Assembly (NCBI GenBank): GCA_022820835.1
Contig: JAJEET010000123.1
Location: 3,608-67,607 of the forward strand
Source: Candidatus Poribacteria bacterium
GTDB lineage: Bacteria; Poribacteria; WGA-4E; WGA-3G
Length of the DNA stretch: 64,000 nt
Reading direction: 5' to 3'
Shown: positions 1 through 64,000 of the stretch, piece by piece
Layout of the letters: each line of letters opens with the position of its first letter
How positions within the stretch are numbered: position 1 is the first letter of the stretch
Made by a program: the position numbers and the translations under genes
The notes under the pieces: generated by a model
What the model was told of the DNA's origin: nothing
What the model saw: the letters and a program-made list of their open reading frames with translations, nothing else
The model's database searches: none

Positions 1-783
1 CCATCCATTTTTCCTACGCCAGAGACAGAAACAGAAAATCGGGTGATTTGCCTCACGGCTCTGGGAAGTAAGAAGTCATTTCATTGCTTGATGACACAGC
101 AGTTGGCAGATGTACACCTTACTGGCGATTCCCAATGCTTCCCTTTCTACACCTACGACGAGGATGGCACGAACCGACAAGAGAACATCACCGATTGGGC
201 GTTGGCAGAATTCCGGACGCACTACAGCGATGATACTATCACCAAGTGGGACATCTTCCACTATACCTACGCCCTCTTGCACCATCCCACCTATCGCGAG
301 AAATACGAGATGAACCTCAAGCGCGATCTGCCGCATATCCCAACCCCCCTTGCCCCCCTTGACAGGGGGGTTGCAGCGGACTTCTGGAGTTTTTCCAAAG
401 CCGGTGCAGCGTTAGCAGATCTCCACGTCAACTATGAATCTGTTCCGAAATACGATAAACTCCGAAAGGTTGAAACCCCCGGCATGCAGGTCAACTGGGA
501 TGTGGAAAAGATGAAACTCTCTAAAGACAAAACGCAGCTGAAGTATAACGATTTCTTGACGCTGGACGGTATCCCTGCGGAGGTTTACAACTATCGGCTC
601 GGCACACGTTCTGCGTTAGAATGGATCGTGGACCAGTATCGTGTCAAAACCGACAAACGGAGCGGCATCGTCAACGATCCGAACCGCGCCGATGCGCCAC
701 AATATATTGTGGATTTGATTGCGCGTGTTATCACTGTCAGCCTAAAGACGGTAAAGATTGTTGAAAGTTTGCCCGAATTGTAG
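1..783 (+). CDS. Type ISP restriction-modification enzyme, C-terminal target-recognition part (5' end outside window)
   Basis: Frame 1 is open from base 1; the track ORF starts at internal Met 43. The tail WDIFHYTYALLHHPTYREKY..NLKRDLPHIP..LHVNYE..YRLGTRSALEWIVDQYRVKTDKRSGIVNDPN matches the conserved C-terminal module I recall from LlaGI/LlaBIII-type single-polypeptide RM enzymes. Not searched. Confidence 0.6.
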   Translation, partial: PSIFPTPETETENRVICLTALGSKKSFHCLMTQQLADVHLTGDSQCFPFYTYDEDGTNRQENITDWALAEFRTHYSDDTITKWDIFHYTYALLHHPTYREKYEMNLKRDLPHIPTPLAPLDRGVAADFWSFSKAGAALADLHVNYESVPKYDKLRKVETPGMQVNWDVEKMKLSKDKTQLKYNDFLTLDGIPAEVYNYRLGTRSALEWIVDQYRVKTDKRSGIVNDPNRADAPQYIVDLIARVITVSLKTVKIVESLPEL

Positions 784-992
784 GGACGGGCCGCGGGATT
801 TGTCTGGCTCGGTTTTGTTGGGTTTCACTCAAAATATTTCACACGAAAGCCTATTGGAAAAGCGAGCGTAACGTTTCCATTGAGGCGTATATCTGGTTTC
901 CCGTTCAACCCAACCTACACACTTTCGAGGCTTCAATTTAATTTGATTTCATCCAACTTTTAAAGTATAATTGGAAAAAGACCGTTTCAACC

Positions 993-1508
993 TTGAATAA
1001 CTTCTATTGCGGATGGAAAACAGACGGTTGTCTATGTTCAGAACATAAGACTACGTGTTTAGAACTGAGTTCACTTATGAATCAAAACGGAAATGACTAT
1101 GTATCGTTAGTAAGAATCCCTCGTAAGTGGTTTAATGTATTTGTCTGGACTTTTTCAAGTTTAGTCATTGCCAATGTTTTGATTGAATTTTTCACTGGTT
1201 GGGCTTGGGAACATTTAGGTGAAACGTTATCAACACGAACGGCGGTGCTAATGACGTTAATAGTCGGCTGGTTCTTCATATCAGCGCATATATGGGAGGC
1301 TATCATGTTAGGATATGCAAAACTATTCAAAGACAAAATCCTCGCACAAGGCAGAGCAGAAGGTAAAGCAGAAGGCAGAGCGGAAGTGTATCGTGAGTTG
1401 CAGCAAGCGCAAGAAAAGGGCATAACGCTTGAAGAGTTGCTGAAAACACACGATGCCAAAAACGGTAAAAACGGGACCGACGAACCCTCTTCTTCAAAGA
1501 ACGGATAA
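993..1508 (+). CDS. Hypothetical small membrane protein (two hydrophobic helices, charged AEGK-repeat tail)
   Basis: 171-aa ORF in a visibly AT-rich stretch, with a TTG start at 993 and an alternative ATG at 1077. It has two hydrophobic segments (FVWTFSSLVIANVLIEFF, VLMTLIVGWFFISAHIW) and a tail QGRAEGKAEGRAE. No family recognised. Confidence 0.35.
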   Translation: MNNFYCGWKTDGCLCSEHKTTCLELSSLMNQNGNDYVSLVRIPRKWFNVFVWTFSSLVIANVLIEFFTGWAWEHLGETLSTRTAVLMTLIVGWFFISAHIWEAIMLGYAKLFKDKILAQGRAEGKAEGRAEVYRELQQAQEKGITLEELLKTHDAKNGKNGTDEPSSSKNG

Positions 1509-1526
1509 CGCTTTTACCGCTAAATG

Positions 1527-3455
1527 CTAAGGCGACCAGAGGACGTACGTCGGGAGATCAAATAGCGTGCCGACCAATGCCCAGAACCCTACAAACACGT
1601 AATCCCCCATCACAAGTCCTAAGAAGAATGGGACTGCGCGTTGATGGGCACGTAGACCGAAGACGGAGACGATAATGAACTTTATCATCCAACCGATATA
1701 GACAGAGAACCAGAAATCAGCGAGACCGCCCCATGTCGCCGCCGTCATTACGTACCCGATCGGATGGAAGGGCCACCACATAAATTTATGCCGTAGGAAA
1801 TAGAGGATCCAGGTCATCGCTGCCCCGATCCCCATAGATTGTGTGCCGTCCCAATTCGGACCCGTAGGGTTATTAATCCACCGCTCTAAACGCCGCCCGA
1901 AGACCTCTTCACCGATACCGACGATATAACCGTGTACAGCGAATGCCCCTGTCTCATAAAGAAGGTAGAGGAACGCCCAAAACGACGCGAGTGTGCCGAT
2001 AACGATAGCGAACATCATCACCCAGACCAGTCTTCGGCTGTTTATGCCTGCCCGTTCAGCAAGCTTGAACCCCTCCAATTGGTTCGGCATCGGATGTGAA
2101 ACGTTGAGTCGATTGAGCCAGTAATAGAAAGAGATAATCGTGAGATTACCGGTGCCGACGAACCGGGGTCCGAAAGTGACAGCCATCAATCGCGCAGGGT
2201 CGAGCGCAAGAATCTCGTGCGATGGCGGCCCGAACTCGGCACGGACCCGCGTTACGCCGAGTGCCATCACAATGAAAATGACGATAAAACCAAACACACC
2301 GCCTAAGGACATCCCCGCCTTTATCGAGAATAGTGTGAGTCCGATGGTCCCGAAAATTATTCCAACGACGGCGAAACGGTAAGGCATCGGTTCATTTGAA
2401 TCGTCGAACGCTTTTTTAGCCGTTAAGCAGTTTTGGATGACATCACGGAGATGCCTCCGAGTCCCCCACAACGCGAGGACACCGACAGCAAGCCATGCGC
2501 CACCTGCTCGTTCCGCAAAGTAGAGCTCACCTTCACCTAACATTCCCATACGCACCACGCGTTCCGCTTTACCAAACAGATAGAAGAACCACGCCGACAT
2601 CGAAATATCCAACGGCACGAAGAATGTGAGTCCTATAATAAACGGGTAGATAGACAAAGGGACCCACCCCACAGCATCCCACGGTTTGTCCGTGAACAGA
2701 TGTGTAATAGAATAAGAACTGAGCTGGATAGCAGGGACCTGCGGGAATAGATGGCTCAAGCCTGCGAGGATTTCAATGAAAGCGGCAACCGAAAAGCCTA
2801 TCCACATCGTACTGTTTCTGTAAAAACTTTTCCGTCCCTGTGCCATCTGAAGCGGTAATTGGATGATCGGATACGCCAACTTTTCACGTTCTGTCCACTG
2901 CACGCGGATGATCGTAATGAAACATATCAGCGTGAACCAGAGCAGCGTAACAAACCCTGTCCAGACAAGGATCGGGACCATCCAGCCGCGTAGATGTTTC
3001 GGCAGATGGAAGGTCGAACCGCCTTTAAAGTAGGCATCCAGTGCGTAATCCTCAGGCACAAACCAGGTCGGAATATAACGCCAGAAAAGAGAAGACCACT
3101 CGTTTTCAGGCGTCGCGAACCGGAACGGGTGTGCGAGTGTACCGATCAAGAAAGTCATCATTGAGTGCCCACCGATCGTGGATACCATGACAACCATGAT
3201 GTAGATAACGAGGAGTTCCTGCGTGGTCAGCGCGTTGCGAGGCGATATTTTTTTCCACGCCAGATTGAAGCCGATGACAACAAAAAGCGTGAAAATAGCG
3301 TTAAAGAAGAGGGAAACGAAATTGAGGAGAAACTGCGGTTGAATCATCTCCGCAGCATAAGCGAGCCAATAGGCGTTCCCAATAACAAGGAGTGTGCCAA
3401 TTAGGAGCGCACGAAACGTGATTCCAGATGTAAAGGAGGCACGAGATTCCGGCAT
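1527..3455 (-). CDS. Large polytopic integral membrane protein, function unknown
   Basis: Uninterrupted 642-aa ORF with at least 12 long hydrophobic segments. A GGAGG-like site (cctcc on the + strand) lies just upstream of the ATG at 3455. It may belong to a DUF-type membrane family, but I cannot name it reliably. Confidence 0.7.
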   Translation of the reverse strand: MPESRASFTSGITFRALLIGTLLVIGNAYWLAYAAEMIQPQFLLNFVSLFFNAIFTLFVVIGFNLAWKKISPRNALTTQELLVIYIMVVMVSTIGGHSMMTFLIGTLAHPFRFATPENEWSSLFWRYIPTWFVPEDYALDAYFKGGSTFHLPKHLRGWMVPILVWTGFVTLLWFTLICFITIIRVQWTEREKLAYPIIQLPLQMAQGRKSFYRNSTMWIGFSVAAFIEILAGLSHLFPQVPAIQLSSYSITHLFTDKPWDAVGWVPLSIYPFIIGLTFFVPLDISMSAWFFYLFGKAERVVRMGMLGEGELYFAERAGGAWLAVGVLALWGTRRHLRDVIQNCLTAKKAFDDSNEPMPYRFAVVGIIFGTIGLTLFSIKAGMSLGGVFGFIVIFIVMALGVTRVRAEFGPPSHEILALDPARLMAVTFGPRFVGTGNLTIISFYYWLNRLNVSHPMPNQLEGFKLAERAGINSRRLVWVMMFAIVIGTLASFWAFLYLLYETGAFAVHGYIVGIGEEVFGRRLERWINNPTGPNWDGTQSMGIGAAMTWILYFLRHKFMWWPFHPIGYVMTAATWGGLADFWFSVYIGWMIKFIIVSVFGLRAHQRAVPFFLGLVMGDYVFVGFWALVGTLFDLPTYVLWSP

Positions 3456-3460
3456 GTGTT

Positions 3461-3587
3461 GTGTAGTTGTCAGTCATCAGTTATCGGTTTTCGGTTAACG
3501 TCTTGTGGAAAGTTAGATATCCTGTAAAACACACAATATATCTGATCCCACAAGAAACCGACTGACAACTGACAACTGATAACCTCT
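3461..3587. repeat. Composite palindromic intergenic element with heptamer-repeat arms
   Basis: The left arm is gttgtca/gtcatca/gttatcg/gttttcg (3466..3496). The right arm is ctgacaa/ctgacaa/ctgataa (3556..3583), the reverse complement of GTTRTCA units. The inner inverted repeat is cttgtgg (3502..3508) / ccacaag (3548..3554). Confidence 0.7.
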
Positions 3588-4355
3588 CTACTGTTTCAGC
3601 CCTCCCCAAACAACTGCAAGTTTACCCGAAGGTTCAACGGCTAATATCTCGTCGTCAAAAGTGAGGTCCCCATAAGAGAGACCATCCCATGCACCGCCAG
3701 GTGTCCACCCGATCTGATGTTCGCGAGTGCCATTCTCACAATCGTTCATGTGGAAACTGAGTCCGATTGTCAACCCATGTTTCGCTCTGAATTTATCGCC
3801 GACACCCGGATTCGCGAACTGCGGGTTACCGCGCGGTTTCGTCGGGTCAATAGCGACCTCGTAGATGTAATCGTTCCCATTCTTGACGAGCACCCATTCG
3901 GTGTTTTGTTTTGATGCCGCAGCGGATAGGTCCTCACCGTTGGCACCGAGCGTCCATTGAACGAGACTGTCTCGGACCATGCCGTTATCGAAATCAAACA
4001 TAAACTCGACGCTATCATCCTCCCACCATTTGTTATCAGGCGGATGGATGTCTTGGAGTTCGTCGTCGGTGATTTGGACAGCGAAATAGATGCGGGTCGG
4101 ATCCTGTGAATTCCATGCGACCCTACCTTGACCGGTAAAATCACTCGCTTTCGGGATACCACCCCCGACATCCTTCAATTCATCGAAAGCAACGATTTCG
4201 GCGCGTTCCCATTCGTCAAGATTTCCGTCTATTTTGAGGTTCCTCAACTGTTTTGCCACATATTCCTTATCGCGTTTGGCTTCAACAGGTAGGCTCATTG
4301 TATAGAACAACAGCGCAGCTGCTGTTAGAATCGCTATAGCAAATTTAAACTTCAT
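3588..4355 (-). CDS. Secreted carbohydrate-binding (CBM9/DOMON-like) protein with C-terminal KLAVVWGGLK tail
   Basis: I chose the start at Met32 of the track ORF (ATG 4355..4353), which gives the signal peptide MKFKFAIAILTAAALLFYTMSLPVEA. The motif LKIDGNLDEWERAEIVAF is typical of CBM9-like domains. The upstream part of the track ORF overlaps the methyltransferase gene. Confidence 0.6.
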   Translation of the reverse strand: MKFKFAIAILTAAALLFYTMSLPVEAKRDKEYVAKQLRNLKIDGNLDEWERAEIVAFDELKDVGGGIPKASDFTGQGRVAWNSQDPTRIYFAVQITDDELQDIHPPDNKWWEDDSVEFMFDFDNGMVRDSLVQWTLGANGEDLSAAASKQNTEWVLVKNGNDYIYEVAIDPTKPRGNPQFANPGVGDKFRAKHGLTIGLSFHMNDCENGTREHQIGWTPGGAWDGLSYGDLTFDDEILAVEPSGKLAVVWGGLKQ

Positions 4356-5755
4356 ACACTTTCGCATTTGCGTATTCCTTTGTTTTTTAACTTTTGAATC
4401 AGTTGTTCCTGCGTCCGATTTCTTTTTTTTGAACTGCACGCACTGCATAACAACTGAAGGTTATCAGCGGCATCAGTGCCGCCTTTCAGTTTTGCCACAA
4501 TGTAATCGGGGGTCATACTATGAAACGGAAATGACGTTTGACAACCGTTGCATTTGCCGTCCTGAATTCCGAATAGTATGTGTTTATAGGTTTGGTGCTG
4601 TTTGTAAAACTTAGGCGTGTCCTTCCGGTGAATGACCGGCTCATTAATACCGCTCTGTTCGAGACGGGACTGCGCTAATTCATAACATTTCGGACTTAAA
4701 TCTATACCTATCCATCGGCGTTGTAACCGCTCCGCAGCCACACACGTCGTCGCGCACCCACAGAAGGGGTCAAGGACCCTATCGCCGAGGTTGCTGCTCG
4801 CTGCAATGATGCGTTCTAACAGGGCAATCGGTTTCTGCGTAGGGTATCCGATCCGTTCTTTGCTTCTTGCAGTCAAATTTGGGATATCCACCCAGATATT
4901 GTTCAACCGTTTGCCCCTTTGTTCATCAAGATACCGTTTATAGCGCGGCACATTTCCGGGTCGCGTCTGAACGATACGTCCCGCCGCTATTTCTTTACGC
5001 ATACGCGCTTGCGCCCACCGCCACGTTCTGACAACTCCCATCACGTCATAAGTCAGATGAGATTCGGGGTCGTGCGTCTGCGCGGTTACGGAAGTCAGCG
5101 AAAAACGGCGACCGGTTTCCGGCTCAACACAATAATACTGACGTTTCGTTTTCTCGTCCAAATTCGCCATATCGTATGGTATCGTGACCGCATCAAGGTT
5201 CCAGGTGTATGTATCACTTTTCGAGTAGCGGAAGATACTATCGGAGTCCCGGGCTAACCTTTTTTTGAGGTTACCCTTGGTGGTTACCGCCCGTTGCCAG
5301 ATAATCTCGTTTCTGAAGTTATCTTTCCCGAAGACGGTATCCATCACCGTTTTCAGGTAGTGACTCGCGTTATCATCACAATGAAGGTAAAGCGTCCCCG
5401 TCGGTTTGAGGATTCGGAACATCTCCAACATCCGAATGCCCATCATGATAAGATAGGCTTTCATGGACTTGCCATGACTAAACTCAGCGGCACTGATGAC
5501 ACGGTAGAGTTCCGGCTCCCTGTCTGCAAGTTCACCGTGAGTCGCGTCGTCGAGGTCCTCCAGTGTCCAAAAATCTTTGAACCTTGCCCCTGCGGCTTCA
5601 CTGCCTATGGATGCCTCAAACGTCCGATTGGAATTGAAAGGCGGATCAAGATAAATCAGATCGATAGAATTCGTGTCAAGTCCGCGAAGCACATGAAGGT
5701 TATCGTTTTCAAAGATGGTTCGGTTCTCGACCTTCATTCTATCTCCCGTAGTCAA
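4352..5755 (-). CDS. Beta-class N6-adenine/N4-cytosine DNA methyltransferase fused to a C-terminal HNH-like Cys4 finger
   Basis: Motif IV DPPF (res 37-40) precedes PTQKP and motif I VLDPFCGCATT, the N6_N4_Mtase order. The C-terminus reads CNGC..DYIVAKLKGG..NLQLLCSACSSKK, which is HNH-like. Confidence 0.8.
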   Translation of the reverse strand: MTTGDRMKVENRTIFENDNLHVLRGLDTNSIDLIYLDPPFNSNRTFEASIGSEAAGARFKDFWTLEDLDDATHGELADREPELYRVISAAEFSHGKSMKAYLIMMGIRMLEMFRILKPTGTLYLHCDDNASHYLKTVMDTVFGKDNFRNEIIWQRAVTTKGNLKKRLARDSDSIFRYSKSDTYTWNLDAVTIPYDMANLDEKTKRQYYCVEPETGRRFSLTSVTAQTHDPESHLTYDVMGVVRTWRWAQARMRKEIAAGRIVQTRPGNVPRYKRYLDEQRGKRLNNIWVDIPNLTARSKERIGYPTQKPIALLERIIAASSNLGDRVLDPFCGCATTCVAAERLQRRWIGIDLSPKCYELAQSRLEQSGINEPVIHRKDTPKFYKQHQTYKHILFGIQDGKCNGCQTSFPFHSMTPDYIVAKLKGGTDAADNLQLLCSACSSKKRNRTQEQLIQKLKNKGIRKCESV

Positions 5756-5806
5756 CAGTATATTTGTGTGGTTCCAGATCAGTGTCTGGATAGTAAACGT
5801 TTCACG

Positions 5807-6595
5807 TTACGGTGTCGAACGGCGTTTGCCGCCATCCATATAAAGTGCGGTGCCAAACATATAGGAGCAGGCTTCAGAGGCTAAGAATGTCACGACATTC
5901 GCAACCTCTTCAGGTTCCGCGATACGACCCGCAGGAAGTTCTTGTCCAAGTGCCTGCAACAATTCCTCAACATCGCAGCCCTCGCGCTCGGCTCTCGCAC
6001 GCTGTTGGGTACGAGCACGGCCAGTATTGGTTAATCCGGGACAAACCGCATTTACCAAGATCCCATCTCCCGAAACAGCATCGGACAGGGCGCGCGTTAT
6101 ATTCAGGATCGTAATATTGGCTGCTCCGGTGGGTACGTTCGCACGGGTAGGACTTGTACCCGCCGAACCTGCGATATTGATGATGCGTCCCCACCGATTT
6201 TCTTTCATGAACGGAATAACCAATTGGGACATTCGTAGACAACTGTACGTTTTCAATCCAAGCGCGTCATCAATCAATTCTGGTGACAGTTCCAGAATGT
6301 CAGTATTCCGAGCGGCACCGACATTATTAACGAGAATATCAACACCACCAAAGCGTGCGACCATTGCCTGCACGACCTTCTCACAATTCGCTTGTAGGGT
6401 TAGATCACCAACAACAGCGTGCCCTTTATGCCCAGTCTGATTAATCTCCGTGAGTGCTTGATTTAGCGTGTCCTGTGTGCGGGCAGCGATACAAACGTGG
6501 ACACCCTCTCGTGCAAGCGCAAGCGCGCACTGCTTACCAATACCTCGACTGCCTCCGGTGACAATCGCTCGTTTTCCGTTGAGTCCTAAATCCAT
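5807..6595 (-). CDS. Short-chain dehydrogenase/reductase family protein (atypical active site)
   Basis: SDR-family motifs are present: TGGSRGIG cofactor motif, NNVGA, and ..VNAVCPG. The position of the canonical YxxxK reads TGAAN in a by-eye alignment to FabG. Confidence 0.85.
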   Translation of the reverse strand: MDLGLNGKRAIVTGGSRGIGKQCALALAREGVHVCIAARTQDTLNQALTEINQTGHKGHAVVGDLTLQANCEKVVQAMVARFGGVDILVNNVGAARNTDILELSPELIDDALGLKTYSCLRMSQLVIPFMKENRWGRIINIAGSAGTSPTRANVPTGAANITILNITRALSDAVSGDGILVNAVCPGLTNTGRARTQQRARAEREGCDVEELLQALGQELPAGRIAEPEEVANVVTFLASEACSYMFGTALYMDGGKRRSTP

Positions 6596-6632
6596 CTGTT
6601 GCCTGTCCTACGCTATATCCAGTTTTTAAAGT

Positions 6633-6842
6633 CTATTGACCTGATTTTAACAGTCCCCATGTAACAGCGAGTTTGTCCCGCGGTGCGACGGCAAGGCTTG
6701 AGCCCCCTGTATCAAAGACTTCCACATCGTCAATGAGCGTTTTCGACTGCCACTCTCGGATACCGAATCCACCTTCAGGGTAGGCGACTTTAGTGTACAC
6801 AGTGATATGTTTCCCATCAAGTGAGACTCCTTGCTTATTTTT
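6633..6842 (-). pseudogene. Start-less C-terminal remnant of a secreted lectin-like paralog
   Basis: The minus-strand frame is open between stops at 6843..6845 and 6633..6635. It reads ..GVSLDGKHITVYTKVAYPEGGFGIREWQSKTLIDDVEVFDTGGSSLAVAPRDKLAVTWGLLKSGQ* and has no ATG. It carries the same terminal motif as the two neighbouring secreted proteins. Confidence 0.4.
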
Positions 6843-7590
6843 TCAAACTTCCCCACGTGACAGCCAATTTCGCTTTGGCATCTACAGCGAGAGCTGTCTC
6901 AAGGCCGTCATTCATAACGGATTGGATGTCGTCTTCGCTGAGAACAGTGTTGAAGATAATGAATTCGTCAATCAATCCTTCCCACTGTCTCTGTTGATTC
7001 CAGTCACCAATCCGGGCAGGATCGAGAATACCAGGATTTCCGCCCCAGTCATGTTCGACATCAAGTTCGCCGTTAGCATAAAAACGGATTTTCTTCTCCT
7101 TCGCACTGTATGCAGTTGCGATGTGGACCCACTTATCCATTTCATCACCTGCTACCATATAGTTCGCGAAGGAGTCGTTGCCACCTGGGTTACCGTTAAT
7201 AGAAAATTCGACTTTATTGTTCGGGTGCATCTGGTAGTGAATGTCGCCTGCTTTCCAACCGTTGACGTTGAAGAAAACACGCCACTGCGATTCTCGGCCA
7301 GTGGATTTGACCCAATGGGTAAAGGTAATTTCTTCAAATTCGCCGATCCGTTTCGGGATTTCGACCCATTCGGTTGTCCCGTTGAGTTCAAGTGCCTCCC
7401 CAATTTGACCAGCAACGAATTTACCACCTTCTAATTCGCCATCAAACCCGTTGCCAGAAACGTCTTCGGCATTCCCATCAAACAGCCATGCCGCTGCAAC
7501 CATATCTTCGGTAATCTCAGCGGAGCCAGTTAGGCTGATACCCAAGGTAAACATCACGCCGAGCGTAATCGTAACGATCCGTATTAACAT
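6835..7590 (-). CDS. Secreted LamG (concanavalin A-like lectin) domain protein with KLAVTWGSLKK tail
   Basis: The signal peptide is MLIRIVTITLGVMFTLGISLTGSAE. The stretch LFDGNAEDVSGNGFDGELEGGKFVAGQIGEALELNG..IDEFIIFNTVLSEDDI is typical of Laminin_G_3. Confidence 0.8.
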   Translation of the reverse strand: MLIRIVTITLGVMFTLGISLTGSAEITEDMVAAAWLFDGNAEDVSGNGFDGELEGGKFVAGQIGEALELNGTTEWVEIPKRIGEFEEITFTHWVKSTGRESQWRVFFNVNGWKAGDIHYQMHPNNKVEFSINGNPGGNDSFANYMVAGDEMDKWVHIATAYSAKEKKIRFYANGELDVEHDWGGNPGILDPARIGDWNQQRQWEGLIDEFIIFNTVLSEDDIQSVMNDGLETALAVDAKAKLAVTWGSLKK

Positions 7591-7756
7591 AGTAGCCTCC
7601 TGTGTGTCCCCAAAAAAGTAGGTAAACTATTGCACGACACATTTTTGCGTTGTCGTAAAATTTACCTATTGTAAGATTTAAGTAAAAATTGTAACACAAA
7701 AAACATATAAATACAACACTTTTTGAAATAGGGGCGGGACGATCATTTATGAACGC

Positions 7757-7785
7757 GTATGGTGAGGCGTGAGGCCTCACCATAC
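7757..7785. other. Perfect 12-bp stem / 5-nt loop hairpin downstream of the paralog array
   Basis: gtatggtgaggc (7757..7768) pairs perfectly with gcctcaccatac (7774..7785), with loop gtgag. No U-tract on either strand, so it is not a canonical intrinsic terminator. Confidence 0.5.
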
Positions 7786-7828
7786 AGTGGACGGCGAACA
7801 AGATGGACAGAAAGAACAAGAGTCTGTG

Positions 7829-8866
7829 TTACAGCTTGGATCTCAATTGATCCATCAACCCATCAGGCGGCTCAAATGGTAGGTCAATAATCTCGTTCGT
7901 TATGCCACTGTAATATAACCCTAACAGTAGGTTAAACTCGGCGAGCGACTGCTTGAGATGTGTCGGATGCACGTTATTCTCATCATCCAGCCAATCAAAG
8001 ACCGCCTCTGTAAGGTTACCTTGCGCAACAACATCTTGCTCACCGTAGTTCAGTGGACCGCCTTCATAGCCACCTTCTGGCGTTGCACGCTCCCAACTGC
8101 TGAAACGCCAATGCACGAAACCTTTTGTACCCACAACAAAGACACGTTTGTGGCTGTACACACCTTGGTTATCGGATGCCATCGTCCCCATAACCGTACC
8201 AAATGCAAGGGAAACATGCAGCCCGTTTTCATATATAACTTGTCCAGCAGCATGCATCGGAGACGGCTGGGCTGAATCCAAGTGTTCCCGTCCAGCGATT
8301 TGTCCGAGCACACGAACCGGACGTGAGTTGTCAATATAAGAAGATACCAACTGCAACACATGTGGACCTTGGTCAACGGGTGTACTACGCGCACTGGCAT
8401 CAATGAACTTAATTTCACCAATCCTATCAGCTGCGACATCCCGTTTCAATTCCAAGTTTTTGGGATGGAAGTTGAGTTGCGTGTTAACAACGAACTTGGT
8501 CTGTGTCTCTTCGGCTAATCCTGCCAACTGCTTCCAGTCCTCACTCTCAACGGCAATCGGTTTTTCGACAATCGCCGCTGGCACACCCGCATCGGACGCC
8601 TGTTTCATCAACGGGTAACGGATACGCTCGTTGCTACCCCGCAGCACGGGGGCGGTAACAATATGCAGGACATCGGGTTTCTCTTTTTCGAGCATCTCGT
8701 CTAAATCAGTGTATCGTGAAGAGATGCCGAAGTCGTCTCCGAATTTGTTGAGTAATTCTTCGTTCATATCACAGACTGCAGCGAGTTGACCACCTTTGAC
8801 GAAGCGGTAAGCATCTGCATGCGCACGGGCGCGCCCACCACACCCTAACATTGCGGTTTTATACAC
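7829..8866 (-). CDS. Gfo/Idh/MocA family oxidoreductase, tandem paralog 1
   Basis: 345 aa with a GTG start preceded by GGAGA. It has the Rossmann motif LGCGGRARAH and the family EKP motif (AAIVEKPIA). Confidence 0.9.
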   Translation of the reverse strand: MYKTAMLGCGGRARAHADAYRFVKGGQLAAVCDMNEELLNKFGDDFGISSRYTDLDEMLEKEKPDVLHIVTAPVLRGSNERIRYPLMKQASDAGVPAAIVEKPIAVESEDWKQLAGLAEETQTKFVVNTQLNFHPKNLELKRDVAADRIGEIKFIDASARSTPVDQGPHVLQLVSSYIDNSRPVRVLGQIAGREHLDSAQPSPMHAAGQVIYENGLHVSLAFGTVMGTMASDNQGVYSHKRVFVVGTKGFVHWRFSSWERATPEGGYEGGPLNYGEQDVVAQGNLTEAVFDWLDDENNVHPTHLKQSLAEFNLLLGLYYSGITNEIIDLPFEPPDGLMDQLRSKL

Positions 8867-8902
8867 AGAAATGTCTCCTTTAATATTTTACGATTTATCG
8901 GT

Positions 8903-9940
8903 TTACAATTTTTCTCGAAGTGAATCCATCAACCCATCAGGCGGCTCAAATGGCAGATCAATGATTTGGTTCGTTATCCCGCTGTAGTAAAGACCTAACA
9001 GCAGGTTGAACTCCGCAAGCGATTGCTTGAGATGCGTCGGATGCACGTTGTTCTCATCATCCAGCCAATCAAAGACCGCCTCAGTGAGATTGCCTTGTGC
9101 AGCAATATCTTGTTCGCCATAGTTCAGCGGTCCGCCTTCGTAGCCGCCTTCTGGTGTTGCACGTTCCCAACTGCTGAAACGCCAGTGGACGAAACCTTTC
9201 GTACCTACAACAAAGACACGTTTATGTGCAACAGTACTCCCACTGTCAGACGCTAAAGTCCCCATGCCAGTGCCAAAAGCCAGAGAGACATGTAGACCGT
9301 TCTCATATATAGCTTGTCCAGCGGCATGCATCGGAGATGGCTGCGCAGAGTCTAACTGCTCCCGCCCAGCGATTTGACCTAACACGCGTACCGGACGCGA
9401 GTTGTCAATATAGGAGGATACCAACTGCAGCACATGTGGTGCCTGATCGACCGGTGTGCTGCGCGCACTTGCATCAATGAACTTAATCTCACCGATTCTG
9501 CCTTCTGCAACATCCCGTTTCAATTCCAGATTTTGGGGATGGAAGTTAAGTTGTGTATTAACAACGAACTTCGTTTTTGTCTCTTCCGCTAACTCGGCAA
9601 TTTGTTTCCAATCTTCGCTTTCAACGGCAATCGGTTTTTCGACAATCGCCGCTGGCACACCCGCATCGGAGGCCTGCTTCATCAGTGGATAACGGATGCG
9701 TTCACTTGTCCCACGCAGCACAGGTGCTGTGACGATGTGAAGGACATCCGGCTTCTCTTTCTCAAGCATCTCATCCAGGTCGGTGTAACGTGAGGAAACG
9801 TCGAAGTCGTCTCCAAATTTGTTGAGTAATTCTTCGTTCATATCACAAATTGCACCGATTTTGCCGCGTTTGACGAAACGGTAGGCACTTGCATGGGCGC
9901 GAGCACGACCGCCACACCCTAAAAACGCAGTTTTATACAT
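8903..9940 (-). CDS. Gfo/Idh/MocA family oxidoreductase, tandem paralog 2
   Basis: 345 aa with an ATG start preceded by AAGGAGA. It is near-identical to paralog 1 except for a short loop near residues 224-239. Confidence 0.9.
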   Translation of the reverse strand: MYKTAFLGCGGRARAHASAYRFVKRGKIGAICDMNEELLNKFGDDFDVSSRYTDLDEMLEKEKPDVLHIVTAPVLRGTSERIRYPLMKQASDAGVPAAIVEKPIAVESEDWKQIAELAEETKTKFVVNTQLNFHPQNLELKRDVAEGRIGEIKFIDASARSTPVDQAPHVLQLVSSYIDNSRPVRVLGQIAGREQLDSAQPSPMHAAGQAIYENGLHVSLAFGTGMGTLASDSGSTVAHKRVFVVGTKGFVHWRFSSWERATPEGGYEGGPLNYGEQDIAAQGNLTEAVFDWLDDENNVHPTHLKQSLAEFNLLLGLYYSGITNQIIDLPFEPPDGLMDSLREKL

Positions 9941-9963
9941 AAAAATATCTCCTTACAATATTA

Positions 9964-10058
9964 TTAGGATTTACGCGTTGTTTTATCAAATCTCACGTAA
10001 AACGCACCGCGTGCGGGGTTTGAAACTCCGCACGCAACGAGGACTGCGTAAGCCCTGA
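9964..10058. repeat. MITE-like element with GGAYTTACGC terminal inverted repeats and a GC-rich hairpin (copy A)
   Basis: The TIRs are aggatttacgcg (9966..9977) and gcgtaagccct (10046..10056). The core hairpin is gcgtgcgggg-tttgaaa-ctccgcacgc (10009..10035). It sits between paralog 3 stop and paralog 2 start. Confidence 0.7.
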
Positions 10059-10118
10059 CTATTTCCAATATCAAGCCGAAATGGATTAGATACTAAGAAA
10101 AAAATACAAGTCAACTTT

Positions 10119-11162
10119 TTACAGATTCTCTCGGAGTAAATCGATCAAGCCATCAGGCGGTTCAAACGGGAGATCTATCATCTCATTTGTTACACCGCTG
10201 TAATAAATTCCTAAAAGTAGGTTGAACTCTGCAAGGGACTGCTTGAGATGTGTCGGATGCTGCTTGCTCTCATCATCGAGCCAGTCGAAAACAGCTTCGG
10301 TGAGGTTGCCCTGTGCAATGACATCCTGCTCACCGTAGTCAAGCGGACCGCTTTCGTAGCCACCCTCTGGCGTTGCGCGTTCCCAACTGCTAAACCGCCA
10401 GTGCACAAACCCTTTCGTGCCAACAACAAAAACACGTTTATGTGTATGATTGCCGGCATCCGGTTCTTTAGGCACTTTCTGCCCTAAGCCCGTCCCGAAG
10501 GCGAGAGAGACGTGAAGACCGTTGGCATATAAAGCTTGAGCGGCAGCATGCATAGGGGAAGGCTGAGTGGAATCCAGATCCTGACCCCCAGAAACCTGTC
10601 CGAGCACCCGCACCGGACGCGAGTTGTCAATGTAGGAAGAGACGAGTTGCAACACGTGGGGCGCCTGGTCTACAGGCGTACTCCGCGCACTCGCATCGAT
10701 AAATTTGATCTCACCGATTCTGCCCTCTGCGACATCTCGTTTCAGTTCCAAGTTTTTTGGGTGGAAATTGAGTTGTGTGTTAACAACAAACTTCGTTTTC
10801 GTCTCTTCTGCTAATCCGGCAAGCTGCTTCCAGTCTTCGCTTTCAACGGCAATCGGTTTTTCGACAATCGCCGCCGGCACACCGGCATCGGATGCCTGTT
10901 TCATCAATGGATAGCGAATCCGTTGGCTGGTCCCGCGTAGAACTGGGGCAGTAACAATATGAAGAACATCCGGTTTCTCTTTTTCAAGCATCTCATCAAG
11001 ATCGGTATAGCGTGAGGAAACCCCAAAGTCGTCTCCGAAACTGTTGAGTAGTTCTTCGTTCATATCGCAGATCGCACCGATCTTGCCGCGTTTAACGAAA
11101 CGGTAAGCATCTGCATGCGCACGGGCGCGTCCACCGCACCCTAAAAATGCAGTTTTGTACAC
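10119..11162 (-). CDS. Gfo/Idh/MocA family oxidoreductase, tandem paralog 3
   Basis: I moved the start to the GTG at 11162. The context ggagacatttctGTG is identical to that of paralog 1, and the longer track ORF is upstream read-through. This copy has a 3-aa longer variable loop (GLGQKVPKEPDAGNHTH). Confidence 0.85.
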   Translation of the reverse strand: MYKTAFLGCGGRARAHADAYRFVKRGKIGAICDMNEELLNSFGDDFGVSSRYTDLDEMLEKEKPDVLHIVTAPVLRGTSQRIRYPLMKQASDAGVPAAIVEKPIAVESEDWKQLAGLAEETKTKFVVNTQLNFHPKNLELKRDVAEGRIGEIKFIDASARSTPVDQAPHVLQLVSSYIDNSRPVRVLGQVSGGQDLDSTQPSPMHAAAQALYANGLHVSLAFGTGLGQKVPKEPDAGNHTHKRVFVVGTKGFVHWRFSSWERATPEGGYESGPLDYGEQDVIAQGNLTEAVFDWLDDESKQHPTHLKQSLAEFNLLLGIYYSGVTNEMIDLPFEPPDGLIDLLRENL

Positions 11163-11355
11163 AGAAATGTCTCCTTTAATACTTTGATTATATTGACATA
11201 CTCCCACAACTAAAGCAGTGGGATTCTCTAAGAATCCGTTGCTTTTCTGTGTAGATCGTGGGTTTCCGACCTCGGTTGAAGTCTACGAAGGTCGCTTGCG
11301 ATAGCAAGTCTAACACCCTCTAATCCAAAGGTTGATGTCCCAACCTTTAAACGGT

Positions 11356-11793
11356 TCACTCACCATTTTCTTTTAATGCCTGTGTGAAATCATCTGCTGT
11401 TTCCACCCGCATCGCAGTGCGAAAGAGCTGCTTAAGACGCTGCAAATCATTAATCGTCTCCAAATCGGATTTAAAAGTTTCAGCGATTTCAGGCTGTAAT
11501 TGAAAGGCGAGTGCCTCAAGGATATTCTCACGAATAGTTTTTTGAGCCCCTTGTTGGATTCCTTGTTGGATTCCTTGTTCATGTGCTTCTGGTGCTAAGT
11601 ATTCAGCGATGGAAGATTGTTGCATGGTTTCCTCCGAAATGATCTCTAAAATCGTTTGTGCGTCATAAACTAAGTTTCCCAAAACTACAAGACTCCCAAG
11701 ATATTCCGGCTTGTTCGGAACGTCAATACTGTCCGCAGTTTGGACACAACGGCGAAGCCACTGTTTCGCGTTAGACGAGAATTTCGCCTGCCG
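11356..11793 (-). pseudogene. C-terminal remnant of an Rpn/DUF4351-type (PD-(D/E)XK nuclease family transposase-like) gene
   Basis: The frame is open from the stop at 11794..11796. It reads ..AKQWLRRCVQ..LVVLGNLVYDAQTILEIISEETMQQSSIAEYL..HEQGIQQGIQQGAQKTIRENILEAL..LQRLKQLF, the QQG-repeat plus helical tail typical of DUF4351 ends. The N-terminal nuclease part is absent. Confidence 0.5.
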
Positions 11794-11807
11794 CTATGCC
11801 TATAAGT

Positions 11808-12845
11808 TTACAACTTCTCCCGGAGCAAGTCCATTAATCCATCAGGCGGTTCAAACGGGAGGTCAATAATCTGGTTCGTTATCCCACTATAATAAAGCCC
11901 TAAGAGAAGATTAAACTCCGCGAGCGACTGCTTGAGATGTGTCGGATGCACGTTGTTCTCATCATCTAACCAATCAAAAACGGCTTCGGTGAGGTTCACC
12001 TGCGCAACGCTATTTTGCTCGCCGTAGTTCAGTGGGCCGCCCTCGTAGCCACCTTCTGGCGTTGCGCGCTCCCAACTGCTAAACCGCCAATGCACGAAAC
12101 CTTCCGTACCAACGACAAAGACACGTTTGTGACCGTAGATACCCGGGTTATCGGAGGCAGTTGTCCCCATACCTGTCCCGAACGCGACAGAGACGTGGAG
12201 ACCATTCTCATACAAAATTTGTCCAGCGGCATGCATCGGAGACGGCTGATCTGAATCTAAATGATCTCTTCCAGCGATTTGTCCAAGCACTCGCACTGGA
12301 CGCGCGTTGTCAATGTATGAAGACACTAATTGGAGCACATGCGGACCCTGGTCGACTGGCGTGCTACGCGCACTCGCATCAATGAATTTAATCTCGCCAA
12401 TCCGTCCTTCGGCGACATCTTTCTTTAACTCCAGATTTTTCGGGTGAAAGTTGAGTTGTGTATTAATGGCGAACTTCGTTTTCGTCTCTTCTGCTAACCC
12501 TGCAATCTGCTTCCAATCTTCACTTTCCACAGCAATCGGTTTCTCAATAATCACAGCGGGCACACCCGCGTCAGATGCCTGTTTCATCAGTGGATAGCGG
12601 ATGCGTTCACTTGTCCCGCGCAACACGGGTGCTGTGACGATATGTAGGACATCCGGTTTCTCCTTCTCAAGCATCGCGTCTAAATCGGTGTAGCGTGAAG
12701 ATATATCGAATTCGTCCCCGAATTCGCTGAGCCGTTCCTCGTTCATATCGCAGATAGCGGCGAGTTTACCGCCTTTGGTGGACTGGTAAGCATTTGCGTG
12801 TGCACGGGCGCGCCCCCTGCACCCTAATATCGCGGTTTTATACAT
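11808..12845 (-). CDS. Gfo/Idh/MocA family oxidoreductase, tandem paralog 4
   Basis: The start is at Met45 of the track ORF (ATG 12845, RBS GAAGGAGAAA). The upstream 44 codons of the track ORF run through the TIR element. 345 aa. Confidence 0.9.
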   Translation of the reverse strand: MYKTAILGCRGRARAHANAYQSTKGGKLAAICDMNEERLSEFGDEFDISSRYTDLDAMLEKEKPDVLHIVTAPVLRGTSERIRYPLMKQASDAGVPAVIIEKPIAVESEDWKQIAGLAEETKTKFAINTQLNFHPKNLELKKDVAEGRIGEIKFIDASARSTPVDQGPHVLQLVSSYIDNARPVRVLGQIAGRDHLDSDQPSPMHAAGQILYENGLHVSVAFGTGMGTTASDNPGIYGHKRVFVVGTEGFVHWRFSSWERATPEGGYEGGPLNYGEQNSVAQVNLTEAVFDWLDDENNVHPTHLKQSLAEFNLLLGLYYSGITNQIIDLPFEPPDGLMDLLREKL

Positions 12846-12867
12846 AAAGATTTCTCCTTCAATACTA

Positions 12868-12961
12868 TTAGGACTTACGCGTCTTTTATCAAATCCCACA
12901 TAAAACGCACCGCAGGCGGGGTTTGAAACCCCGCCTGCAACGGGGACTGCGTAAGTCCTAA
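12868..12961. repeat. MITE-like element with GGACTTACGC terminal inverted repeats and a GC-rich hairpin (copy B)
   Basis: The TIRs are ttaggacttacgcg (12868..12881) and gcgtaagtccta (12949..12960). The hairpin is a perfect 10-bp stem, gcaggcgggg-tttgaaa-ccccgcctgc (12912..12938). Its position is the same as copy A, between paralog 5 stop and paralog 4 start. Confidence 0.75.
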
Positions 12962-13021
12962 CTATTTCCAATATCAAGCCAAATGGTTAGATGTCCACAA
13001 AAGAAAATACAAGTTAACTTT

Positions 13022-14065
13022 TTATAATTTTTCTCGGAGTAAACCCATCAACCCATCCGGCGGTTCAAATGGAAGATCAACAATCTCGTTTGTGAGCCCA
13101 CTATAGTACATCCCAAGAATAATGTTAAATTCTATAAGCGATTGCTTGAGATGCGTCGGATGCACAGTACTCTCATCGTCTAACCAATCAAAAATGGCTT
13201 CGGTGAAGTTTGCCTGCGCGACAACATCCTGCTCGCCATAATTGAGTGGACCGCTCTCATAGCCACCGTCCAATGTTGAACGTTCCCAACTGCTGAAACG
13301 CCAATGTACGAAGCCTTTCGTCCCAGCAACAAAGACCCGTTTATGATCGTAGACACCTTGGGTATCGGATGCCTTTTGTGCCATCTCTGTTCCGAAAGCA
13401 AGAGAAACGTGGACACCGTTCTCATGCAGAACATGCCCGACTGCATGCGGTGGACCGGGGTGTCCAGGGGCAGACTTTAAATTCTGCCTTCCAGAGATTT
13501 GCCCAAGAACCCGTACCGGAGGTGAGTTGTCAATGTAAGACGACACCAGTTGTAGCACATGTCCGCCTTGTTCGACGGGTCTACTACGCGCACTCGCATC
13601 AATAAACCGAATCTCGCCGATGCGTCCTTCGGCGACATCTTTTTTTAGTTCCAAATTCTTCGGATGGAAATCGAGCTGTGTATTGACGACAAATTTTGTT
13701 TTCGTCTCTGCTGCTAACTCCGCAATCTGTTTCCAATCTTCACCTTCAACAGCGACTGGTTTTTCAATAATCGCCGCTGGAACACCGTGGTCGGATGCCT
13801 GTTTCATCAACGGATAACGGAGACGTTCCTCGCTACTCGGCACCACAGGTGTTGTGACGATGTGAAGCACATCCGGTCTCTCTTTCTCGAGCATCTCATC
13901 CAAGTCGGTGTAGCGTGATGAGATACCGAAATCATCCCCGAAGTTATTGAGGCGTTCTTCGTTCATATCGCAGATTGCGGCGAGTGTCCCGCGTTTAACG
14001 AAGCGATACGCATCTGCATGCCCACGGGCGCGCCCACCGCATCCCAACATCGCAGTTTTATACAT
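13022..14065 (-). CDS. Gfo/Idh/MocA family oxidoreductase, tandem paralog 5 (most divergent of the five)
   Basis: The start is at Met7 of the track ORF (ATG 14065, RBS GAGGAGA). It has the same GCGGRARGH and EKP motifs. 347 aa. Confidence 0.9.
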   Translation of the reverse strand: MYKTAMLGCGGRARGHADAYRFVKRGTLAAICDMNEERLNNFGDDFGISSRYTDLDEMLEKERPDVLHIVTTPVVPSSEERLRYPLMKQASDHGVPAAIIEKPVAVEGEDWKQIAELAAETKTKFVVNTQLDFHPKNLELKKDVAEGRIGEIRFIDASARSRPVEQGGHVLQLVSSYIDNSPPVRVLGQISGRQNLKSAPGHPGPPHAVGHVLHENGVHVSLAFGTEMAQKASDTQGVYDHKRVFVAGTKGFVHWRFSSWERSTLDGGYESGPLNYGEQDVVAQANFTEAIFDWLDDESTVHPTHLKQSLIEFNIILGMYYSGLTNEIVDLPFEPPDGLMGLLREKL

Positions 14066-14182
14066 AAACTGTCTCCTCGACATCCTTGATGTGAAAAATC
14101 AAAACCACATTAATAAAAAATGACAGATTGTATAGGTTAACAGCGGAAACTGATTTTGTCAAGCATTACTTCGGGATCGCTC

Positions 14183-15223
14183 CTACGAAGAGATGTCGAC
14201 TTTCTCGCCGCTCTTCGCGCTGTCGTAAAGCGCATCCAAAATCTGCATGAAAACATAAGCATCTGGAGCAGAGACATCCGGTGCCACTTCGCCTGCTATC
14301 GCCATGCCGAAATGATTCAGTTCATAGTAGAAAACAGGCACTTCTGCAGGGAGTTCACCGTGGTCAATCTCCGTCGGTTCATCAATCGCTTCTCGGATAA
14401 ATTCGCCATCTTTAAATCGCGCAATACCACCGTTTGTGATTGAACCGGTTGTCCCGTACAGTTCTACGACGCTCGCGGAATCCGAATGACTCATCCGAGA
14501 GCAGTCAATCTGAATCGTTTTCCCGCCTTCGCACCCGAGGAGACCGGTGAAGTAGTCCTCCGCTGCGCCTTCGGGTCCGTCATATTGCGGATACAGCACA
14601 TGCTTCGCAGCAAATGCCCACTCCGGCTTCGGAGACCCCATCCACCACCACATAAGGTTGAGCTCGTGCGAGTAGTGTTGCCCTAACGAACCGCCTTTTT
14701 GCCCGTAGACATGCAACCAACGACTGTTCTCATCAAAGTCTGGGATAAAGTTGTATTTTCCGAAAGCGCGAGCGTGATATAGGTCACCGATTGCACCGTT
14801 CAGAACAGCGCGCCGAATCTTTCGATTGTTCGGGAAATGACGCATAAAATAGCAAAATTGAAGGGTCTTGCCAGATTGTTGTGCCGCTGCCTCCATTTCT
14901 AAAATTTCAGGCGCGCGGATGGCGTGCGGTTTTTGTACCAAGACATGCTTATTAGCACTGAGCGCGTCCAAGACTTGCTGCAATCTACCATCGGGAGAAG
15001 TCGCGAGGTAAACGGCTTCAACAGCAGGATTGTCCAGGAGCTCGTGATAGTCGGCGTATCGGTGTGGCACAGCATTGTCATCTCCCGCTTGTTCACGACG
15101 GGTTGCGTCACGCTCTGCAATCGCGATAACGTTGAGTCGCGAGGTCGCATTCGCAGCTTCGATGGCACGGCAGCCTGCCCATCCACACCCAACGACTCCG
15201 AGTCGAATGATTTGATTCGTCAT
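14183..15223 (-). CDS. Gfo/Idh/MocA family oxidoreductase (distinct subfamily)
   Basis: The start is at Met7 (ATG 15223), with GGAGG 8 nt upstream. It has IRLGVVGCGWAG and a variant LVQKPHA at the position of the family EKP motif. Confidence 0.85.
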   Translation of the reverse strand: MTNQIIRLGVVGCGWAGCRAIEAANATSRLNVIAIAERDATRREQAGDDNAVPHRYADYHELLDNPAVEAVYLATSPDGRLQQVLDALSANKHVLVQKPHAIRAPEILEMEAAAQQSGKTLQFCYFMRHFPNNRKIRRAVLNGAIGDLYHARAFGKYNFIPDFDENSRWLHVYGQKGGSLGQHYSHELNLMWWWMGSPKPEWAFAAKHVLYPQYDGPEGAAEDYFTGLLGCEGGKTIQIDCSRMSHSDSASVVELYGTTGSITNGGIARFKDGEFIREAIDEPTEIDHGELPAEVPVFYYELNHFGMAIAGEVAPDVSAPDAYVFMQILDALYDSAKSGEKVDISS

Positions 15224-15270
15224 AAGTGTTGCCTCCGGCACTCCTATAGAAAAGTGTAAAGAAATGTTAT

Positions 15271-16041
15271 TTAAAACATATTCGGTAATTCTGCAACGCT
15301 ATTGATCACCCATGTCGGCTTCGCGACAGGGTTTTCCAACTGATTGGGTTTAAACTTTCCAGTCTTAACCAAGATACTCCGCATTCCCGTTCCCTGCGCC
15401 CCAACGATGTCGGAAGTGATGTCGTCTCCTATCACAACAGCTTCACTTGGAGAGCATTGAAGACTTTCAAGCGCGATTTTGAACAACGTCTCACTCGGTT
15501 TGCCCATGACTTTAGCGGTTTTACCTGTAGCTGCCTCTAATAGTGTCACGAACGCGCCACAATCCAAGAACATGCCTTTTGAAGAGAACCAATAGAGGTT
15601 TTTCTGCAAGGCTATCAGTTCAGCACCATTCATCAACAGGCGAAAGGCGTGATTTAAAGCGTGAAAATCAAACCCCTCGCCGTAGTCTCCGACGACGACA
15701 AAATCAGGAGCCTCGTCATCTACCGGTATCTCCTTGAAGAACGCTTTGACAGCATCATCAACCATGAAGTGGCAACGGTTCTTCGGTTGCGAACGTAGGT
15801 ATTGGAGGCAGGCGTAAGTTGCGTTGAAAATTTCGTCCTCGTAGATATCAAAACCGAGTGTCTGCATCTGCGCGTGAAGCATCTTTGGTGTTTTGGCAGT
15901 CGTGTTTGTCAAAAACCGGAGTTGATACTTTTTTTGCCGTAGATAGTTGACGGTCTCAATTGCGCCGGGATAAGGTTCACCTTTAAAGTAGAGCGTCCCA
16001 TCCAAGTCGATTAAGAAAGCCTTAGGCGATGTTGGTGCCAT
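15271..16041 (-). CDS. HAD-IIA family hydrolase (NagD/LHPP-like phosphatase)
   Basis: It has the FLIDLDGTLY nucleophile motif, LTNTT, and a GDD..SDI motif. Confidence 0.8.
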   Translation of the reverse strand: MAPTSPKAFLIDLDGTLYFKGEPYPGAIETVNYLRQKKYQLRFLTNTTAKTPKMLHAQMQTLGFDIYEDEIFNATYACLQYLRSQPKNRCHFMVDDAVKAFFKEIPVDDEAPDFVVVGDYGEGFDFHALNHAFRLLMNGAELIALQKNLYWFSSKGMFLDCGAFVTLLEAATGKTAKVMGKPSETLFKIALESLQCSPSEAVVIGDDITSDIVGAQGTGMRSILVKTGKFKPNQLENPVAKPTWVINSVAELPNMF

Positions 16042-16064
16042 CTTTTGCTATTTTCCTCAGTGCC

Positions 16065-17243
16065 CTACGGTTCCACAACTTTATAGTGTTCAACCTGCCC
16101 GTTTTGGATCACTTGAATTGCGAGGCTTTTGACAGGATGTCGATTTTCATCGTAATGTGAAATGGTTGTCGCGCCTTTATAATCACTAACTGCAGCGAAG
16201 GCATCGCGAACTGCAACGCTGTCAAGCGAACCTGCTGTCTCTATTGCGCGTGCCAAGAGTCGCATCGCATCGTAGCCCGAAGCGGCGATTCCATCTGGCG
16301 GACTTCCGAAGAGCGCGGTGTAACCGCTCACGAATTCCTGCACATCCGCATCCTGTGTCGCAACCGAGAAATTGGTTGGATAGTAGCTGCCATCTAACAC
16401 ACTGTTATCGTCTAAGATGCTGAGAAATCGTTCTCTGTCATCCCACGCACTCCCCCCGAGAAAAGGCACTGTGATGCCGACTTGACGGGCTGCGTTAATG
16501 AAGCGTGGGACCTCTGGCTGATGACCGGGACAGAAGATAACATCAGGCATTGCCTCATGAATTTCTGTGAGCTGTGCAGTAAAAGTAGTATCACCAGCAG
16601 AATAGGCACCGCTGTGAACGATTTGACCACCGATTTCCTGAAAAGCTGCTTCAAAGGCCTGTACGAGATCAATGGAGTAGTCGTCGCCTTCCTCATAAAT
16701 TGTCGCAGCCGTTGTGGCACCAAGTTCGTCAGGGCTCATAGCGAAACTTGCCATCACTTTCGCTTGAAACGGGTTGGGGACCGTGATGAGAAAAATATAA
16801 TCTCCGGCTTCAGGGACGGTTGAACCACTGGCACCGGGAAGCATGAGTCGTTGTGCTTGCTGCGCAATCGGACCGACCGCAATGGCCATGGATGAACGAA
16901 CGGGACCCAAGAGTGCAAAGACGTTTTCCATCTCGATGAGGTCTTTTGCGGCACTAATGCTTGCTTCTGGTGTTGGGAGTTCACCCATCACAGGTTCGTT
17001 ATTTCGGGTAATAAACTCGACCTGCATACCGAGCACGCCTCCATTATCATTAATTTGGGCACGCGCCGTTTCGGCACCTTGACTAAAAGTCGTATAACTG
17101 TGAGACGGCTGAATCACACCAATTTTTAATGTTGTTTCTGTCGGCGGAGTCGTGTCTGTTTGGATCAACTGACCTGCTCGTTCGCATCCTGTTAGTATGG
17201 TAAGTAGAACAATTGAAATTAAAGCACATATCTTCACATTCAT
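16065..17243 (-). CDS. ABC transporter substrate-binding lipoprotein, type-1 PBP (Leu/Ile/Val-binding-like)
   Basis: The start is at Met32 of the track ORF (ATG 17243, RBS AAGGAGAA), giving the lipoprotein signal MNVKICALISIVLLTILTGC. The stretch KIGVIQP..GAETARAQINDNGGVLG is typical of Peripla_BP_6. Confidence 0.8.
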   Translation of the reverse strand: MNVKICALISIVLLTILTGCERAGQLIQTDTTPPTETTLKIGVIQPSHSYTTFSQGAETARAQINDNGGVLGMQVEFITRNNEPVMGELPTPEASISAAKDLIEMENVFALLGPVRSSMAIAVGPIAQQAQRLMLPGASGSTVPEAGDYIFLITVPNPFQAKVMASFAMSPDELGATTAATIYEEGDDYSIDLVQAFEAAFQEIGGQIVHSGAYSAGDTTFTAQLTEIHEAMPDVIFCPGHQPEVPRFINAARQVGITVPFLGGSAWDDRERFLSILDDNSVLDGSYYPTNFSVATQDADVQEFVSGYTALFGSPPDGIAASGYDAMRLLARAIETAGSLDSVAVRDAFAAVSDYKGATTISHYDENRHPVKSLAIQVIQNGQVEHYKVVEP

Positions 17244-17492
17244 AATGCAGATTTTCTCCTTTAAAAATGCTTGAAAAATATTTGGGTTTATGGTAACTTT
17301 TATCCAATACCCAAAGCTTCGTAGAAACAGTAACACATCCGACCGATTTTGTCAAGTTTCTAAAATACACCGTTAATTTACCGATTCCCCAACAACATAT
17401 CGTGCGCAACGGACTTAAATCATACCATAGATGGTAAAATACGGAGCACATCCAATAGCCTAAAAATTCGGAATCCACAAAGGAGCTTGCTT

Positions 17493-18551
17493 ATGGAACT
17501 CGGTTTTTTCACAATGCCTTTGCATCCACCCGGCAGTGACACCACCAAGACGTTAGACGACGACCTTGAGCAGATGATAGTTCTTGATGAACTGGGCTAC
17601 AAAGAAGCGTATGTCGGTGAGCATTTCACGTTTACATGGGAAAACATACCGTCTCCAGACCTGTTTATTGCAAAAGCGGCTGCGATGACAGAGAACATTA
17701 TTTTCGGCACAGGGATTACCTGTATGCCGATCCACAATCCCGCTGTTGTCGCGCATCGCATCGCACAACTCGACCATCAAACGCACGGACGTTTTCATTG
17801 GGGGGTCGGTTCCAGCTCTACACCGAGCGACGCGGAGATGTTCATGGCTGGTGAAGACAGGCGTAGAGCAACACGAGAAGGGATCGATGCCGTCCTCAAA
17901 ATCTGGACAGACCCGGAACCCGGACATTATAAAACTGATTTCTGGGAATTCAAGATCCCCGAGTACCGTCCAAATATTGTGAGCGTCCACATGAAGCCTT
18001 ATCAGAAACCGCATCCCCCAATTGCGTTGGCAGGGTCTTCGGCAAGGTCGGACACGCTAATTTTCGCTGGTGAACGCGGCTGGATTCCGATGAGCATTAA
18101 TCTCGCGCACGTCCCTACTATCAAGACGCACTGGGACGCGGTGGAAGAAGGTGCAGAAAAGACCGGCTTGTCACCATCTCGCTCGACATGGCGCATTGCC
18201 CGTGAAGTTTATGTTGCCGATACTACCGAACAGGCACGCAAAGAGGCACTCGAAGGTACGCTCGGACGTGATTTTAGGGACTATTGGTTTAAGTTGTTTA
18301 GTCCTGCACACTTCAAACCGAATCAAGATATAGAAGACGCAGACATGAGCCTCGAACATCTGTTAGATACCTTATGGATCGTTGGTAGTCCGGATCATGT
18401 TGCAAACCGTCTGCGCGAACTTTACGATGAAGTCGGCGGCTTTGGCGTCTTACTCGCCATGGGACACGAATGGGATCCCAAAGAGCAGTGGTTGAACTCC
18501 ATGACACTCCTCAAGAACGAAGTAATGCCACAACTCGAAGATTTGACTTAA
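17493..18551 (+). CDS. LLM-class (luciferase-like) flavin-dependent oxidoreductase
   Basis: The N-terminus is MELGFFTMPLHPPG..EAYVGEHF. The ATG at 17493 lies 7 nt after AAAGGAG. Confidence 0.85.
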   Translation: MELGFFTMPLHPPGSDTTKTLDDDLEQMIVLDELGYKEAYVGEHFTFTWENIPSPDLFIAKAAAMTENIIFGTGITCMPIHNPAVVAHRIAQLDHQTHGRFHWGVGSSSTPSDAEMFMAGEDRRRATREGIDAVLKIWTDPEPGHYKTDFWEFKIPEYRPNIVSVHMKPYQKPHPPIALAGSSARSDTLIFAGERGWIPMSINLAHVPTIKTHWDAVEEGAEKTGLSPSRSTWRIAREVYVADTTEQARKEALEGTLGRDFRDYWFKLFSPAHFKPNQDIEDADMSLEHLLDTLWIVGSPDHVANRLRELYDEVGGFGVLLAMGHEWDPKEQWLNSMTLLKNEVMPQLEDLT

Positions 18552-18955
18552 AAGTAATAGGCACGCGCCGTATGCCGTAACACAGAAAACGAGGAACAAT
18601 CTTGTGAATCCCCTCATGGCAGGTGCAGCAGAGACTGTGATTACCACTATAAAGGACAGACCCAAAGTTTATGCCGAGTTGTATGCACGCGCGCTGGTGC
18701 TTGCAAAGATGGCACATGTGGCGCAACTCCGAAAGAAGCCACTGTTCCTCCGTCTTTGTAGGTTGTGCATGGAACTTAAATGTCATTTTCATTGGACTCG
18801 TATTTTAACTGATTACAACAGTTTACAACGGTCGGTCAGCGGCAAGATTGCACTCGCGTGCAGGTTGTAAGCTGCCGACACACGATAGTATTATTCTACA
18901 TTTTTAACACTTTTTTCAAGCAAAAGGAGGCGGTGTTTCTACACCGAAGATTTTG

Positions 18956-20104
18956 ATGAATTCGAAAATTTTTAGGTTAACACTATGCATATTACTCGTC
19001 CTCTCAGTCGCTTACCTTTCTGCGGAAGAGAAAACCGAAGATGTCGGAATAGCTGAAGAACCAATGCCTATACTTAAAGTGGGTTTGATTCATCCGTTGC
19101 TCAATTACGCGACTTTTGGCGATGGTGCGAAACTCGCCTTAGCCGAAATCAACGAGGCAGGCGGGGTTCTTGGGAGACAGGTAGAACTTATCTATAAAGT
19201 AGAGACAGGAAACATTGCTGATTCTGCAAAAGAATTAGCTGAAAAAGAAAATGTTGTCGCTATATTAGGTCCGATGTTTTCGAGTAGTGCTGTTAAAGTT
19301 GGACCGATCACCAATATCCCTGTGATTGTGGGGGCAACAGGTGCGGATGTGACGAATACGGGTAATGATCCAAGAGATTTTCTGTTTCTGGTGGCGAATT
19401 CAAATGCGTTGCAAGCAAAAGTGATGGCAGGTTTTGTGGCGAAAGACCTCGGCAAGAAAACTGCAGCGATGATTTGGCAGAACGGGGATGTCTACTCTAA
19501 AGGGTTCGTTAACGCATTTGATGCAAATTTCAAGGAACTTGGCGGTCGCATTGTTGCCAATCAAATCTATGAACAAGGTGATACAATGTTTGATGGACAA
19601 CTTGGGATCATCAAAGAGGCAAACCCTGATGTTCTGCTTTTGGCAAGTTTCCCGCCAGAGAGCCCAGTGATAGTGAAGCAGGCACGGGAGATGGGCATTA
19701 AGGCCACCTTTATCGGCAGCGATGGTTGGGATGATTCGTTGATGTTAGACATTTTAGAGGATAACACGCCTCTCGAAAATTCCTACTATTGTAGTATCTC
19801 GGATGAACTTGCTGCAGGTTTTACTGCTGCTTATGAAACAATGTTTAAAGATCAACCTATTGGTATTGCTCCGTTAGGTTACGATGCAATGAAGCTATTG
19901 GCAATAGCGATTGAAAACGCGCAATCAACCGACCCCGTAATGATTCGGGATGCGGTTGCTGCTATCACTGACTACCAAGGGGCAACAACTATTTCCGGCT
20001 TTGATGGGAACCGTCATCCTATTAAACCTGCTGCGGGTATCCGCGTGTTGAAAATTGTTGACGGTCAACCGCAGCAATATACTGTTGTGAAAGCGAGTGA
20101 GTAA
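18956..20104 (+). CDS. ABC transporter substrate-binding protein, type-1 PBP (paralog of 16065..17243)
   Basis: It has a signal peptide and KVGLIHP..GAKLALAEINEAGGVLGRQVEL. It is collinear with the other SBP through to the C-terminal GATTISGFDGNRHP. Confidence 0.8.
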   Translation: MNSKIFRLTLCILLVLSVAYLSAEEKTEDVGIAEEPMPILKVGLIHPLLNYATFGDGAKLALAEINEAGGVLGRQVELIYKVETGNIADSAKELAEKENVVAILGPMFSSSAVKVGPITNIPVIVGATGADVTNTGNDPRDFLFLVANSNALQAKVMAGFVAKDLGKKTAAMIWQNGDVYSKGFVNAFDANFKELGGRIVANQIYEQGDTMFDGQLGIIKEANPDVLLLASFPPESPVIVKQAREMGIKATFIGSDGWDDSLMLDILEDNTPLENSYYCSISDELAAGFTAAYETMFKDQPIGIAPLGYDAMKLLAIAIENAQSTDPVMIRDAVAAITDYQGATTISGFDGNRHPIKPAAGIRVLKIVDGQPQQYTVVKASE

Positions 20105-20207
20105 GTCCAAGGGATTTAGTTTTGGATAAATTATTGGATTTCATAGATGCGGTTAGGAAACCGTGAAGAAATCCGCAGGAATACGCAAAAACACCCCAAA
20201 CAAAACT

Positions 20208-22415
20208 CTACTGAGCTTGGGGATTAACGACTGCTTGTGGCGTGAGGAGTAAGGTCATGCGACGCTCTGCAGTGAGGTATCGGTTGACGACGTTGCTAAC
20301 ATCAGTCGCAGAAACATTCGCGAAGGCACTTGCAAGGTGCGATAAGTTGCTTCCGTACTGGTATTCTATTGTCCCCCAACTGACACCGAGCTGCAGGAAC
20401 ATCAGATTCTCTGGCACATTCTCAGGTTTATATTGCATGAGTGTCTTCATGTCCGGCGGTGCACTGAATTCCATCGAAAGGCCCTGCGCGATCATAGGGA
20501 CCTGAGTGTTGTTCTCCGGTTCCTTTAACGGGTTCATCAATTGTCGAATCCGCTGCTTCACCTTTTCTATATCTGCGTCTGGTTTGAGTGAAGCAGTGAT
20601 GTATAAGTATATCTCTTCAGGTGTAAGGAGGTCAACACCGCAGAAAATCCCGCCTGTCCATTCTTTTAATAGGGTATCCTGTATACACGCTAACCGTAAA
20701 AGCACACTCGCTATATAGAGTGCAGGGTAGTCTTCGTTTTCAGGACGAGGGACCGGGTAGGTTTCCATGTAATGCGTTACATTGATATCCCAAGTAGCGT
20801 TTTGATCTTTCGCTATTTCTGGCGGGACCGTTGGTCGGGGAAGCGTTTTCTCGGTTAAGCTGATAGCTCCGAATTGTTTTTCCATTGTGTCTTTCAGGGT
20901 TTCAGGATCAACGCCGCCAATGACACATAAAAGGACGCGATCTGCTTGGACCAGATGTTGATCGCGATATTCTTGGAGTTCACTGAGTTGCGCCGATTGA
21001 ATGTCCTTGCGCATTGCTATATCGGTTTCACCATGCCGAAAGACTTGGTTCCACGCAACCTGTGCCAACTTATGTGTTGCCAAGTTCGCTTCAATAGAGT
21101 CAAATTGCGATAACACTCTCGGACGTTCCTCAGTAAGCGTTTCTGCAGAAAACGGAAGTCCTGAAAGCCATTTAGCGTGTTGTTCCAAACCTCGCGTCCA
21201 TGTATCCGTATTACCCATGAAATCCAAGCGTATATTATCAACCATTGTCTCTGCGTTACTTGTTCTGAAATCAATAGGACCTGCGGTTCGGACTGTCAGA
21301 TGATTAATGAGATGGCTCCAATATGGCTTTGCTTTCCCATCGGTGCCGAGTCCAAGGGGCAAGTAACTGAAGATACCGACATCCGTGGAATTTTCGACAT
21401 GGAGATTAACAACCCGGATACCGTTGCTTAACGTAAAGCGTGTCACTTCAGGGACGGTATTAGAAGTGAAAATATTAGGGAAACCCTCTGATGCGGTAGG
21501 TACTGAGACCTCCTCAGAAACCTGTGAGCCGGTGCTGCTGTTTTTACCGGGGGTGGCAGCCCGTCCGATTTGATTGCGTACATCCGGTTTTGCGACGGTC
21601 TCAAGAACCACAGGTGCCTCAATGATTTCAATAGTGGGTTCGGATTGTGCCTCGAAACTATACGGTCTCTGAAATCTGGAAAGATATTGATGACTCACAC
21701 CGAGCAGCAATATAACTAAAACTGTTGCCGTCCCAAGAGCCATCCATGGCAACAACGGTTTTCCGGTTGGCGGCGATACAGGTTTTATGTCAGCAACTTG
21801 CCGCATGATGTCCTCAAGTAGGTTACCAGACAATTGCCAACCGCCAAGCGTTTCGTTAATCAAGCGTTCATCTGATGCTTGTAAACGCTCTCGCGCCCGC
21901 TGGAGCCGACTCGTAATCGTGTTCACCGATACACCCAGAAATTTGCCAATTTCTTTTGTGGTCATTTCGCCAAGATAGTAAAGCGTTACCACTGTGCGTT
22001 CGCTCTCTGGCAATTTTTCCAGAAGTTGTTTGACAAGTTCATGACGACGTTCACCTGCTTCTCTCTCGCGCTGTTCCAAGATATAACGTTCATAGGTCAG
22101 TTTATCTATAGCTTTCACAGATGAATCTCCCAGCGATTGCATTGCAGGTCTCTTCTTTCGGAGCCAATCGGTGCATAGATTATTTGTGATGACATACAGC
22201 CACCCCGCAAACTGACTGCGATTCTTGAGGGTCGGGAGTTTCTCATAAGCCTGAAGGAAGGTGTCTTGCGTAATCTCCTCAGCATAATGAAAATCGCCGA
22301 TCTTCCGCCACGCAAGGGCGTGAACACTCTTTTGGTATTTCCGAACCAAGGTGCTGAACGCCTCGTCGTCGCCAGATAAGATGTTGTGAATCAACTGAAC
22401 GTCATCTCTCTCCAT
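20208..22415 (-). CDS. ECF sigma factor fused via one TM helix to an M16 (insulinase)-like domain that has lost the catalytic Glu
   Basis: Sigma70 region 2 (DDEAFSTLVRKYQKSVHALAWRK..WLYVITNNLCTDWLRKK) and region 4 (LPESERTVVTLYYLGEMTTKEIGKFLGVSVNTITSRLQRARERL) are present, followed by a TM helix LLPWMALGTATVLVILLLGV. The C-terminal ~490 aa are paralogous to the next gene but read HLINH where that gene has HLIEH. Confidence 0.8.
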   Translation of the reverse strand: MERDDVQLIHNILSGDDEAFSTLVRKYQKSVHALAWRKIGDFHYAEEITQDTFLQAYEKLPTLKNRSQFAGWLYVITNNLCTDWLRKKRPAMQSLGDSSVKAIDKLTYERYILEQREREAGERRHELVKQLLEKLPESERTVVTLYYLGEMTTKEIGKFLGVSVNTITSRLQRARERLQASDERLINETLGGWQLSGNLLEDIMRQVADIKPVSPPTGKPLLPWMALGTATVLVILLLGVSHQYLSRFQRPYSFEAQSEPTIEIIEAPVVLETVAKPDVRNQIGRAATPGKNSSTGSQVSEEVSVPTASEGFPNIFTSNTVPEVTRFTLSNGIRVVNLHVENSTDVGIFSYLPLGLGTDGKAKPYWSHLINHLTVRTAGPIDFRTSNAETMVDNIRLDFMGNTDTWTRGLEQHAKWLSGLPFSAETLTEERPRVLSQFDSIEANLATHKLAQVAWNQVFRHGETDIAMRKDIQSAQLSELQEYRDQHLVQADRVLLCVIGGVDPETLKDTMEKQFGAISLTEKTLPRPTVPPEIAKDQNATWDINVTHYMETYPVPRPENEDYPALYIASVLLRLACIQDTLLKEWTGGIFCGVDLLTPEEIYLYITASLKPDADIEKVKQRIRQLMNPLKEPENNTQVPMIAQGLSMEFSAPPDMKTLMQYKPENVPENLMFLQLGVSWGTIEYQYGSNLSHLASAFANVSATDVSNVVNRYLTAERRMTLLLTPQAVVNPQAQ

Positions 22416-22481
22416 TAGAACTCTCCATAATGCATCAACACAAACGATTGGATTTCTGCTAATACTTCATACCATTCCGAT

Positions 22482-24539
22482 TCATTTCGGTTCCTGAAAT
22501 AGCGATGCCTCAAGTTCAGCGTTCAATGTAATACGTGTTATCCGGCTTACACTAAAGAGCTGACCGTCTATGTTCTGCACAGCATGATACGCGACTTTAA
22601 CGCCATCAACATCGCGGTAATCACTCAAAAGCGTTTCCCGATTAACAGTAATACCTTGAGAGGAATCAGGATAGGCAATTTTCACGATATAATGTGTATC
22701 CTCGCTCACAAAGAGTTTCATCATCTCGCCAGATGGCTGCGGGATCAGCAGAATAGACGCAGGTTTATCTTGTACGTCTTCTGTGCCAGCATACTGGATC
22801 GGAATGTCGTTTTGTGAGAGGTTCGTCAGGAGCCACAACGACTCTCGGAAAACCGCATCTTTGAAGGTATTAGCCATCTGTGGTGGTATCGGTTGAACCC
22901 CGATTGGCATCAACACGAATCCAGAAGTGCCATCAAAGACGTAAGCCGTTTCGCCTTGCGGCATCTTCAAATCTTGTCTAAATTTGTCAGGGTAGACGTA
23001 GTATGATGTGCCTTCTATTTGCGGTCCTGTGGGTGAATTGGCGGTTGCGTGCCCCGCCATGACGATGTTCTTGACTGCTTGCAGTTTCTCAAGCCCACCG
23101 TGTGCTGCAACTGCTGCAGCGAGGATTTCTTTGGCTTTCGCCATGTCTGCTTCACTCGCTTCCGGCATCGGCTCCGCAGGCGGCGGTTCCGGTTGCTTTA
23201 TCTCAACTTCGTTAACCGCGCCGAATTCATCAAGAAACGCATCACCTGGTGCAAGAACTAACGTCATCCGCGCCTCTTCGGTTAAATATCGATTGACAAC
23301 ATCGGCAACATCATCCGCGGAAACATTGGCAAGCGCGCTTGCAAATTCTGGTAAGGTATCACCATGTTGATATTCAAGCAATCCCCACTGTAACCCCAGG
23401 TTTCCGAGCATCATAGTTTCTGTCATACCCGCAGGTTTGTGCTGCTGCATTACCATCTCTATATCCATGGGTGCACTGAATTGCTGGGAGAGCACTGGAG
23501 CAGTCATGGCAACCTGCCAATTGTTCTCTGGCTGTTTTAGTTGGTTTATCAGATGTTTGATGCGTTGTTTAACCTTTTCTATATCTGAATCCGGCTTGAG
23601 TGCCGTGGTGATGTATAGATATGTCTGTTCAGGCGTGATGAGATCTACACCGGAAAAAATGCTACCTGTCAACTGCTTTAGTTCCGAATCCATCATGAGT
23701 GCCTGATTCAAAAGAACATTCGCCACGAAAAAAGCAGGATAGTTTTTATATCTTGGGTCAGGAATCGGGTATGTTTCCATATAATGCGTTACGTTCACAT
23801 CCCAAGTCGCGCGCCGATTTTTTTCCGCTGCGGGTATTGTTGCACTCGGTAGCGTGTTAGCGGTTAATTTAATTTGCCCGAGCTGTTCTTCCATTGCTGA
23901 TTGCAACGCTTCGGGTTCAATTCCACCGATGACACATAAGAGTACACGATCTGCGTGGACCAAGTGGTGGTTTCTATACGCTTGGAGTTCACTCAACTCG
24001 GCGGTTTCAATCGCCCCGCGCATCGCTATATCGGTCTCACCATGCCGAAAAGCTTGATTCCACGCTGCCATTGCGAAGAGCCCAGTATGCAGATTATTGG
24101 TAACAAAATCGAGTTCGCTCAAGGCTTTGGGCAATTCTTCGGCTAAATCTGTCTCTGAAAGCGGTGAATTAGACAGCCATTTGGTTTGCAATTCTAAACC
24201 TCGCTTCCAATTGTCCGTTGTCCCTATAAAGTCCAGATGCATCCCATGGTGCGTTGTTTGTCCGTTACGTTCTACATAGTTCTTAATGGGACCCGTAGTT
24301 CGTAATACCAAATGCTCAATCAGATGGCTCCACTGTGTCTTTGCTTTTCCATCGGTAACAAGTCCGAGGGGCAGGTAACTGAAAATACATACATCTGTGG
24401 AATCTTCAACGTAGAGACTGACAACTTGGATGCCGTTGCTTAATGTAAAGCGTGTCACTTCGGGGGGCGCAGCAGAAGCGAAAGAAAAATTGCCAAGGAT
24501 GAATAACACCACAATGGTGTGTCGAATTTTGTTGATCAT
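22482..24539 (-). CDS. Secreted M16-family zinc peptidase-like protein (HxxEH intact) with C-terminal LolA/lipoprotein-sorting-like domain
   Basis: The signal peptide is MINKIRHTIVVLFILGNFSFASA and the RBS is GGAGG. The inverted zincin motif HLIEH lies at 24312..24326. The C-terminal ~210 aa (..YVYPDKFRQDL..FVSEDTHYIVKIAY..DGVKVAYH..) look like LolA-fold domains. Confidence 0.7.
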   Translation of the reverse strand: MINKIRHTIVVLFILGNFSFASAAPPEVTRFTLSNGIQVVSLYVEDSTDVCIFSYLPLGLVTDGKAKTQWSHLIEHLVLRTTGPIKNYVERNGQTTHHGMHLDFIGTTDNWKRGLELQTKWLSNSPLSETDLAEELPKALSELDFVTNNLHTGLFAMAAWNQAFRHGETDIAMRGAIETAELSELQAYRNHHLVHADRVLLCVIGGIEPEALQSAMEEQLGQIKLTANTLPSATIPAAEKNRRATWDVNVTHYMETYPIPDPRYKNYPAFFVANVLLNQALMMDSELKQLTGSIFSGVDLITPEQTYLYITTALKPDSDIEKVKQRIKHLINQLKQPENNWQVAMTAPVLSQQFSAPMDIEMVMQQHKPAGMTETMMLGNLGLQWGLLEYQHGDTLPEFASALANVSADDVADVVNRYLTEEARMTLVLAPGDAFLDEFGAVNEVEIKQPEPPPAEPMPEASEADMAKAKEILAAAVAAHGGLEKLQAVKNIVMAGHATANSPTGPQIEGTSYYVYPDKFRQDLKMPQGETAYVFDGTSGFVLMPIGVQPIPPQMANTFKDAVFRESLWLLTNLSQNDIPIQYAGTEDVQDKPASILLIPQPSGEMMKLFVSEDTHYIVKIAYPDSSQGITVNRETLLSDYRDVDGVKVAYHAVQNIDGQLFSVSRITRITLNAELEASLFQEPK

Positions 24540-24720
24540 CTTTTACCTCCAAATGTTAGGTCTTCAGACATTGAACGAAAATCGATAAAACGAAACGATT
24601 GTTTTATCGCTTGATTTCTTAAGACGTAATTTGGGTGCAAAAAACGTGCATAATCTGAAAAAAAATGAAAATTTTGGGTTAGATTTGGCAATAGGAGAGA
24701 TCGGAGACGAGATATTTTGC

Positions 24721-25479
24721 TTAAAAATAAGTTTCTAACTTCGCACGCGCGTTTAAGACACCTTCAACGATCAGTTGCGGTGTCTCCACATTCAATCCCA
24801 AATAGATGAGCATGATTTCTTCGGTATAGCCGACACGGTTTATCTCCTGACAAATGGCAGGGAAATCCATCTCCGGTCCCCAGAACGGTTCACTGCCTGT
24901 CCGTGAATCGACACCGCAGTTGAAATAGACATTGCACAACCGATCCGACAAGGTTCGTAAGGCAACAACCGGATCGTCTCCGGCGCGATGAAAATGGTAG
25001 GGACTGTAGTAAAAGCCGAAATTATCAGCAGGGATCGCATTGAGAATCTGCTGCGTGCGTTCAAGGTTGTAGGCGAGACTCCCTTCGTGCGCGTAGAGCG
25101 TAAGCGCCAGATTGCGTGCTGCTGCCTCTGCTGTGATTGTTTTGAGATGACTAACAATCGTGTCAACCTCACGAGCAGTGGCGGTTTCATTGCCACCACT
25201 CGCGATGCTGACGATTGGAACGGAAAGCCTTTGTGCAGTATCGAGAATCGAGATTAACGCTTCGATGCCACCTGGCGCGTCAACCGCCACCGTACTTAGC
25301 AAAGATTTGAAACGGATGCCGGTCTCTTCACGAAGTTCAGCGATAGTCTCGACCGCTAAATCCGAAAAATGGGGTTGCGCGAGTTCAACCGCAGACACAC
25401 CACCTTCGGATAACTCGCTCACAAATTCCGTCAAATCAAAAGCAGAAAATGGAAGTGTACTCGCACAATAGGTTCTCAT
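24721..25479 (-). CDS. Sugar phosphate isomerase/epimerase (xylose isomerase-like TIM barrel) family protein
   Basis: 252 aa. The general pattern matches AP_endonuc_2/TIM-barrel proteins (..VELAQPHF.., ..LTLYAHEGSLAYN..). This is a weaker match than the two paralog-type genes nearby. Confidence 0.6.
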   Translation of the reverse strand: MRTYCASTLPFSAFDLTEFVSELSEGGVSAVELAQPHFSDLAVETIAELREETGIRFKSLLSTVAVDAPGGIEALISILDTAQRLSVPIVSIASGGNETATAREVDTIVSHLKTITAEAAARNLALTLYAHEGSLAYNLERTQQILNAIPADNFGFYYSPYHFHRAGDDPVVALRTLSDRLCNVYFNCGVDSRTGSEPFWGPEMDFPAICQEINRVGYTEEIMLIYLGLNVETPQLIVEGVLNARAKLETYF

Positions 25480-25572
25480 AATTCTTACCCCATAGGTCGA
25501 TTTAGTGATTTTTCACATAGATATAACTGCCGCTTCTCTTGCTAACCGCTGATGGAAACCGACGACTGACTG

Positions 25573-26349
25573 CTATTTACCCATTTCCTTGAGTGCCTTC
25601 AGACAGCGTTCAACAGCCTCAAGTGGCGGGTAGGCATCGCTTTCGTATTCAACGATGTACCATTCTGTGCCACCGGTCGTCTCGCAGATACGGAAGATCT
25701 CATCCCATGGCACACTGTCTTCACCTATAATCGGACGAAAACCGGCGTGTCTGTCCGTCTCACCTATTGATTCGGTGTAAGGCTTGAGATGAACTGTGCC
25801 AGCGCGTCCGGGGTATCTCTCCAGAATGTCGACGAGATCGGCACCACCAGATAGCGCATTGCCCATATCCAGCTGCATCACAACGCCTTCGTTCGTGTTT
25901 CCAAAGAAGGTATCCCACTGAATTTCGCCATCCATAGGTGAAAATTCGGCGTGGTGATTATGATATCCGGTTACCATGCCGTGCGGTTCGAGTTTGTCGG
26001 CGATCCCATTGAAGACATCTGCCAACTTCAACCAATCTGCTCTTGACTGACGCAGTTCACCCGGTATACCGGGGACGATGATATAACGGTTCTCCAGGAC
26101 CTTGTTGAATTCAATCGTTTCGGCGAGTGTATCTTCTTGCACGAGATTGAACGGCGTGTGCCAGCCACAGCAGACCAGACCGAACTCGTCAAGATAGCCT
26201 CTTAATTCTTCGGCAGGATGTTGCGGGGGACCAGCAAACTCAACGCCTTCGTAACCCATCTCCGCGACCGCTTTGATCGTGCCTCGGGCATCCTCTGCTA
26301 ACTCATTTCGGACAGAAAATAGTTCTAAACCAATTGGTACTCTTGACAT
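25573..26349 (-). CDS. Sugar phosphate isomerase/epimerase (xylose isomerase-like TIM barrel)
   Basis: The sequence IGLELFSVRNEL..GYEGVEF..GYHNHHAEF..LDMGN..VHLKP is the typical metal-binding pattern of the family. Confidence 0.8.
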   Translation of the reverse strand: MSRVPIGLELFSVRNELAEDARGTIKAVAEMGYEGVEFAGPPQHPAEELRGYLDEFGLVCCGWHTPFNLVQEDTLAETIEFNKVLENRYIIVPGIPGELRQSRADWLKLADVFNGIADKLEPHGMVTGYHNHHAEFSPMDGEIQWDTFFGNTNEGVVMQLDMGNALSGGADLVDILERYPGRAGTVHLKPYTESIGETDRHAGFRPIIGEDSVPWDEIFRICETTGGTEWYIVEYESDAYPPLEAVERCLKALKEMGK

Positions 26350-26452
26350 AATTTTCCTTTCATGTTTTTTGTTTGAAGCAGAGATATTCTCTGCCTAAAA
26401 ATGTAACCCACAAAGAGGCGATAGGTTACAAAGTCCTGCAATTTCGTAATGC

Positions 26453-27874
26453 TTATCGTGCAGTATAATTGGGCGCGAGGGGACAGGTTCGATGCATCGC
26501 CAACAATGCCACTCGTGCCAAACCGTGAATCAAGAACGCCGCGCCCATCTGTGATTCATACCAATCAATCGCAGATGCCCCGTACGGCAGCGTTTCTGGA
26601 AAATAGACTTTTAACACTGTCTCCGCAAGTTCAATGCCACTTTCCAACCACACCGATTCACCGGTGATGTCGTAGAGATCCGCAAACAATTCAAGCGTAA
26701 GACCCGCATCCGATGCTGGAATCTTGAACGCCTCCGCGTGAACTTGGTCAACCGGAAACTTCTCATCAAGATATGTCCTGCCAACGCCGCGCGCGTATTC
26801 CATCAATCTTTCATTCTGCGTCAATCGCCATCCTGCAAGACATAGCACCCCTGTGCTGCACACAGTTCCTGAACCGTAGACGCTGCCCCAAGAGGACATA
26901 CGTTCGACAATCCGATCCGTCTCACATTCGCATAAACTGATAAACTCGCGAGTCTCAAGATTGTGCGGGGCAGCGAGGAATCCGTCAATGTAAACCGAGC
27001 CGTATTGCCGCATCTGGGCTGCCAATTCAGGTAGGCGCGATTCTATCAACGTTGCAGATTCAAGTAGACTCATTCCCAATGAGAATGTCTGTGTGGGAGC
27101 ATTTACCTCAAAAAACCGTTCCGCCTCTCTGGGTGAACGACTTTCGATCTGCAAAAGCCCACGAGCATCCCGTTTTTCCCACCAGTAATCGGTATAGTTC
27201 TGAATCTGCTGAAGGGTTTCTGGACGTTGGTCTTGCGTATATGCGAACACCAAATCCAAAATATAAAAGCCTGAATGGCGCGGAAAATCACACGAGCGCC
27301 CCCCGCGAGCGAGGTGTGCTTCTGTCTCAATGTTCGCGTGGCGGATGTATTCGAGTCCGTCACCCTCTGTCCAATGGTAATCCAACCCATCGGCGAAACT
27401 TTGTACGCACGCGGGGTTAAACATATTCAGTTTTTGCCAGAGCCACAACGGAACTTGACGAAGATGGTCGTGAATAGCGGTACCACCTGCTGGATTCCGC
27501 GAACATCCAACCCGCTCTTCAATCAACTGCCAAAACGAATGCTCGCCCCAAGGGAACAGACCCGTCGTCGTATCCGTACAATTCTGAGCAAAATGCTCCA
27601 AATATCGATCTACGGCTTCGGTATATTCCGGTTTCGATTCAGTTGCAGCAAGCACGTTCATCGTGGAAAGCAACGGTTCATCGTGAATCAAGTTCGTACC
27701 GAGATGTGCGCGATCGCCATCCCTTTGCCCCGGAATCTTAGGCGGTTTCTCTGTTAGCATCTCACCCGTCCGGGCATGTAAAATGGATGGGAATAACCCT
27801 TTATATCGCACGCTACTTTCGATCATCAAATCAACGGCGTTGCATATTTTAGCGATAATCAATTCGGGGTTCAT
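26453..27874 (-). CDS. Hypothetical cytoplasmic protein (helical, W-rich; possibly an alpha/alpha-toroid enzyme)
   Basis: 473-aa uninterrupted ORF with GGAGG 13 nt upstream and no signal peptide. No family recognised. Confidence 0.6.
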   Translation of the reverse strand: MNPELIIAKICNAVDLMIESSVRYKGLFPSILHARTGEMLTEKPPKIPGQRDGDRAHLGTNLIHDEPLLSTMNVLAATESKPEYTEAVDRYLEHFAQNCTDTTTGLFPWGEHSFWQLIEERVGCSRNPAGGTAIHDHLRQVPLWLWQKLNMFNPACVQSFADGLDYHWTEGDGLEYIRHANIETEAHLARGGRSCDFPRHSGFYILDLVFAYTQDQRPETLQQIQNYTDYWWEKRDARGLLQIESRSPREAERFFEVNAPTQTFSLGMSLLESATLIESRLPELAAQMRQYGSVYIDGFLAAPHNLETREFISLCECETDRIVERMSSWGSVYGSGTVCSTGVLCLAGWRLTQNERLMEYARGVGRTYLDEKFPVDQVHAEAFKIPASDAGLTLELFADLYDITGESVWLESGIELAETVLKVYFPETLPYGASAIDWYESQMGAAFLIHGLARVALLAMHRTCPLAPNYTAR

Positions 27875-28155
27875 CGTAAACGATACCTCCGCACTACTGA
27901 GTGAAAATATGCTATCACAAACACATTAAAAGGTCAAGTGCAGTACATTTCGATTGTTCGATTCAGAACATTCAGTTTCGTAATTTATTCTTTTTCGACG
28001 TTTGCGTGTTTACCAAAGTTGTGTAGTAAAGTTCCGTAGTGTCTTAGCAATATCGTGTTAAGCAATCCACAATTTTTGAAGAAAGCCGAAAGGATTTGCA
28101 ACACATTAAAAAGATGCTCAACTTCAACCTCATGACAAGGAGAGTGTTGAAACGA

Positions 28156-28587
28156 ATGCGTGTGTTTTTCTCATTCTTTTTTCGTGTTGTATTGTTAGTC
28201 CTTCTGATCAGTATCGTCGGCTGTTCACGCGATGAACCTACGCTTGATGAAGTTGGTATTGAGGGTTTTATTGTTAGAGAACTGTCCATTAACGACATCG
28301 GCATAAATATCTCAGAAAACACACACGTCACCACGGTTTGGGTTTATGGATCCATCCCTAACGGTTGTCAATCGCTCCACGAGATACACCACTGGATCGA
28401 CTGGGGCGAAGGAAATACTATCAACGTCAGGATAACAACGAAAGAACCGGTAACCCCTCACGAATGTACATCTGAAGCAGTAAATCTTCTCATCCCAGTT
28501 CACATCCGCGCTTTTTTTTACTCGAATACGGGTAGGTATAAAGTAATTGTCAACGGTGTCGAAAAGGAATTCCGTACCAATTCATAG
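28156..28587 (+). CDS. Small lipoprotein with one 2-Cys ~100-aa repeat domain (family member 1)
   Basis: The start is at Met21 of the track ORF, after AAGGAG. The lipobox is LLISIVGC. The domain reads I.ISEN..V.V.GS.PNGC...H....GNTINVRIT....C......IPV....GRYKVIVNGVEKEFR. Confidence 0.6.
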   Translation: MRVFFSFFFRVVLLVLLISIVGCSRDEPTLDEVGIEGFIVRELSINDIGINISENTHVTTVWVYGSIPNGCQSLHEIHHWIDWGEGNTINVRITTKEPVTPHECTSEAVNLLIPVHIRAFFYSNTGRYKVIVNGVEKEFRTNS

Positions 28588-28677
28588 ATACCGGAACCCA
28601 CATTCGCGTTTACACTCGGGAGCGTCTTGCACCTTTACAACATTTTTACTCCAGTTACCAAGAAGAGGTTGAAAATC

Positions 28678-29382
28678 ATGCGACTGTTCTTCGCCAGTAT
28701 TGTGTTGACAACGTTTCTGATCGGCATCATGGGGTGTTCACGCTATCTTACAAGGGACTTGGCTATTGGTCACATCGATATCTTTATTTCAGAAAACAAA
28801 CCTGATTACCTCATCGTTATGGTCTATGGGGACCCCGACGGTTGTGAATCCGTCCGCGAGACACAGTATTGGGTCGAAGGAAATACTATCAACATCAGAA
28901 TAACAGTATCAGAAGAGATCATGTATGGAGCACATTGTTCCCTAGCTTTAGACAACTTCCGAATTCCAGTTTATATTGGACAATGGGACGCTATTGGTGC
29001 GTATGATACCTATAAAGTAAATGTTAATGGCACCACAGAGGTATTTCGTATTGAGAATGGTGAGATTTCGATTATTAGAGCGTTGGACGTTCGCAGCATT
29101 GATATAGATATCTCAGAAAGCAGACCTGCTCAAGTTACGGTTCAGGTTAATGGATACTTTTGGAAGGAATGTGTAGAATTCATTGAGACACATCACAAGC
29201 GAGCCGAAAGAAATACCATCAATATCGAAATTGAAGCTAAAATTCCGAATGATGTTAACTGTTCGATTTCCACCCGGGATGGATTGACAGAATATCAAGA
29301 AGTCGTTGATATAGGGACATTCACGCTTGGTGCATATAAAGTGGTTGTCAACGGCCATGAACAAATATTTCGTATCAATTAG
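28678..29382 (+). CDS. Small lipoprotein with two 2-Cys repeat domains (family member 2)
   Basis: The start is at Met18 of the track ORF. The lipobox is LIGIMGC. There are two copies of the same domain (..DPDGCESV..GNTINIRIT..C..YKVNVNG..FRI and ..KECVEF..RNTINIEIE..C..YKVVVNGHEQIFRI). Confidence 0.6.
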   Translation: MRLFFASIVLTTFLIGIMGCSRYLTRDLAIGHIDIFISENKPDYLIVMVYGDPDGCESVRETQYWVEGNTINIRITVSEEIMYGAHCSLALDNFRIPVYIGQWDAIGAYDTYKVNVNGTTEVFRIENGEISIIRALDVRSIDIDISESRPAQVTVQVNGYFWKECVEFIETHHKRAERNTINIEIEAKIPNDVNCSISTRDGLTEYQEVVDIGTFTLGAYKVVVNGHEQIFRIN

Positions 29383-29416
29383 GAGTTGCTGTTCCATAGC
29401 CAAGGAGTTGAAAACC

Positions 29417-29887
29417 GTGCGTTCGCTTTTTGTCTTTTTTTTACGTGTCGTGTTATTGGCATGCCTAATTGGTTTTGCCAGTTGTTCGCGCGATGAAGAT
29501 GTTACCACGGATGTATCCATCAACGACGATAAAGATGAATATGTTAATATGGATTTGACCATCAACGACATTGAAATCTTTATCTCAAGGGACCACTACC
29601 AAAGTGTCCCTTATATTATCATCGTTCTGGTTCACGGTTCTGTCCCGAACAGTTGTGAATACCCCAACGAGACGAGACATCATTGGCAAGATAACAACAC
29701 GGTCATCATTGAGATAAAAGCTAAACGCGTGATAGACGACTCTTTCGATTGTTCAACTAACGTAGCAGCGTTCCAAGTCCCTATTTATCTCGGTGAATTT
29801 CCCCGTTTCGCTATTGATGGAAGGTATAAAGCAGGTAAGTATGAAGTGATTGTCAACGGTGTCAAAAAGGAGTTCCATATTGATTAG
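29417..29887 (+). CDS. Small lipoprotein with one 2-Cys repeat domain (family member 3)
   Basis: The GTG start at 29417 lies 9 nt after AAGGAG, in the same context as members 1 and 2. The lipobox is LIGFASC. The domain reads ..GSVPNSCEY..NNTVIIEIK..C..GKYEVIVNGVKKEFHI. Confidence 0.55.
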   Translation: MRSLFVFFLRVVLLACLIGFASCSRDEDVTTDVSINDDKDEYVNMDLTINDIEIFISRDHYQSVPYIIIVLVHGSVPNSCEYPNETRHHWQDNNTVIIEIKAKRVIDDSFDCSTNVAAFQVPIYLGEFPRFAIDGRYKAGKYEVIVNGVKKEFHID

Positions 29888-29906
29888 GTGTTTCCTGATA
29901 TTTTTC

Positions 29907-29935
29907 TTGCTACATGGCTCTTTCTGTTGTATAAT
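29907..29935 (+). promoter_or_regulatory. Candidate sigma70-type promoter (TTGCTA - 17 nt - TATAAT)
   Basis: ttgcta (29907..29912), an exact 17-nt spacer, then tataat (29930..29935), about 60 nt upstream of the CDS at 29997. Consensus match only; no other support. Confidence 0.35.
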
Positions 29936-29942
29936 CGCCCTA

Positions 29943-29974
29943 CAGTTTTCAGTTATCGGTTGTCAGTCGTCAGG
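29943..29974. repeat. Heptamer tandem array in the 5' leader of the following gene
   Basis: cagtttt/cagttat/cggttgt/cagtcgt/cagg: four and a half degenerate CAGTYRT units. Confidence 0.65.
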
Positions 29975-29996
29975 AAGAAAAATATAAAATTCCCTA

Positions 29997-30812
29997 ATGG
30001 AGAAACTTATGCACGTTGGACTCATGGAAGGCACAATCCGCCGAAAAACACTCACCGAGAACCTTGATGCCGTTGTGGAACATGGGGTCCACCATCTACA
30101 GTATCATGTACCCGCATCGGGACCGTCGGTTGCTGAAATCCGCAAAGAGATGGATACCCGACAGATGACGATCTCCGCGCTTTCGGGTACCTATAATATG
30201 ATTGACCCCGATGTTAAGAAACGGCATGCGGGGTTACAAATGCTGCGTTCTGTCGCGGAAAAATGCGCCCCGCTCGGGACATCGGTAATTACGCTATGCA
30301 CCGGCTCCCGCGACCCGCATAGCATGTGGCGTGCACATCCTGATAACAACACAGCAGAGGCTTGGCGCGACCTCGTCGAATCCATGGAACGGGCGTTAGC
30401 AGTGGCTGAGGAATACGGCGTAGTGCTTGCACTTGAACCTGAAGTCGCAAACGTGATTGATTCTGCACAGAAAGCGCGCCGCCTGCTTGATGAGATGCAA
30501 TCCCCCTACCTAAAGGTTTGTATGGACGGCGCGAATATCTTCCACAAAGGCGAACTGCCAAAGATGCGTGAAATCCTTGATGAGGCGTTCGCACGCCTCG
30601 GCGACGACATCGCACTCGCACACGCAAAAGATTTAGACAGAGACGGTCAAGCCGGACACCTCGCCGCAGGCACAGGACGCTTGGACTACGACCAATATCT
30701 CGGCTTACTGAAAGAAAATGGCTACGACGGCGCAGTCGTACTGCACGGACTTTCGGAAGAACAGGTGCCTTTTTGTACAAACTTCTTACGTGAGAAAATC
30801 ACTGCACTGTAG
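29997..30812 (+). CDS. Sugar phosphate isomerase/epimerase (xylose isomerase-like TIM barrel)
   Basis: It reads ..VVLALEPEVANVIDS..MDGANIFH..AHAKD... An alternative start at ATG 30009 lies 5 nt after GGAGA. Confidence 0.8.
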   Translation: MEKLMHVGLMEGTIRRKTLTENLDAVVEHGVHHLQYHVPASGPSVAEIRKEMDTRQMTISALSGTYNMIDPDVKKRHAGLQMLRSVAEKCAPLGTSVITLCTGSRDPHSMWRAHPDNNTAEAWRDLVESMERALAVAEEYGVVLALEPEVANVIDSAQKARRLLDEMQSPYLKVCMDGANIFHKGELPKMREILDEAFARLGDDIALAHAKDLDRDGQAGHLAAGTGRLDYDQYLGLLKENGYDGAVVLHGLSEEQVPFCTNFLREKITAL

Positions 30813-30835
30813 AAAACGTAACCGTTCCGACATCT

Positions 30836-32476
30836 TTAAACAGTCCCAGACATCCGTTCTGCCAACCGAGCAAGTGCTGGTGAGGTATCCAATTTGTCGA
30901 GTTCCACTTCAATCAGTGTAAAATGTTGCGTCTCGGCGATTGCTGTTTTGATGGCTTCGTCAAATTCGCCCTCGGTTCGGACATGGAACCCGCGTCCCGC
31001 GCCAAAGAGTGTTGGCATACCGCTATAATTCCAACATCCGATATCATTAAATGCCCCTTCAAGGAGGTGCCGCTCGGTGCCGTAACCGTGGTTGTTTAGA
31101 ACAACAACAATCGGATTAAGTCCATAGCGGACAATCGTTGAGAGTTCGGTACCGGTCATCTGGAAAGCACCATCGCCGACGATAACAAGTGGACGTTTAT
31201 TAGGCATGCTAAGCTGCGCCCCAACCGATGCTGGCACTGCAAACCCCATTGAGGTATAGTATGCAGGACTGATAAAATCAGTGTTTTGAGACATTCGCAA
31301 TTCCACAGCACCGAAGAGGCTATCACCGACGTCAGCGATAACGATCAGTCCATCAGTAATAAATTCATTGAGGTGTCGAAACAACCGACGAACAGTTAAA
31401 GATGCGTTAGGTTCAAAAGCGAACGGTTTCGGGTCTGGAAGTACCCACTCCAAATTCGGTTTCCTTCGTTTTCGGAGTTTTGACGAATTGATGCCATCAA
31501 TAAAATCATCAAACATCACCTCTTCGTAAGAATGATAGCGAACTGTAATCTTTTCCGATGTGGCATAGATCGAGCGAGCCCTGTCAAGGTTTGCAGTGTA
31601 AATCCCAAGATTCACGTCCGTCATGAAAGCACCGAGGATGATAACACAATCCGAATCTTCAACAAATCGTCTGACGTCCTCTCGTCCCATAGCACCCTCA
31701 TAGATCCCCAAGTAGAGCGGGTGTGACTCTGGGATCACCGATTTTCCGAGGAGCGTCGCTACAACCGGAATCCGTTTTTCGTCCATAAGGCGGATCAACT
31801 TATTTTGATAGCCGAACCTGTGGATCTCTACGCCCGCGAGGATCACCGGTTTTTTACTTTGATTAATGAAATCAGTCGCATCCTTAACAGCGGCTTCTAA
31901 TGTGTCCGGATCACTGAGATGCCCACCCGTTGAGGGACGTTGATAGAGCGTGCCACGGACATCTACCATATCGCGCGGGAGTTCTAAATAGCCAGGACGT
32001 TTATAGCGATACACCCCGTCAAGCACCCGATCAATTTCGTTGAAAGCCGTAAAAGGTTCATCAAGTAGCGCAGTCGCAACCGTGATCTCGTCATAAATAT
32101 GTTGCTGTGTATGGAAATCCCTGACTTTATGGTGTAGCAGCGCATCTTTCCCGCGTTCTCTGATGCCCGGCGCGCCGCTAATGACAACAACAGGGGATTT
32201 CTCGGCATAAGCCCCCGCGACGGCATTCACCATTGACAATCCGCCGACGCAATAGGTGACACAGGCAGCACCCATCCCTCTCGTACGCGCGTAGGCATCT
32301 GCAGCGTAGCCTGCAGCATCCTCGCGGGTCATACCGATATGTTGAATGGAACTTTGCTCGATAAGATTATAGAAACGGAGCACATAATCGCCGGGAATAC
32401 CGAAGATATGTTCGATGTCGTAACTTTGTAATTTTCGGAGTAGGTATTCGCCGATTGTTGGAGGTCTGTGGTACAT
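30836..32476 (-). CDS. Thiamine-diphosphate-dependent 2-keto acid decarboxylase (indolepyruvate/phenylpyruvate decarboxylase-like)
   Basis: The N-terminal TPP pyrimidine-binding domain reads IGEYLLRKL..HIFGIPGDY. The C-terminal TPP-binding motif is GDGAFQMTGTELST..LNNHGY. Confidence 0.85.
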   Translation of the reverse strand: MYHRPPTIGEYLLRKLQSYDIEHIFGIPGDYVLRFYNLIEQSSIQHIGMTREDAAGYAADAYARTRGMGAACVTYCVGGLSMVNAVAGAYAEKSPVVVISGAPGIRERGKDALLHHKVRDFHTQQHIYDEITVATALLDEPFTAFNEIDRVLDGVYRYKRPGYLELPRDMVDVRGTLYQRPSTGGHLSDPDTLEAAVKDATDFINQSKKPVILAGVEIHRFGYQNKLIRLMDEKRIPVVATLLGKSVIPESHPLYLGIYEGAMGREDVRRFVEDSDCVIILGAFMTDVNLGIYTANLDRARSIYATSEKITVRYHSYEEVMFDDFIDGINSSKLRKRRKPNLEWVLPDPKPFAFEPNASLTVRRLFRHLNEFITDGLIVIADVGDSLFGAVELRMSQNTDFISPAYYTSMGFAVPASVGAQLSMPNKRPLVIVGDGAFQMTGTELSTIVRYGLNPIVVVLNNHGYGTERHLLEGAFNDIGCWNYSGMPTLFGAGRGFHVRTEGEFDEAIKTAIAETQHFTLIEVELDKLDTSPALARLAERMSGTV

Positions 32477-32503
32477 CGGATTACCTCGTTGTATGTATTT
32501 ATC

Positions 32504-32896
32504 TTATTTTTTATATTCTGCGCGCACGACCGTTTTGATGCCGCCGCGAATGTTGAAATCGCCGACAACTTCCGCTTTTCGTGGTTGACACGCTTTAACG
32601 AAGTCCTCCAAAACCTTATTCACGACATGCTCATGAAAAATCCCGACATCACGGTAGAAAAGGAAGTACTCTTTCAACGATTTCAACTCAACGCAATGCT
32701 GGTCGGGCGTGTAACTGATGCAGAGCGTCGCGAAATCTGGCAACCCTGTCTTAGGGCATACAGCGGTAAATTCCAGATTCGTAATCTCAATCGTATAATC
32801 TCGGTGGCTATACTGATTTTCCCACGTCTCAATAGCCGGTGTCTCTAATTTTGGAATATGGGTTTGTAGATCGTCATAACCAATGTTTTGACCCAT
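32504..32896 (-). CDS. queF: NADPH-dependent 7-cyano-7-deazaguanine reductase (preQ0 reductase, type I)
   Basis: It reads ..FTAVCPKTGLPDFATLCISYTPDQHCVELKSLKEYFLFYRD..FHEHVVNKV.., the QueF signature with catalytic Cys. 130 aa. Confidence 0.9.
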   Translation of the reverse strand: MGQNIGYDDLQTHIPKLETPAIETWENQYSHRDYTIEITNLEFTAVCPKTGLPDFATLCISYTPDQHCVELKSLKEYFLFYRDVGIFHEHVVNKVLEDFVKACQPRKAEVVGDFNIRGGIKTVVRAEYKK

Positions 32897-33059
32897 TCAA
32901 TGCCTCCATTAATAGTTATCAGTACGGAATCGGGTACGATTCCTTTCAGTTATCGGTTATCAGTTAAAAGAGGGTTGTGATAATTCCACAAGTCTCTTTC
33001 TGACAACTGAAAGGTTTTTCGCAGAAAACCGTACTGAAAACTGTTAACTGCGTACTCGC
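32897..33059. repeat. Composite palindromic intergenic element (two hairpin modules in opposite orientation, heptamer arms, AAGAG/CTCTT inner stem)
   Basis: The hairpin modules lie at 32920..32949 (+) and 33007..33036 (-). Between them are cagttat/cggttat/cagtt, then aaagag..ctcttt, then ctgacaactg. The end reads ctgttaactgcgtactcgc and abuts the stop of the next CDS. Confidence 0.75.
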
Positions 33060-35837
33060 CTATTTCAGAATCACCATTCGGCGGGTGCTTTCAAAATCAC
33101 CAGCGGTAAATGTGTAGAAATAGATCCCGCTAGCGACCATAGTCCCAGATTCGTTCCTACCATCCCAGTACGCAGCCTTCTCTCGGTTCTGGTAGTTACC
33201 CGGCTCCTGTAGTCCGATATTCAATTGGCGGACAAGCCTACCCCTGACATCATAGATTTTAACGGCAACCTCGGTTCTCTCGGCAAGATTGTACGGAAAC
33301 CATGTTTCAGGGTTAAACGGGTTCGGATAATTCTGGAAGATCATCGTCTGTTTGATATGTCCAAACGTTGTGAGTGTCTGCGATCCAAGATCGACAGGAA
33401 ACGGAACATCCGCAGAACGGAATCCGAGATCAATAGGATTATAGATAAACGCAGAGCCAGCATTATCACCAGCGTTATCATTGCCATCGGCACCGACGAT
33501 CGCGAACGAACCTCTGATACCAACCGAGGCACCGAAGCGGTCAAATCGGTTTGTACCGCTCGCAACAATTCTGCGCTTTTCGACCCAGCTCAACCCGTCC
33601 AGTAGAAAGGTGTAGGCTGAGCCTTTGTCGATCTGATCGGCAGGATCGTCACCCAAAAGCACAGGATGATCATCTTTCCATGCTCCGACGATTGCTGTGC
33701 CTTCATGAATTGCGACTGCTGACCCGAATTCATCACCTGACACGGTCCCAGCGGAAGTCAGTTTTGCTTGTTGTATCCAAGCCTCGCTTGTTTCTACAAA
33801 AATATAAGCGGTCCCCATATCTGTTTCATTCCGATCATCCTTAGGCGCACCGATGATCGCGACCCCATTCGTTAGATCGACAGCGTATCCGAATTCATCA
33901 CCGAGTCCACTGTCGTTTGGAATGAGCTGCGTGTTTTGCGTCCATGTGCCGCCGCTACGTGTAAAAATGTAAGCTGCGCCTGAATTCGGCCCTGCCGCGT
34001 CCGCCCCGTGTGCACCGATAAGCGCACTGTCGCCGTAGACAGCGACAGCAAAACCGAATAGATCCCCTGGCACAGCGTTTCGGTGCGTTAATTTTGCCTG
34101 CTGCGACCAAGAAGTACCGTTTCGGACAAAGACATAAGCAGCCCCCGTATCTACACCACCTTCATCCTTTCCATAAGCACCAACGATAACAGTATCTTCA
34201 TAAATAGCGAGTGCGGATCCGAACTGGTCGAACATACCGAGGTCATTACCGACCAATTTTGCCTGTTGGATCCAGTTGTCTCCCGAACGAATGAAGATGT
34301 ATGCGGCACCCGCTTCCGGGCCCGCGTCATCAACGCCGGGCGCACCAATAACCGCGGTTTCCCCGCTGATCGCAACAGTATTACCAAATAGGTCGCCTGC
34401 CTTCGCATCGTTGGCAATAATCTTCGCGCGTTCTAACCAGAGGACGTCACTCCGTTCAAAGATGTACGCGGCACCAGCGTTCGGCGCAACATCATCGTTT
34501 TGTTGCGCACCAGAGATCGCGAGATTCCCATGAATCGCTACCGAAATTCCAAACTGATCTTCCGATGCTGTTTCGCCATCGCTGAGCTTGATGTTCTCAA
34601 CCCATCCACCGCCATCTTTTTGCTCAAAAATATAAGCAGCACCAGAGTTGGGGCCCCCAGCACTGTGATACGGAGCACCCGCGATAACTTCGTTTCCACT
34701 GATGGCGACAGCAGCACCAAGTTGGTCCCCGCTGCTTCTATCACTCGCGACGAGTTTCGTGTGTTGGTTCCAGAATGGCGGTTCATTTTGTGTAAAAATG
34801 TAAGCGGCACCCACGGTATCTTCACCAACGATACCCGATCTCGCACCAATGACAGCCGTTTCACCACTAATATCGACCGAGACACCGAAAGAAGTTGCGC
34901 CATCGGGATCAATTGGGATCATACGGATACGGGTGCGATTCCTTTTTTGTAACCAGAACCTGCCCTCCTCGCGTTTATAGATATAAGCGGCACCGGTTTT
35001 CTCGTTGTTAGGTGAAGTCACAATAGCAAAATCACCATCAACATCGACGGCGTACCCAAAATTGTCACTTGCTTCGGTGTTGTTGCCGATGAGTTTCTTC
35101 TGGAATATCCAACCGGACGGGTCCCGTACAAATATATAAGCGGCACCGGCATTTTCACCGGCTTCGTCATCACGGATTGCGCCGATGATGGCTGTCCTAC
35201 CGTCAGTGCCGACAGAGAAACCGAAATTTGCGAATCTGCTGGCATCAGGGGCAGCGAGCACGGCTGTCTGGATCCATAAGTTGCCTCTTCGCTCGAAAAT
35301 GTATGCCGCTCCTGCGTCTGCGACAGGATTGTTGGCGCGATATGCCCCAACGAGTGCTGTGTCGCCAGCAATTGCAACTGAAATTCCGAAATAGTCCCCT
35401 GCCTTCGCGTCAAGGGCAACCAGTTTCATCTGCTCGACCCATTGTGTGCCTTGCCGCGCGAAAATATAAGCAGCACCTGAGTTCTTGCCTACATCGTCTT
35501 TCCTCGGTACACCGACGATGGCGTAGTCACCACTCATTGCAAGTTTTGTTCCGAATTCGTCATCAGCTGCCGAATCGCTGAGGTACAACTTTTGATGTTG
35601 TACCCATCCGGTTTCACTGCGGAAAAAGACATGGATTGAACCTGCATTTGCACCATTTTCGGTATCATCGTTCGGAACACCCACCATCGCATAGTCACCG
35701 CTTATACCGACACTCGTACCAAGATTATCGCTAACAACAGCAGCACTCGTATTCAGTTGCACCCTGTCGGCATTGCTGTGCAAGGCTAAACCGACTCCGA
35801 AAAACAAGGTTAGCATGGCAATCTGTAATCTCTTCAA
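33060..35837 (-). CDS. Secreted FG-GAP/integrin-alpha-like beta-propeller repeat protein with T9SS type A C-terminal sorting domain
   Basis: It has a signal peptide and about 14 repeats of ..DxFGxSVAIsGdxAvvGA..dD..G.naGAAYIF.r.g..W.q. The C-terminus reads FQNYPNPFNPETWFPY..VKIYDVRGRLVRQL..GIYFYTF (Por/T9SS CTD). The start is TTG 35837 or ATG 35816. Confidence 0.8.
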   Translation of the reverse strand: MKRLQIAMLTLFFGVGLALHSNADRVQLNTSAAVVSDNLGTSVGISGDYAMVGVPNDDTENGANAGSIHVFFRSETGWVQHQKLYLSDSAADDEFGTKLAMSGDYAIVGVPRKDDVGKNSGAAYIFARQGTQWVEQMKLVALDAKAGDYFGISVAIAGDTALVGAYRANNPVADAGAAYIFERRGNLWIQTAVLAAPDASRFANFGFSVGTDGRTAIIGAIRDDEAGENAGAAYIFVRDPSGWIFQKKLIGNNTEASDNFGYAVDVDGDFAIVTSPNNEKTGAAYIYKREEGRFWLQKRNRTRIRMIPIDPDGATSFGVSVDISGETAVIGARSGIVGEDTVGAAYIFTQNEPPFWNQHTKLVASDRSSGDQLGAAVAISGNEVIAGAPYHSAGGPNSGAAYIFEQKDGGGWVENIKLSDGETASEDQFGISVAIHGNLAISGAQQNDDVAPNAGAAYIFERSDVLWLERAKIIANDAKAGDLFGNTVAISGETAVIGAPGVDDAGPEAGAAYIFIRSGDNWIQQAKLVGNDLGMFDQFGSALAIYEDTVIVGAYGKDEGGVDTGAAYVFVRNGTSWSQQAKLTHRNAVPGDLFGFAVAVYGDSALIGAHGADAAGPNSGAAYIFTRSGGTWTQNTQLIPNDSGLGDEFGYAVDLTNGVAIIGAPKDDRNETDMGTAYIFVETSEAWIQQAKLTSAGTVSGDEFGSAVAIHEGTAIVGAWKDDHPVLLGDDPADQIDKGSAYTFLLDGLSWVEKRRIVASGTNRFDRFGASVGIRGSFAIVGADGNDNAGDNAGSAFIYNPIDLGFRSADVPFPVDLGSQTLTTFGHIKQTMIFQNYPNPFNPETWFPYNLAERTEVAVKIYDVRGRLVRQLNIGLQEPGNYQNREKAAYWDGRNESGTMVASGIYFYTFTAGDFESTRRMVILK

Positions 35838-35858
35838 TTCTTTTTTCCTCGGGAATGG

Positions 35859-35958
35859 CAGTCAGCAGTCAGCAGTCAGCAGTCAGCAAAGAGAAGAAAC
35901 GTTTATTTAACGCTTGCGTCTTTGCTGATGGCTGATGGCTAATGGCTAACGGCTAATT
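35859..35958. repeat. Palindromic element: (CAGTCAG)x4 arm, inner stem-loop, (GCTRAYG)x5 arm
   Basis: There are four perfect tandem heptamers at 35859..35886. The inner stem is gcaaag..ctttgc. The right arm gctgatg/gctgatg/gctaatg/gctaacg/gctaatt (35924..35958) runs into the 3' end of CDS 35939..36559. Confidence 0.8.
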
Positions 35959-36559
35959 GATAGATTTTTTTCGCTTTATCCTCGCCATACCACAATGCCG
36001 TGCCGTCCCATGTAAGTCCATGCGGCTCGTTTGGACATGAAACCGAATCGAGGACTTCACCGGTTTCCGGATGAATTCGGTAAATAACGTGGTCGTTTGT
36101 GTCGGCGTTCCAGAGTGCTTCGCCATCCCACGCCAACCCGTGCGCACGGCCCCCAGGTGTTTTCAATTCGGCAAGGATTTCACCGGTTTCTGGACACTGT
36201 TTGATAAATCGGCTCGTGTTCATGTCAACGCTCCAGAGGTGCTCACCGTCCCACGCCAACCCGTGCGGCCCCTCCGCTGGCGATGCAAAAGTCGTGACGA
36301 TTTCCAATTCGGGAACTGTCAGTTTATAAAATGTCTGTTGCCAGATGCTATTATACCAAAGATGCTCGCCGTCCCATTCTATACCGGCTCCACCGGGAAA
36401 TTCGGGTGTCAGCGTTAGTTCTATCTCGCCAGTTTCAGGATCGATCTTATGGACCGGACCGACACCTTCGACGCTCCAAAGTGAGGTGCCTTGCCAGGCA
36501 AGTCCATTCGTACCGGCGCCGGGTGCTGAAAGTTGGTGTGCGTTTGCTGCTTCACGCAT
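35939..36559 (-). CDS. Five-bladed beta-propeller repeat protein (glutaminyl-cyclase-like repeats)
   Basis: There are five ~40-aa repeats centred on (H)GL(A/T)WDG..LW. No signal peptide. The start overlaps the queG stop by 8 nt. The family assignment is tentative. Confidence 0.5.
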   Translation of the reverse strand: MREAANAHQLSAPGAGTNGLAWQGTSLWSVEGVGPVHKIDPETGEIELTLTPEFPGGAGIEWDGEHLWYNSIWQQTFYKLTVPELEIVTTFASPAEGPHGLAWDGEHLWSVDMNTSRFIKQCPETGEILAELKTPGGRAHGLAWDGEALWNADTNDHVIYRIHPETGEVLDSVSCPNEPHGLTWDGTALWYGEDKAKKIYQLAVSH

Positions 36560-37712
36560 CGTTGCTGTTTCTCCGTAGTGAATGCGCTATTTCTAAAAGC
36601 GCGTCCTGAATTTCAGTGATAACCTCATGTTCTGTCTCAACAGTAACTTGTGTTTGTAATATCTGCTCGGCATCTGTACCGCCTATCTGTCCGAGTGCCC
36701 ACGCTGCATGGCTCCGAACCAACGGCTCGTCATCGGTTAACGCTTTTCTAAGTGCCGGAACTGCCCGCTGATCTCCCCAATTGCCGATAGCGACAAGGAC
36801 ATTCCGCAAGAAACCGCGCCGTTTGGCACGTTTGATCGGACTCCCCTTGAATCTTCGACTGAACTCCTGCTGCGTCATACCGATAAGTGATAGTAAGGTC
36901 GGTGCCAAGTTTTCGGCACGCGGTTGAAACGCCGGATCGTCTGTCGGGACTGCTTTGCTGTTCCATGGACAAACTTCTTGACAAATATCACACCCATAGA
37001 TTAAGTTCCCCATCTTAGCGCGGAGCCCCTTCGGAATATGCTCCTTAAGTTCGATGGTTAGATAGGAAATACAGCGTCGGGAGTCCAAGAGATTCGGTTC
37101 AACAAATGCATCCGTAGGACACGCCTCAATGCAGCGTGTGCAAGTACCACAGCTCCCACGGATCGGAAGCGTTTCGGGCTCTAAGGCGATACTCACGAGT
37201 ATCTCTGCAAGGAAGTACCAAGACCCAGAACGCCAATGAATTAGGTTAGTGTTCTTGCCGATCCAACCGACTCCCGCTTTTTGGGCATACTCTCTCTCAA
37301 TAATCGGGGCAGTATCGACGCAGACGCGGACCTGTAATTCGGTCTCGGCGGTCTGCTTAATGAAATCGACGAGTTCTGAGAGTCGTTGACGGATGATGTC
37401 GTGGTAGTCGTCACCCCAGGCATACCTCGAAATCTGTCCACGTGCTGGGTCCTCCGCAAGTGCTTTCGGCGGGTCAAGTGTGTAATAGTTCATTGCCAAA
37501 CTGATAACAGATTTCGCCTCCGATAGAAGTTGACGGACATCCCTCTTGAGCGGAAGATGTTTTTCGAGGTAACCCATCTTTCCGGCATACCCGTTTTCTA
37601 TCCACTGCTGGTAACGCGCAATCGTTTCGCTCTGCGATGCGGGGATAATTCCGACAAGCTCAAATCCGAGCTTGTGTGCACGCCCTTGAATTTGTTCCGT
37701 TAGTGTTGACAT
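36552..37712 (-). CDS. queG: Epoxyqueuosine reductase with C-terminal HEAT-like repeats
   Basis: I set the start at Met17 of the track ORF (ATG 37712..37710). The two 4Fe-4S motifs are CGTCTRCIEACPT and CDICQEVCPWN. It also has ..AVDTAPIIEREYAQKAGVGWIGKNT.. and a HEAT tail ..DDEPLVRSHAAWALGQIG. Confidence 0.85.
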   Translation of the reverse strand: MSTLTEQIQGRAHKLGFELVGIIPASQSETIARYQQWIENGYAGKMGYLEKHLPLKRDVRQLLSEAKSVISLAMNYYTLDPPKALAEDPARGQISRYAWGDDYHDIIRQRLSELVDFIKQTAETELQVRVCVDTAPIIEREYAQKAGVGWIGKNTNLIHWRSGSWYFLAEILVSIALEPETLPIRGSCGTCTRCIEACPTDAFVEPNLLDSRRCISYLTIELKEHIPKGLRAKMGNLIYGCDICQEVCPWNSKAVPTDDPAFQPRAENLAPTLLSLIGMTQQEFSRRFKGSPIKRAKRRGFLRNVLVAIGNWGDQRAVPALRKALTDDEPLVRSHAAWALGQIGGTDAEQILQTQVTVETEHEVITEIQDALLEIAHSLRRNSNDA

Positions 37713-38779
37713 TAGGAAGTCCCGCGCGGATAGGAACCGATAACATTCACGTTCCGACACAAATCTTCAAGCTGCTCAAGTGCTATAATGACGCGTTCGT
37801 CTGCAATATGACCTTTCATTTCAGCAAAAAAGACGTACTCCCAAGGTTTGGTCCTTGAAGGCAGAGACTCCAGATAACTCAGGCTCAACTTAGCCTTCTC
37901 TAAGATACCAAGGGCTCGATGGAGCGCGCCAACCTTGTCTTTAACAGAGAAAAAGAGGGAAGTCCGATCGTGTCCACTTGGATCTGCCATCTGACTTCCG
38001 ATAACGAAGAACCGGGTTGTGTTATTCGGTTCATCCATAATCGCGTTTGCAACAATTGGAATCTGATAAATCTCGCTTGCAAGTTCGCTGGCGATGGCAG
38101 CCGCGAACGGTTCTTCGGCGGCTCTTTGCGCTGCTTCGGATGTACTGACAACCTCAACCTGTTCAACATTACCGAGATGCTGGCTTAACCAGGTCCGACA
38201 TTGCGCAAAAGGTTGCCGATGTGAGTAAATACGCTGGATCTCTGTTATGGGAGATTTTGACAACAAGTGCTGTTTTATCGGTTGAACCGTTTCCGCGCAA
38301 ATCCACAATGGCGTGTGTTGGAAGCGTTCTAAAACGTCCCGCACTGTACCCTGCACCGAATTTTCGATAGCGACGACACCATAATCTGCCCTACCGGATT
38401 CGACTTCAGTAAAGATTTCGACCTGCGGATGGATAGGGATCAACTCCGTTGACGCACCAAAGTGCCGTCGAGCCGCCAAATGTCCAAAACTGCCAACGGG
38501 TCCAAGAAAAGCGACCCGCTCCGGTTCCTGCAAAGAACGCGAGGCAGATAATATCTCGGTCCAGATTGCCTCGAGTGCAGCTTCAGGGAATTTACCTTCA
38601 TTCCGTGTCATCAAGCGTGCGATAACTTCTTTCTGACGGTGCGGGACATAAACCTGGGCAATGCCTGTCTCTGATTTCACTGTACCGACCTTCTTAGAAA
38701 TCTCCGCCCGTTTCTGCAGCAGTGCCAAAATCTGGTCGTCAATCTCGTTGATCTGGTCACGATACTCACTTAATTCCAA
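37712..38779 (-). CDS. pheA: Bifunctional chorismate mutase / prephenate dehydratase (P-protein)
   Basis: The CM domain is LSEYRDQINEIDDQILALLQKRAEIS, the PDT domain is VAFLGPVGSFGHLAA..ENSVQGTV.., and the ACT domain is TSLFFSVKDKVGALHRAL. The start is TTG. The stop TAA overlaps the queG ATG (TAATG). Confidence 0.9.
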   Translation of the reverse strand: MELSEYRDQINEIDDQILALLQKRAEISKKVGTVKSETGIAQVYVPHRQKEVIARLMTRNEGKFPEAALEAIWTEILSASRSLQEPERVAFLGPVGSFGHLAARRHFGASTELIPIHPQVEIFTEVESGRADYGVVAIENSVQGTVRDVLERFQHTPLWICAETVQPIKQHLLSKSPITEIQRIYSHRQPFAQCRTWLSQHLGNVEQVEVVSTSEAAQRAAEEPFAAAIASELASEIYQIPIVANAIMDEPNNTTRFFVIGSQMADPSGHDRTSLFFSVKDKVGALHRALGILEKAKLSLSYLESLPSRTKPWEYVFFAEMKGHIADERVIIALEQLEDLCRNVNVIGSYPRGTS

Positions 38780-38914
38780 TTTTTTTAATTTCCCTTGCGG
38801 TTCGTTTAGGGTTTTCGCGGTGGGTGCGTCGTTCTCCGTTTATCCGCCTCCACTTCGTTTCGGCTAATCGTCCTGGTTAAAAAAAGAGAGATTCGTTTTC
38901 CACAATATACCTCT

Positions 38915-38935
38915 TAACTTATAACTTATAACTTA
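38915..38935. repeat. (AACTTAT)x3 perfect heptamer array upstream of pyrE
   Basis: aacttat aacttat aacttat lies directly before the pyrE start. The same unit recurs at 44146..44173 and, as cttataa, at 51731..51758. Confidence 0.8.
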
Positions 38936-38945
38936 TAATCAACAA

Positions 38946-39464
38946 ATGACAAAAACAGAACTCACAAAACAGATTCGCGAAGCATCGTATCTCACAGGTG
39001 AATTTAAACTTCGTTCCGGAAATATCAGCAATTTCTATTGGGATAAATACCGGTTCGAGAGTGATCCCCTCCTGCTCGCAGCAATCGCTAAAGAGATGGC
39101 GAAACTGCTTCCGCCAACCTGTGACGGATTGGCAGGCTTGGAATTAGGTGGTATCCCGCTCGCAACGGCACTCTCCATGCAGACGGGGATCCCCTGTTTC
39201 TACGTCCGTAAGGAAGCAAAAACCTACGGCACTTGCAACCTCATTGAGGGGGGTGCCAAAGACGATAGCACACTCGTCGTAATAGAGGACGTGGTTACAA
39301 CAGCAGGACAGGTATGTACGTCCATTCAACAGATCCGTGCGGAAGGGTACAACGTAGAGCACGTCGTAGCAGCCATCGATCGGCAAGCTGGCGGCGGTGC
39401 TAAAATTGAGGCACTCGGATGTTCGTTCGCATCCGTGTTCACACTCACAGAATTAGAAGCATAA
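38946..39464 (+). CDS. pyrE: Orotate phosphoribosyltransferase
   Basis: It has GEFKLRSGNISNFYWDKY and the PRPP-binding loop LVVIEDVVTTAGQ. Confidence 0.9.
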   Translation: MTKTELTKQIREASYLTGEFKLRSGNISNFYWDKYRFESDPLLLAAIAKEMAKLLPPTCDGLAGLELGGIPLATALSMQTGIPCFYVRKEAKTYGTCNLIEGGAKDDSTLVVIEDVVTTAGQVCTSIQQIRAEGYNVEHVVAAIDRQAGGGAKIEALGCSFASVFTLTELEA

Positions 39465-39590
39465 ATGGCTAGCGGCTGTCGGTAAGAATGGCTATCGGCT
39501 TTCAGCAAAGAGGCACTCGTTTAATCAAAAGTCTCTGGCTGACGGCTGACGGCTAATCTGCTGACAACTGATAGCCATCCATACGAAAGC
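39465..39590. repeat. Composite palindromic element with GGCTGAC/ATGGCTA-type heptamer arms
   Basis: The left arm is atggcta/gcggctg/tcggtaa/gaatggc/tatcggc. The centre is cagcaaagag..ctctggctg. The right arm is ggctgac/ggctgac/ggctaat/ctgctga/caactga/tagccat. Confidence 0.7.
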
Positions 39591-39602
39591 GATTAGGAGC
39601 AA

Positions 39603-40379
39603 ATGAAGATACTGTTTATCGGAGACATCGTCGGAAACCCGGGGCGAACAGCAACGACGAAATATTTGGAAGAACATCAACACGAATACGACTTTATTGT
39701 CGCAAACGGCGAAAACGCAGCCGGTGGGAAAGGTTTAACGTTTGAAATCGTTGACCAACTCTTGGCATCAGGGGTCTCCGCAATCACGACCGGCAACCAC
39801 GTCTGGGATAACAAAGACATCTTTGAATTTATTGAGACAACGCCGCAGCTGATACGGCCCGCAAACTATCCGACCGAAGTTATCGGACGCGGGGTGACGA
39901 TTGTACCATCTGCCGACGGACAGGCAAAACTCGGTGTCATCAACCTGGCAGGACAAATTTTCATGAGTCCCTATACCAATCCGTTTCACGCACTCGATGC
40001 AATCTTACCCGAAATTAAAGCCGAGACACCGTATATTCTCCTCGACTTTCATGCAGAAGCGACCTCCGAGAAAATCGCAATGGGATGGCATGCCGATGGT
40101 CGTGTCGCCGCTGTCATCGGCACCCATACACATGTCCCGACAGCGGACGCACGCATCCTCCCGCAAGGCACCGCTTATATTACCGATGTCGGCATGACAG
40201 GACCCTACGACTCGGTTATCGGCACACGGATAGACTTTGTACTTGAACGCTTCCTGACAATGATGCCGACCCGTTTCGATGTCGCTAAAGGGAACGTCAA
40301 ACTCTGCGGCGCTGAGATTGAACTCGACGAGAACACAGGACTGGCACGCAGCATCGTGCCACTACAATATCAATATTAA
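39603..40379 (+). CDS. YmdB-like metallophosphoesterase (TIGR00282 family)
   Basis: It reads MKILFIGDIVGNPGR..VANGENAAGG.G....TTGNHVWD..DFHAEATSEK..GTHTHV.TAD. Confidence 0.85.
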   Translation: MKILFIGDIVGNPGRTATTKYLEEHQHEYDFIVANGENAAGGKGLTFEIVDQLLASGVSAITTGNHVWDNKDIFEFIETTPQLIRPANYPTEVIGRGVTIVPSADGQAKLGVINLAGQIFMSPYTNPFHALDAILPEIKAETPYILLDFHAEATSEKIAMGWHADGRVAAVIGTHTHVPTADARILPQGTAYITDVGMTGPYDSVIGTRIDFVLERFLTMMPTRFDVAKGNVKLCGAEIELDENTGLARSIVPLQYQY

Positions 40380-40495
40380 GTAGCCGACAGTTGTCGGAAA
40401 CCTTCAGAAAAGAAAACTCTCACTGCAAGGCAGTTTTATAACGCTTGCATCTTTGCTGACTGCTGATGGCTGACAGCCAATGGCTAATGACTAAC
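40380..40495. repeat. Composite palindromic element (GCTGAYK heptamer arm abutting the xseA start)
   Basis: It begins tagccgacagttgtcggaaaccttcag. The shared core tttataacgcttgcatctttgctga compares with 35903..35928. The arm gctgact/gctgatg/gctgaca/gccaatg/gctaatg runs from 40455 to 40495. Confidence 0.7.
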
Positions 40496-41737
40496 ATGCA
40501 ATTAGAATTTTCGATACCAACAAAAACTGTCCGTAGTGTCAGTGAAATAACAAATCTACTGAAAAAGTTGATAGAGCAACATCCAGCATTCCAAAACGTG
40601 TGGGTGCAAGGACAGGTGTCAAATTACAGTCGCTCCGGCTCTGGACATATCTATTTTACGCTCAAGGATGAGCAGAACCAAATCAATTGTGTCATTTGGC
40701 GGAGTAGTGCAACGCGCCTTCGGTTTTTACCGAAACACGGTGAAGAGATACTTGCACACGGTAAGATTGGTGTTTACGGTCCACAAGGCAAATACCAGAT
40801 TACGGTGAATCAGGTAGAACCTATAGGGATCGGAGCGTTGCAAAGAGCTTTTGAAGAATTGAAGCAACGGCTCACAGACGAAGGACTCTTTGATAACATC
40901 TACAAAAAACCGTTGCCAAAATTCCCGCGCAAAATCGGTGTCGTTACGTCGGCAACTGGTGCCGCATTTCAAGATATCTGTGAGCAGCTTCGCAAACGCT
41001 ACCCGTTAGCTGAAGTATGGCTACATCCGACGCTTGTACAAGGAGATGACGCAGCACAACAGATAGCCGCTGCAATACAAGTGATGAATCAACGAGACGA
41101 TATAGATGTACTCATCGTCGGTCGCGGCGGCGGATCCATCGAAGACCTCTGGGCATTCAACGAAGAACGCGTCGCACGCGCGATTTTCGATGCCAGAATC
41201 CCAGTCGTCTCCGCAGTCGGACACGAAACGGATTTCACCATCGCAGATTGGGTAGCGGACCACCGAGCACCGACACCCTCAGCTGCAGTAGAACACATCG
41301 TCCCAGATCAGGACGAACTTTTCGCACGACTTGATGGTCTCAATACTTGGCTGCGTACAACAATTCAGAACCGATTGAATGGAGATGAAACACGGCTCCA
41401 AGAACTGGAGACACGCCTTGCACCAGCACAACGTAAAGATACCATCAATCAACTTCACCAAACAGTGGATAACTTAGACACGGCATGTCGGAACGCAGTA
41501 AAACGCAACTTAACCGATAGCGAAAACAGGCTACACGCACTCGCACAGCATCTAAACGCACTCAGTCCGTTAGCCACGTTGAAACGCGGGTATAGCATCA
41601 CCCGAAATACAGACGGTCGTGTACTTACCGATGTTGAACAGGTATCCATCGGTGATAAAATCGAGGTTCAACTCTCGCGCGGGCATCTCACGTGTCATAT
41701 TGAAGAATTCTTGGAAAAAAACAACAATAATAAGTAA
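40496..41737 (+). CDS. xseA: Exodeoxyribonuclease VII large subunit
   Basis: It has the OB-fold region VSEITNLLKKLIE..VWVQGQVSNYSR.SGHIYFTLKDE, then GVVTS.TGAA..D and RGGGS.EDLW.FN. I chose the start at ATG 40496 because the 10 upstream track codons lie in the repeat. Confidence 0.9.
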   Translation: MQLEFSIPTKTVRSVSEITNLLKKLIEQHPAFQNVWVQGQVSNYSRSGSGHIYFTLKDEQNQINCVIWRSSATRLRFLPKHGEEILAHGKIGVYGPQGKYQITVNQVEPIGIGALQRAFEELKQRLTDEGLFDNIYKKPLPKFPRKIGVVTSATGAAFQDICEQLRKRYPLAEVWLHPTLVQGDDAAQQIAAAIQVMNQRDDIDVLIVGRGGGSIEDLWAFNEERVARAIFDARIPVVSAVGHETDFTIADWVADHRAPTPSAAVEHIVPDQDELFARLDGLNTWLRTTIQNRLNGDETRLQELETRLAPAQRKDTINQLHQTVDNLDTACRNAVKRNLTDSENRLHALAQHLNALSPLATLKRGYSITRNTDGRVLTDVEQVSIGDKIEVQLSRGHLTCHIEEFLEKNNNNK

Positions 41738-41833
41738 TGCCACATCTAAACGGAAACTGATAACTGAAAACTGAAAGGTTTTCGTAGTAAACCGTACTGA
41801 GTACTGACAACCATTTCCCAATGGAGATACTAA
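41738..41833. repeat. Intergenic element with AAACTGA heptamers and one hairpin module
   Basis: aaactga/taactga/aaactga lies at 41754..41774. It is followed by the module ctgaaa-ggttt-tcgtagt-aaacc-gtactg (41771..41799, minus orientation). Confidence 0.7.
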
Positions 41834-42028
41834 ATGACCTTTGAAGAAAAACTTACAAAACTCACGCAAATCGTTGAACAGCTGGAAACAGGTAACGAAC
41901 TGCCACTCGAAGAATCCCTCAAACTTTTCGAGGAAGGTGTCGGTTTGGTCTCATCCTGTCGGGAAATGCTCGAAACAGCAGAACAGCGGGTTGAAAACGT
42001 TCTCGAAATAGATAACACTTCATCATAG
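41834..42028 (+). CDS. xseB: Exodeoxyribonuclease VII small subunit
   Basis: 64 aa. FEEKLTKLTQIVEQLETGNELPLEESLKLFEEGVGLVSSCREMLETAEQRV is the XseB signature. Confidence 0.9.
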   Translation: MTFEEKLTKLTQIVEQLETGNELPLEESLKLFEEGVGLVSSCREMLETAEQRVENVLEIDNTSS

Positions 42029-42141
42029 ATAGCACTCCTTAAAGTTCCCGCTATGGGGAATTTAGGCGGTTTATAGCAATACCTGCAATTAACGATACAT
42101 CATAGAAATTGGGTTTCAGACCCGCTACATAATACAACACT

Positions 42142-42180
42142 GCAGGCGAGGTTTCAAACCCCGCAAAATAATAGGATTTA
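42142..42180. repeat. Decayed partial copy of the GC-hairpin MITE-like element immediately upstream of dxs
   Basis: gcaggcgagg-tttcaaa-ccccgc followed by aataggattta. Its orientation relative to the downstream start codon is the same as copies A and B. Confidence 0.5.
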
Positions 42181-42183
42181 TAC

Positions 42184-44037
42184 ATGTTCTTAGAAAAAAT
42201 TAATACCCCCGCAGATCTTAAAAAACTTGAAATAGATGAACTTAAAGTCCTCGCGCAAGAGATGCGCGACTATCTACTAACAGTCCTATCTGAACATGCC
42301 GGGCATTTCGCCCCTAACTTCGGAACCGTCGAATTAGCAATAGCCTTGCATGCCGTCTTTGATACACCACGCGATAAAGTTATATGGGACATCGGACATC
42401 AGGCATATCCACATAAACTGCTAACAGGGAGGAGAGAAGCGTTCCCAACACTCAGACAGAGTGGAGGCATCAGCGGATTCCTCACCAGATCAGAGAGTGA
42501 ATATGACGTTTTCGGTGCAGGGCATTCCAGTACCTCTATCGCCGCCGCATTAGGTATCGCCACCGCACGAGACCTCATTAATGAAACTTACAAAGTCGTC
42601 GCAGTGATCGGGGATGGCGGGTTAACTGGTGGCATGGCGTTTGAAGCATTGAACGCCGCAGGCGACTTCAAGAACGATATGGTCGTTATCCTCAACGATA
42701 ACAACATGTCCATTTCTGCAACTGTCGGTGCATTCTCAAAACATTTCCACAAACTCACAAGTTCACCACAGTACAACTTCCTACGCTCTGGCGTCAAAGA
42801 GTTGCTGAACTTAATACCAGCAGATGCAACGCAGATCGCACGCAAAATTGAGGCATCATTGAAACCCGGCACCCTATTTGAGGAATTCGGGTTCCGATAC
42901 TTCGGACCCCTCGACGGAAATGACTTAAAAGCACTGATTCCAGTGCTAACCGGTATCCGTAAACTCACAGGTCCTATCCTGCTCCACGTCGTAACCGAAA
43001 AAGGACGCGGCTACGCACCCGCAGAAGCTGACCCAGTCGGGTTCTATAGTGTCAGTGGTCCCTTCAACCTGAAAACGGGAAAAACTCTGAAACCAAAACC
43101 GCCGATACCGACCTATACGGAAGTGTTCAGCCGAACACTCATTGAACTGGCGAAACGCGACGCACGCGTCGTCGGTGTAACCGCAGCGATGCCGGGCGGA
43201 ACTGGATTGGATAAATTCGGCAACGCCTTTCCGAATCGATGCTTCGATCTCGGATTGGCGGAACAGTGCGCCGTCACGTTTTCCGCAGGACTCGCAGCAC
43301 AAGGAATGCGTCCCGTCACCGCGATTTATTCGACCTTCCTTCAACGGAGTTACGACCAAGTCCTACACGATGTCTGCATCCAAAAACTCCCCGTTGTCTT
43401 CGCTTTGGATAGAAGTGGACTCGTCGGGGCAGACGGTCCAACACACCACGGGGTCTTCGATCTGGCATTCCTCCGTTCAATCCCAAACATCGTCGTGATG
43501 GCACCGAAAGATGAAAACGAATTACAATCTATGGTCAAGACCGCACTCACGTATGAAGAGGGACCCATTGCGTTCCGTTACCCACGCGGGACAGGCATCG
43601 GTGTAAAAATCGCAGCAGAGCCGGAATCCATACCCATCGGAGAAAGCGAAATTGTCAGAGAGGGCAACGATATACTTGTCATCGCTATTGGGAACCGCGT
43701 CTATCCAGCACTTGAGGCAGCACAGACGTTAGCCGATACCGGTATTTCCGCAACGGTTGTCAACGCGCGATTTGTAAAACCGTTAGACACTGCAACAATC
43801 CTGCCGCTCGCGGAACAGATCCGCAAAGTTATTACGATTGAAGACGGTGTACGCATGGGCGGGTTCGGGAGTGCAGTTCTGGAGGCTATCGCAACTGCTG
43901 GTATCACAGACATTCAAGTTATGAACCTCGGTATCCCTGACGAATTCATTGAACACGGTGATATACAACATCTCCATGCACTATGTCAATGCGATGCTGA
44001 CGCTGTTGTCCGCACCGCAGAGAAAATGCTAAAATAG
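42184..44037 (+). CDS. dxs: 1-deoxy-D-xylulose-5-phosphate synthase
   Basis: It reads INTPADLKKL..DIGHQAYPHKLLTGR..GHSSTSI.AALG, has the TPP motif GDGGLTGGMAFEALN..LNDN, and has DRSGLVGADGPTHHG. Confidence 0.95.
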   Translation: MFLEKINTPADLKKLEIDELKVLAQEMRDYLLTVLSEHAGHFAPNFGTVELAIALHAVFDTPRDKVIWDIGHQAYPHKLLTGRREAFPTLRQSGGISGFLTRSESEYDVFGAGHSSTSIAAALGIATARDLINETYKVVAVIGDGGLTGGMAFEALNAAGDFKNDMVVILNDNNMSISATVGAFSKHFHKLTSSPQYNFLRSGVKELLNLIPADATQIARKIEASLKPGTLFEEFGFRYFGPLDGNDLKALIPVLTGIRKLTGPILLHVVTEKGRGYAPAEADPVGFYSVSGPFNLKTGKTLKPKPPIPTYTEVFSRTLIELAKRDARVVGVTAAMPGGTGLDKFGNAFPNRCFDLGLAEQCAVTFSAGLAAQGMRPVTAIYSTFLQRSYDQVLHDVCIQKLPVVFALDRSGLVGADGPTHHGVFDLAFLRSIPNIVVMAPKDENELQSMVKTALTYEEGPIAFRYPRGTGIGVKIAAEPESIPIGESEIVREGNDILVIAIGNRVYPALEAAQTLADTGISATVVNARFVKPLDTATILPLAEQIRKVITIEDGVRMGGFGSAVLEAIATAGITDIQVMNLGIPDEFIEHGDIQHLHALCQCDADAVVRTAEKMLK

Positions 44038-44180
44038 TTATAAGTTATAAGTACGGTTTTTCTGCGAAAAACCTTTCAGTACTCAGTTAAAGAGGTTCTC
44101 TGTGGCAACCTTCACAGAGAACAGAACTGTTCCAAGAACCTTCTTAACTTATAACTTATAACTTATAACTTACCACCATT
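44038..44180. repeat. ~140-bp nested palindromic element (GTTATAA arms, hairpin module, 10-bp inner stem)
   Basis: The left arm is gttataa x2 (44038..44052) and the right arm is aacttat x3-4 (44146..44173). The hairpin module lies at 44051..44079. The inner perfect stem is gttctctgtg / cacagagaac. Confidence 0.8.
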
Positions 44181-45188
44181 ATGCAACGGATAGACACTTT
44201 TCTGGTAGAACACAATTTAGTTGACAGCCGCGAACAAGCGAAACGACTCATCTTGGCAGGCGCAGTAACAGTTAACGGAAACGCCAACATCAAGCCGGGA
44301 CAGCGGATTCCCGATGACGCAGAGGTCATCGTTAAAGAACGCCAAAAATATATCAGTCGTGGCGGGTTCAAACTCGAAAAAGCGTTAAGCACCTTCAATG
44401 TAAACGTGCAAAATCGGGTCGCACTTGATGTAGGGGCATCTACCGGCGGATTTACAGATTGTCTCCTCCAACACGGGGCAAAATTCGTCTATGCCGTTGA
44501 TGTCGGATACGGACAACTCGCATGGAAACTACGAAAACACCCGCAGGTACAGTCTATTGAGAAGACGAATATCAGACATTTAACGCTGCCACTTTTAAGT
44601 AGAGGCGAGGCTACCTCAACCCTACACTTGACCAAGAACTCGTGCCTTAGCAAAAATATCGGTAGCCGAGTTCTTGGTCAAAGCGAAGACTTTATCTCTA
44701 TCGCTGTGATTGACGTCTCCTTTATTTCTCTACGGACGGTTTTGCCGAGCGTCATCAAACTCTTGACACAGCAAAATAGCCGTCAGTCGTCAGCCAACAG
44801 CCGTCAGCAAGAGAGCTCTGGTTTAACAAACAACCTCTTAACTGACGGTTTCCGAAAGCCGATGGTTTCCGACAGTCATTATGATATCATCGCACTGCTC
44901 AAACCGCAGTTTGAAGCCGGAAAAGCACACGTCAAAAAAGGTGGGATTGTGTCCGATAAACAGGTGCATATCGAAACAATAGACAACCTCAGCACTTTCG
45001 CTACGGAGAAACTCGGCGCGACGGTACAAGGGGTAACCTATTCACCAATCCATAAAGCTATCGGTAATATTGAGTACCTGCTATGGCTAACGATGGAGCC
45101 AAATATACAAACGGATGCATTCGGAGATGAAACACCGCAAACGACGGCTGAAGTCGTCGCTGAGGCACACGATTTTTTCAGGGGATAG
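44181..45188 (+). CDS. tlyA: TlyA-family 16S/23S rRNA (cytidine-2'-O)-methyltransferase carrying two repeat-derived in-frame insertions
   Basis: It has the S4 domain RIDTFLVEHNLVDSREQAKRLILAGAV.VNG, then YISRGGFKLEKAL, LDVGASTGGFTDCLLQHGA..VYAVDVGYGQLAWKLR, DVSFISL, KPQFEAGK and GNIEYLLWL. It is about 60 aa longer than typical family members. Confidence 0.85.
   Translation: MQRIDTFLVEHNLVDSREQAKRLILAGAVTVNGNANIKPGQRIPDDAEVIVKERQKYISRGGFKLEKALSTFNVNVQNRVALDVGASTGGFTDCLLQHGAKFVYAVDVGYGQLAWKLRKHPQVQSIEKTNIRHLTLPLLSRGEATSTLHLTKNSCLSKNIGSRVLGQSEDFISIAVIDVSFISLRTVLPSVIKLLTQQNSRQSSANSRQQESSGLTNNLLTDGFRKPMVSDSHYDIIALLKPQFEAGKAHVKKGGIVSDKQVHIETIDNLSTFATEKLGATVQGVTYSPIHKAIGNIEYLLWLTMEPNIQTDAFGDETPQTTAEVVAEAHDFFRG
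44628..44683. repeat. Perfect 15-bp-stem palindrome inside the tlyA coding sequence
   Basis: ttgaccaagaactcg (44628..44642) pairs with cgagttcttggtcaa (44667..44681). A near-identical copy is intergenic at 57419..57471 and carries a compensatory G/C swap in both arms. Confidence 0.8.
44778..44876. repeat. Complete heptamer-armed palindromic element (99 nt = 33 codons) inside the tlyA coding sequence
   Basis: The order is agccgtc/agtcgtc/agccaac/agccgtc, then aagag..ctctt, then ctgacgg/tttccga/aagccga/tggtttc/cgacag. This is the same architecture as the intergenic elements at 39465..39590 and 40380..40495. Confidence 0.7.
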
Positions 45189-45190
45189 CG

Positions 45191-48100
45191 ATGCGAAAAA
45201 GAATCCAAAAAATCTCCATTTTCATCGGAATACCTCTTATCATTCTGCTATGCGGTGCGCTGGTGTTCGTCCAATCAGAAAGTTTCCGCAATTGGGTCGA
45301 AAAAAGGCTTGAGACGGAATTAAGAAACCGGCTAACAGACAACTACACCTTCAACATCGGGAACATAAAAGGCAGCGTTTTCGGGAATGTTACCATCAGT
45401 AACGTTAAAATATCTGAAATCTCCAAAGCAGATGAACCCGTAATTTCCACACAAGAAATCGTACTCAACTACAGTCTGATGCAGTTACTCAGACGCAAAG
45501 TTGAAATTAAAAAACTGACAGTAGACGATCCAGAAATCCATGCGAAGACTGATCTCGACGGCACACTCAATCTGTCCAATATATTTCGGAAGAACCCATC
45601 AAATGAGGATGCTCCACAATTCAGTTTCGCCATTGAAGACGTTAGACTTAATCGCGGAAAGATTGATTACACGGATACGCAAAGAGACCTTGAGATAAGC
45701 GTCCAAGGGGTTACGCTTACGGTGAAAGGACCACTCGATACATGGAATCACACAGGCGATTTAAGCATCGAGACTGGCAATTTTAAGTTCAACAGTTCCG
45801 AAACACCAATTGATAAGTTTGAAATTGATTTTCAGATTTTAGCCGACAGTAGCAGATTCGAGAGCCTCTTAGATTTTGGCAACTCAAGATTGTTCGCTGC
45901 AGGGCGATTTCCGTATAAATCAACGCAGAGACATTGGGGAATTAACCTCGATTTACAGCGATTAGATGTCGCAGATATAGAGCGATTTTTCGGCGAAGGC
46001 ACCGAACTTGAAGGCATTGTAAAAGGTTCTATAACTGCAAACGGAAAACTTGATTCCGCCTTCGCTGCTGCACTCGCTGTGGAAACCTCGTCCTTTTCTT
46101 TAACACAAACCGAGAACAATAGACACATCGCGTTGACAGACCTAAAAATTGATGCCGGTTTCAATTTACAACCGATCCCAACATTCACACTAAAGGATTT
46201 CAGCGCACAGATCGCCGACGGTGCCCTGACCGGCAGCGGAAGTATCGGACTCCAAAACCGCCCAGAAGGCGATGTTATCGCGCAGCTTCGGCAACTCACA
46301 ACGCACCCACTTGCCTATACAGGGCAGTGGGAGGCAACGGATGCCCAACTCATACCGCTGCTGTCAATGTTCGTTCAGCTGCCCAGCTTCCTTGTAGACA
46401 GTACCGGACACCTCTCAGGAAACACCACGTTCAACGGAAGCAGCACCGACATTTCAACGCTCAATCTCGATAGCAGGTTAGAGATAACAGATACCATCCT
46501 CAATTCGGTCGCACTCCAAGACTCCTTAATCAATTTCAAAATCCAGGATGGCGTATTGAACACAAGTGGACACCTCGATGAAACGATCATTGCCGTCACC
46601 GGTCCCTTCACACTAACTGAGCAAGACACTCTGGACATCCGTATATCCAATATCAACTTCGACGATCTCATGAAAATTGTCAATAGCGCGGATTTCGGTG
46701 GAACCGGTGAATACACCGCCAAGTTGTCATCGGACGGCAAACTAAACGGATATATGAAAATCCCAAACGCGAATTTTTTCGACATCCCGATCGGTGTATT
46801 GACTGGCAATTTCAACTACCACAATGGACAGGTCTTCATCGAAAACGGACGACTCACCAAAAACACGATAAACGATATCGGGACAGACTATACGAGTCAA
46901 GCCGCAATCACCGGTGTCGTAGATGTTGAGGGTGAGTTTCCCGCACAACTCAGCGTCATCGCTAATCCCGTTTATGTTCAACACTACCCAAAGTTATTGT
47001 TAGGGGCAGAATATCCGGTAACCGGTCAAATCAGAGGCGAACTCAAATTAGACGGAACGCTCATCAACCTCGATGGTGCTGCCGACTTCAGTGTTACAGA
47101 GGGTATCGCATGGGGACTCCATTTGGATCCCTTCACTCTCCCCTTGCGCATTGAGGATTACTACCTCACACTTCCCGATGCAAAAATAACCACCCGCGGA
47201 CAGAAAATTACGCTTAACGTGGCGGTCGCACCGAACGCAGACTTTGATTTCCGACTCGAAAGCGATGCACCTGTGAATTTTCAGGAACTTTCCAAGGCTG
47301 CACAAATTTCCAACTTCCCTTTCGACGGACAATTTGATGTCTCGGTCATCGGCACATTCAAGCAACCACAACCGCTCGATTTTCAGATCGAACTCGACTT
47401 CAAAGACATAACCTATGTAGACTTTGAAGACAATGGAGACGTTAAGAGGTTTCCACTCGGGGACGCGGTCTTGCACGGTGAACTCGTAGAACTGAAAAAT
47501 ACCACCGGTGAAACTGACCGGTTTGACTTTACAGGAAATGGGTTCAGCGGTCAGATTCAAGGCTACGTAAGCATGGCTCTGGACAACCCTTACAAGTTTA
47601 CAGTGGAAACAAACGGACTTGAAGTTAAACCGTTCCTGCGTATCCTGCACCCCGCTTTTGAGACAGTCACCGGTGTCGCCGACGGGCGCGCACAGATAGC
47701 AGGAACCGTGACAGACCTTGTAGGAGCAACCGAAAATACATCTCCTAATCCTGATGAACAACGCATCTTCCCCTATAGCGTCGATGTTGAAATAGACACA
47801 AGCCAACTTTACTACGGGGACACCAGAGGACGGCCCGTTCCATTCACAAATGCAGAACAGATCCAGATACGTCTTAGAGACGATGTATGGAGGATTGACA
47901 CACTCTCTTGTAGGACATTAGAGGACACGTCACCTTTTATCGAACTTACTGGGACCTTTGACCAGAAAAATGACACGATGGATATTCACGCCAAAGCGGA
48001 CGGATTCGCTTTATCGGCTCTCGCACCAGCATTCGGACTCGTTCCTGAAGACATATCCGCTGGCACCGGACACTACACCGTAGAGATTGATGGTTCCCCA

Positions 48101-51100
48101 GAACACCCGATCGTCGCGGCAAACTGGGTAATCCCTCAATTAGATTTGAGAACAAAAAACGGTGATCTCCATATCACTGAAGCCAGTGGAACAATAGACT
48201 ATCAGAACGATAGCGTCCATCTCAAAAAAACGACGTTGAAACTTTTTGGGAACGCAGTGGATATAGCAGGCGACATAGACGTTGATCTCGAAGATCTTAA
48301 CAATTCGCAGCTATACCTTACCGTCAACGCCCCTACTTTGGAAATAACGACGTTTGCTGAATTAATAGCGAAAGTCTCCGAAAATATCATCAAGCCAACC
48401 GATTTAACCAGCGGCGTGTTAGGTGCTTCAGCTGACATCACAGGCACCTTCGCCGAAACTTCAATTTCTATAAACGCACAAACGGCACCAAATCAACCGA
48501 TTCATCTCGTGCCTTATACAAATCCGATTATAGTGGCAGATATAGAGGCAAACGCCACACTCCGTTCGGATTCTCTAAACATCCAATCTGTAAAAGCAAA
48601 CGGACAAATAGGTGTTAGCACCTACGCACTACAAGGAAACGCTTCGTTCTCAACCCAAAACGCAGAAAAGATGCAATTCGGCATAGATGTGTCGGTATCA
48701 GAATTCGAGGTATCTGATTTTGTGGCTTTGCTATTAGGCAATACATCACTCGGACACGCTACCGTCTCGGGGAAAGTAAAAATTAACGGCACCGGAACAG
48801 ACCCGCAACAAATCTCCATAATAGGCAGCATCTCAGAACTTAATCTCCACGGGTACAACACAGATATTACAAACAGATCTGAAATCCAGCTCCAATCCGA
48901 ACGCGGTAACCTGAGTATTCATCTCCCGTTAGAACTGGAGTCGCCTGAAATAATCGCAACGACAGACATCCGCATTACAGGAACTATTGACGCACCTGAA
49001 ATTACAGCAGAATGGAACGGAAACATCAGCGGAATGGAATCTAACGGGGATGTTGAATACCGTGACGAACGCATAACGGTTAGAAGTATCGAACTGAGTA
49101 ACCGTGTGGGTACGTCAACGATTACTGGCGTTATCCCGTTTAATTTGGCATTCTCGGCGATAGACTTCTCTGATCGGTTTATAGTACAACCCATGGATCT
49201 GCAGTTACGCGGTCACGAATTGCCACTTGAATTCTTCCCTGGTATTGAGACGCTCTTTTCGGAAGCAGACGGCACCATTGACATTGATTTAACTATTCGA
49301 GGTACAAGCCGTAACCCTCACATAATAGGAGACTTGTCGCTTGAGGCAGCGCACCTCCAACTGAAAAATTTCCACGAACCGATCCAGAATGTGAAGATAA
49401 AACTGACTGCAAGCGAAAACACAATTGCTCTCAAAGAACTCGCACTCGAAATAGCTCCCGGCTACTGTACACTTCAACAAGCACAATTGATATTAGACGG
49501 ATTGACCCCTAAAGCATTCACATTATCGGGATTGAGATTTGAAAGATTCCCACTCGGTTCAACAGTGCAGCACGCGATACCAACGGACATACTCGAAAAT
49601 GTTGAGGGACACGTATCCGCGACACTCATTGGATTGACAATCCCATTTGATCGCTTTCTGACAAAAGTAGCAGGCACGCCACTCCCACAAATTCGCGAGA
49701 TCCCTTCACTTAGAGATATTATGATGGTTTCAAGTGCGGACCTCTCTATTAATAGTGTCCGGCTCGCCTTTAAGGTGGCGGCATGGAATCGACATTACGA
49801 CTTCCAGGACCCACAACCCGTTCAGATGTCTCTAAACGCTGGAACACTCACGGTCCCAGAAGCGTTTATCCTTGAGAACCAGCACACCTTCTCTGTAGAC
49901 CAAACCTTCACTGACGAGGACGAAAAACCGGAGGAAGTCCGCGGCGACATACACAAAATAGAAGCCGCAAAGACGGCACTCAGTATTGACGGCGGAAGCC
50001 AGTGGTCAATAAACGGAGGATTTAATACAGCACTGCGATTCAGGAATTTTGATGTTTCAGCGATAACGCACACTTGGTACGCACCGTATCGGGTTAAAGG
50101 CGCGTTGTCGGGTGCCCTACAGATAAGCGGCACCAGCAAAAACCCGAAGATGACTTTTCGGCGACACGAGTCCGAACCCGCCGAACTCTATTTGGATGAC
50201 ATCCCAATCGACCTACGCTGGAGAGTCCGCTATCAAAACGGAAAATGGGAAATCTCAAAGAAACGGTATGCGTCCGTGAGTTTCGGTGGAAACCTACTAA
50301 CATTTTCCGGGGAACTGCCCTACCCAATTGAATTGATTCCGTTCCTGACGCAGCTCCAACAATCACCGGAGACAGTCTGGAAAAAATTCCGAGAAACAGA
50401 CATAAATGGCACCTTGGACGTTCAGATAGAACACCTCGACCTTCTATCAACCCTCGTACCAGGTCTGGGATCACCAACCGGAACAAGTCAAGTCCATGTT
50501 GAATTGACTGGCACAGTAGAATCACCGAAAGCCTTAGGGGCTATGCGATTCGATAACATCGGATTTAAAATTCCAGCAGCAAATATGCACGTCGGAGAAG
50601 TAACAGGCATCGTTGAACTAACGACGCAAGGCGCAACTATCAAGCAACTCACTGGAAGATTGAACAACGGTGCGTTTTCAATGACCGGCAGCGTCAAGAC
50701 ACCACCAGATGGACGCGTATGGGAAAACCCGCCAACCTTCGACCTGCAAGCGAGCATCGCATCTACGACTTTTGAACAATCGAGGAAGTACCTGATTCAA
50801 CTCGACGATAATCCGAGCCAATTTTACTTACAAGGTGGATTTGATGACCCGAAACTCACAGGCAACATAAACATTAGTGGCGGTTATTATAAACAAAACT
50901 GGGAAACCGTCCGAGATTGGCTTGTCGGGGCATCCGTCACTGAAATGGATGTTATGTTAGATTATCCAATCCTCCGAGACTTAGAATTGGAGGTAGGTAT
51001 CGATATCGCTGATAATTTTGAAGTGCGTTCATCTATTGCGGGCCCCATTAATATCAAGATATCCTCTGCAGGGAAACTCATCGGTCCCATTCAAGAACCG

Positions 51101-51589
51101 ATTTACAACGGAAATATCTCCGTACTCAGCGGGATAGTTGCATCACATCTCATTCCGCAAGCCTTTGAATTTATCGAAGACTCAGGTTCAAACATTACGA
51201 ACCGTAGCCTTGACACTTTTAATCCAGAACTCAATCTTTCTCTTCGTACACCGAAACGTATTCGCGGTGTACTACCAAGAGATGGAAGCACAGTTGACCT
51301 TCAGATTGTCGCGAAACTCACTGGCACTTTAAACAACCCCAACTTCACTTTGAGCACACCAGATGCCACTGTGGTACTCACACATGAAGATATTTCGGCG
51401 TTCCTGGTGCGCAATATCTCATTCTCACATGCACTCGGTCCATTTACGTTCAATTTTCACCGTCCAAATGATGCAGGCGCACGCTCTATCAGCGCGGATT
51501 ATCAACTCAGAGAGAATATGTCCATTAAAATTGAAAGCAACGAAAACGGTGAATACGGGGCTGACTTTGAGATAAAAGGACGCTTCTGA
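45191..51589 (+). CDS. tamB: TamB/AsmA-like translocation and assembly module protein (very large, 2132 aa)
   Basis: It has an N-terminal signal-anchor IFIGIPLIILLCGALVFV and a long beta-rich body. The C-terminal DUF490-like end reads ..NPELNLSLRT......VDLQIVAKLTGTLNNPNFTLSTPD..ISADYQLRENMSIKIESN..GADFEIKGRF. Confidence 0.8.
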   Translation: MRKRIQKISIFIGIPLIILLCGALVFVQSESFRNWVEKRLETELRNRLTDNYTFNIGNIKGSVFGNVTISNVKISEISKADEPVISTQEIVLNYSLMQLLRRKVEIKKLTVDDPEIHAKTDLDGTLNLSNIFRKNPSNEDAPQFSFAIEDVRLNRGKIDYTDTQRDLEISVQGVTLTVKGPLDTWNHTGDLSIETGNFKFNSSETPIDKFEIDFQILADSSRFESLLDFGNSRLFAAGRFPYKSTQRHWGINLDLQRLDVADIERFFGEGTELEGIVKGSITANGKLDSAFAAALAVETSSFSLTQTENNRHIALTDLKIDAGFNLQPIPTFTLKDFSAQIADGALTGSGSIGLQNRPEGDVIAQLRQLTTHPLAYTGQWEATDAQLIPLLSMFVQLPSFLVDSTGHLSGNTTFNGSSTDISTLNLDSRLEITDTILNSVALQDSLINFKIQDGVLNTSGHLDETIIAVTGPFTLTEQDTLDIRISNINFDDLMKIVNSADFGGTGEYTAKLSSDGKLNGYMKIPNANFFDIPIGVLTGNFNYHNGQVFIENGRLTKNTINDIGTDYTSQAAITGVVDVEGEFPAQLSVIANPVYVQHYPKLLLGAEYPVTGQIRGELKLDGTLINLDGAADFSVTEGIAWGLHLDPFTLPLRIEDYYLTLPDAKITTRGQKITLNVAVAPNADFDFRLESDAPVNFQELSKAAQISNFPFDGQFDVSVIGTFKQPQPLDFQIELDFKDITYVDFEDNGDVKRFPLGDAVLHGELVELKNTTGETDRFDFTGNGFSGQIQGYVSMALDNPYKFTVETNGLEVKPFLRILHPAFETVTGVADGRAQIAGTVTDLVGATENTSPNPDEQRIFPYSVDVEIDTSQLYYGDTRGRPVPFTNAEQIQIRLRDDVWRIDTLSCRTLEDTSPFIELTGTFDQKNDTMDIHAKADGFALSALAPAFGLVPEDISAGTGHYTVEIDGSPEHPIVAANWVIPQLDLRTKNGDLHITEASGTIDYQNDSVHLKKTTLKLFGNAVDIAGDIDVDLEDLNNSQLYLTVNAPTLEITTFAELIAKVSENIIKPTDLTSGVLGASADITGTFAETSISINAQTAPNQPIHLVPYTNPIIVADIEANATLRSDSLNIQSVKANGQIGVSTYALQGNASFSTQNAEKMQFGIDVSVSEFEVSDFVALLLGNTSLGHATVSGKVKINGTGTDPQQISIIGSISELNLHGYNTDITNRSEIQLQSERGNLSIHLPLELESPEIIATTDIRITGTIDAPEITAEWNGNISGMESNGDVEYRDERITVRSIELSNRVGTSTITGVIPFNLAFSAIDFSDRFIVQPMDLQLRGHELPLEFFPGIETLFSEADGTIDIDLTIRGTSRNPHIIGDLSLEAAHLQLKNFHEPIQNVKIKLTASENTIALKELALEIAPGYCTLQQAQLILDGLTPKAFTLSGLRFERFPLGSTVQHAIPTDILENVEGHVSATLIGLTIPFDRFLTKVAGTPLPQIREIPSLRDIMMVSSADLSINSVRLAFKVAAWNRHYDFQDPQPVQMSLNAGTLTVPEAFILENQHTFSVDQTFTDEDEKPEEVRGDIHKIEAAKTALSIDGGSQWSINGGFNTALRFRNFDVSAITHTWYAPYRVKGALSGALQISGTSKNPKMTFRRHESEPAELYLDDIPIDLRWRVRYQNGKWEISKKRYASVSFGGNLLTFSGELPYPIELIPFLTQLQQSPETVWKKFRETDINGTLDVQIEHLDLLSTLVPGLGSPTGTSQVHVELTGTVESPKALGAMRFDNIGFKIPAANMHVGEVTGIVELTTQGATIKQLTGRLNNGAFSMTGSVKTPPDGRVWENPPTFDLQASIASTTFEQSRKYLIQLDDNPSQFYLQGGFDDPKLTGNINISGGYYKQNWETVRDWLVGASVTEMDVMLDYPILRDLELEVGIDIADNFEVRSSIAGPINIKISSAGKLIGPIQEPIYNGNISVLSGIVASHLIPQAFEFIEDSGSNITNRSLDTFNPELNLSLRTPKRIRGVLPRDGSTVDLQIVAKLTGTLNNPNFTLSTPDATVVLTHEDISAFLVRNISFSHALGPFTFNFHRPNDAGARSISADYQLRENMSIKIESNENGEYGADFEIKGRF

Positions 51590-51766
51590 TAGCGGGTACG
51601 CAGTTATAGATACGGATTTCTGCGAAATCCTTTTAGTTAACAGTTAACAGTTAAGAGGGCTCTTGTACTTATAACTGAAAGTGAGCGTAGCGAATGTACT
51701 ACGTACTTACAACTTTAAATCAACCACGTACTTATAACCTATAACTTATAACTTATAACCATTCCA
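51590..51766. repeat. Composite palindromic intergenic element between tamB-like and bamA-like genes
   Basis: It contains gggtacgcagtta (51594..51606), the hairpin module at 51611..51636, gttaaca x3 (51636..51656), ctgaaagtgagcgtagcgaat, and cttataa/cctataa/cttataa/cttataa (51731..51758). Confidence 0.8.
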
Positions 51767-54700
51767 ATGTACACATCGTTCCTACATTACAGATCAATAA
51801 CTCGCTCACTCTCCGTTCTAATGCTTTGCGTTTTTTTCGGACAATCTGCAAGCGCAGCGGAAGAACTTTCTGAGCATCCAAGCGCAGAGAAAATTACCCT
51901 ACACGAGGCGTTTGACGCAACGCGTATCATAAAAATTGTGTATTACATTGATGGGATACTTGTCTCCGAGACAACAACACAACTCAGACCCCTCAGCAAC
52001 CGATCAGCGGTACATGTCGGCGCCAAATTATCTCAGCACGCCATCCAACAGAGCATTAAGCTACTCTACAAAACACAGCAATTTTCCCAAATTCAGGTTT
52101 ATGAGCAAGAGACCCCGAATGGCATAATCTTAACATATCAATTCACATCCTTTGAACCTATCAAAGCGATTAAACATATCGGTATCCTTGAGAACGACGA
52201 ATTTGAACAAACTATTCAGGACGTAATGAAATCGAAAGTTGGCGGAAAATATGTCCCGGCAATCGCGAAAGCCGATATTAAACGTATCAAACAGGTCTGT
52301 GAAGATTATGGGTATTTCAACGCACGAATTACGGTCTCTGACGCGCTAACTGATGACGGGATGTTAACTTACCAGATAGATGTAGGTGTACCATCTATTA
52401 TCCGTGAATTGCAAATTCAGGGCAACCAAGCCATCTCAACGGGCCACCTTAAAGCAGCTTGCGGATTCAGTAACCAACAACCTTCTCCGATTTATAACAA
52501 ATCCGACGTAGATACCGATGTGGCAGCCATGCTGAAACTCTATCGAGAAAGCAGCTATCCTACCGCTGGCATCGAATCAAACTTTATACCTGAAACCGGC
52601 ATCCTACAGTTTCGTGTTGATGAAGGCAAAGAGATAACGTTCAATTTCGTCGGTGACCTTTCGTTATCGCAACAAGATACATTCGAAGAAGATATAGCCA
52701 ACTTGATAAACGCTGCAACCCAGTCTATGTGGAAGAGAAGGATAAAATCTTATTTTGAAGACTTGGGGTATCAAGACACAACCGTCGAAAGCCTGAATGA
52801 AACCAGCGTTCGGCTTACGATTGATCCCGGTACGCAATACAGGGTTGCCAGCGTTACTTTTTCCGGAAACCGTGTGTTCTCGGACGCAGACCTCCTACGA
52901 GAGATGACAGTCAAACCGACGAGCGGCCTTAGGCGTAACTTACAACTTTCCAATGTTATCACACAACTGCTACCGGGACAAACACAGAAACCTTTTTTCG
53001 ATCCACAGGATCTTGATACAGATGAACATCGACTCAGGATTTTATACGAAAAAGCAGGCTATCCGAATCGTGACATACAGACGTATGTTGAGAAACAGCC
53101 ACCAAATAGACAAAATATCGGTGAAGCTGCAATACATGTTTTAATTAATGAAAACTATAAAGAGGTCATTCACCGATGTGAGATTACCGGTAATCGAGCG
53201 ATAGATACTGCCAAACTCCTAAAACGTTTGGAAAAAGAACTGCCGCTCCCGCAACCGAATGCACGCTTTGAAAAAACGGTCTACCAAAACGCGCTCCTAA
53301 GTGTATATCGTGAGCTCGGATACAATGACGTGGAGGTTAAGAACACTTATATCCCTGAAACAGAAACACCAATTTTTCGAGTCGCAGGCGATTTTTCGGA
53401 ATCGCTTGCCGATGGGGAGCTCCCACCCGAACTTCAAAACGAATTTGAAAAACACAAACGACCCCTGAGCGGACTTTTCATCGCCAATAATATCGACAAT
53501 CGTTGGAGCATCCAAGATATTGAGAGCAACCCGCGTTATACACTCATACAAGAAACGACAGAACTGCAGGTATTTGAACACGGTATCCTACATCTTACCG
53601 TCAATAAGGAAGGTGAACAGGTCACATTCGGCAAATTCTATTTTCAAGGCGACACCGACGTTGTGATACGCCGTATTCTTGAACGGGAAGTAGCACATCT
53701 TAACGGTAAACTTTGGACACCAGAGGCGTTAAGCCTTGCCTTGCGAAATCTTGACAGTTTAGGCATCTTCCGTAAAATTGAAGCCACGCCACTCGAAACC
53801 GCTGTAAACAGTACAACCAACGGCAACTCTCCTTCCACAGTAAAAACTAAAGACGTTGTTATAACAGTCGAAAAACAACAACCGAGAACTTTTAGATACG
53901 GTGCCGGTTATGGGATCGCAGAAGGGTGGCGCACCACTTTAGAACTAACTGATAGCAACTTTCTCTTTAAGCGAAATGTACGAGGGCGCGTCCGCGGTAG
54001 ATTAGCATGGCGAGATGAACTCGGATACCTTCTCGAAGCAAGAATTACACAACCCTGGTTAATCTGGCGGATACAAGGTAGTCTACAAGCATCCGCTAAA
54101 AAGTTAGAGGTAGACGATAATGTACGCGCACTCGAAGGCAGCTTCATCCTCAACAGGCGATTAAGGGAATCGAATTACTTAGATTTCCGATACAGTTACC
54201 GAGATTTGAACCAACCGATACTACCGATAATGCCAGACCTCTCACCCGCAACCGGTGTTTTTGAAGAACAGAACCCATTCCGCACAACGGTGAGCAGCTT
54301 ACGCCTCTCGTGGACTTATGATAGCCGTGTACAGTTTCTGAATCCGGTAGGCGGTATGTTCAACGAGATTACACTCGAATATGCCGGAGGTTTCCTGCAA
54401 GGCGAAACCAGTTTTATTAAAACGACAACGGATACCCGATATTACCAAAAACTCATCGGAGATTTCGTATTAGCGACCGTACTACGATTGGGGGTTACCA
54501 CTGGATTACGTTCAAATCGTCGTGCCGAACTTATTTCGTTTGAACGGTTCTGGGCTGGCGGCGGCACAACGGTTCGCGGGTATGCCGAACGATCCCTCGG
54601 ACCCGAAGACATCGCTGGCACCCACCGGGGCGATGTTCAATTCATCTTTAATACAGAGTTACGATTCCCGATCTATTGGTTAATCCGGGGCGCACTCTTT

Positions 54701-54901
54701 TTCGATACAGGCAACGTCTGGGATTCATTGGAGGATATCAGAACGATGCCGATCACACAACTACCATCGGCAGCGGGTGCCGGACTCTATTTGGACTTTG
54801 GCGCATTCACATTCGGGGTCGACTATGCCTTCCCGATCGTCCACGTTCCGAGCTCGCCAGACACAAGACGCGCCCACTTTCGTCTCGGTAGTACTTTTTA
54901 A
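51767..54901 (+). CDS. bamA: BamA/Omp85-family outer membrane protein assembly factor (1044 aa, extended POTRA region)
   Basis: It has a signal peptide and repeated POTRA-like units (I..I.I.GN..). The C-terminal barrel reads ..FERFWAGGGTTVRGY..FNTELRFPI....GALFFDTGNVW.. and ends ..FRLGSTF. Confidence 0.85.
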   Translation: MYTSFLHYRSITRSLSVLMLCVFFGQSASAAEELSEHPSAEKITLHEAFDATRIIKIVYYIDGILVSETTTQLRPLSNRSAVHVGAKLSQHAIQQSIKLLYKTQQFSQIQVYEQETPNGIILTYQFTSFEPIKAIKHIGILENDEFEQTIQDVMKSKVGGKYVPAIAKADIKRIKQVCEDYGYFNARITVSDALTDDGMLTYQIDVGVPSIIRELQIQGNQAISTGHLKAACGFSNQQPSPIYNKSDVDTDVAAMLKLYRESSYPTAGIESNFIPETGILQFRVDEGKEITFNFVGDLSLSQQDTFEEDIANLINAATQSMWKRRIKSYFEDLGYQDTTVESLNETSVRLTIDPGTQYRVASVTFSGNRVFSDADLLREMTVKPTSGLRRNLQLSNVITQLLPGQTQKPFFDPQDLDTDEHRLRILYEKAGYPNRDIQTYVEKQPPNRQNIGEAAIHVLINENYKEVIHRCEITGNRAIDTAKLLKRLEKELPLPQPNARFEKTVYQNALLSVYRELGYNDVEVKNTYIPETETPIFRVAGDFSESLADGELPPELQNEFEKHKRPLSGLFIANNIDNRWSIQDIESNPRYTLIQETTELQVFEHGILHLTVNKEGEQVTFGKFYFQGDTDVVIRRILEREVAHLNGKLWTPEALSLALRNLDSLGIFRKIEATPLETAVNSTTNGNSPSTVKTKDVVITVEKQQPRTFRYGAGYGIAEGWRTTLELTDSNFLFKRNVRGRVRGRLAWRDELGYLLEARITQPWLIWRIQGSLQASAKKLEVDDNVRALEGSFILNRRLRESNYLDFRYSYRDLNQPILPIMPDLSPATGVFEEQNPFRTTVSSLRLSWTYDSRVQFLNPVGGMFNEITLEYAGGFLQGETSFIKTTTDTRYYQKLIGDFVLATVLRLGVTTGLRSNRRAELISFERFWAGGGTTVRGYAERSLGPEDIAGTHRGDVQFIFNTELRFPIYWLIRGALFFDTGNVWDSLEDIRTMPITQLPSAAGAGLYLDFGAFTFGVDYAFPIVHVPSSPDTRRAHFRLGSTF

Positions 54902-54904
54902 TGC

Positions 54905-55870
54905 CTATTCCGATTCCGCATAAGGTTTCCCGAGCGCAAGGGGTGCCTCAGCACGTCCGACAAATCCCGCCAACACCGCTAAACAGAGCAGATACGGTAA
55001 CATCAACCATAACTGGTACGGGATCCCCCAACCCAACGCTTGGAACCGCGCATCAAGTGCCGAACCGAGTCCGAAGAGTAACGCAGCACCGCACGCCTTC
55101 ACAGGATGCCATTTCCCAAAGATGACGATCGCCAAAGCGATGAACCCACGCCCAACCGTCATACCGGGTGTAAAATACGGGACATCCGCAAGCGAAAGAT
55201 AACCACCTGCCATACCCACCATCGCGCCCGCGAATAATAGACAAAACGTCCGTAAACGCAGGACATTAGAACCGACTGTCGCAATCGCTTTCGGATGCTC
55301 ACCACACGCACGGATCCGCAGTCCGAGTTGTGTATGGTACAAGAAAAAATAGACACACGGCAGCAGTAGGAATGTGATGAAAACGAGAATATTGTGTGAA
55401 AACAGCGCACGTCCAAGAAACGGGATTTTAGACAAGAGTGGGATGTCAATCTGCTGAAACGCCGGAACGCCTTGGGCAATACCTGTCACACCGAAGAGCC
55501 GTTGATAGATAACCTCTGTTAAACCCAACGCCAGAAGCGTCATCGCTGTACCGACGATAACTTGGTCTCCACGCAGGCGGATAGCGAATAACGCAAAAAG
55601 TGCTGCAGCGGCAAGTCCACCGAGTCCAGCCATAAAAAGACCCGCCCACGGTGCCATCAGGGGTGCCATCATAGCGAGTCCTGGGATGTAGAGCATCGCT
55701 AATTTTTCCGCGTAGAAGGAACCTACCATCCCGAAGAACGCACCGATGAGCATCATCCCTTCAATACCGATGTTAAGAACACCCGCACGCTGCGAAATGA
55801 CTTCACCTAATGCTGCGAGTAGGAGCGGTGTCGCCCCACGAATCGTTGCCGAAAGAATATCTTCAAACAT
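54905..55870 (-). CDS. ABC transporter permease (nucleoside/BMP-family system, YufQ/NupQ-like)
   Basis: 321 aa and about 9 hydrophobic segments. ..GATPLLLAALGEVISQRAGVLNIGIEGMM.. is typical of BPD_transp_2 permeases. Confidence 0.85.
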   Translation of the reverse strand: MFEDILSATIRGATPLLLAALGEVISQRAGVLNIGIEGMMLIGAFFGMVGSFYAEKLAMLYIPGLAMMAPLMAPWAGLFMAGLGGLAAAALFALFAIRLRGDQVIVGTAMTLLALGLTEVIYQRLFGVTGIAQGVPAFQQIDIPLLSKIPFLGRALFSHNILVFITFLLLPCVYFFLYHTQLGLRIRACGEHPKAIATVGSNVLRLRTFCLLFAGAMVGMAGGYLSLADVPYFTPGMTVGRGFIALAIVIFGKWHPVKACGAALLFGLGSALDARFQALGWGIPYQLWLMLPYLLCLAVLAGFVGRAEAPLALGKPYAESE

Positions 55871-56105
55871 ACTTTTAACTATTAAGTTCCTGCTCGTTTT
55901 TCTCCGTTGTCGAAAAACGGTTTTCTTTTACGTTATACCAATTCTAATTGAAAATGTCTCTTTTTTGTACCACAAACTTCCAGTTTGTGTCATAAAAACA
56001 ACTACCATAAGAATCGCCTAATGAGATAATAATATAGAAATTGTATTATTACGATAAAGGAACACATTGATCTGCCACTTTCTATTGATTGCTGAAAATC
56101 TATGG

Positions 56106-57185
56106 CTATTCGGAATGCGAAGGCTCACGTTTTCGGAAAAGCTGGATAGAACCATAGCCGATAACGAAAAGTAGGATTGTCGCTTGCATCACAAAGGTGA
56201 CTTTATCAGAAATCCCCACCGTTCGCTGCATACTGTATGAGCCAGTCGATAACGCACCAAACAACAGTGCAGCAGCAACCGTTACCAAAGGATTCAACTT
56301 CGCCAACAATGCCACCGCAATCGCTGTATAGCCATATCCCGGTGAGAAATTGAGAAATAAACGACGGGTCAGTGCTGTCAGTTCAATCGCGCCACCGAGC
56401 CCAGCAAGTGCACCACTAATGAAAAAGACACGAAGCGTGTTATGCACAATCGAAATCCCTGCTGCTTCCGCTGCAGCTGCACCCTCTCCTACAGCGCGGA
56501 GTTGGTAACCAAACGCTGTCCGAAATAGAATAAACGTAAGGACAATCGCTAACACGACAGCGATAACAATGCCGAAGTGGATCCGATGCGGCGGAAAAAG
56601 TCGTGGGAGAAATACCCACTCCACAATCCGATCGCTCTGTGGCCCTCGCTCGGATGCCTCCTGTAACGGACCCCCATCTATCATCATGCTGACCAGATGG
56701 ATAGCGACGTAATTCAGCATAATCGTACTAATCACCTCGTTGACACCACGTGTCACCTTGAGAACAGCCGGGATAAGTCCCCATACGCCCCCCGCGAGCA
56801 TCGAAAGGACAAGACACACTGGTACTGCAATCCATGTATTCTCCGGAAACAGCGTGGCAAGTCTCGTCCCGAACCATGTCGCTGCCAATGCGCCTATCAG
56901 AAACTGCCCTTCCGCACCGATGTTCCAAATACCGCAACGAAACGCCATAGCGACGGAAAGTCCAGTCATCAGAAACGGCGTGCTTTTTACCAATGTTTCA
57001 CCGAATTTCCGACTGTTCCCGAAGGCACCACTCAGTGCTGCTTGATATGCCTCTAAAGGGTTGTAGTTACACAGCAGCATTATAACGGCGTTAACCATAA
57101 AAGCACCCGCCAGAATTATAAAGGGCGCCATCAACCAGTGAATAATGTTGATTCTTTTTAATATGTTGACTAATTTCGATACCAT
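56106..57185 (-). CDS. ABC transporter permease (nucleoside/BMP-family system, YufP/NupP-like)
   Basis: 359 aa. It reads ..TPFLMTGLSVAMAFRCGIWNIGAEGQF.. and has multiple TM segments. Confidence 0.85.
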   Translation of the reverse strand: MVSKLVNILKRINIIHWLMAPFIILAGAFMVNAVIMLLCNYNPLEAYQAALSGAFGNSRKFGETLVKSTPFLMTGLSVAMAFRCGIWNIGAEGQFLIGALAATWFGTRLATLFPENTWIAVPVCLVLSMLAGGVWGLIPAVLKVTRGVNEVISTIMLNYVAIHLVSMMIDGGPLQEASERGPQSDRIVEWVFLPRLFPPHRIHFGIVIAVVLAIVLTFILFRTAFGYQLRAVGEGAAAAEAAGISIVHNTLRVFFISGALAGLGGAIELTALTRRLFLNFSPGYGYTAIAVALLAKLNPLVTVAAALLFGALSTGSYSMQRTVGISDKVTFVMQATILLFVIGYGSIQLFRKREPSHSE

Positions 57186-57590
57186 GTTTTAAGCGAGTAC
57201 GCAGTTATAAGTATAGGACTTACGCATTTCCTCTTAAAGTCCCCCTGATAAGGGGGATTTAGGGGGTTTAAAGAACGAAAATTACCGATTTTTGCGTCTA
57301 AATGCTCGATATTTGCTCAATTTGCGTAAGTCCTGAAGTACTCACTACGGTTGCTGCGCAACCTTTCAGTTTTAGAAGTTAACAGTACTCAGTACGTTCG
57401 CTACGCTCACTTTCAGTTTTGACCAACAACTCGTGCCTTAGTAAAAGTATCGGAGTCGAGTTGTTGGTCAAAGTTAAGAGGTGTTGGAATTATCGCATCC
57501 CTCTTTTAACTGTTAACTGCGTACTGAAAGGCGTACTCGCCGTACTGAAAACTAATGCCCTGAAAGGCGTACCCGCCGTACCGTTAACTG
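57186..57590. repeat. 405-bp composite repeat region inside the ABC transporter operon
   Basis: It contains gagtacgcagtta (57195..57207) and a 124-bp TIR element (57213..57336, aggacttacgc / gcgtaagtcct). It has three full hairpin modules (57345..57369, 57524..57547, 57560..57583) plus a variant with the same GTAC/TTTCAG flanks at ~57390..57416, and the 15-bp-stem palindrome (57419..57471). The end reads ccgttaa/ctgttaa/ctgcgta. Confidence 0.85.
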
Positions 57591-59180
57591 TTAACTGCGT
57601 ACTCGTTCTCCCGTCATTAGCAACCCAAGTGCTTCAATATCGTTGCGCTGTGCTGTCGCCTCAATCAATTGCCCCCTTGACATCACAAAGAGCCGATCGC
57701 TCAATAGCAACACCTCATCTAACTCCGTTGAAATGAGCAGCACAGACTTTTCTTGGTCGCGTTGGGTCAACAAATTCTCGTGTACGTAACGAGCCGCGTT
57801 GACATCTAAACCGCGTGTCGGATTAACAGCGATAAGTAAGTCGGGTTGAAGCGAGATTTCGCGGGCGAGGACAATCTTTTGTTGATTACCGCCAGAAAGC
57901 GCGGAAACAGGGATATTGCCGATAGGTGGTCGAATATCATAATCAGCGATAAGTTGGCGTGCTATATACCACTTTCTTCTTTGATTCAGGACATTCCAGT
58001 GGGCTATATTTTCCAAGTGCGTTACATTCAGTAAGAGATTCTCTGTAACCGAAAACGACGCAATAACACCCGTTGTTTGTCTATCTTCGGGGATATAACC
58101 GACGCCACGCCGCCGCACAGCCTTTGTCCCCTTCGGATCGGCACCCAAGATATTTATTGTTCCAGAGGCATTGTGCCGTAACCCCATGATCGCTTCGGCG
58201 AGCTCCCGCTGCCCGTTGCCATCAACACCAGCAATACCGACAATTTCACCACGATACGTCTCCAGAGTGACATCTGAGACCGAAATCTCGTTGCGACTGC
58301 CGTGCACCGTTAGATTTGAGAGTTGCAGCACGCTGTCTGATGATCCACTTTCGCGGTTTCCGTTTGACGAACGCTCAACTTCGTCAATGTCCTCTCCGAT
58401 CATCTCCCGCGCGAGTTCTCGCGCGGTGAGTTCACCTGTCGGACCGAGATAGACCTTTTTCCCGCGCCTCAACACGCTAATCCTGTCGCTGATACTCAAA
58501 ACCTCTTTCATCTTGTGACTAATGAAAATAATCGCCCTGCCATCGGCTTGGAGTTTGCGCAGAATTGTAAAGAAGCCTTCCACCTCTTGCGGACTCAGAA
58601 CAGCCGTCGGTTCATCAAGGATGAGAATCCGAGCATCAACCGCCAGTGCCTTTAAAATTTCAACGCGCTGTTTCAGTCCGACCGACAGTGTTCGGACAAA
58701 TGCAGTCGGATCAACGGTTAAACCGAACCGCTCAGAGAGTGCTTGCGTGATACGAATCGCTTCCGTCTTCTTGAACACAAATTTCCGCCACGGCTTCTTA
58801 TCCGTATCGTTTGTAGACGCATCTTCTGTTGTGTGAACACGCACTTGTCCAAGACTCAACGCGATGTTCTCAGCAACTGTGAGGTTCTCAATCAACATAA
58901 AGTGCTGATGCACCATGCCGATGCCGTTAACAATCGCGTCACGTGGCGATTTCGCACGCAGTCTACGCCGCCAGCCCTCACGATCTGTAACATAGATGCG
59001 TCCCTCCGACGGTTGATAAAGTCCATAGATAAGATTCATCAGCGTAGACTTACCGGCACCGTTCTCACCTAAAATAGCGTGAATCTCACCCGCTTTGAGG
59101 TCAAAATCGACGCTATCAACAGCGGCGAAATCGCCGAAGGTCTTTGTAACATTCCGAAGTTCAAGGATGTTTTCTGCCAT
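57591..59180 (-). CDS. ABC transporter ATP-binding protein with duplicated ATPase domains (nucleoside/sugar type)
   Basis: Walker A is GENGAGKST and the signature is LSVGLKQRVEI, followed by ILILDEPT. The second domain has GVDGNGQ, LSGGNQQK and a second Walker B-like stretch. Confidence 0.9.
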   Translation of the reverse strand: MAENILELRNVTKTFGDFAAVDSVDFDLKAGEIHAILGENGAGKSTLMNLIYGLYQPSEGRIYVTDREGWRRRLRAKSPRDAIVNGIGMVHQHFMLIENLTVAENIALSLGQVRVHTTEDASTNDTDKKPWRKFVFKKTEAIRITQALSERFGLTVDPTAFVRTLSVGLKQRVEILKALAVDARILILDEPTAVLSPQEVEGFFTILRKLQADGRAIIFISHKMKEVLSISDRISVLRRGKKVYLGPTGELTARELAREMIGEDIDEVERSSNGNRESGSSDSVLQLSNLTVHGSRNEISVSDVTLETYRGEIVGIAGVDGNGQRELAEAIMGLRHNASGTINILGADPKGTKAVRRRGVGYIPEDRQTTGVIASFSVTENLLLNVTHLENIAHWNVLNQRRKWYIARQLIADYDIRPPIGNIPVSALSGGNQQKIVLAREISLQPDLLIAVNPTRGLDVNAARYVHENLLTQRDQEKSVLLISTELDEVLLLSDRLFVMSRGQLIEATAQRNDIEALGLLMTGERVRS

Positions 59181-59255
59181 AGTTGTCTGAATCAGGATTT
59201 ACAAGATTATAGGATTTTCAAAATAAAAGGCTTTCGCCTCCGTAAAGGGTTCCCC

Positions 59256-60104
59256 TTATTGTACCCATTGTGCCGCTCTTTCTGTTGTCAACTCAGCATC
59301 GTAAGCGATCACCCGAAGCGAGATTTTCCAACTTTCACCTTCAGGTGTTGATACCGATCCCGTCCAAGTCGGGTTATAGAGTGCCATCCCGTAATCCCTA
59401 ATAAACCACGGACCGCGAACACCTTCATTAAGGATACTCATAAAGACCCCAAACGCGCCATGTCCGCTCAAGGTGTTCTGGTAAGCAACGAAATCGGACT
59501 CACCCTCATGAACGACATCAACACCGCCACTACGTCCATTGTCACCCAGTACGATACCACCCATCACCGGTAAGAGTCTCGGTTCAACGCGGATACCGAT
59601 GCTCCCAAACTTCGTCTGTGGATAGGTCGCAGCACCGTAAGACGCAATCTTCTCACTCGTCATATCGCAGACTGTAGCATCCGCAAACGCGTAGAGATTA
59701 ACCGTGCGAATTTCGTCAATCAACGGTTCCTCGTTTTCATCGCGCCAGACAACGTTCTGAACGAATTGCACACCATCGGCGTGCAACGTGATGTCAATAT
59801 CCTTCTGTGTATCCATCCGTCCAAGTTGCTCAAAGACCTTATCTGTCCAAGAACGTCGAGGGGGCGATGCCCAAAAACCGGCCTCCCTATCTCCGACCCG
59901 AACCGGTCCCTGCCCGACGAAAATGCCGTTGTGGAACGGGTGATCAAAGGCAAATTCTTGAACGACGGTATGTCCCGCTGGCGTGTAGAACGGAAAGACA
60001 AACGGACGATAAAAATTCGCGCCGACACCACCCAAACAATGTCCTGTAGTGCTATCAACAACCAGATGCGTTTTCGCATTTATCTTAACTTCAAACTTGC
60101 TCAT
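59256..60104 (-). CDS. Hypothetical protein, possibly PmoA-like/DUF6807 family
   Basis: 282 aa. ..FYRPFVFPFYTPAGHTVVQEFAFDHPFHNGIFVGQG..GFWA.. resembles the PmoA-like family that often sits next to Gfo/Idh/MocA genes. This is from memory and unverified. Confidence 0.5.
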   Translation of the reverse strand: MSKFEVKINAKTHLVVDSTTGHCLGGVGANFYRPFVFPFYTPAGHTVVQEFAFDHPFHNGIFVGQGPVRVGDREAGFWASPPRRSWTDKVFEQLGRMDTQKDIDITLHADGVQFVQNVVWRDENEEPLIDEIRTVNLYAFADATVCDMTSEKIASYGAATYPQTKFGSIGIRVEPRLLPVMGGIVLGDNGRSGGVDVVHEGESDFVAYQNTLSGHGAFGVFMSILNEGVRGPWFIRDYGMALYNPTWTGSVSTPEGESWKISLRVIAYDAELTTERAAQWVQ

Positions 60105-60218
60105 TAGTTCTTACCCTCTTCGGCAGGCACGATCTGTGATCGCAATTCCTTTACAGACGAAGGCATTTCTTGCACGACAGGAATCACATAACTCCGAATC
60201 GCCACACCCGCCACTTCC

Positions 60219-60566
60219 TCACTCTACAAATTTTAGGAGTGCTTCAGAAGGTGACTCTCCACGTCCCTGAAAAACAGTTTCTATTTCATCACAAATATCT
60301 TCGGAGAGACCCCGGTAAAAATCAGGGCGCGTATCATTTTCGGACTCTTCAAAGTTCAGTTGGATCGGAAAATAGGTTAAGTCTTCAGATATGAGGGCAT
60401 CAAGTGCCAATCGGAAGAAGGTCGTTTTGCCGGTCTGGCGCGGCGCAAAAAGGACGATATATTTGCCCTGCTTGATGCGGTCTATGAAATCGGCAGTCTC
60501 TTTTGTGCGTGGGACGATGTAGTTATCTTCAGGATACAAGCGTCCCTCGGTTCCAAAACGTTTCAT
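60219..60566 (-). pseudogene. N-terminal fragment of an AAA-like (P-loop) ATPase gene
   Basis: YIVPRTKETADFIDRIKQGKYIVLFAPRQTGKTTFF is the Walker A region of AAA_35-like proteins. The ORF stops after ~115 aa, whereas such proteins are several-fold longer. A further open stretch in another frame (60107..60218) suggests a frameshift or truncation. Confidence 0.4.
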
Positions 60567-60683
60567 GTACCCTTTTTCTCCACTGTAAAACACGTTAAAT
60601 TATGGCTTGATTGCCCGACGTGATAGGGTATTGATTTTTGATTAAGTATATCACATCACCGCTTAGCAGTCAATATTAATATT

Positions 60684-60777
60684 AGAGGACTTACGCAGCC
60701 CTCTTTGCAAGCGAGGTTTGAAACCCCGCCTGCAGGGTGTCGGATGTCCGTTATCATGGAAAAATACGTAAGTCTTG
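60684..60777. repeat. MITE-like element with GGACTTACGC TIRs and GC hairpin (copy C, partly decayed)
   Basis: It runs aggacttacgc (60686..60696), gcaagcgagg-tttgaaa-ccccgcctgc, then acgtaagtct (60766..60775). It lies upstream of the BMP-family SBP gene. Confidence 0.65.
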
Positions 60778-60796
60778 TATTAATGAAATTCCCGCT

Positions 60797-60825
60797 TTAC
60801 ATTTCCGGTGCAAACATGCTATAAT
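60797..60825 (+). promoter_or_regulatory. Candidate sigma70-type promoter (TTACAT - 17 nt - TATAAT)
   Basis: ttacat (60797..60802), a 17-nt spacer, then tataat (60820..60825), about 20 nt upstream of the SBP start region. Consensus match only. Confidence 0.4.
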
Positions 60826-60846
60826 ATCCCCATACTTTATAATGCA

Positions 60847-61881
60847 ATGGAGGGAAACACACACGTGAAAAAATTTTGTTGGACTGCCTTATGCCTCTTC
60901 ACAATAGGCTTCATACTCGTTACGACTATAGACCTCAATGCCAAAGGGCATGAGAAATTCAAGGTCGCCATGCTGCTTCCCGGCTCAATTAGTGATGCGG
61001 GTTGGAACGCTTTAGCTTATGAAGGTCTTGTAGCGATCGAAAAAGAACTCGGCGCAGAAATCAGCCACGCCGAAACACGAACCCCATCAGATCAAGAAGA
61101 ACAATTCCGTTCTTACGCACTTGACGGCTACAACTTAGTCTTCGGACACGGATACGAGTTTCAAGACCCCGCGAAAGCCGTCGCTTCAGACTTCCCAGAA
61201 ACGATTTTCATCACCTCCTCCGGAGGCACCATCACCGACAATATTTCGCCAGTTAACTTCCGGGTTGAAGAACCTGCCTATCTTTTAGGAATCATCGCAG
61301 GAATGATGACGAAAACCAATAAGCTCGGGGTGATGGGTGGACAGAATATCCCGTCTGTAAATAGCACATTTATGGCATTTGAAGGCGGCGCGAAAAGTGT
61401 CAATCCTGAAGTGGAGGTATCTTGGGTATACGTCGGTAATTGGGAAGACATCGGTAAAGGTAAGGAACTCGCACTCGCACAGATTAACGAGGGTGTTGAC
61501 TTTATCTTTCCGAATGCCGACGCAGCCGGACTCGGTGCTTATGAAGCGGCTGAACTCGCGCAAAAAGACGGTAAAATGGTATACACCTTCGGCGCAAATC
61601 GCGACAAGAGCGACATCTCTCCAACTGTAATTGCGAATGCTGTGATTACACCGAACGCTTTTGTACAGATTGCCAAACGCATCAAGGACGGCGAGTTCAA
61701 GCCACAGGTCTATACTTTCAATATGCTGACAGACGAAGCAATCACTCTTACCTACAGTCCTACATTGAAGGATAAGGTTCCACCAAATGTCCAAAAAGCC
61801 GTTGAAGATGCAAAAGCCAAAATCCTTGCGGGTGAGTTAAAGGTGCCACAAATCGATTTCACTGAAAAGGAAGAGGAATAG
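60847..61881 (+). CDS. BMP-family (PnrA/Med-like) ABC transporter substrate-binding protein
   Basis: ..KVAMLLPGSISDAGWNALAYEGL..GYNLVFGHGYEFQD..GVMGGQNIP.. is typical of Bmp. The start is ATG 60847 or the in-frame GTG 60865, which lies after GGAGGG. Confidence 0.85.
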   Translation: MEGNTHVKKFCWTALCLFTIGFILVTTIDLNAKGHEKFKVAMLLPGSISDAGWNALAYEGLVAIEKELGAEISHAETRTPSDQEEQFRSYALDGYNLVFGHGYEFQDPAKAVASDFPETIFITSSGGTITDNISPVNFRVEEPAYLLGIIAGMMTKTNKLGVMGGQNIPSVNSTFMAFEGGAKSVNPEVEVSWVYVGNWEDIGKGKELALAQINEGVDFIFPNADAAGLGAYEAAELAQKDGKMVYTFGANRDKSDISPTVIANAVITPNAFVQIAKRIKDGEFKPQVYTFNMLTDEAITLTYSPTLKDKVPPNVQKAVEDAKAKILAGELKVPQIDFTEKEEE

Positions 61882-61921
61882 CCTCCGAAAAGTAAGTAAT
61901 TCTGTATGGGGAGCATGCACC

Positions 61922-64000
61922 ATGACGCACATAATGGAAATTGATGGGATTGAAGTTACCTTTTCCGAAGGCGAAACCATCCTTGAAATCGCACAACGCC
62001 ATCAAAAAGAGATTCCAACGCTCTGCTACGACCCAAGACTTGAGCCTTTCGGTGGGTGTCGTCTTTGCATTGTCGAGTTAGAAGGTGCGCGAAACCCTGT
62101 TACATCCTGCACAACAAAGGCAACTGCAGGGATGGTCGTGCGAACAACAACTGATACAATAGAGGCATACCGGAAAACGCTCCTGGAAATGGTTGTTAGC
62201 GAGAATCGTGAAGTTGATGTGTCACCGTTGCGCGGCTACGCGTCAGGTGAACTCGCGGACCTCCGCGACAAGTACAGCACTAACGGTACGAGCATAACAG
62301 GGGCGACATCTGGAACGAGCAAGACTGATGATGATAACCCATTCATTCTCAGGGATTACGAACTCTGCATCTCCTGTTATCGGTGCGTCCGTGTCTGTGC
62401 TGAACAAGAAGGCGACCATGCGATCAACATCATGAACCGCGGCTTCCATACACAGATTACGACTGAATTCAACGGGCTCCTAAAGGACTCTGCCTGCACC
62501 TTCTGTGGACAGTGTATCCAGACCTGTCCGACGGGTGCGCTCGGCGATAAAAAAGCACTCCGCGCAGCCGACGAGGTGGTGGATACTATACCTGACAAAA
62601 CCCGCACGATCTGCCCGTATTGTGGGGTCGGTTGTTCGGTTGATATATTGACGAAAGACGACAAGATTGTCGGTATCCACCCAGCGATGGACGGACCTGC
62701 GAATCAGGGAGCACTCTGTGTTAAAGGTCAGTTCGCTTACGACTTCGTACAGCATCCTGACCGCTTGAAAACGCCACTCATCCGTGGCACCGATGGCGAA
62801 CTCCACGAAGCAACATGGGACGAGGCGTTGAACAAAGCCGCTGACGGATTTCGGAAGGTCAATGCCGAACACGGGAGGCATAGCATCTACGGTATCGCCT
62901 CAGGGCGCGCGCCCAGTGAAGCGGCGTATCTCATGCAAAAGTTTATCCGCGCAGGGTTCGGCACTAACTATATTGATAACTGCAGCCGTGCTTGACACGC
63001 ACCGACCGTTGCCGGTCTGGCAGCGACAATCGGACGCGGTGCTATGTCTAATCCACTCGTTGACATGCAAAAGCCGGATGTGATCTTCTGCATCGGCACA
63101 AACATGACCGAGTGCCATCCTGTTGCAGCAACGGGACTTAAGAAAGCAATTGCCCGCGGTGCGAAACTCATCGTCGCAGATCCGAGACGCATCGGTTTAG
63201 CAGAGATGTCGCATCTCTACTTACCGCTCCGTGTCGGTTCGGATACCGCACTGCTCCTCGGCATGGCACACGTCATCGCACGTGAAGGCTTAATTGACGA
63301 AGATTTCATCGAAAACCGCACGACCGGGTTTGACGAGTTCTTTGAACACATCAGTCAGTGGACACCAGAATGGGCGGAAACGATTACGGGTGTCCCCGCA
63401 AAGGACATTGAAACCGCCGCGATATGGTACGGGAGCACAAACAAGGGTGCTATCTACTACACACTCGGAATCACGGAGCATATCTGCGGCGTTGAGAACG
63501 TGCAGAGTCTATGTAACATCGCTTTGATGACGGGGAACGTCGGGCGCGAGGGAACCGGCATTAACCCGATGCGCGGGCAAAATAATATCCAAGGCGCAGG
63601 AGACAGCGGCGCACTGCCAAACAACTACCCCGGTTTCCAATCTGTCACAGATCCGAAGCATCAAACGAAGTTCAAAGCAGAATACGGCAGAGAAATCGAT
63701 TTAGAGAAAGGGATTACCAAAGTAACCGCTTTAGAACTTTGCGGTGAAAGCATCCACGCGATGCTGATTGACGGTGAAAACACGTTGCTCTCCGACCCAG
63801 ATCGCGAGCATTGTGAACATGCACTCCGCGCATTAGATCATCTCGTTGTTGTTGACATATTCCTCACGGAGACGGCTAAACTCGCCGATGTCGTGTTACC
63901 AGCGACTGCATGGGGTGAAACGGATGGCGTATGCACAAATACAGAACGCCGCGTCCAACGCGTCCGCGCGGCAGTACCACCCCCCGGTGTCGCAAAACCG
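61922..64000 (+). CDS. fdhA: Formate dehydrogenase alpha subunit (NAD-linked FdsA/FdhF-like) with in-frame UGA selenocysteine; 3' end outside window
   Basis: It has an N-terminal 2Fe-2S region (C..GGCRLC), 4Fe-4S motifs (CISCYRCVRVC, CTFCGQCIQTCPTG) and the molybdopterin Fe-S motif CPYCGVGC. The track ORF ends at TGA 62993. The same frame stays open to 64000 and reads ..DNCSRA-U-HAPTVAGLAATIGRGAMSN.., the FDH active-site motif. Confidence 0.85.
63007..63025 (+). other. Candidate SECIS stem-loop
   Basis: cguugcc-ggucu-ggcagcg: a 7-bp stem (one G-U pair) with a 5-nt GGUCU loop, starting 11 nt after the UGA. This is the spacing and loop type I recall for the E. coli fdhF SECIS. Confidence 0.6.

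Follow-up and report, generated by a model that had tools for sequence, protein, structure and literature searches.

A conserved tandem array of Gfo/Idh/MocA paralogs with lineage-specific loops in Candidatus Poribacteria

Five head-to-tail Gfo/Idh/MocA genes on the minus strand of a sponge-associated Candidatus Poribacteria genome derive from duplications older than the split between the Poribacteria species sampled, and have since been held under strong purifying selection. In every paralog lineage, a loop of 16-18 residues located between strands 217-222 and 240-246 has a fixed form of its own. The interpretation we prefer, with a probability of roughly 0.6, is that of an ancient, phylum-typical cluster in which one canonical family member accompanies four to six paralogs that belong to a separate, uncharacterised subfamily and differ in specificity. 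The window, i.e. the whole stretch of 64,000 nucleotides which was analysed, includes the following genes of the cluster:

7829..8866, minus strand: G1, paralog of 345 aa with a GTG start, last gene of the array
8903..9940, minus strand: G2, paralog of 345 aa
10119..11162, minus strand: G3, paralog of 347 aa with a GTG start and a loop two residues longer
11808..12845, minus strand: G4, paralog of 345 aa with Arg for the second Gly of the GxGxxA motif
13022..14065, minus strand: G5, paralog of 347 aa from the basal lineage, with Glu replacing Asp165
14183..15241, minus strand: G6, canonical Gfo/Idh/MocA protein of another subfamily, heading the conserved cluster

The coordinates bear out the five tandem genes described by the first-pass annotation, and all five products match PF01408 (E = 7.8e-17 for G1, 1.4e-15 for G3 and 3.8e-17 for G5, the three tested); a protein already on record, P0403, is identical to G5. 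Of the two motifs said to be shared, EKP is present in five of five paralogs, while GCGGRARAH occurs with small deviations in two of them (GCRGRARAH in G4, GCGGRARGH in G5). The proteins are of cytoplasmic type and about 345 aa long, with a Rossmann GxGxxA motif, an Asp33 ending strand 2, the catalytic lysine K102 of EKP, and His169 of Asp-x-x-x-His on the first helix of the C-terminal domain. Their AF2 model (pLDDT 96.3, pTM 0.93) matches Gfo/Idh/MocA structures in Foldseek with TM 0.77-0.79 and a probability of 1.00 and contains the alpha/beta open-sheet C-terminal domain; the nearest solved structures share 14-22% identity, and the Pfam models of this domain stay below threshold (PF22725, 17 bits vs a cutoff of 27). 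Rossmann fold, EKP, C-terminal domain and Asp-x-x-x-His, the marks of membership in the superfamily, were all found.

Conservation across 266 sequences is centred on the same residues. E101, K102, P103, H169 and K240 are invariant (266/266), H239 is present in 262/266, and EKP is also invariant in a 60-sequence deep alignment. Within GxGxxA, the dinucleotide-binding motif, no sequence departs from G8 or A13, and G10 is found in 251 sequences; all orthologs of G4 have Arg instead at position 10, and G4-type proteins may bind the cofactor in a way other than the usual one. At position 165, Asp occurs in 208 sequences, Glu in 47 (the G5 lineages) and Asn in 11, and in distant members of the subfamily the Asp of Asp-x-x-x-His is not conserved, while Q-G-x-H is. 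G6, which had been taken for a divergent sixth member of the array's family, is indeed a Gfo/Idh/MocA protein and passes the thresholds for PF01408, PF22725 and PF02894; with 19% identity to G1 over 190 aa of the N-terminal domain, it belongs to a different subfamily and is no diverged copy of G1-G5.

The copies had been described as near-identical. On that model, the array was amplified in tandem only recently, a module of two genes was duplicated in the process, and the loop then diversified rapidly under selection. The genes are indeed tandem, co-oriented and similar, the two spacers which bear a palindromic element are 85% identical, and loop pN/pS among the paralogs exceeds that of the remaining gene by a factor of four. 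However, pairwise identity is 77-90% for protein and 73-81% for DNA, 117 of the 349 columns of the five-paralog alignment are variable, and dS is saturated in all ten pairs of G1-G5 (1.27-4.29, with dN/dS of 0.033-0.106). Third-codon-position identity among the five is 0.46-0.57, and no long gene-conversion tracts were found among them from either sliding-window pS (minimum 0.41) or identical runs, the longest of which spans 50 nt between any two copies.

Orthology points in the same direction. The best orthologs reach 99% identity for G2 (in L003), 97% for G3, 96% for G4, 92% for G5 and 94% for G1, so that the counterparts of G2, G3 and G4 in other species are 95-99% identical and stand in the same order; pS within orthogroups is 0.25-0.70, which identifies the related genomes as other than the same strain. 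In a neighbour-joining (NJ) tree from which the closest relatives of G1 (93-94%) were left out, each of G2, G3 and G4 groups with its foreign orthologs (bootstrap 84, 100 and 95, respectively), and G5 falls in a weaker clade of G5-type sequences (66), which are basal. G5 is not paired with G3, and G4 and G2 pair weakly (36), at odds with a duplicated module. Since dS is saturated and orthologs are shared across species, recent amplification is refuted, and we regard it as very improbable.

The gene order G6-G5-(G4)-G3-G2-last gene recurs in 70 Poribacteria loci, many of them on closed chromosomes of 4-6.7 Mb. Distinct orthogroups are kept side by side and in conserved order in most genomes, with one to six array copies per locus; the slot of G1 is occupied by the 'c13' type in most other genomes. 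G6 orthologs of 71-95% identity (mostly 80-95%) head or precede the array in most related loci. This comparison with related genomes, which the first-pass annotation had suggested, indicates old rather than recent copies. The array scaffold is an 82.8-kb metagenome scaffold, a source in which a collapsed, expanded or chimeric repeat could arise; the copies are too dissimilar (19-27% of nucleotides) for an assembler to confuse them, and the array is present in about 70 independent assemblies. Its recurrence, often on closed chromosomes, excludes a recent origin and leaves an assembly artefact with a negligible probability.

The conserved surroundings of the array, together with a remnant ORF inside it, are:

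5807-6595, minus strand: short-chain dehydrogenase (SDR), downstream neighbour
6835-7590, minus strand: Laminin_G_3 protein, downstream neighbour
11356..11682, minus strand: remnant ORF within the array, corresponding to the last third of an Rpn-like protein of 297 aa
15271-16041, minus strand: HAD-IIA-type hydrolase, upstream neighbour
16065-17336, minus strand: Peripla_BP_6 solute-binding protein, upstream neighbour

The overall order is Peripla_BP_6, HAD, array, (PhyH), Laminin_G_3, SDR; its upstream part is also found in L071, L072 and L075 and its downstream part in L071-L073, and no recognisable pathway was found among these neighbours. The remnant ORF is 70% identical to aa 194-297 of the protein at L071:11163-12056. 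Copies of this Rpn-like protein, which at full length has a weak TIGR01784 match, occur in about 37 loci, and it sits within such arrays in other genomes.

Two spacers of the window contain copies of a palindromic element:

9965..10062, unstranded: MITE/REP-like palindromic element, second copy, in the G3>G2 spacer
12868..12965, unstranded: MITE/REP-like palindrome between G5 and G4, resembling a terminator on the minus strand

The element is non-coding and about 97 nt long. Inverted repeats of 11 nt (AGGACTTACGC ... GCGTAAGTCCT) form its termini and enclose a palindrome rich in G+C; the hairpin has a folding energy of -51.4 kcal/mol (z = -7.4), and a terminator-like site was called at 12942-12908 in the G5>G4 copy. 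Four intergenic cores were counted in the 64 kb, against 0 expected, and copies stand at other spacer positions in L002, L005, L030, L035 and L048. With its short inverted-repeat unit and several dispersed copies, the element is a dispersed MITE/REP-like repeat. It resembles bacterial repeats of this kind in size, in combining terminal inverted repeats with an inner hairpin, in copy number and in insertion points which differ by genome; it differs in that the family is known here from Poribacteria loci only. No transposase was identified for it and no Rfam family matched, and comparison of empty and filled sites (GGAAATAG^TATTGAAGGAG) gave no clear target-site duplication.

The element had been seen as part of a duplicated module of paralog, element and paralog. 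Its presence in both spacers stands, but the module does not: G5 branches basally, apart from G3, and since the element is missing from the approximately 80-nt G3>G2 spacer of most other genomes, and G5>G4 spacers elsewhere are unrelated to that of the window, only the spacer was copied. The two elements are later insertions of the dispersed repeat and could serve as terminators or insulators between genes.

The loops, which the first-pass annotation had quoted correctly to within 3 nt, are:

8147..8200, minus strand: loop of G1, GTVMGTMASDNQGVYSHK, residues 223-240
9221..9274, minus strand: loop of G2, GTGMGTLASDSGSTVAHK
10437..10496, minus strand: loop of G3, GTGLGQKVPKEPDAGNHTHK
12126..12179, minus strand: loop of G4, GTGMGTTASDNPGIYGHK
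13340..13393, minus strand: loop of G5, GTEMAQKASDTQGVYDHK, alignment columns 225-243

Variation among the aligned five copies is not evenly spread, and residues 224-241 are its strongest hot spot: the best 18-column window scores 9.8 vs 5.87 +/- 0.57 after shuffling, a value reached in 0 of 20,000 shuffles. The proposed concentration of differences in the loop is therefore statistically sound, but it is partial, as this window carries only about 17% of all pairwise differences and positions other than those of the loop account for 79-83% of the divergence. The second variable patch reported upstream is real and spans residues 191-214.

Among 244 homologs in eight orthogroups, the loop (224-241) accounts for 21% of the mutual information between group and residue in 5% of the length (reached in 0 of 5,000 shuffles), and its entropy within groups shows no significant increase. 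Of the ten most group-discriminating positions, seven belong to the loop (225-238) and three to the patch at 193-199, column 238 being the most discriminating of all with 1.88 bits. Loop sequences are conserved per orthogroup; that of G3, for example, is maintained across its 50-member orthogroup, barring one shorter-loop variant (five sequences). In the loop, pN/pS amounts to 0.51 when groups are compared with each other and to 0.04-0.27 inside single groups, always below 1; the rest of the gene has 0.06-0.15 within groups, so that within-group constraint on the loop is somewhat weaker. These comparisons support the loop as the main site of difference between paralog lineages, constant inside each and under purifying selection. 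Conservation inside orthogroups also speaks against recent diversification; of the substrate-specifying loop proposed by the first-pass annotation, what survives is the main difference between lineages, with a C-terminal end aligned to a known specificity motif.

Inositol dehydrogenases offer a reference for the position of the loop. Their motif V (Y233-G-Y235) directly follows the third strand of the C-terminal sheet as a short segment with a specificity-marking contact; its Tyr235 binds the substrate, and the position discriminates specificity groups (PMC9603128). Alignment by hhalign (probability 99%, E = 8e-18, 17% identity) with Bacillus subtilis IolG, whose sequence was verified against PDB 3MZ0, pairs residues 236, 237 and 238, the most paralog-specific positions of the array, with Y233, G234 and Y235. 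For the Y235 column, the alignment has a low confidence of 3 on a scale of 0-9, and the register could be one or two residues off, though the column is anchored by a high-confidence ungapped strand directly downstream. Most of the loop (residues 224-235) is an insertion without counterpart in IolG. The C-terminal end of the loop would sit at the motif V position, a substrate contact and specificity marker in those enzymes, and from this we infer that the loop helps to form the substrate pocket or its entrance; judged by alignment, it probably borders the pocket.

The C-terminal sheet forms the oligomer interface in the Gfo/Idh/MocA superfamily, and the loop might instead be a quaternary-structure or gating element (homo- or hetero-pairing of subunits, a lid, auto-inhibition) which does not determine specificity. 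A lineage-specific yet conserved sequence suits such a role, the atypical cofactor motif of G4 could fit a non-catalytic partner subunit, and a precedent exists in DgpA, whose pocket is partly blocked by the loop of a neighbouring subunit (PMC9939296). Nevertheless, the neighbour-subunit loops of such enzymes lie at about 303-321 and 308-316, not at motif V, and the aligned position of IolG is a substrate contact of the same subunit, which makes this alternative unlikely.

Less plausible still is that the copies are redundant and kept for dosage, their loop differences being near-neutral drift in a tolerant surface segment, fixed early. The loop is the lowest-confidence part of the AF2 model of G1 (pLDDT 83 and 81 for the 10-residue blocks of 221-240) and an insertion relative to IolG, its within-group pN/pS has the wider range, and copy number varies between loci. 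Against this, the loops are conserved over dozens of species despite far-diverged synonymous sites, distinct orthogroups are retained together, and the column which best separates the groups falls on a position known to mark specificity.

The array had also been called unusual for its family. Several paralogous inositol dehydrogenases per genome, some adjacent in one operon and with different substrate ranges, are documented, as in oxiC-cg3390-oxiD-oxiE of Corynebacterium glutamicum (PMC9603128), and "GH109", the label that such genes have received in counts on sponge symbionts, has been reported before as abundant in poribacterial genomes (PMC6081418); the claim is not supported. Inositol dehydrogenases share with the array proteins the fold, the EKP lysine and the Asp-x-x-x-His helix; in contrast, the latter have a 12-14-residue insertion before the motif V position and form four to six strict-tandem copies, conserved across the sampled Poribacteria genomes. 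No equivalog model suits the array proteins: that of IolG, TIGR04380, scores 49-50 bits vs a cutoff of 355, matching only residues 1-160. None of the array proteins has the YGY motif, the aligned residues being V/T/N/I - Y/F/V/H - S/A/T/G/F/C, and no iol catabolic genes were found near the array in the window or related loci.

The best PDB profile matches are 5UHW, an Agrobacterium oxidoreductase, and DgpA1 (E = 1e-40 and 1e-37), which are also top fold matches (TM 0.77 with RMSD 3.7 Å, and TM 0.69, respectively) and share the GCG-type nucleotide-binding motif at the N-terminus. Identity to them is 19-22%, the C-terminal domain aligns weakly in sequence, and the auto-inhibitory loop of DgpA lies elsewhere, at residues 308-316. 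A DgpA-type glycoside 3-dehydrogenase system was rejected, as no DgpB/DgpC partners or xylose-isomerase-like TIM barrel occur among the neighbours.

GH109 enzymes are secreted and about 440 aa long. The array proteins share their Gfo/Idh/MocA-type Rossmann N-terminal domain but have about 345 aa and begin directly at the first Rossmann strand; with only residues 4-157 matching 6T2B (E = 2.4e-4) and no GH109 structure among the best 50 fold matches, a GH109 glycosidase was rejected. In a metaproteome of Aplysina aerophoba, GH109 was the most abundant CAZy family, its model matching only residues ~3-115 (PMC6081418).

The lineage-fixed loops suggest enzymes of different specificity. In the preferred reading, the array would encode a set of NAD-dependent dehydrogenases of secondary alcohols, acting on sugars, cyclitols or glycosides which are related but not the same, and distant relatives (31-38% identity) fused to class-III aminotransferases hint, by analogy, at a keto-sugar or inosose product. 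Each paralog would add its own substrate or regio-specificity to a cluster which these Poribacteria have long maintained.

Six co-oriented genes encoding Gfo/Idh/MocA proteins occupy positions 7829-15241 of the minus strand, and five of them (G1 to G5) form one group.

Genes of the array, in window coordinates
7829-8866, minus strand: G1, 345 aa
8903-9940, minus strand: G2, 345 aa
10119-11162, minus strand: G3, 347 aa
11808-12845, minus strand: G4, 345 aa
13022-14065, minus strand: G5, 347 aa
14183-15241, minus strand: G6, canonical Gfo/Idh/MocA protein

The alignment of G1 to G5 contains two small indels, with 81-90% identity to G1, and the PF01408 Rossmann domain is found in all five, the C-terminal Pfam models being sub-threshold. 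Since pairwise identity is 73-81% at the nucleotide level and 77-90% at the protein level, the description of the copies as near-identical in the first-pass annotation was an overstatement. The GCGGRARAH and EKP motifs quoted there are present, with deviations in G4 (GCRGRARAH) and G5 (GCGGRARGH). The divergent sixth member described at the head of the cluster is indeed a Gfo/Idh/MocA gene, but G6 is only 19% identical to G1 (N-terminal domain) and therefore belongs to another subfamily.

Orthologs of G4 all carry Arg at residue 10, replacing the second Gly of GxGxxA (GCRGRA), and cofactor binding in this type may be altered or absent. Residue 165 (G1 numbering), the Asp of Asp-x-x-x-His, is Glu in the G5 lineage (47 of 266 sequences) and Asn in 11 sequences; in remoter subfamily members this Asp is not conserved and Q-G-x-H is kept. 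Both G1 and G3 have a GTG start and an identical 19-nt leader, TATTAAAGGAGACATTTCT (8867-8885 and 11163-11181), and a different, ATG-type leader is common to G2 and G4. At 7757-7785, 44 nt 3' of the G1 stop, lies a hairpin with a perfect 12-bp stem, a loop of 5 nt (GTATGGTGAGGC CTCAC GCCTCACCATAC) and no T run.

The array had been attributed to recent amplification. Synonymous divergence is saturated in all ten pairs (dS 1.27-4.29, Nei-Gojobori; dN/dS 0.033-0.106), third-position identity between copies is 0.46-0.57, and the minimum pS in sliding windows is 0.41. No recent duplication or long conversion tract was seen among G1 to G5 by NG86 pairwise estimates, sliding-window pS or longest identical runs. 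The sole conversion-like signal lies near the EKP motif (codon-alignment nt ~271-329), where G1 and G2 share an identical run of 50 nt, the longest between any two copies, and G2 and G3 share one of 41 nt. These runs exceed the codon-shuffled expectation (p = 0.003-0.005, uncorrected) and could be a micro-conversion tract or the product of nucleotide-level constraint.

Poribacteria are uncultured, dominant sponge symbionts, thought to degrade host and seawater carbohydrates. Relatives of the array proteins that bear the name Candidatus Poribacteria number in the hundreds, and a scan of GTDB species-representative genomes yielded 70 loci, all titled Poribacteria except one 'uncultured bacterium' and many of them on closed chromosomes of 4-6.7 Mb. 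The gene order recurs as G6, G5, sometimes G4, G3, G2 and then a last gene, which in most genomes is c13, a paralog type missing from the window. Loci of at least 20 kb hold one to six family genes (mode 4), and the syntenic flanks comprise Peripla_BP_6, a HAD hydrolase, G6, the array, (PhyH), Laminin_G_3 and an SDR. Identity to the top ortholog reaches 99% for G2, 97% for G3, 96% for G4, 94% for G1 and 92% for G5. In a bootstrapped neighbour-joining (NJ) tree, with non-family relatives as outgroup, the window copies join the orthologs of other genomes with support of 84 (G2), 100 (G3) and 95 (G4); G5-type sequences are basal, and G1, G2, G4 and a further paralog type, c17, form a clade at 100% support. 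The saturated dS, the lack of long conversion tracts and the presence of orthologs in the same order elsewhere exclude a recent amplification. The window is part of an 82.8-kb metagenome scaffold whose gene calls agree; the recurrence of the array in ~70 loci, many on closed chromosomes, excludes an assembly artefact. The first-pass annotation was largely right in its observation and wrong in its evolutionary interpretation, and in this uncultured phylum the array is a set of old enzyme paralogs that have subfunctionalised. Such a course, from early duplication to subfunctionalisation, is nothing out of the ordinary in evolution, and the enzyme superfamily is well known.

The spacers have a history of their own. 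An element of ~97 nt, at 9965-10062 and 12868-12965, consists of 11-nt terminal inverted repeats (AGGACTTACGC) around an inner G+C-rich palindrome (GCGGGGTTTSAAACCCCGC); its two spacer copies differ by compensatory stem changes, and one folds at -51.4 kcal/mol (z = -7.4). On the coding strand the element looks terminator-like. Four copies of its core lie in the window (9965-10062, 12868-12965, 42146-42164 and 60711-60729), all of them intergenic and with none expected by chance, and in other Poribacteria loci the element is found at differing spacer positions. We regard it as a MITE/REP-like palindromic repeat family. No Rfam family matches the element or the spacers, and a promoter and terminator scan gave counts not above those of shuffled controls (14 vs 9.6 +/- 2.6; 12 vs 8.9 +/- 3.0). 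In most genomes the spacer between G3 and G2 is ~80 nt long and lacks the element. The window spacer between G5 and G4 (12846-13021) is unrelated in sequence to its counterparts elsewhere and was copied from a G3-G2-type spacer with the element: it shares 85% identity with the G3-G2 spacer of the window (9941-10118) and 93%, over 96 nt, with the G3-G2 spacer of a related locus, L008. Recombination thus replaced the spacer, the flanking genes having stayed old instead of being duplicated as a module. The proposed duplication of a paralog-element-paralog module is accordingly rejected for the genes, on the NJ tree, and retained for the spacer only, on the cross-genome spacer comparison.

Between G4 and G3, a 108-aa ORF (11356-11682, minus strand) is what remains, at the C-terminal end, of a 297-aa protein found at locus L071 (L071:11163-12056), which has a weak, sub-threshold match to TIGR01784 (Rpn-family recombination-promoting nuclease/putative transposase; E = 5.5e-5). 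This Rpn-like protein lies inside arrays in ~37 of the 70 loci, sometimes in tandem (four copies in locus L054), and could be related to array rearrangements. A single 467-aa ORF at 4352-5755 (minus strand) encodes both an N6/N4 DNA methylase and an HNH endonuclease, and in the syntenic L071 the counterpart of this region is broken by a DDE transposase insertion.

Among G1 to G5, 117 of 349 alignment columns are variable. The top 18-column window starts at columns 225-227 with a score of 9.8, a value reached by none of 20,000 shuffles (5.87 +/- 0.57). The loop at residues ~224-241 is a real hot spot, as first reported, but it holds only ~17% of the pairwise differences; variability is raised as well in a second patch, residues 191-214, in agreement with the earlier description. 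When 266 family genes were taken from the loci and sorted into orthogroups, each orthogroup was found to keep one loop sequence over dozens of species (GTGLGQKVPKEPDAGNHTHK in G3, GTGMGTLASDSESTVAHK in G2, GTAIAPTASDDPVVFFHK in c13). Across 244 sequences in eight groups, 21% of the group-residue mutual information falls in residues 224-241, which make up 5% of the length (a share reached by 0 of 5,000 shuffles), and within-group entropy in the loop is not significantly raised. Of the ten positions that best tell the groups apart, seven fall in the loop (225-238) and three in the patch (193-199), position 238 being the most group-specific single column in the family. Comparison between groups gives a pN/pS of 0.51 in the loop, and comparison within groups gives 0.04-0.27; the corresponding values outside the loop are 0.12 and 0.06-0.15. 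Judging from these comparisons, the pattern is one of divergence after duplication, followed by long constraint.

Given the saturated dS and a pN/pS below 1, positive selection on the loop cannot be demonstrated. A diversity-generating retroelement or other targeted hypervariation was dropped, as the loops are fixed within orthogroups and the locus contains no extra copy of the loop region.

A first structure model from a shallow alignment (pLDDT 73.6, below 50 in the loop, fold matches at TM ~0.5) was replaced. A search of 1.84 billion cluster representatives returned full-length relatives of at most 44% identity, some with Armatimonadota names, and a deep alignment including them gave a model with pLDDT 96.3 and pTM 0.93. 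Its fold matches, at TM 0.77-0.79 and 14-22% identity, are Gfo/Idh/MocA structures, among them 5UHW, oxidoreductive sulfoquinovosidases, scyllo-inositol dehydrogenase and DgpA. In the model, strands 217-222 and 240-246 flank the loop, whose pLDDT is 81-83. All 266 sequences share E101, K102, P103, H169 and K240.

The position of the loop relative to the active site was addressed by profile alignment (hhalign) with the myo-inositol dehydrogenase IolG of Bacillus subtilis, its sequence verified as PDB 3MZ0. A deep profile was needed, the shallow one matching IolG in the N-terminal domain only, and the deep profile aligned with 99% probability. IolG residues Y233, G234 and Y235 fall on residues 236, 237 and 238, where per-column confidence is low; the ungapped strand just downstream is aligned with high confidence, and the register is therefore good to ~1-2 residues. 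IolG lacks loop residues 224-235, which form an insertion. Tyr235 is a substrate-binding residue, and its position in motif V separates inositol-dehydrogenase specificity groups (PMC9603128). From this alignment we infer that the loop sits at the substrate pocket. Its role in specifying substrates, as first proposed, is plausible and unproven, the end of the loop aligning with motif V at low column confidence.

No equivalog model fits the proteins, the IolG model scoring 50 bits against a cutoff of 355. They begin directly at the first Rossmann strand, which we take to suggest a cytoplasmic location, and Asp33, at the end of strand 2, presumably fits a preference for NAD. The only relative outside the phylum with readable context is a single-copy gene beside a TetR regulator and an ABC transporter. 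Outside the window, three distant relatives of 765-788 aa (P0135, P0140 and P0161) fuse a class-III aminotransferase to a domain of this subfamily at the C terminus (31-38% identity), an arrangement which fits a keto-sugar or inosose product and hints at oxidation with subsequent transamination. With a probability of roughly 60%, the array would encode NAD-dependent enzymes that oxidise secondary alcohol groups of sugars, cyclitols or glycosides, each paralog differing in substrate or regio-specificity. The set would then split related substrates of these classes, one specificity per paralog. Operons with several paralogous inositol dehydrogenases of differing specificity are documented (PMC9603128); no paper in the searchable literature ties Poribacteria to PF01408, COG0673 or Gfo/Idh/MocA arrays, or describes this array or its loop.

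A link to sponge metaproteomes may exist. PMC6081418 describes 'GH109' genes as abundant in poribacterial genomes, ranks GH109 first in abundance among the CAZy families of an Aplysina aerophoba metaproteome, and reports 16 expressed 'GH109' proteins whose best match is one Armatimonadetes hypothetical protein, OIP04581.1 (74-75% identity in a subset of the rows of Table S7); the GH109 model matched only residues ~3-115 of these proteins. The same N-terminal span would be covered in the array proteins, which neither their sequence nor their fold places in GH109. The metaproteome proteins may be members of the array family, although cluster look-ups meant to connect them with it gave no matching accession. 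A broader proposal, which we consider doubtful, is that the long insertion at motif V acts as an exchangeable specificity cassette, by which the four to seven paralogs conserved in the sampled Poribacteria share out a set of sugars, cyclitols or glycosides derived from the sponge, and that these proteins are the abundant expressed 'GH109' class of sponge microbiomes, mis-annotated and really oxidative enzymes at the entry of carbohydrate catabolism; the G4 type might then be a non-canonical or regulatory subunit.

The cluster is kept in ~70 Poribacteria loci and belongs to a subfamily without a characterised member, with nearest relatives outside the phylum at most 44% identical. The array paralogs might correct the 'GH109 glycosidase' label used in sponge-microbiome studies. 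Moreover, if the paralogs differ in substrate range via the motif V loop, they would provide a compact natural experiment, showing how Gfo/Idh/MocA enzymes encode specificity.

Follow-up and report, generated by a model that had tools for sequence, protein, structure and literature searches.

What is a protease-like domain doing at the end of a sigma factor, and why does its apparent parent gene sit next door? We addressed this question in a window of 64,000 nucleotides (the whole stretch of DNA analyzed) from a member of Candidatus Poribacteria, which is a sponge symbiont. Gene A of this window encodes an ECF sigma factor with an M16-like ectodomain, and gene B, directly upstream, encodes an M16-like peptidase. 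Both reading frames coincided exactly with those given by a previous sequence-only reading of the locus. The features of the two genes and their surroundings are collected in Table 1.

Table 1. Features of the B-A locus (window positions; aa, amino acids of the respective product).
Feature	Coordinates	Strand	Description or basis
Gene A, 735 aa	20208..22415	-	Predicted membrane-tethered ECF sigma factor with pseudo-M16B ectodomain
A sigma region 2, aa 23-89	22149..22349	-	Sigma70_r2 PF04542, E 1e-14
A sigma region 4, aa 126-178	21882..22040	-	Sigma70_r4_2 PF08281, E 2e-16
A cytoplasmic linker, 38 aa, aa 183-220	21756..21869	-	...LINETLGGxQL..NIMRQVADIKP...GKPLLPW, conserved
A single TM helix, aa 221-240	21696..21755	-	KD19 maximum 2.14
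A extracytoplasmic juxtamembrane motif, aa 241-270	21606..21695	-	QYLxRFQxPYSFEAxSEPTIEI
A variable Pro/Ser/Gly-rich spacer, aa 271-315	21471..21605	-	Conservation falls to 0.59
A pseudo-M16B ectodomain, aa 316-726	20238..21470	-	60% identity to B; Peptidase_M16_C; dN/dS 0.18
A HLINH, aa 368-372	21300..21314	-	Degenerate HxxEH, catalytic Glu to Asn
B-A intergenic spacer, 66 nt	22416..22481	-	GGAG ribosome-binding site just 5' of A's ATG
Gene B, 685 aa	22482..24539	-	M16B-like zinc peptidase, putatively secreted, C-terminal LolA-like domain
B signal-peptide-like N-terminus, aa 1-24	24468..24539	-	...FSFASA/AP; hydrophobic stretch, then AxA
B M16B-like module, aa 25-435	23235..24467	-	PDB 5EUF and Peptidase_M16_C
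B HLIEH (H72, E75, H76)	24312..24326	-	Intact inverted-zincin motif
B Glu pair E135...E142 (AEELPKALSE)	24114..24137	-	Putative third Zn ligand: E142
B LolA-superfamily domain, aa 441-685 (245 aa)	22485..23219	-	AF2 pLDDT 91.5; Foldseek
Hairpin, 11-bp stem	24583..24609	.	Between promoter motif and B start, putative 5'UTR; terminator/hairpin scan
Candidate ECF-type promoter	24623..24650	-	TGCACGTTTT-N11-TTACGTC, 84 nt 5' of B's ATG

The fusion in A proved genuine. Full-length orthologs (69-100% identity) were found in at least 120 protein clusters, defined at 90% identity, and in 41 species-level Candidatus Poribacteria genomes that include complete chromosomes of 5-6.7 Mb. Across these orthologs the open reading frame ran uninterrupted for 726-735 aa, which argues against an assembly artefact. 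In addition, dN/dS was 0.1-0.3 in every segment of A. We therefore rejected the idea that the fusion stems from faulty assembly or annotation, or that A is a pseudogene in decay, and gave it virtually no chance of being correct.

As the earlier reading had it, one open reading frame holds both sigma regions, a single membrane helix and the M16 ectodomain. The product of A scored 105.8 bits against the TIGR02937 sigma70-ECF model (cut-off 42.9). The proposed hydrophobic helix was the sole strong segment, with no other part of A exceeding a KD19 value of 1.6. In the predicted topology the sigma domain is cytoplasmic and the M16B domain belongs to an extracytoplasmic part of ~490 aa; TamB-like and Omp85 proteins encoded in the window indicate that the cell has a periplasm. 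The linker, conserved among orthologs, had been called anti-sigma-like, a label that we withdrew: it had no Pfam match and resembled none of the anti-sigma chains in the PDB. It contains neither Cys nor His, and a domain search of A found no FecR domain. Because no anti-sigma domain is detectable in the linker, inhibition may rest on membrane tethering alone, which is less well precedented among sigma factors. The AF2 model of full-length A (pLDDT 46.5) was too poor to place the linker relative to σ2/σ4.

The scaffold of sigma core, linker, membrane helix and juxtamembrane segment is shared by at least 49 poribacterial paralogs that have no M16 neighbour, and the ectodomains mounted on it include LRR+GHL15, BNR, WD40 and Kelch. 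Across 49 paralogs the linker had a conservation score of 0.72, and the juxtamembrane motif, despite the unrelated ectodomains that follow it, reached 0.80, near sigma regions 2 and 4. We regard this motif as a candidate segment for site-1 processing or recognition. Far from being unique in design, A belongs to a large poribacterial family built on modular lines. Since the scaffold is reused with many ectodomains, all members of this family most likely share one mode of activation.

That the ectodomain of A is a paralog of the upstream gene was borne out by BLASTP, which aligned aa 316-726 of A with aa 20-431 of B at 60% identity (E 1e-175). The proposed M16 relationship was likewise recovered by profile search, with Peptidase_M16_C detected at aa 477-631 of A (E 5e-11) and aa 184-336 of B. 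The difference between HLIEH in B and HLINH in A was found at the positions first reported, and it extends to the orthologs: HxxEH was intact in 39/39 from B and 0/41 from A. The catalytic-Glu column of the A orthologs held N in 105/121 sequences and M in 16/121, but never E. Both His ligands of the motif were also eroding, as were two further active-site Glu positions, and the putative Zn-ligand Glu position (Q437 in A) was Q in 90/121. Only three columns were kept in B and the outgroups and lost in A, namely the catalytic Glu, one Glu of the downstream pair and a nearby Thr. We concluded that the A ectodomain, with its zinc and catalytic residues lost, is to all appearances catalytically dead. 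Nevertheless, its dN/dS (0.178) was close to that of B (0.173). Because the domain appears dead yet is under strong purifying selection, its role is best explained by binding, as in a sensor, rather than by catalysis.

In a neighbor-joining tree the A ectodomains were monophyletic and nested among B sequences, suggesting one duplication and fusion. The A and B trees were incongruent, and a mirror-tree comparison of A-ectodomain and B distances gave weak co-variation (partial r 0.19). Other lineages carry this M16-like ectodomain in fusions of independent origin, on a multi-TM ECF scaffold and on Ser/Thr kinases, and these fusions retain an intact HxxEH. The pseudoprotease claim thus holds across the poribacterial A clade but does not carry over to the independent fusions. 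Two such loci were read, that of the sigma fusion P0125 and that of the kinase fusion P0185, and neither had an adjacent paralog; at L082 a stand-alone ECF sigma gene is followed directly by the gene of a kinase fusion.

Gene B has the hallmarks of an active, putatively secreted peptidase. Residues 26-339 matched the solved M16 protease 5EUF (E 1e-7), whose HMLEHL aligned with HLIEHL of B. The Glu pair of B aligned with 'ERqvvaEE' of 5EUF, shows the 7-residue spacing of the canonical M16 Glu pair, and is conserved in B orthologs and outgroups. The fold of the C-terminal LolA-like domain was confirmed by Foldseek on the AF2 model, with 3BUU and 3BK5 as the top PDB matches (E 1e-9, TM 0.55-0.6), and some homologs of the domain carry PF17131. 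It was present in only 6 of ~39 B orthologs, however, and so is not core to the system.

B and A appear to form a two-gene operon with B first, and a terminator/hairpin scan found no terminator in the spacer between them. The co-occurrence of the pair, raised in the earlier reading, is widespread: the genes were adjacent and co-oriented in ~35/41 species-level loci (~85% of genomes). Four loci among the 41 genomes held A without an adjacent B, and at L044 B adjoins a sigma factor whose ectodomain is of the LRR/GHL15 type instead. The earlier reading had proposed a search for a shared ECF-type promoter, including upstream of position 24539, and a conserved motif was found there. In the whole window it matched exactly once, where 0.05 matches were expected. 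Orthologous loci each carried one copy, on the coding strand and at the operon head every time, although the gene behind it varied: B, an extra ORF of ~200 aa or, in loci lacking B, A itself. Its -35-like element, TGCACG, differs from the textbook GAAC. A related motif was found in only 5/45 scaffold paralogs, despite their ~85% conserved σ2 and σ4 regions. The hairpin downstream of the motif was conserved in part in an alignment of upstream regions. We concluded that the operon-head promoter is probably recognized by A's own sigma domain, which would amount to autoregulation.

The account that we favored, and to which we gave about an even chance of being right, is that regulated proteolysis, gated by the pseudo-M16B domain, frees the tethered sigma factor, which then drives its own operon. 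The ectodomain would have been born from a duplication of B, with later loss of the residues for zinc binding and catalysis. The σ2-σ4 core and short linker would lie in the cytoplasm, followed by the membrane helix, the periplasmic juxtamembrane motif, the flexible spacer and an M16B half-clamshell. A signal would lead to site-1 cleavage within the juxtamembrane segment or close to it, and intramembrane (site-2) cleavage, as shown for IutY, would then release the sigma domain to act at the operon-head promoter. The pseudoprotease domain may gate the first cut through a bound ligand (peptide or protein), through contact with B as the active M16B subunit, or through both, and an A-B heterodimer is conceivable. 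Proteolytic release, ligand and A-B contact are each proposals. Precedent for the release comes from IutY of Pseudomonas putida, a sigma/anti-sigma hybrid of the ECF243 FecI-like group that is released stepwise via Prc and RseP (PMC8999054, PMC5411451), and from ECF48, ECF52 and ECF53 of Actinobacteria (e.g. SCO4117), for which activation by proteolysis is predicted (PMC8999054). No site-2 protease gene was found within the 64-kb window. The use of the M16-like ectodomain in other ECF pathways, on the multi-TM scaffold and on the kinase beside a sigma gene, favors the proposed model. The weak co-evolution of A and B, the four loci without an adjacent B, the linker without anti-sigma similarity, the atypical -35-like element and the scarcity of related motifs among the paralogs count against it.

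How A relates to B can be read in other ways. The ectodomain could be the non-catalytic subunit, and B the catalytic one, of a membrane-anchored M16B clamshell peptidase; substrate would close the clamshell, and the conformational change, or loss of B, would expose the juxtamembrane site and release the sigma factor. Transcription of the protease operon would in this way follow protease load. The A ectodomain and B are each one M16B subunit long at their 60% identity, they are neighbors in most genomes, and the dead domain is under strong purifying selection. Duplicated homodimer subunits often retain their mutual interaction. M16B enzymes are homo- or heterodimers of two ~50 kDa chains, and the heterodimers have HxxEH in a single chain and are commonly encoded by neighboring genes (PMC12731061). 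The loci in which A stands without B, the L044 arrangement, the incongruent trees with their weak mirror-tree signal, and the independent fusions, which keep HxxEH and at the two loci read lack an adjacent paralog, all speak against this, and we considered it possible but rather unlikely.

Alternatively, B might be only an output and evolutionary donor: the pseudoprotease would sense alone or as an A-A dimer, and B, a regulon member, would be induced by the sigma factor to degrade the sensed class of substrate. Co-induction from the operon head, the persistence of A without an adjacent B, the weak co-evolution, the generic binding modules (LRR, WD40, Kelch, BNR) on the same scaffold and the existence of M16B homodimers such as BHP (PMC12731061) all fit. 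Left unexplained are the adjacency in ~85% of genomes and the invariant active site of B beside the decayed one of A, although both would also fit simple operon inheritance. We judged this quite unlikely; it overlaps our favored explanation, and the sole difference is whether A and B touch. Still more doubtful was the earlier suggestion that B is a dedicated site-1 protease cutting the periplasmic spacer or juxtamembrane region of A. B is active-site intact in every ortholog, putatively reaches the same compartment, is co-transcribed with A, and would find a flexible low-complexity spacer there. But the juxtamembrane motif and membrane helix recur in the paralogs without an M16 gene beside them. 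This suggests a protease shared by the family instead of a dedicated one, and A also occurs without an adjacent B. Moreover, a constitutive protease made from the same promoter would render the switch self-triggering, and the usual substrates of M16 enzymes are short free peptides, which they enclose, rather than tethered folded proteins (PMC12731061).

Among known systems, IutY resembles A in the layout of its single polypeptide: an N-terminal ECF sigma domain, then one TM segment, then a C-terminal sensor part in the periplasm. Its extension is a FecR-type anti-sigma domain working with a TonB-dependent transducer, whereas A has an M16B pseudoprotease and neither FecR nor a recognizable anti-sigma element. 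ECF48, ECF52 and ECF53 likewise extend an ECF sigma factor across the membrane and end in an extracytoplasmic domain several hundred residues long, but carry a zinc-finger (ZAS-like) anti-sigma element unlike the linker of A; their ectodomains are carbohydrate-binding or Pro-rich, and they come from a different phylum. ECF01-Gob proteins of Planctomycetes reportedly combine an ECF sigma factor, a TM segment and a WD40 extension; they share with A a membrane anchor and a large extension, and WD40 is among the ectodomains of A's own paralogs. To our knowledge, an M16 extension has never been reported for ECF01-Gob. In ECF43 (EcfP/PknT), a membrane kinase with an extracytoplasmic sensor sits beside an ECF sigma gene, an arrangement to be compared with the M16-like kinase at L082; A has no kinase, its sensor being fused straight to the sigma factor. 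RseB, which has the LolA fold, acts on the periplasmic domain of the anti-sigma factor RseA to control site-1 cleavage in the E. coli sigma-E system, and B carries a LolA-superfamily domain. That domain matched RseB or MucB with a TM of only 0.2-0.28, against about 0.55-0.6 for 3BUU and 3BK5, and it is missing from most B orthologs. The pair itself recalls heterodimeric M16B enzymes (TTHA1264/TTHA1265, SPH2681/SPH2682, AlbF/AlbE) and MPP alpha/beta, in which the inactive chain is essential (PMC12731061). As with A and B, two paralogous ~50 kDa chains are encoded by adjacent genes, and only one chain has HxxEH and the distal Glu; the inactive chains are soluble, however, and no case is known in which one is anchored in a membrane or joined to a transcription factor, whereas the dead domain of A is joined to a sigma factor and predicted to be anchored.

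The earlier reading had also proposed a one-polypeptide sigma/anti-sigma switch. The single tethered polypeptide stands, but anti-sigma homology was absent, and switches of this type are already known (PMC8999054). Its remark that it knew of no described ECF group with an M16-type extension agreed with the literature searched, in which we found none. A is thus a known kind of one-protein switch with a new input module, an apparently dead copy of the neighboring protease.

Gene A, which joins an ECF sigma factor, a linker, a transmembrane (TM) segment and an M16B-like ectodomain, had matches to PF04542, PF08281 and PF07638, all above gathering thresholds. It scored 105.8 bits against TIGR02937, the NCBIfam model of the ECF superfamily (cut-off 42.9). 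The Pfam scan found no region-3 match, leaving σ2 and σ4 present without σ1.1 or σ3; by the σ2/σ4 criteria, A can be classed as an ECF (group 4) sigma-70 factor. It reached no NCBIfam equivalog cut-off, the best being SigW (120.9 bits vs a cut-off of 209). The two open reading frames, the TM segment and the HLINH and HLIEH motifs were all confirmed where the sequence-only reading had placed them.

Features of genes A and B, their candidate promoter, and segment conservation scored across 49 poribacterial paralogs
Feature	Position	Strand	Conservation	Remark
Gene A	20208..22415	minus		ORF, 735 aa
A Sigma70_r2	aa 23-89			Pfam
A Sigma70_r4_2	aa 126-178			Pfam; Sigma70_ECF also matched
A TM segment	aa 221-240, nt 21696..21755			sole strongly hydrophobic segment of A
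A Peptidase_M16_C match	aa 477-631			Pfam
A HLINH	nt 21300..21314	minus		degenerate zinc motif
Gene B	22482..24539	minus		ORF, 685 aa; 66 nt upstream of A
B HLIEH	nt 24312..24326, aa 72-76	minus		intact zinc motif
B Peptidase_M16_C	aa 184-336			PF05193, E 6e-11
Candidate ECF promoter motif TGCACGTTTT-N11-TTACGTC	24623..24650	minus		84 nt before B ATG
σ2			0.86	
σ4			0.84	
Cytoplasmic linker			0.72	
TM helix			0.74	
Juxtamembrane motif QYLxRFQxPYSFEAxSEPTIEI	aa 241-270		0.80	
Spacer	aa 271-315		0.59	
Ectodomain start	aa 316-360		0.42	

A search of 5.8 billion proteins for orthologs of A returned at least 120 clusters at 69-100% identity. The proteins were 726-735 aa long with the same Pfam set, except for three shorter entries (639-650 aa) that were without region 2 and otherwise unchanged in their Pfam set. 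All named matches were to Candidatus Poribacteria, many on Mb-scale contigs, and all taxon-named records among the 444 related stretches from a scan of GTDB species genomes were poribacterial. Orthologs of A in species-genome loci L001-L045 were nearly all full-length, and several of these loci lie on closed chromosomes. We concluded that the single-polypeptide fusion, as claimed earlier, is real and belongs to Poribacteria. Conservation of A across assemblies stands in for read mapping across the fusion and, together with the dN/dS values below, rules out an assembly artefact or pseudogene. The AF2 model of full-length A (47 orthologs) had a mean pLDDT of 46.5 and was unusable.

The ectodomain of A proved to be a close paralog of the N-terminal part of B, as previously proposed (60% identity between A aa 316-726 and B aa 20-431, E 1e-175). 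Peptidase_M16_C was detected in both proteins, and was the only Pfam match in the A ectodomain. PF00675 was undetected in B, which points to a divergent M16 subfamily, with just 416 representatives. In a phmmer comparison, B aligned with the solved M16 protease 5EUF over aa 26-339 (E 1e-7), with HMLEH of 5EUF at HLIEH of B and the 5EUF 'ER..EE' at the B Glu pair E135/E142. The spacing from HLIEH to the downstream Glu in B aa 25-435 is 66 residues, whereas it is ~76 in canonical M16B (PMC12731061). By its zinc motif, Glu ligand and two-domain fold, B aa 25-435 can be assigned to M16, and peptidase activity is predicted. Canonical M16 proteins have an R/Y substrate-binding pair; the C-terminal half of this M16-like subfamily held no universally conserved R..Y pair, and we did not use this feature as an argument.

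Loss of the catalytic Glu in A and its retention in B, claimed from the two window genes, extended to their orthologs. The catalytic Glu column of 121 A orthologs contained N in 105, M in 16 and E in none. The first His was lost in 21/121 and the second in 46/121 (17-38%), and the Zn-ligand Glu position was Q in 90/121 (75%) and E in 29/121. By comparison, when species-level loci were aligned jointly, all 39 B orthologs had HLIEH and the 'ALSE' Glu, and the E135/E142 pair was invariant among them. Nine degenerate motifs were found among 41 A ectodomains: HLINH, NLIMR, HLINY, HLVNH, HLVNY, NLIMH, SLIMH, QLINH and QLVNR. Only three columns conserved in B and outgroups were lost in A (B E75, T82 and E135), indicating that the loss is focused on the active site. 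Judged by its residues, the A ectodomain is a pseudopeptidase homolog and no enzyme.

In a neighbor-joining tree the A ectodomains formed one clade nested among B sequences; a single duplication and fusion is the suggested origin of the A ectodomain. Pairwise dN/dS was 0.178 for the dead A ectodomain vs 0.173 for the B M16 module. Elsewhere in A it was 0.105 for the σ region and 0.27-0.31 for the linker, TM and juxtamembrane segments. On these ratios, the A ectodomain is a maintained pseudoenzyme and no decaying relic.

The N-terminus of B (…FSFASA|AP) resembles a signal peptide and would direct secretion. The 245 C-terminal residues (aa 441-685) were modeled by AF2 with a pLDDT of 91.5. Foldseek returned 3BUU and 3BK5 as the best matches (E 1e-9, TM 0.55-0.6), with further LolA/LolB structures down to E 1e-5. 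There was no direct Pfam match to this domain, and PF17131 was found on some of its homologs (P0277, P0280, P0343, P0344), which are mostly stand-alone poribacterial proteins of ~288 aa. The model thus places B aa 441-685 in the LolA-like superfamily fold. The LolA-like C-terminus reported earlier therefore stood as a fold but not as a core feature of B, being fused to it in just five loci besides the window (L003, L008, L028, L039, L041). The window copy of B has mixed affinities. Over its M16 part it shares 93% identity with a short B in L001 that is without the LolA-like domain; over its LolA-like part (22485-23219) it shares 94% identity with L003, against just 67% for the M16 part of the L003 protein. 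This mosaic structure implies that strains have recombined or have gained and lost domains and, together with the presence of the LolA-like domain on few B proteins, marks that domain as accessory. RseB/MucB gave only a weak structural match to it (TM 0.2-0.28), and an RseB analogy as a core feature was rejected on that value and on the absence of the domain from most B orthologs.

B lies directly 5' of A in ~35/41 loci, and no terminator was found between the two genes. The sequence-only reading had suggested looking for a shared ECF-type promoter, including upstream of B. A candidate motif, TGCACGTTTT-N11-TTACGTC, does lie in a conserved block upstream of B, with one match in the window vs 0.05 expected; no further copies that might mark regulon members were found in the window besides this one at the operon head. 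Across the 1.3 Mb of loci scanned, each A locus had a single copy of the motif, apart from L008 and L043, which had two. The motif was without exception on the coding strand and at the operon head. It stood before B, before an extra ~200-aa ORF preceding B (at least 13 loci), before such an ORF followed directly by A (L012, L014), or, in L017 and L019, which lack B at this site, directly 5' of A. This is the expected look of an autoregulated ECF promoter, and we infer that function from the pattern. Related variants (TGCAnGTTTT…TCGTCTTTA) preceded just 5/45 paralogous sigma genes, and a family-wide promoter was rejected for that reason.

Other elements were observed at the operon head. In the window, a perfect hairpin with an 11-bp stem (CGATAAAACGA…TTGTTTTATCG, 24583-24609) lies in the putative 5'UTR between the motif and the B ATG, and is partly conserved in other loci. 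The extra ~200-aa gene, absent from the window (e.g., L011:5958-6581, L009:5868-6563, L012:7333-7884, L034:5085-5717), encodes a membrane protein with G-x-V-S-[FIC] pentapeptide-like repeats and a weak Pfam GLTT match. Most loci with this Gly-repeat gene have a ~75-nt conserved element with an inverted repeat (…GAAAGTTTAAGAAGG…CCTCTTAAAC…) between it and B (L005, L006, L009, L010, L011, L015, L016, L018, L022, L025, L041, L043), which could be an intercistronic hairpin or terminator. Similar Gly-x-I-A-I-G repeat tracts occur in P0185, P0228 and P0137, fusion proteins described below, where they separate the M16-like domain from the kinase or sigma module; repeat tracts in both the extra gene and the fusions suggest a recurrent functional link.

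The genes flanking the operon are unrelated to it (xylose-isomerase-like TIM barrels, periplasmic binding proteins and a luciferase-like oxidoreductase). An outer-membrane biogenesis pair at 45191-54901, comprising a 2132-aa AsmA/DUF748 (TamB-like) protein and, after it, a 1044-aa Omp85/POTRA protein, indicates a diderm organism.

The sigma module of A was also found apart from M16. Loci L046-L079 matched A only from aa 1 to ~310 (60-75% identity), and 59 ORFs had the sigma module but no M16 domain; in 55 the linker/TM segment was matched as well. Such ORFs were often present several per genome, some in tandem. Their ectodomains comprised LRR+GHL15, BNR/sortilin propellers, WD40, Kelch and unknown folds; examples from L044-L079 include L046:7971-9935, L047:8001-10916, L061:12668-14554 and L058:7995-10733. 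As judged from domain content, this poribacterial expansion attaches a sigma factor directly to repeat domains of 'eukaryote-like' type. L044:1-3957 combines a sigma module 88% identical to that of A with an LRR+GHL15 ectodomain and a B-like M16 gene immediately upstream, and represents an ectodomain swap. The juxtamembrane segment is conserved whatever the ectodomain, which argues for one common activation machinery. The window itself encodes a further eukaryote-like repeat protein (33060-35837, 925 aa), with 14 FG-GAP repeats and a FlgD-Ig-like C-terminus.

The subfamily of the A ectodomain had 416 representatives in 1.84 billion proteins, most of them secreted and ~440 aa long. Fusions of an ECF sigma factor, multiple TM segments and the M16-like domain were found in P0125, P0137, P0138 and ~ten further clusters; the same multi-TM ECF scaffold without M16 is common in Planctomycetota, Verrucomicrobiota, Phycisphaerae and Sumerlaeota. 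P0185 and P0228 join a Ser/Thr kinase, a TM segment and the M16-like domain, and P0126 and P0132 carry the domain with a C-terminal anchor. All of these other fusions had HxxEH intact. The dead motif is confined to the poribacterial fusion. Loci were read for three of the fusion types, and of these just the poribacterial one has an active paralog as its neighbor. The sigma, multi-TM sigma and kinase fusions imply that the module was recruited to ECF signaling at least three times. At L082:1908-5445, a stand-alone ECF sigma gene (183 aa) is followed directly by the gene for P0185 (HLVEH intact). A kinase gene in that position is typical of kinase-regulated ECF sigma factors, and in the P0185 arrangement the M16-like domain would be the sensor of the kinase. 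On a 7.9-Mb contig (L085:6001-8908), the genes for the stand-alone M16-like protein P0123 (40% identical, HLIEH) and for a sigma-LRR fusion of 528 aa are in convergent orientation, a pair indicating that sigma-repeat fusions and the M16 subfamily co-occur beyond the core clade.

In the best-supported model from our analysis, A would act as a one-component ECF switch with its sigma core held at the membrane. The periplasmic pseudoprotease would be the input, and regulated proteolysis at the juxtamembrane/TM segment common to the family would set sigma free. Proteolytic release of this kind was demonstrated for IutY, with Prc and RseP, and is predicted for ECF48/52/53 (PMC8999054, PMC5411451). 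IutY has a FecR-type anti-sigma and a periplasmic domain, whereas A gave no FecR match and its aa 181-315 gave no Pfam match at all. ECF48/52/53 have a class I anti-sigma domain (ASD) or zinc-binding motif between σ4 and TM, whereas A has no recognisable ASD. An anti-sigma-like linker had been described in A, and this description was not upheld: the 38-aa linker has no Cys, His or HxxxCxxC, it had no Pfam match at E up to 10, and a profile search against PDB sequences found no anti-sigma chain. No site-2 protease gene lies within the window.

The role of B may be read in more than one way. B could be a dedicated site-1 protease for A, a less likely reading given that paralogs without an M16 neighbor have the putative cleavage region too. 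Alternatively, the dead ectodomain and secreted B could form a membrane-anchored M16B clamshell whose substrate-driven opening and closing is read out as sigma release, a 'protease-as-receptor'. M16B enzymes are obligate dimers, and the HxxEH-less chain of a heterodimer is encoded by the neighboring gene (PMC12731061), which makes such a complex plausible; adjacent genes for one HxxEH-bearing and one HxxEH-less chain are what ~35/41 loci contain. However, B is not adjacent in four loci, L044 retains B beside a sigma factor without M16, the tree of B does not match that of A, and a mirror-tree comparison of A ectodomain and B gave a weak signal (r 0.38, partial r 0.19). We consider the clamshell less likely than not. 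If true, a pseudoenzyme subunit would couple periplasmic peptide load to transcription, and the clamshell switch would sit in a sponge-symbiont family that wires eukaryote-like binding domains such as LRR, WD40 and Kelch to RNA polymerase.

Taken together, the earlier observation was confirmed, and its interpretation as a sigma/anti-sigma switch with a pseudoprotease sensor is partly supported. A membrane-tethered ECF sigma factor with a fused sensor extension is an already known kind; not many of these have been investigated, and for most the input has yet to be established. The papers searched described no M16 pseudoprotease extension, no pairing with an active parent gene and no poribacterial modular cassette, in agreement with the sequence-only reading, which knew of no described ECF group with an M16-type C-terminal extension. 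The input to A is unusually interpretable, being a pseudoprotease whose active parent adjoins, and this yields a concrete, testable ligand hypothesis: peptides, or the protease itself. Independent recruitment to a second ECF scaffold and to kinases paired with ECF sigma factors suggests that the M16-like module may be a general, unrecognised extracytoplasmic sensor. The conserved juxtamembrane and promoter motifs could be used to reconstitute the system in a heterologous host and to build orthogonal synthetic sigma switches. Poribacteria are uncultivated sponge symbionts. One poribacterial sigma-TM cassette, with LRR, WD40, Kelch, BNR or M16 domains plugged in, ties 'eukaryote-like' proteins to gene regulation and bears on how a symbiont might sense its host.

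Follow-up and report, generated by a model that had tools for sequence, protein, structure and literature searches.

The stretch of Candidatus Poribacteria DNA analysed here, 64,000 nt long and hereafter called the window, carries a small hairpin module in five spacers, namely those between QueF and FG-GAP, XseA and XseB, DXS and TlyA, TamB and BamA, and an ABC ATPase and permease. The hairpin is not free-standing; it sits inside a tandem array of CAGTNNT heptamers and a larger palindromic composite. The features are as follows, with folding z-scores relative to shuffles and covariance-model bit scores.

32911..33049, unstranded: composite A, filling the QueF/FG-GAP spacer; heptamers, module (+), heptamers, AAAAGAGGG..CTCTTT centre, module (-), heptamers; z = -6.1
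32920..32949, +: CAGTAC-GGAATCG/ggta/CGATTCC-TTTCAG, left arm of composite A; 22.3 bits
33007..33036, -: CAGTAC-GGTTTT(C)tgc(G)AAAAACC-TTTCAG, right arm of composite A, arms differing by one T/A run unit; 45.5 bits
41754..41812, -: half-composite with one arm, ACTGATA ACTGAAA ACTGAAA-hairpin-GTACTG AGTACTG ACAACC, XseA-XseB spacer
41771..41799, -: CAGTAC-GGTTT(A)C/tac/G(A)AAACC-TTTCAG; 34.4 bits
44033..44180, unstranded: composite C, DXS-TlyA spacer; AGTTATA array, module, AAAGAGG centre hairpins, TAACTTA array; z = -7.5
44049..44079, +: AAGTAC-GGTTTTTC/tgc/GAAAAACC-TTTCAG; 54 bits
44778..44880, +: heptamer-palindrome composite of the same family, in frame inside tlyA
51593..51763, unstranded: composite D, filling the TamB-BamA spacer; GGGTACGCAGTTA start motif, AGTTAAC and TATAACT/C arrays, AAGAGGG centre
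51607..51636, +: (TA)GATAC-GGATTTC/tgc/GAAATCC-TTTTAG, degenerate flanks; 23.6 bits
51675..51708, -: AGTAC-ATTCGC/tac/GCTCAC-TTTCAG, imperfect subtype, 4 of 6 pairs; 12.6 bits
57194..57607, unstranded: composite E, ABC ATPase/permease spacer; start motif GAGTACGCAGTTA, two modules (+), 55-nt TTGACCAACAACTCG hairpin element, AAGAGG..CCTCTT centre, two modules (-), end motif TAACTGCGTACTC; z = -5.6
57343..57369, +: CACTAC-GGTTGC/tgc/GCAACC-TTTCAG; 22.9 bits
57390..57416, +: CAGTAC-GTTCGC/tac/GCTCAC-TTTCAG, imperfect subtype; 16.2 bits
57524..57547, -: CAGTAC-GGCG/agta/CGCC-TTTCAG, covariance-model match; core allele found at nine more loci
57560..57583, -: CGGTAC-GGCG/ggta/CGCC-TTTCAG; 15.1 bits
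3465..3585, unstranded: heptamer-array palindrome of the same scaffold family lacking the hairpin module
35856-35960, 38900-38940, 39465-39580 and 40440-40480: further module-less palindromes similar to 3465..3585

All eight hairpin copies named in the preliminary description were found where it had placed them, and the hairpin proved real, recurrent and intergenic, with 81 of 84 copies lying outside long ORFs. The pattern AGTAC-N(12-26)-TTTCAG, counted in the window and in shuffles as a chance control, matched 12 times against 0.27 expected, and none of the 100 shuffles reached 12. A covariance model trained on non-window copies and run unfiltered across all 64 kb recovered the eight (E 7e-11 to 0.22), together with two copies of an imperfect subtype having the same flanks and the core (G/A)TTCGC-TAC-GCTCAC (57390-57416, +; 51675-51708, -) and one chance match in a gene at 30708; because the run returned exactly these, the earlier list is complete for the window. 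With ten model matches in 64 kb, the module displays the extragenic-palindrome trait of REPs (20-40 nt, many copies). Several details were adjusted. The stems are present but often longer than first written (e.g., GGAATCG/ggta/CGATTCC and GGTTTTTC/tgc/GAAAAACC), and to call them always perfectly self-complementary slightly overstates the case, since the copy at 33007 sets T4 against A5, a one-base run-length difference (its counterpart at locus L053 has a perfect 8-bp stem). Once its stem is extended to a 3-nt loop, the copy at 41771 contains one A.A mismatch. The invariance of the flanks is supported overall but fails at 51611 (GATAC; TTTTAG at the 3' side) and 57345 (CACTAC), which are degenerate. 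The core of the imperfect module at 51675..51708 recurs in L019, L032 and L035 and, arm-swapped, in L007 and L113.

The module consists, in order, of an unpaired CAGTAC, a self-complementary core of 11-23 nt (23-35 nt including flanks) and an unpaired TTTCAG(T), with the core following the grammar G(G)-N-T(0-6)-(G)C / T(G,A,C)C or (A/G)GTA / mirror arm. Unascertained flanks were 88-99% conserved as TCAGTTnT CAGTAC ... TTTCAG TTnTCAG, the (CA)GTAC head was kept in 76-81 of 81-82 copies per position, and the flanking CAGT on both sides was in register with the CAGTNNT heptamers. The claim of a covarying stem between invariant flanks held outside the window, where 99.5% of cells were paired and six of eight pairs showed two-sided changes; compensatory (two-sided) cells numbered 52 against 10.3 in shuffles, and none of 500 shuffles was as high. 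Pairs were almost exclusively Watson-Crick, with G.U nearly absent, and stem imperfections were mostly unequal T/A runs. Stem integrity followed flank integrity (67/75 vs 16/25, p = 0.011), as expected for live versus decaying copies. Hairpin stability was confined to a mean of -8.35 kcal/mol with an sd of 1.95, against a null sd of 3.42 (0 of 1000 null draws as narrow), and stem length correlated with GC fraction at r = -0.85. Because the loci were ascertained by a GG...CC flank pattern, the catalogue of stems is biased.

When 185,579 species genomes were scanned for the flanks alone, 29 Poribacteria assemblies yielded 63 matches; every one of the 63 cores was perfectly paired over 4-10 bp, and at least 18 of the stems differed from one another. 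Of the 55 flank matches in other phyla, 50 paired no further than the forced GG/CC and 0-1 additional bp, and the other five had chance stems of 5-6 bp and loops of 6-10 nt; the single cyanobacterial flank match (L109) was not a hairpin. The covariance model gave 101 matches in 542 kb of Poribacteria DNA and one in 921 kb of control DNA, and heptamer arrays occurred at 22-30 per 100 kb in Poribacteria versus 0.2-0.8 in controls. Rfam 15 yielded no match at the gathering threshold and only noise at E<=10, both for the whole window and for two module-bearing spacers alone, and our literature search found no paper connecting Poribacteria with heptamer repeats, REPs or MITEs. The module belongs to a previously undescribed family of Poribacteria-specific mosaic repeats located between genes and occasionally inside them. 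Extrapolation from the window and the comparison loci indicates that the family probably occupies several hundred spacers per genome.

The composites are palindromes of ~100-160 nt in which the module forms the palindromic unit of one or both arms, with its TTTCAG side facing a central AAGAGG...CCTCTT hairpin; this centre motif lay downstream in 40 of 82 copies and upstream in 6. Their inverted arms start (A)ATAGTTAT/ATGGTTGT. Inverted pairs surround the AAGAGG..CCTCTT centre at 32920/33007 and at 57343+57390/57524+57560, and the paired arms carry different cores. Folding of the composites was much more stable than that of their shuffles (z = -5.6 to -7.5). Direct reading of composite C (44033-44180) revealed that its two arms are equal except for a 35-nt insertion in the left one, AC-hairpin-TTTCAGTACTCAGT, which is bordered by AGT.

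Comparisons between species, on which all evidence of movement rests, revealed that composites behave like selfish DNA, being dispersed, replaced, gained and lost. The possibility that the copies are duplicates of larger segments, which the preliminary description had named as grounds for rejecting its claim, was partly borne out: modules are parts of larger dispersed composites, as exemplified by composite A (32911-33049), which is 95% identical over 140 nt to L053 2003-2142 in another genome, but the eight window copies are not recent duplicates of one another. The L053 element sits between AnmK and NamZ, genes unrelated to the QueF and FG-GAP neighbors of the window copy. In the orthologous QueF spacer of L006, the edges are conserved and composite A is replaced by a different element, namely the window 44033 composite in inverted orientation (90.7% identical). 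The XseA-XseB half-composite (41754..41812) is absent from the PCPOR1 ortholog L082, the presence or absence of modules differs among the window, PCPOR1 and WGA-3G, and the left arm of L048 carries a module that the left arm of L115 lacks. Modules are also often kept at orthologous spacers with compensated stem changes, and paired changes at orthologous positions were observed in L048/L115, L005/L102 and L007/L074. In L012 versus L034/L049, the same composite is ~90% identical and its core reads GGGCtgcGCCC versus GGATTTCtacGAAATCC. The core is therefore the fastest-changing part of the composite, with Watson-Crick pairing kept throughout, and this rapid change fits DNA-level processes (templated repair, inter-copy conversion, mobile-repeat turnover) at least as well as selection on structure. 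Ortholog retention and confined stability would be equally expected from purifying selection on a functional hairpin.

Elements of this family also enter coding sequence. The PCPOR1 ortholog of tlyA carries a hairpin module, the one copy within an ORF, at the site matching 44778..44880 of the window, and in both genomes tlyA reads through the inserted elements; compared with solved structures (PDB 3hp7_A), the two TlyA insertions span ~27 and ~35 aa.

Taken together, these observations lead us to favor, by a modest margin over its negation, the reading that the module is the palindromic unit of Poribacteria-specific mosaic repeats whose composites are non-autonomous selfish DNA maintained at the DNA level in a REP/BIME/SDR-like manner. 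We infer that the composites would be copied, moved or recombined non-autonomously as DNA, that the hairpin would extrude in single-stranded DNA, and that the acting factor may read the invariant single-stranded flanks and the shape and stability of the hairpin, rather than its stem sequence. Perfect pairing could have two sources: cores would come from a standing set of long-lived alleles and be swapped between copies via the invariant flanks and heptamers, and one-arm changes, mainly T/A-run slippage, would be transferred to the opposite arm through intrastrand template switching. Published work shows that this kind of switching is able to generate perfect stems and to homogenize the arms of inverted repeats (PMC8794818, PMC13100816). 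Effects of the modules on mRNA processing or stability are probably secondary.

The preliminary description regarded the stems as textbook covariation marking a selected hairpin; the covariation stands, but it does not show a selected RNA hairpin, given the balanced orientation of the copies, their lack of spacer-type preference and the copy inside an ORF. REP and BIME elements in E. coli are reported to bring about differential stability of neighboring cistrons. A similar cis-acting role on polycistronic mRNAs, in which the small hairpin with single-stranded CAGUAC/UUUCAG flanks would shield RNA ends or direct an RNase or an RNA-binding protein and the heptamer-arm duplex would form an RNase III-type site, leading to differential cistron stability, appears doubtful to us. 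All five module-bearing window spacers separate co-directional genes, often functionally linked (XseA-XseB, TamB-BamA, ABC ATPase-permease), pairing is strictly kept and compensated at orthologous positions, free energy stays in a narrow band whatever the stem length, and the composites outfold their shuffles, all of which would suit such a role. However, co-directional spacers hold 30 sense and 31 antisense copies (21 and 21 in single-module spacers), so that half of the copies would present complementary flanks as RNA, and the co-directional share of spacer-assignable modules (62/71, 87%) matches the background (78%). One copy is translated through, orthologous spacers often have no module or a different element, G.U pairs are scarce, and no Rfam family matches, which further argues against an RNA function. 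An intrinsic terminator or attenuator, with the hairpin followed by UUUCAGUUUUCAG, is extremely unlikely; the T-rich 3' flank and the proximity of many copies to gene ends (10-60 nt; median 31 nt) are compatible with it, but the stems are short and rich in A and T (-6 to -7.5 kcal/mol in the commonest forms), the T tract contains interruptions, antisense copies make up half of the total, convergent gene ends are not enriched, and copies occur within obvious operons and inside tlyA. The module does not show the profile of an intrinsic terminator, which combines a GC-rich stem, an uninterrupted U tract, orientation with transcription and enrichment at operon ends.

In REP/RAYT systems, the palindrome carries a GT(A/G)G head on its 5' side, and two inverted cognate REPs flank the rayt gene (PMC2817692). 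The earlier suggestion of a REP-like element or transposition substrate pointed to the right neighborhood. No cognate transposase was found in the Poribacteria loci searched. The only Y1_Tnp genes in the 542 kb of Poribacteria loci, L007 5636-6119 and L074 2738-3227 (97 bits to PF01797), are not flanked by the module; they are bracketed by an unrelated hairpin family, GCACTCCnnnGGAGTGC / TTGCTCCAGCGGAGCAA (GCACTCC..GGAGTGC / TTGCTCC..GGAGCAA), with the nearest module 0.56-1.45 kb away. Because both represent one orthologous site, this proximity is compatible with chance co-occurrence. Inverted module pairs in the loci enclosed only housekeeping genes and no transposase, no clear target-site duplication was seen at the window/L006 or window/L082 junctions, and no autonomous parent element was found among the 542 kb. 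These negative results count against the selfish-DNA reading favored above. A true REP/REPIN family moved by a RAYT, with GTAC at the 5' foot standing in for the GT(A/G)G head and the inverted doublet as the unit that transposes, is very unlikely, even though the conserved 5'-foot tetranucleotide, the spacer-separated inverted doublets and the mosaic clusters agree with descriptions of REP/REPIN/BIME (PMC2817692, PMC3116915) and Y1_Tnp genes do exist in Poribacteria. The head is GTAC, the stems are hypervariable where REP families keep stem sequence, and the differing cores within a doublet rule out the mutual pairing that joins REPIN arms. It is also possible, although we regard it as unlikely, that the module represents a new class of ~30-nt micro-mobile element, the first SDR-like one outside cyanobacteria, inserting at the AGT of CAGTNNT arrays via a putative ssDNA enzyme that would read structure and be blind to stem sequence. 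If so, heptamer arrays and nested hairpins in two unrelated phyla would reflect one shared, undescribed DNA-processing machinery that also remodels coding sequence in frame.

To our knowledge, Poribacteria are uncultivated sponge symbionts known only through MAGs and single-cell genomes. The module family shapes their operon spacers and even protein sequence (TlyA), and in this group such repeats will interfere with the assembly and binning of MAGs, with gene calling and with searches for structured RNAs. Textbook covariation need not signify a selected RNA, as the stems here are hypervariable, strictly Watson-Crick and orientation-independent within a DNA repeat that turns over. The family also provides a second, independent case of tiny hairpins nested in CAGT-type heptamer arrays; a second phylum with such modules makes the cyanobacterial STRR/SDR comparable across phyla, and the enzyme thereby becomes approachable by phylogenetic profiling.

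Among known systems, the module shares with REP/BIME/REPIN a short extragenic palindrome with a conserved 5'-foot tetranucleotide, alternating-orientation copies in mosaics with other linker motifs, inverted doublets separated by a spacer, and palindromy preserved via complementary changes; it differs in its GTAC head, unconserved stems and heptamer-array scaffold, and no module-flanked rayt was found in the loci searched. Rickettsia palindromic elements (RPE; Ogata et al. 2000) reportedly insert in frame, are translated as extra surface segments, and measure 100-150 nt with conserved sequence. The in-frame palindromic repeats in tlyA resemble RPE in behavior, whereas RPE have neither a heptamer scaffold nor a variable-core hairpin module and belong to an unrelated lineage. 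Quasipalindrome correction by template switching (PMC8794818, PMC13100816) would explain two-arm changes and the origin, upkeep and expansion of perfect stems without stepwise compensatory selection, but it is a general mutational mechanism rather than an element family and leaves the invariant flanks and dispersal unexplained. Two papers that cite the original work supply some details of cyanobacterial SDRs (PMC5861425, PMC4390886), the first reporting them only in Nostocaceae. The Poribacteria module differs from SDRs in phylum and in having conserved unpaired flanks around a hypervariable core, and the window is not HIP1-rich (one site in 64 kb). Cyanobacterial STRR1/3 units read CCCCAGT and CAACAGT. 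SDR4-6, reportedly described by Elhai et al. in 2008 (Genome Res 18:1484), are said to lie within tandem heptamer (STRR) arrays as units of ~21-27 nt that interrupt otherwise conserved sequence, some with a predicted hairpin. By description, the likeness comprises units of tens of nucleotides embedded in heptamer repeats and MITE-like elements, a CAGT core in common with STRR1/3, and precise insertion, as in the AGT-bounded 35-nt insertion at 44033-44180, L048/L115 and the presence or absence of modules between orthologs. In its logic, the module appears to resemble most closely the REP/BIME/REPIN of proteobacteria and the SDRs ("very small mobile repeats") of cyanobacteria.

The module, a core hairpin framed by CAGTAC and TTTCAG, was present in the window at all eight sites claimed in the preliminary description, and AGTAC...TTTCAG pairs at 12-26 nt spacing numbered 12 in the window versus 0.27 expected. 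A covariance model (R1) built from nine copies outside the window and run over the whole window without filters recovered 8/8 of these copies, one chance intragenic match, and two copies of an imperfect subtype (core (G/A)TTCGC-TAC-GCTCAC, 4/6 pairs):

57390-57416, + strand, imperfect-subtype module
51675-51708, - strand, imperfect-subtype module

Flip/flop inversion as the origin of the arm-swapped form of this subtype was rejected, because GTTCGC-TAC-GCTCAC and GCTCAC-TGC-GTTCGC are not reverse complements. The hairpins first described are present, but several stems are longer than initially given. The stem, held to be always perfectly self-complementary, is slightly off beside the loop in two window copies (T4 vs A5 at 33007; one A.A mismatch at 41771), and the flanks, called invariant, are degenerate on the 5' side at 51611 and 57345 and also on the 3' side at 51611.

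Scanning 185,579 species-representative genomes with CAGTACGG-N(6-20)-CCTTTCAGT, a pattern constrained at the flanks and the outer GG/CC but free inside, yielded at least 118 loci. Among the matches listed, 63 fell in Poribacteria (61 loci, 29 assemblies), and all of these cores (63/63) were perfectly self-complementary, with stems of 4-10 bp, at least 18 different stems, and, with four exceptions, loops of 3-4 nt. Another 57 listed matches came from other taxa; two were module-like ("uncultured bacterium", GC 48-49%) and are probably Poribacteria, while among the remaining 55, 50 had no more than 0-1 bp beyond the GG/CC that the pattern imposes, and 5 were chance stems of 5-6 bp with large loops. 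The negative control, 921 kb of unrelated non-Poribacteria metagenome loci from a DXS scan (50-56% identical), gave three flank matches, no hairpins, and one weak R1 match, and viral contigs (IMG/VR) gave 15 flank matches and no hairpins. Over 542 kb of Poribacteria sequence R1 detected 101 copies, the loci having been picked out by means of the module, GG/CC included; the figure of ~300-900 copies per genome is an extrapolation from 10 in 64 kb and ~26 unascertained copies in 478 kb. In the alignment of R1 copies, itself fitted to the R1 model, 99.5% of cells were paired and two-sided changes occurred in 6/8 pairs, bearing out the covariation originally proposed; compensatory cells numbered 52 versus 10.3 in shuffles (0/500), a signal that was lost on sliding the partner column. 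Taken together, the scan, the controls, and the pair statistics establish that the module and its covariation are real across the phylum.

The cores follow a simple grammar: G(G)-N-T(0-6)-(G)C, a loop of T(G/A/C)C or (A/G)GTA, and the mirror arm, the smallest being GCtgcGC. Long stems are AT-rich and short stems GC-rich (r = -0.85), and this trade-off therefore confines predicted RNA stability (mean -8.35 kcal/mol; sd 1.95 versus 3.42 in a composition-matched null, 0/1000), and for the commonest forms the predicted values are -6 to -7.5 kcal/mol (RNA) and -3 to -6 kcal/mol (DNA). Non-Watson-Crick positions are rare and mostly reflect T/A runs of unequal length. Stems were perfect in 67/75 copies with exact flanks versus 16/25 with degenerate flanks (p = 0.011); stem perfection thus tracks flank exactness, and the two degrade in step. 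Read from the complementary strand, the loop is C-GNA-G, a DNA minihairpin of very high stability.

The module sits in a larger scaffold. Window spacers are packed with tandem heptamers phased on AGT/ACT (AGTTATA, AGTTAAC, CAGTTTT, CAGTACT, and others), with 17 in-phase triples versus 0.5 in shuffles, and every 100 kb of Poribacteria DNA contains 22-30 heptamer arrays, against 0.2-0.8 in controls. The heptamers prompted the idea of a cyanobacterial origin, which was rejected: the whole 64 kb contains 1 HIP1 site, and the nearest DNA relatives are Poribacteria MAGs, the window genes sharing 77-88% DNA identity with the Candidatus Poribacteria genomes jk18x27bins.53, WGA-3G, and PCPOR1. Beyond the ascertained pattern, positions in 82 copies are 88-99% conserved (a.TAGTTAT CAGTTnT CAGTAC [hairpin] TTTCAG TTnTCAG TTA..AG), which places CAGT on both sides of the hairpin in array register. 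A phase rule requiring module lengths in multiples of 7 fits cores of 19 nt and 12 nt but fails for the equally common 17 nt and 15 nt, and was discarded. Within 42 nt of the module, 40 copies have an AAGAG/AGAGG centre on the downstream side and 6 on the upstream side. Read from the gene side, palindromic spacers (composites) comprise a start motif (C)GAGTACGCAGTTA, heptamers, 0-2 modules, heptamers, a middle of TTAAGAGG-variable hairpin-CCTCTTAA, and then the mirror arm; the palindromes are imperfect, and composite fold z-scores range from -5.6 to -7.5. The same scaffold without modules also occurs in other spacers. The two modules of one composite differ in their cores, indicating that each forms a hairpin of its own and does not pair with the other.

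The position and presence of composites vary between species: they are dispersed, one may replace another, and copies are gained or lost. The window composite at 32911-33049 recurs in another species (L053, 2003-2142) with 95% identity over 140 nt, flanked there by AnmK and NamZ, not by QueF and the FG-GAP protein, and the alignment is limited to the element. Conversely, a close relative (L006; 85-88% identity in genes) keeps the edges of the QueF/FG-GAP spacer but fills it with the window DXS-TlyA element reverse-complemented (90.7% identity). The spacers around XseA, XseB, DXS, and TlyA differ among the window, PCPOR1, and WGA-3G: some carry no element, some a heptamer palindrome, and some a composite with two modules. 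The left arm of locus L048 carries a module where its ortholog L115 has heptamers only. The core is the part that changes fastest, yet Watson-Crick pairing is kept. Composites at non-orthologous sites (L012 versus L034/L049) are ~90% identical, with cores GGGCtgcGCCC and GGATTTCtacGAAATCC, respectively. Paired changes at orthologous positions include GGTTTTTCtccGAAAAACC vs GGTTTGCtgcGCAAACC (L048/L115), GATTTTTC..GAAAAATC vs GGTTTTC..GAAAACC (L005/L102), and GGGTTGCtac vs GGAGCtgc (L007/L074). Core alleles are also reused across unrelated contexts and genomes, GGATTACtgcGTAATCC in five and GGCGagtaCGCC in ten. In the composite at 44033-44180, the right arm (reverse-complemented) reads ...AAGTTAT AAGTTAAGAAGG and the left arm ...AAGTTAT AAGT[AC-hairpin-TTTCAGTACTCAGT]TAAAGAGG; this one example is only suggestive of a 35-nt module insertion bounded by AGT, which would explain the AAGTAC flank of that copy.

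At a further L005/L102 site the L102 loop is longer by 14 nt. A motif, CTCTCACTGC(G/A)AGGCA, is repeated in composites (L102 4042-4084, window ~40400-40425, L048, L028) and has CTCACTGCG in common with the imperfect subtype of the module; at L102 4042-4084 it lies within a module loop, where the L005 ortholog (581-609) has a plain TGC loop, so module loops can host nested insertions. The window also carries a gene for a 546-aa thiamine-pyrophosphate enzyme (30836-32476, - strand), between a 271-aa gene and QueF, that is absent from L006; at that site L006 has 323 nt (4493-4816) with a hairpin module (GGTTGCtacGCAACC) and a second kind of hairpin element of ~55 nt.

This element, TT(G/A)ACCAnnAACTCG...CGAGTTnnTGGT(C/T)AA, lies at 57418-57477 and 44628-44683 (four arm matches in the window versus 0.15 expected) and also occurs in L047 (~6110-6165), L006, L119, L062, and L089. 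It directly follows a module in L047 and is missing from the 87-91% identical ortholog L028, and it therefore constitutes an independent insertion family. The reading frame of tlyA (44181-45188; TlyA rRNA methyltransferase) runs through two repeat-derived segments:

~44628-44683, tlyA insert 1, 55-nt TTGACCAAGAACTCG...CGAGTTCTTGGTCAA hairpin element with an intergenic copy at 57420-57475
~44778-44880, tlyA insert 2, heptamer palindrome

Compared with TlyA proteins of solved structure, they lengthen the product by ~27 and ~35 aa. The PCPOR1 tlyA (L082, 398-1444, - strand) is likewise uninterrupted, its same two sites being filled with other sequence, one with a hairpin module. In behaviour, the inserts resemble Rickettsia palindromic elements.

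Other repeats and signals were seen alongside. The 11-mer GGACTTACGCA / TGCGTAAGTCC is dispersed in the window (7 versus 0.8 expected), frequently in inverted pairs that enclose other sequence, and is also common to L019, L027, L097, and L103. GC-rich hairpins whose foot is of the CTAC/GTAG type occur in Poribacteria loci, examples being GGTGCGGTTnGGAAACCGCACC-TACCGGG and TTGTAGTA-GGGCAATTCATTGCCC; they are classical REP-like repeats, distinct from the module.

12948-12958, 57216-57226, 57323-57333, 60687-60697, and three one-mismatch sites, 11-mer
42090-42170 and 60705-60730, CTAC/GTAG-foot hairpins in the window, GGGTTTCAGACCCGCTACA and GCGAGGTTT(C/G)AAACCCCGC
L007 6404-6426 and 6515-6537; L025 2652; L063 7092; L092 96, CTAC/GTAG-foot hairpins elsewhere

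A G/C-run hairpin at 57241-57270 (CCCCCTGATAAGGGGGATTTAGGGGG) gave a weak partial RAGATH-25 match (16.9 bits, E = 0.11), probably by chance. At 62990-63048 (+ strand), a strong match to SECIS_3, a bacterial selenocysteine insertion element, scored 52.8 bits (below the gathering threshold of 63; E = 2.4e-9); it adjoins ORF 61922-62995 and begins at its apparent stop codon, and this ORF may be a selenoprotein gene with UGA readthrough.

The module is the palindromic building block of a mosaic repeat that is found throughout Poribacteria and has CAGTNNT heptamers as its framework; it shows no preference for orientation or spacer. We infer that the composites are non-autonomous, selfish elements that persist through DNA-level processes, with a putative agent that would read the flanks and the hairpin shape. 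Perfect pairing would be kept up both by exchange of core alleles from a pool through the invariant flanks and by intrastrand template switching that mirrors slippage and substitutions onto the opposite arm; in other settings, template switching has been shown to generate perfect stems and to homogenise them (PMC8794818, PMC13100816). The main rival is a selected RNA hairpin acting in mRNA processing or stability, which would accord with the modules retained at orthologous spacers and with the stability constraint; however, modules lie 30 sense and 31 antisense to transcription (sense early, antisense late in the spacer), one copy lies within coding sequence, and the elements turn over. The selfish-DNA and RNA readings are not exclusive, because REP/BIME elements are both. 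An intrinsic terminator was rejected on account of short, AT-rich stems, an interrupted T tract, balanced orientation, and a lack of enrichment at convergent gene ends (62 co-directional/5 divergent/4 convergent versus a background of 192/31/23).

Rfam 15, at gathering and permissive thresholds over the whole window and isolated spacers, returned no family match, including any known Poribacteria motif, and no paper in the literature searched joined Poribacteria to a motif of this sort or to heptamer repeats, REPs, or MITEs. V(D)J heptamer/nonamer signals and integron attC sites were dismissed, as the spacing is wrong and the flanks do not pair together. Between inverted modules we found no autonomous parent, only Pup/proteasome and sulfatase/peptidase genes. 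On a MITE reading, inverted arms are present in the composites, but no clear target duplication was found at the window/L006 and window/L082 junctions. REP/RAYT logic involves a foot tetranucleotide, inverted doublets, and mosaics (PMC2817692, PMC3116915), all of which the module has; unlike REPs, it has GTAC as its head in place of GT(A/G)G, and its stems are not conserved. A RAYT link was rejected, since the only Y1_Tnp genes in the 542 kb are bracketed by a different hairpin family. These IS200-like genes (PF01797, 97 bits; L007 5636-6119 and L074 2738-3227, both - strand) occupy one orthologous Poribacteria site, with GCACTCCnnnGGAGTGC and TTGCTCCAGCGGAGCAA hairpins on both sides adjoining CTATAGA, in what looks like a separate RAYT/REP-like system. 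By description, the closest analogue would be the cyanobacterial small dispersed repeats (SDRs) in heptamer arrays; papers citing their original description (PMC5861425, PMC4390886) state that SDR5 inserts precisely within HIP1 and that SDRs are found in Nostocaceae only (PMC5861425). The module inverts the usual pattern of small dispersed palindromic repeats, in that its unpaired flanks are invariant and its perfectly paired stem is hypervariable, an unusual arrangement.
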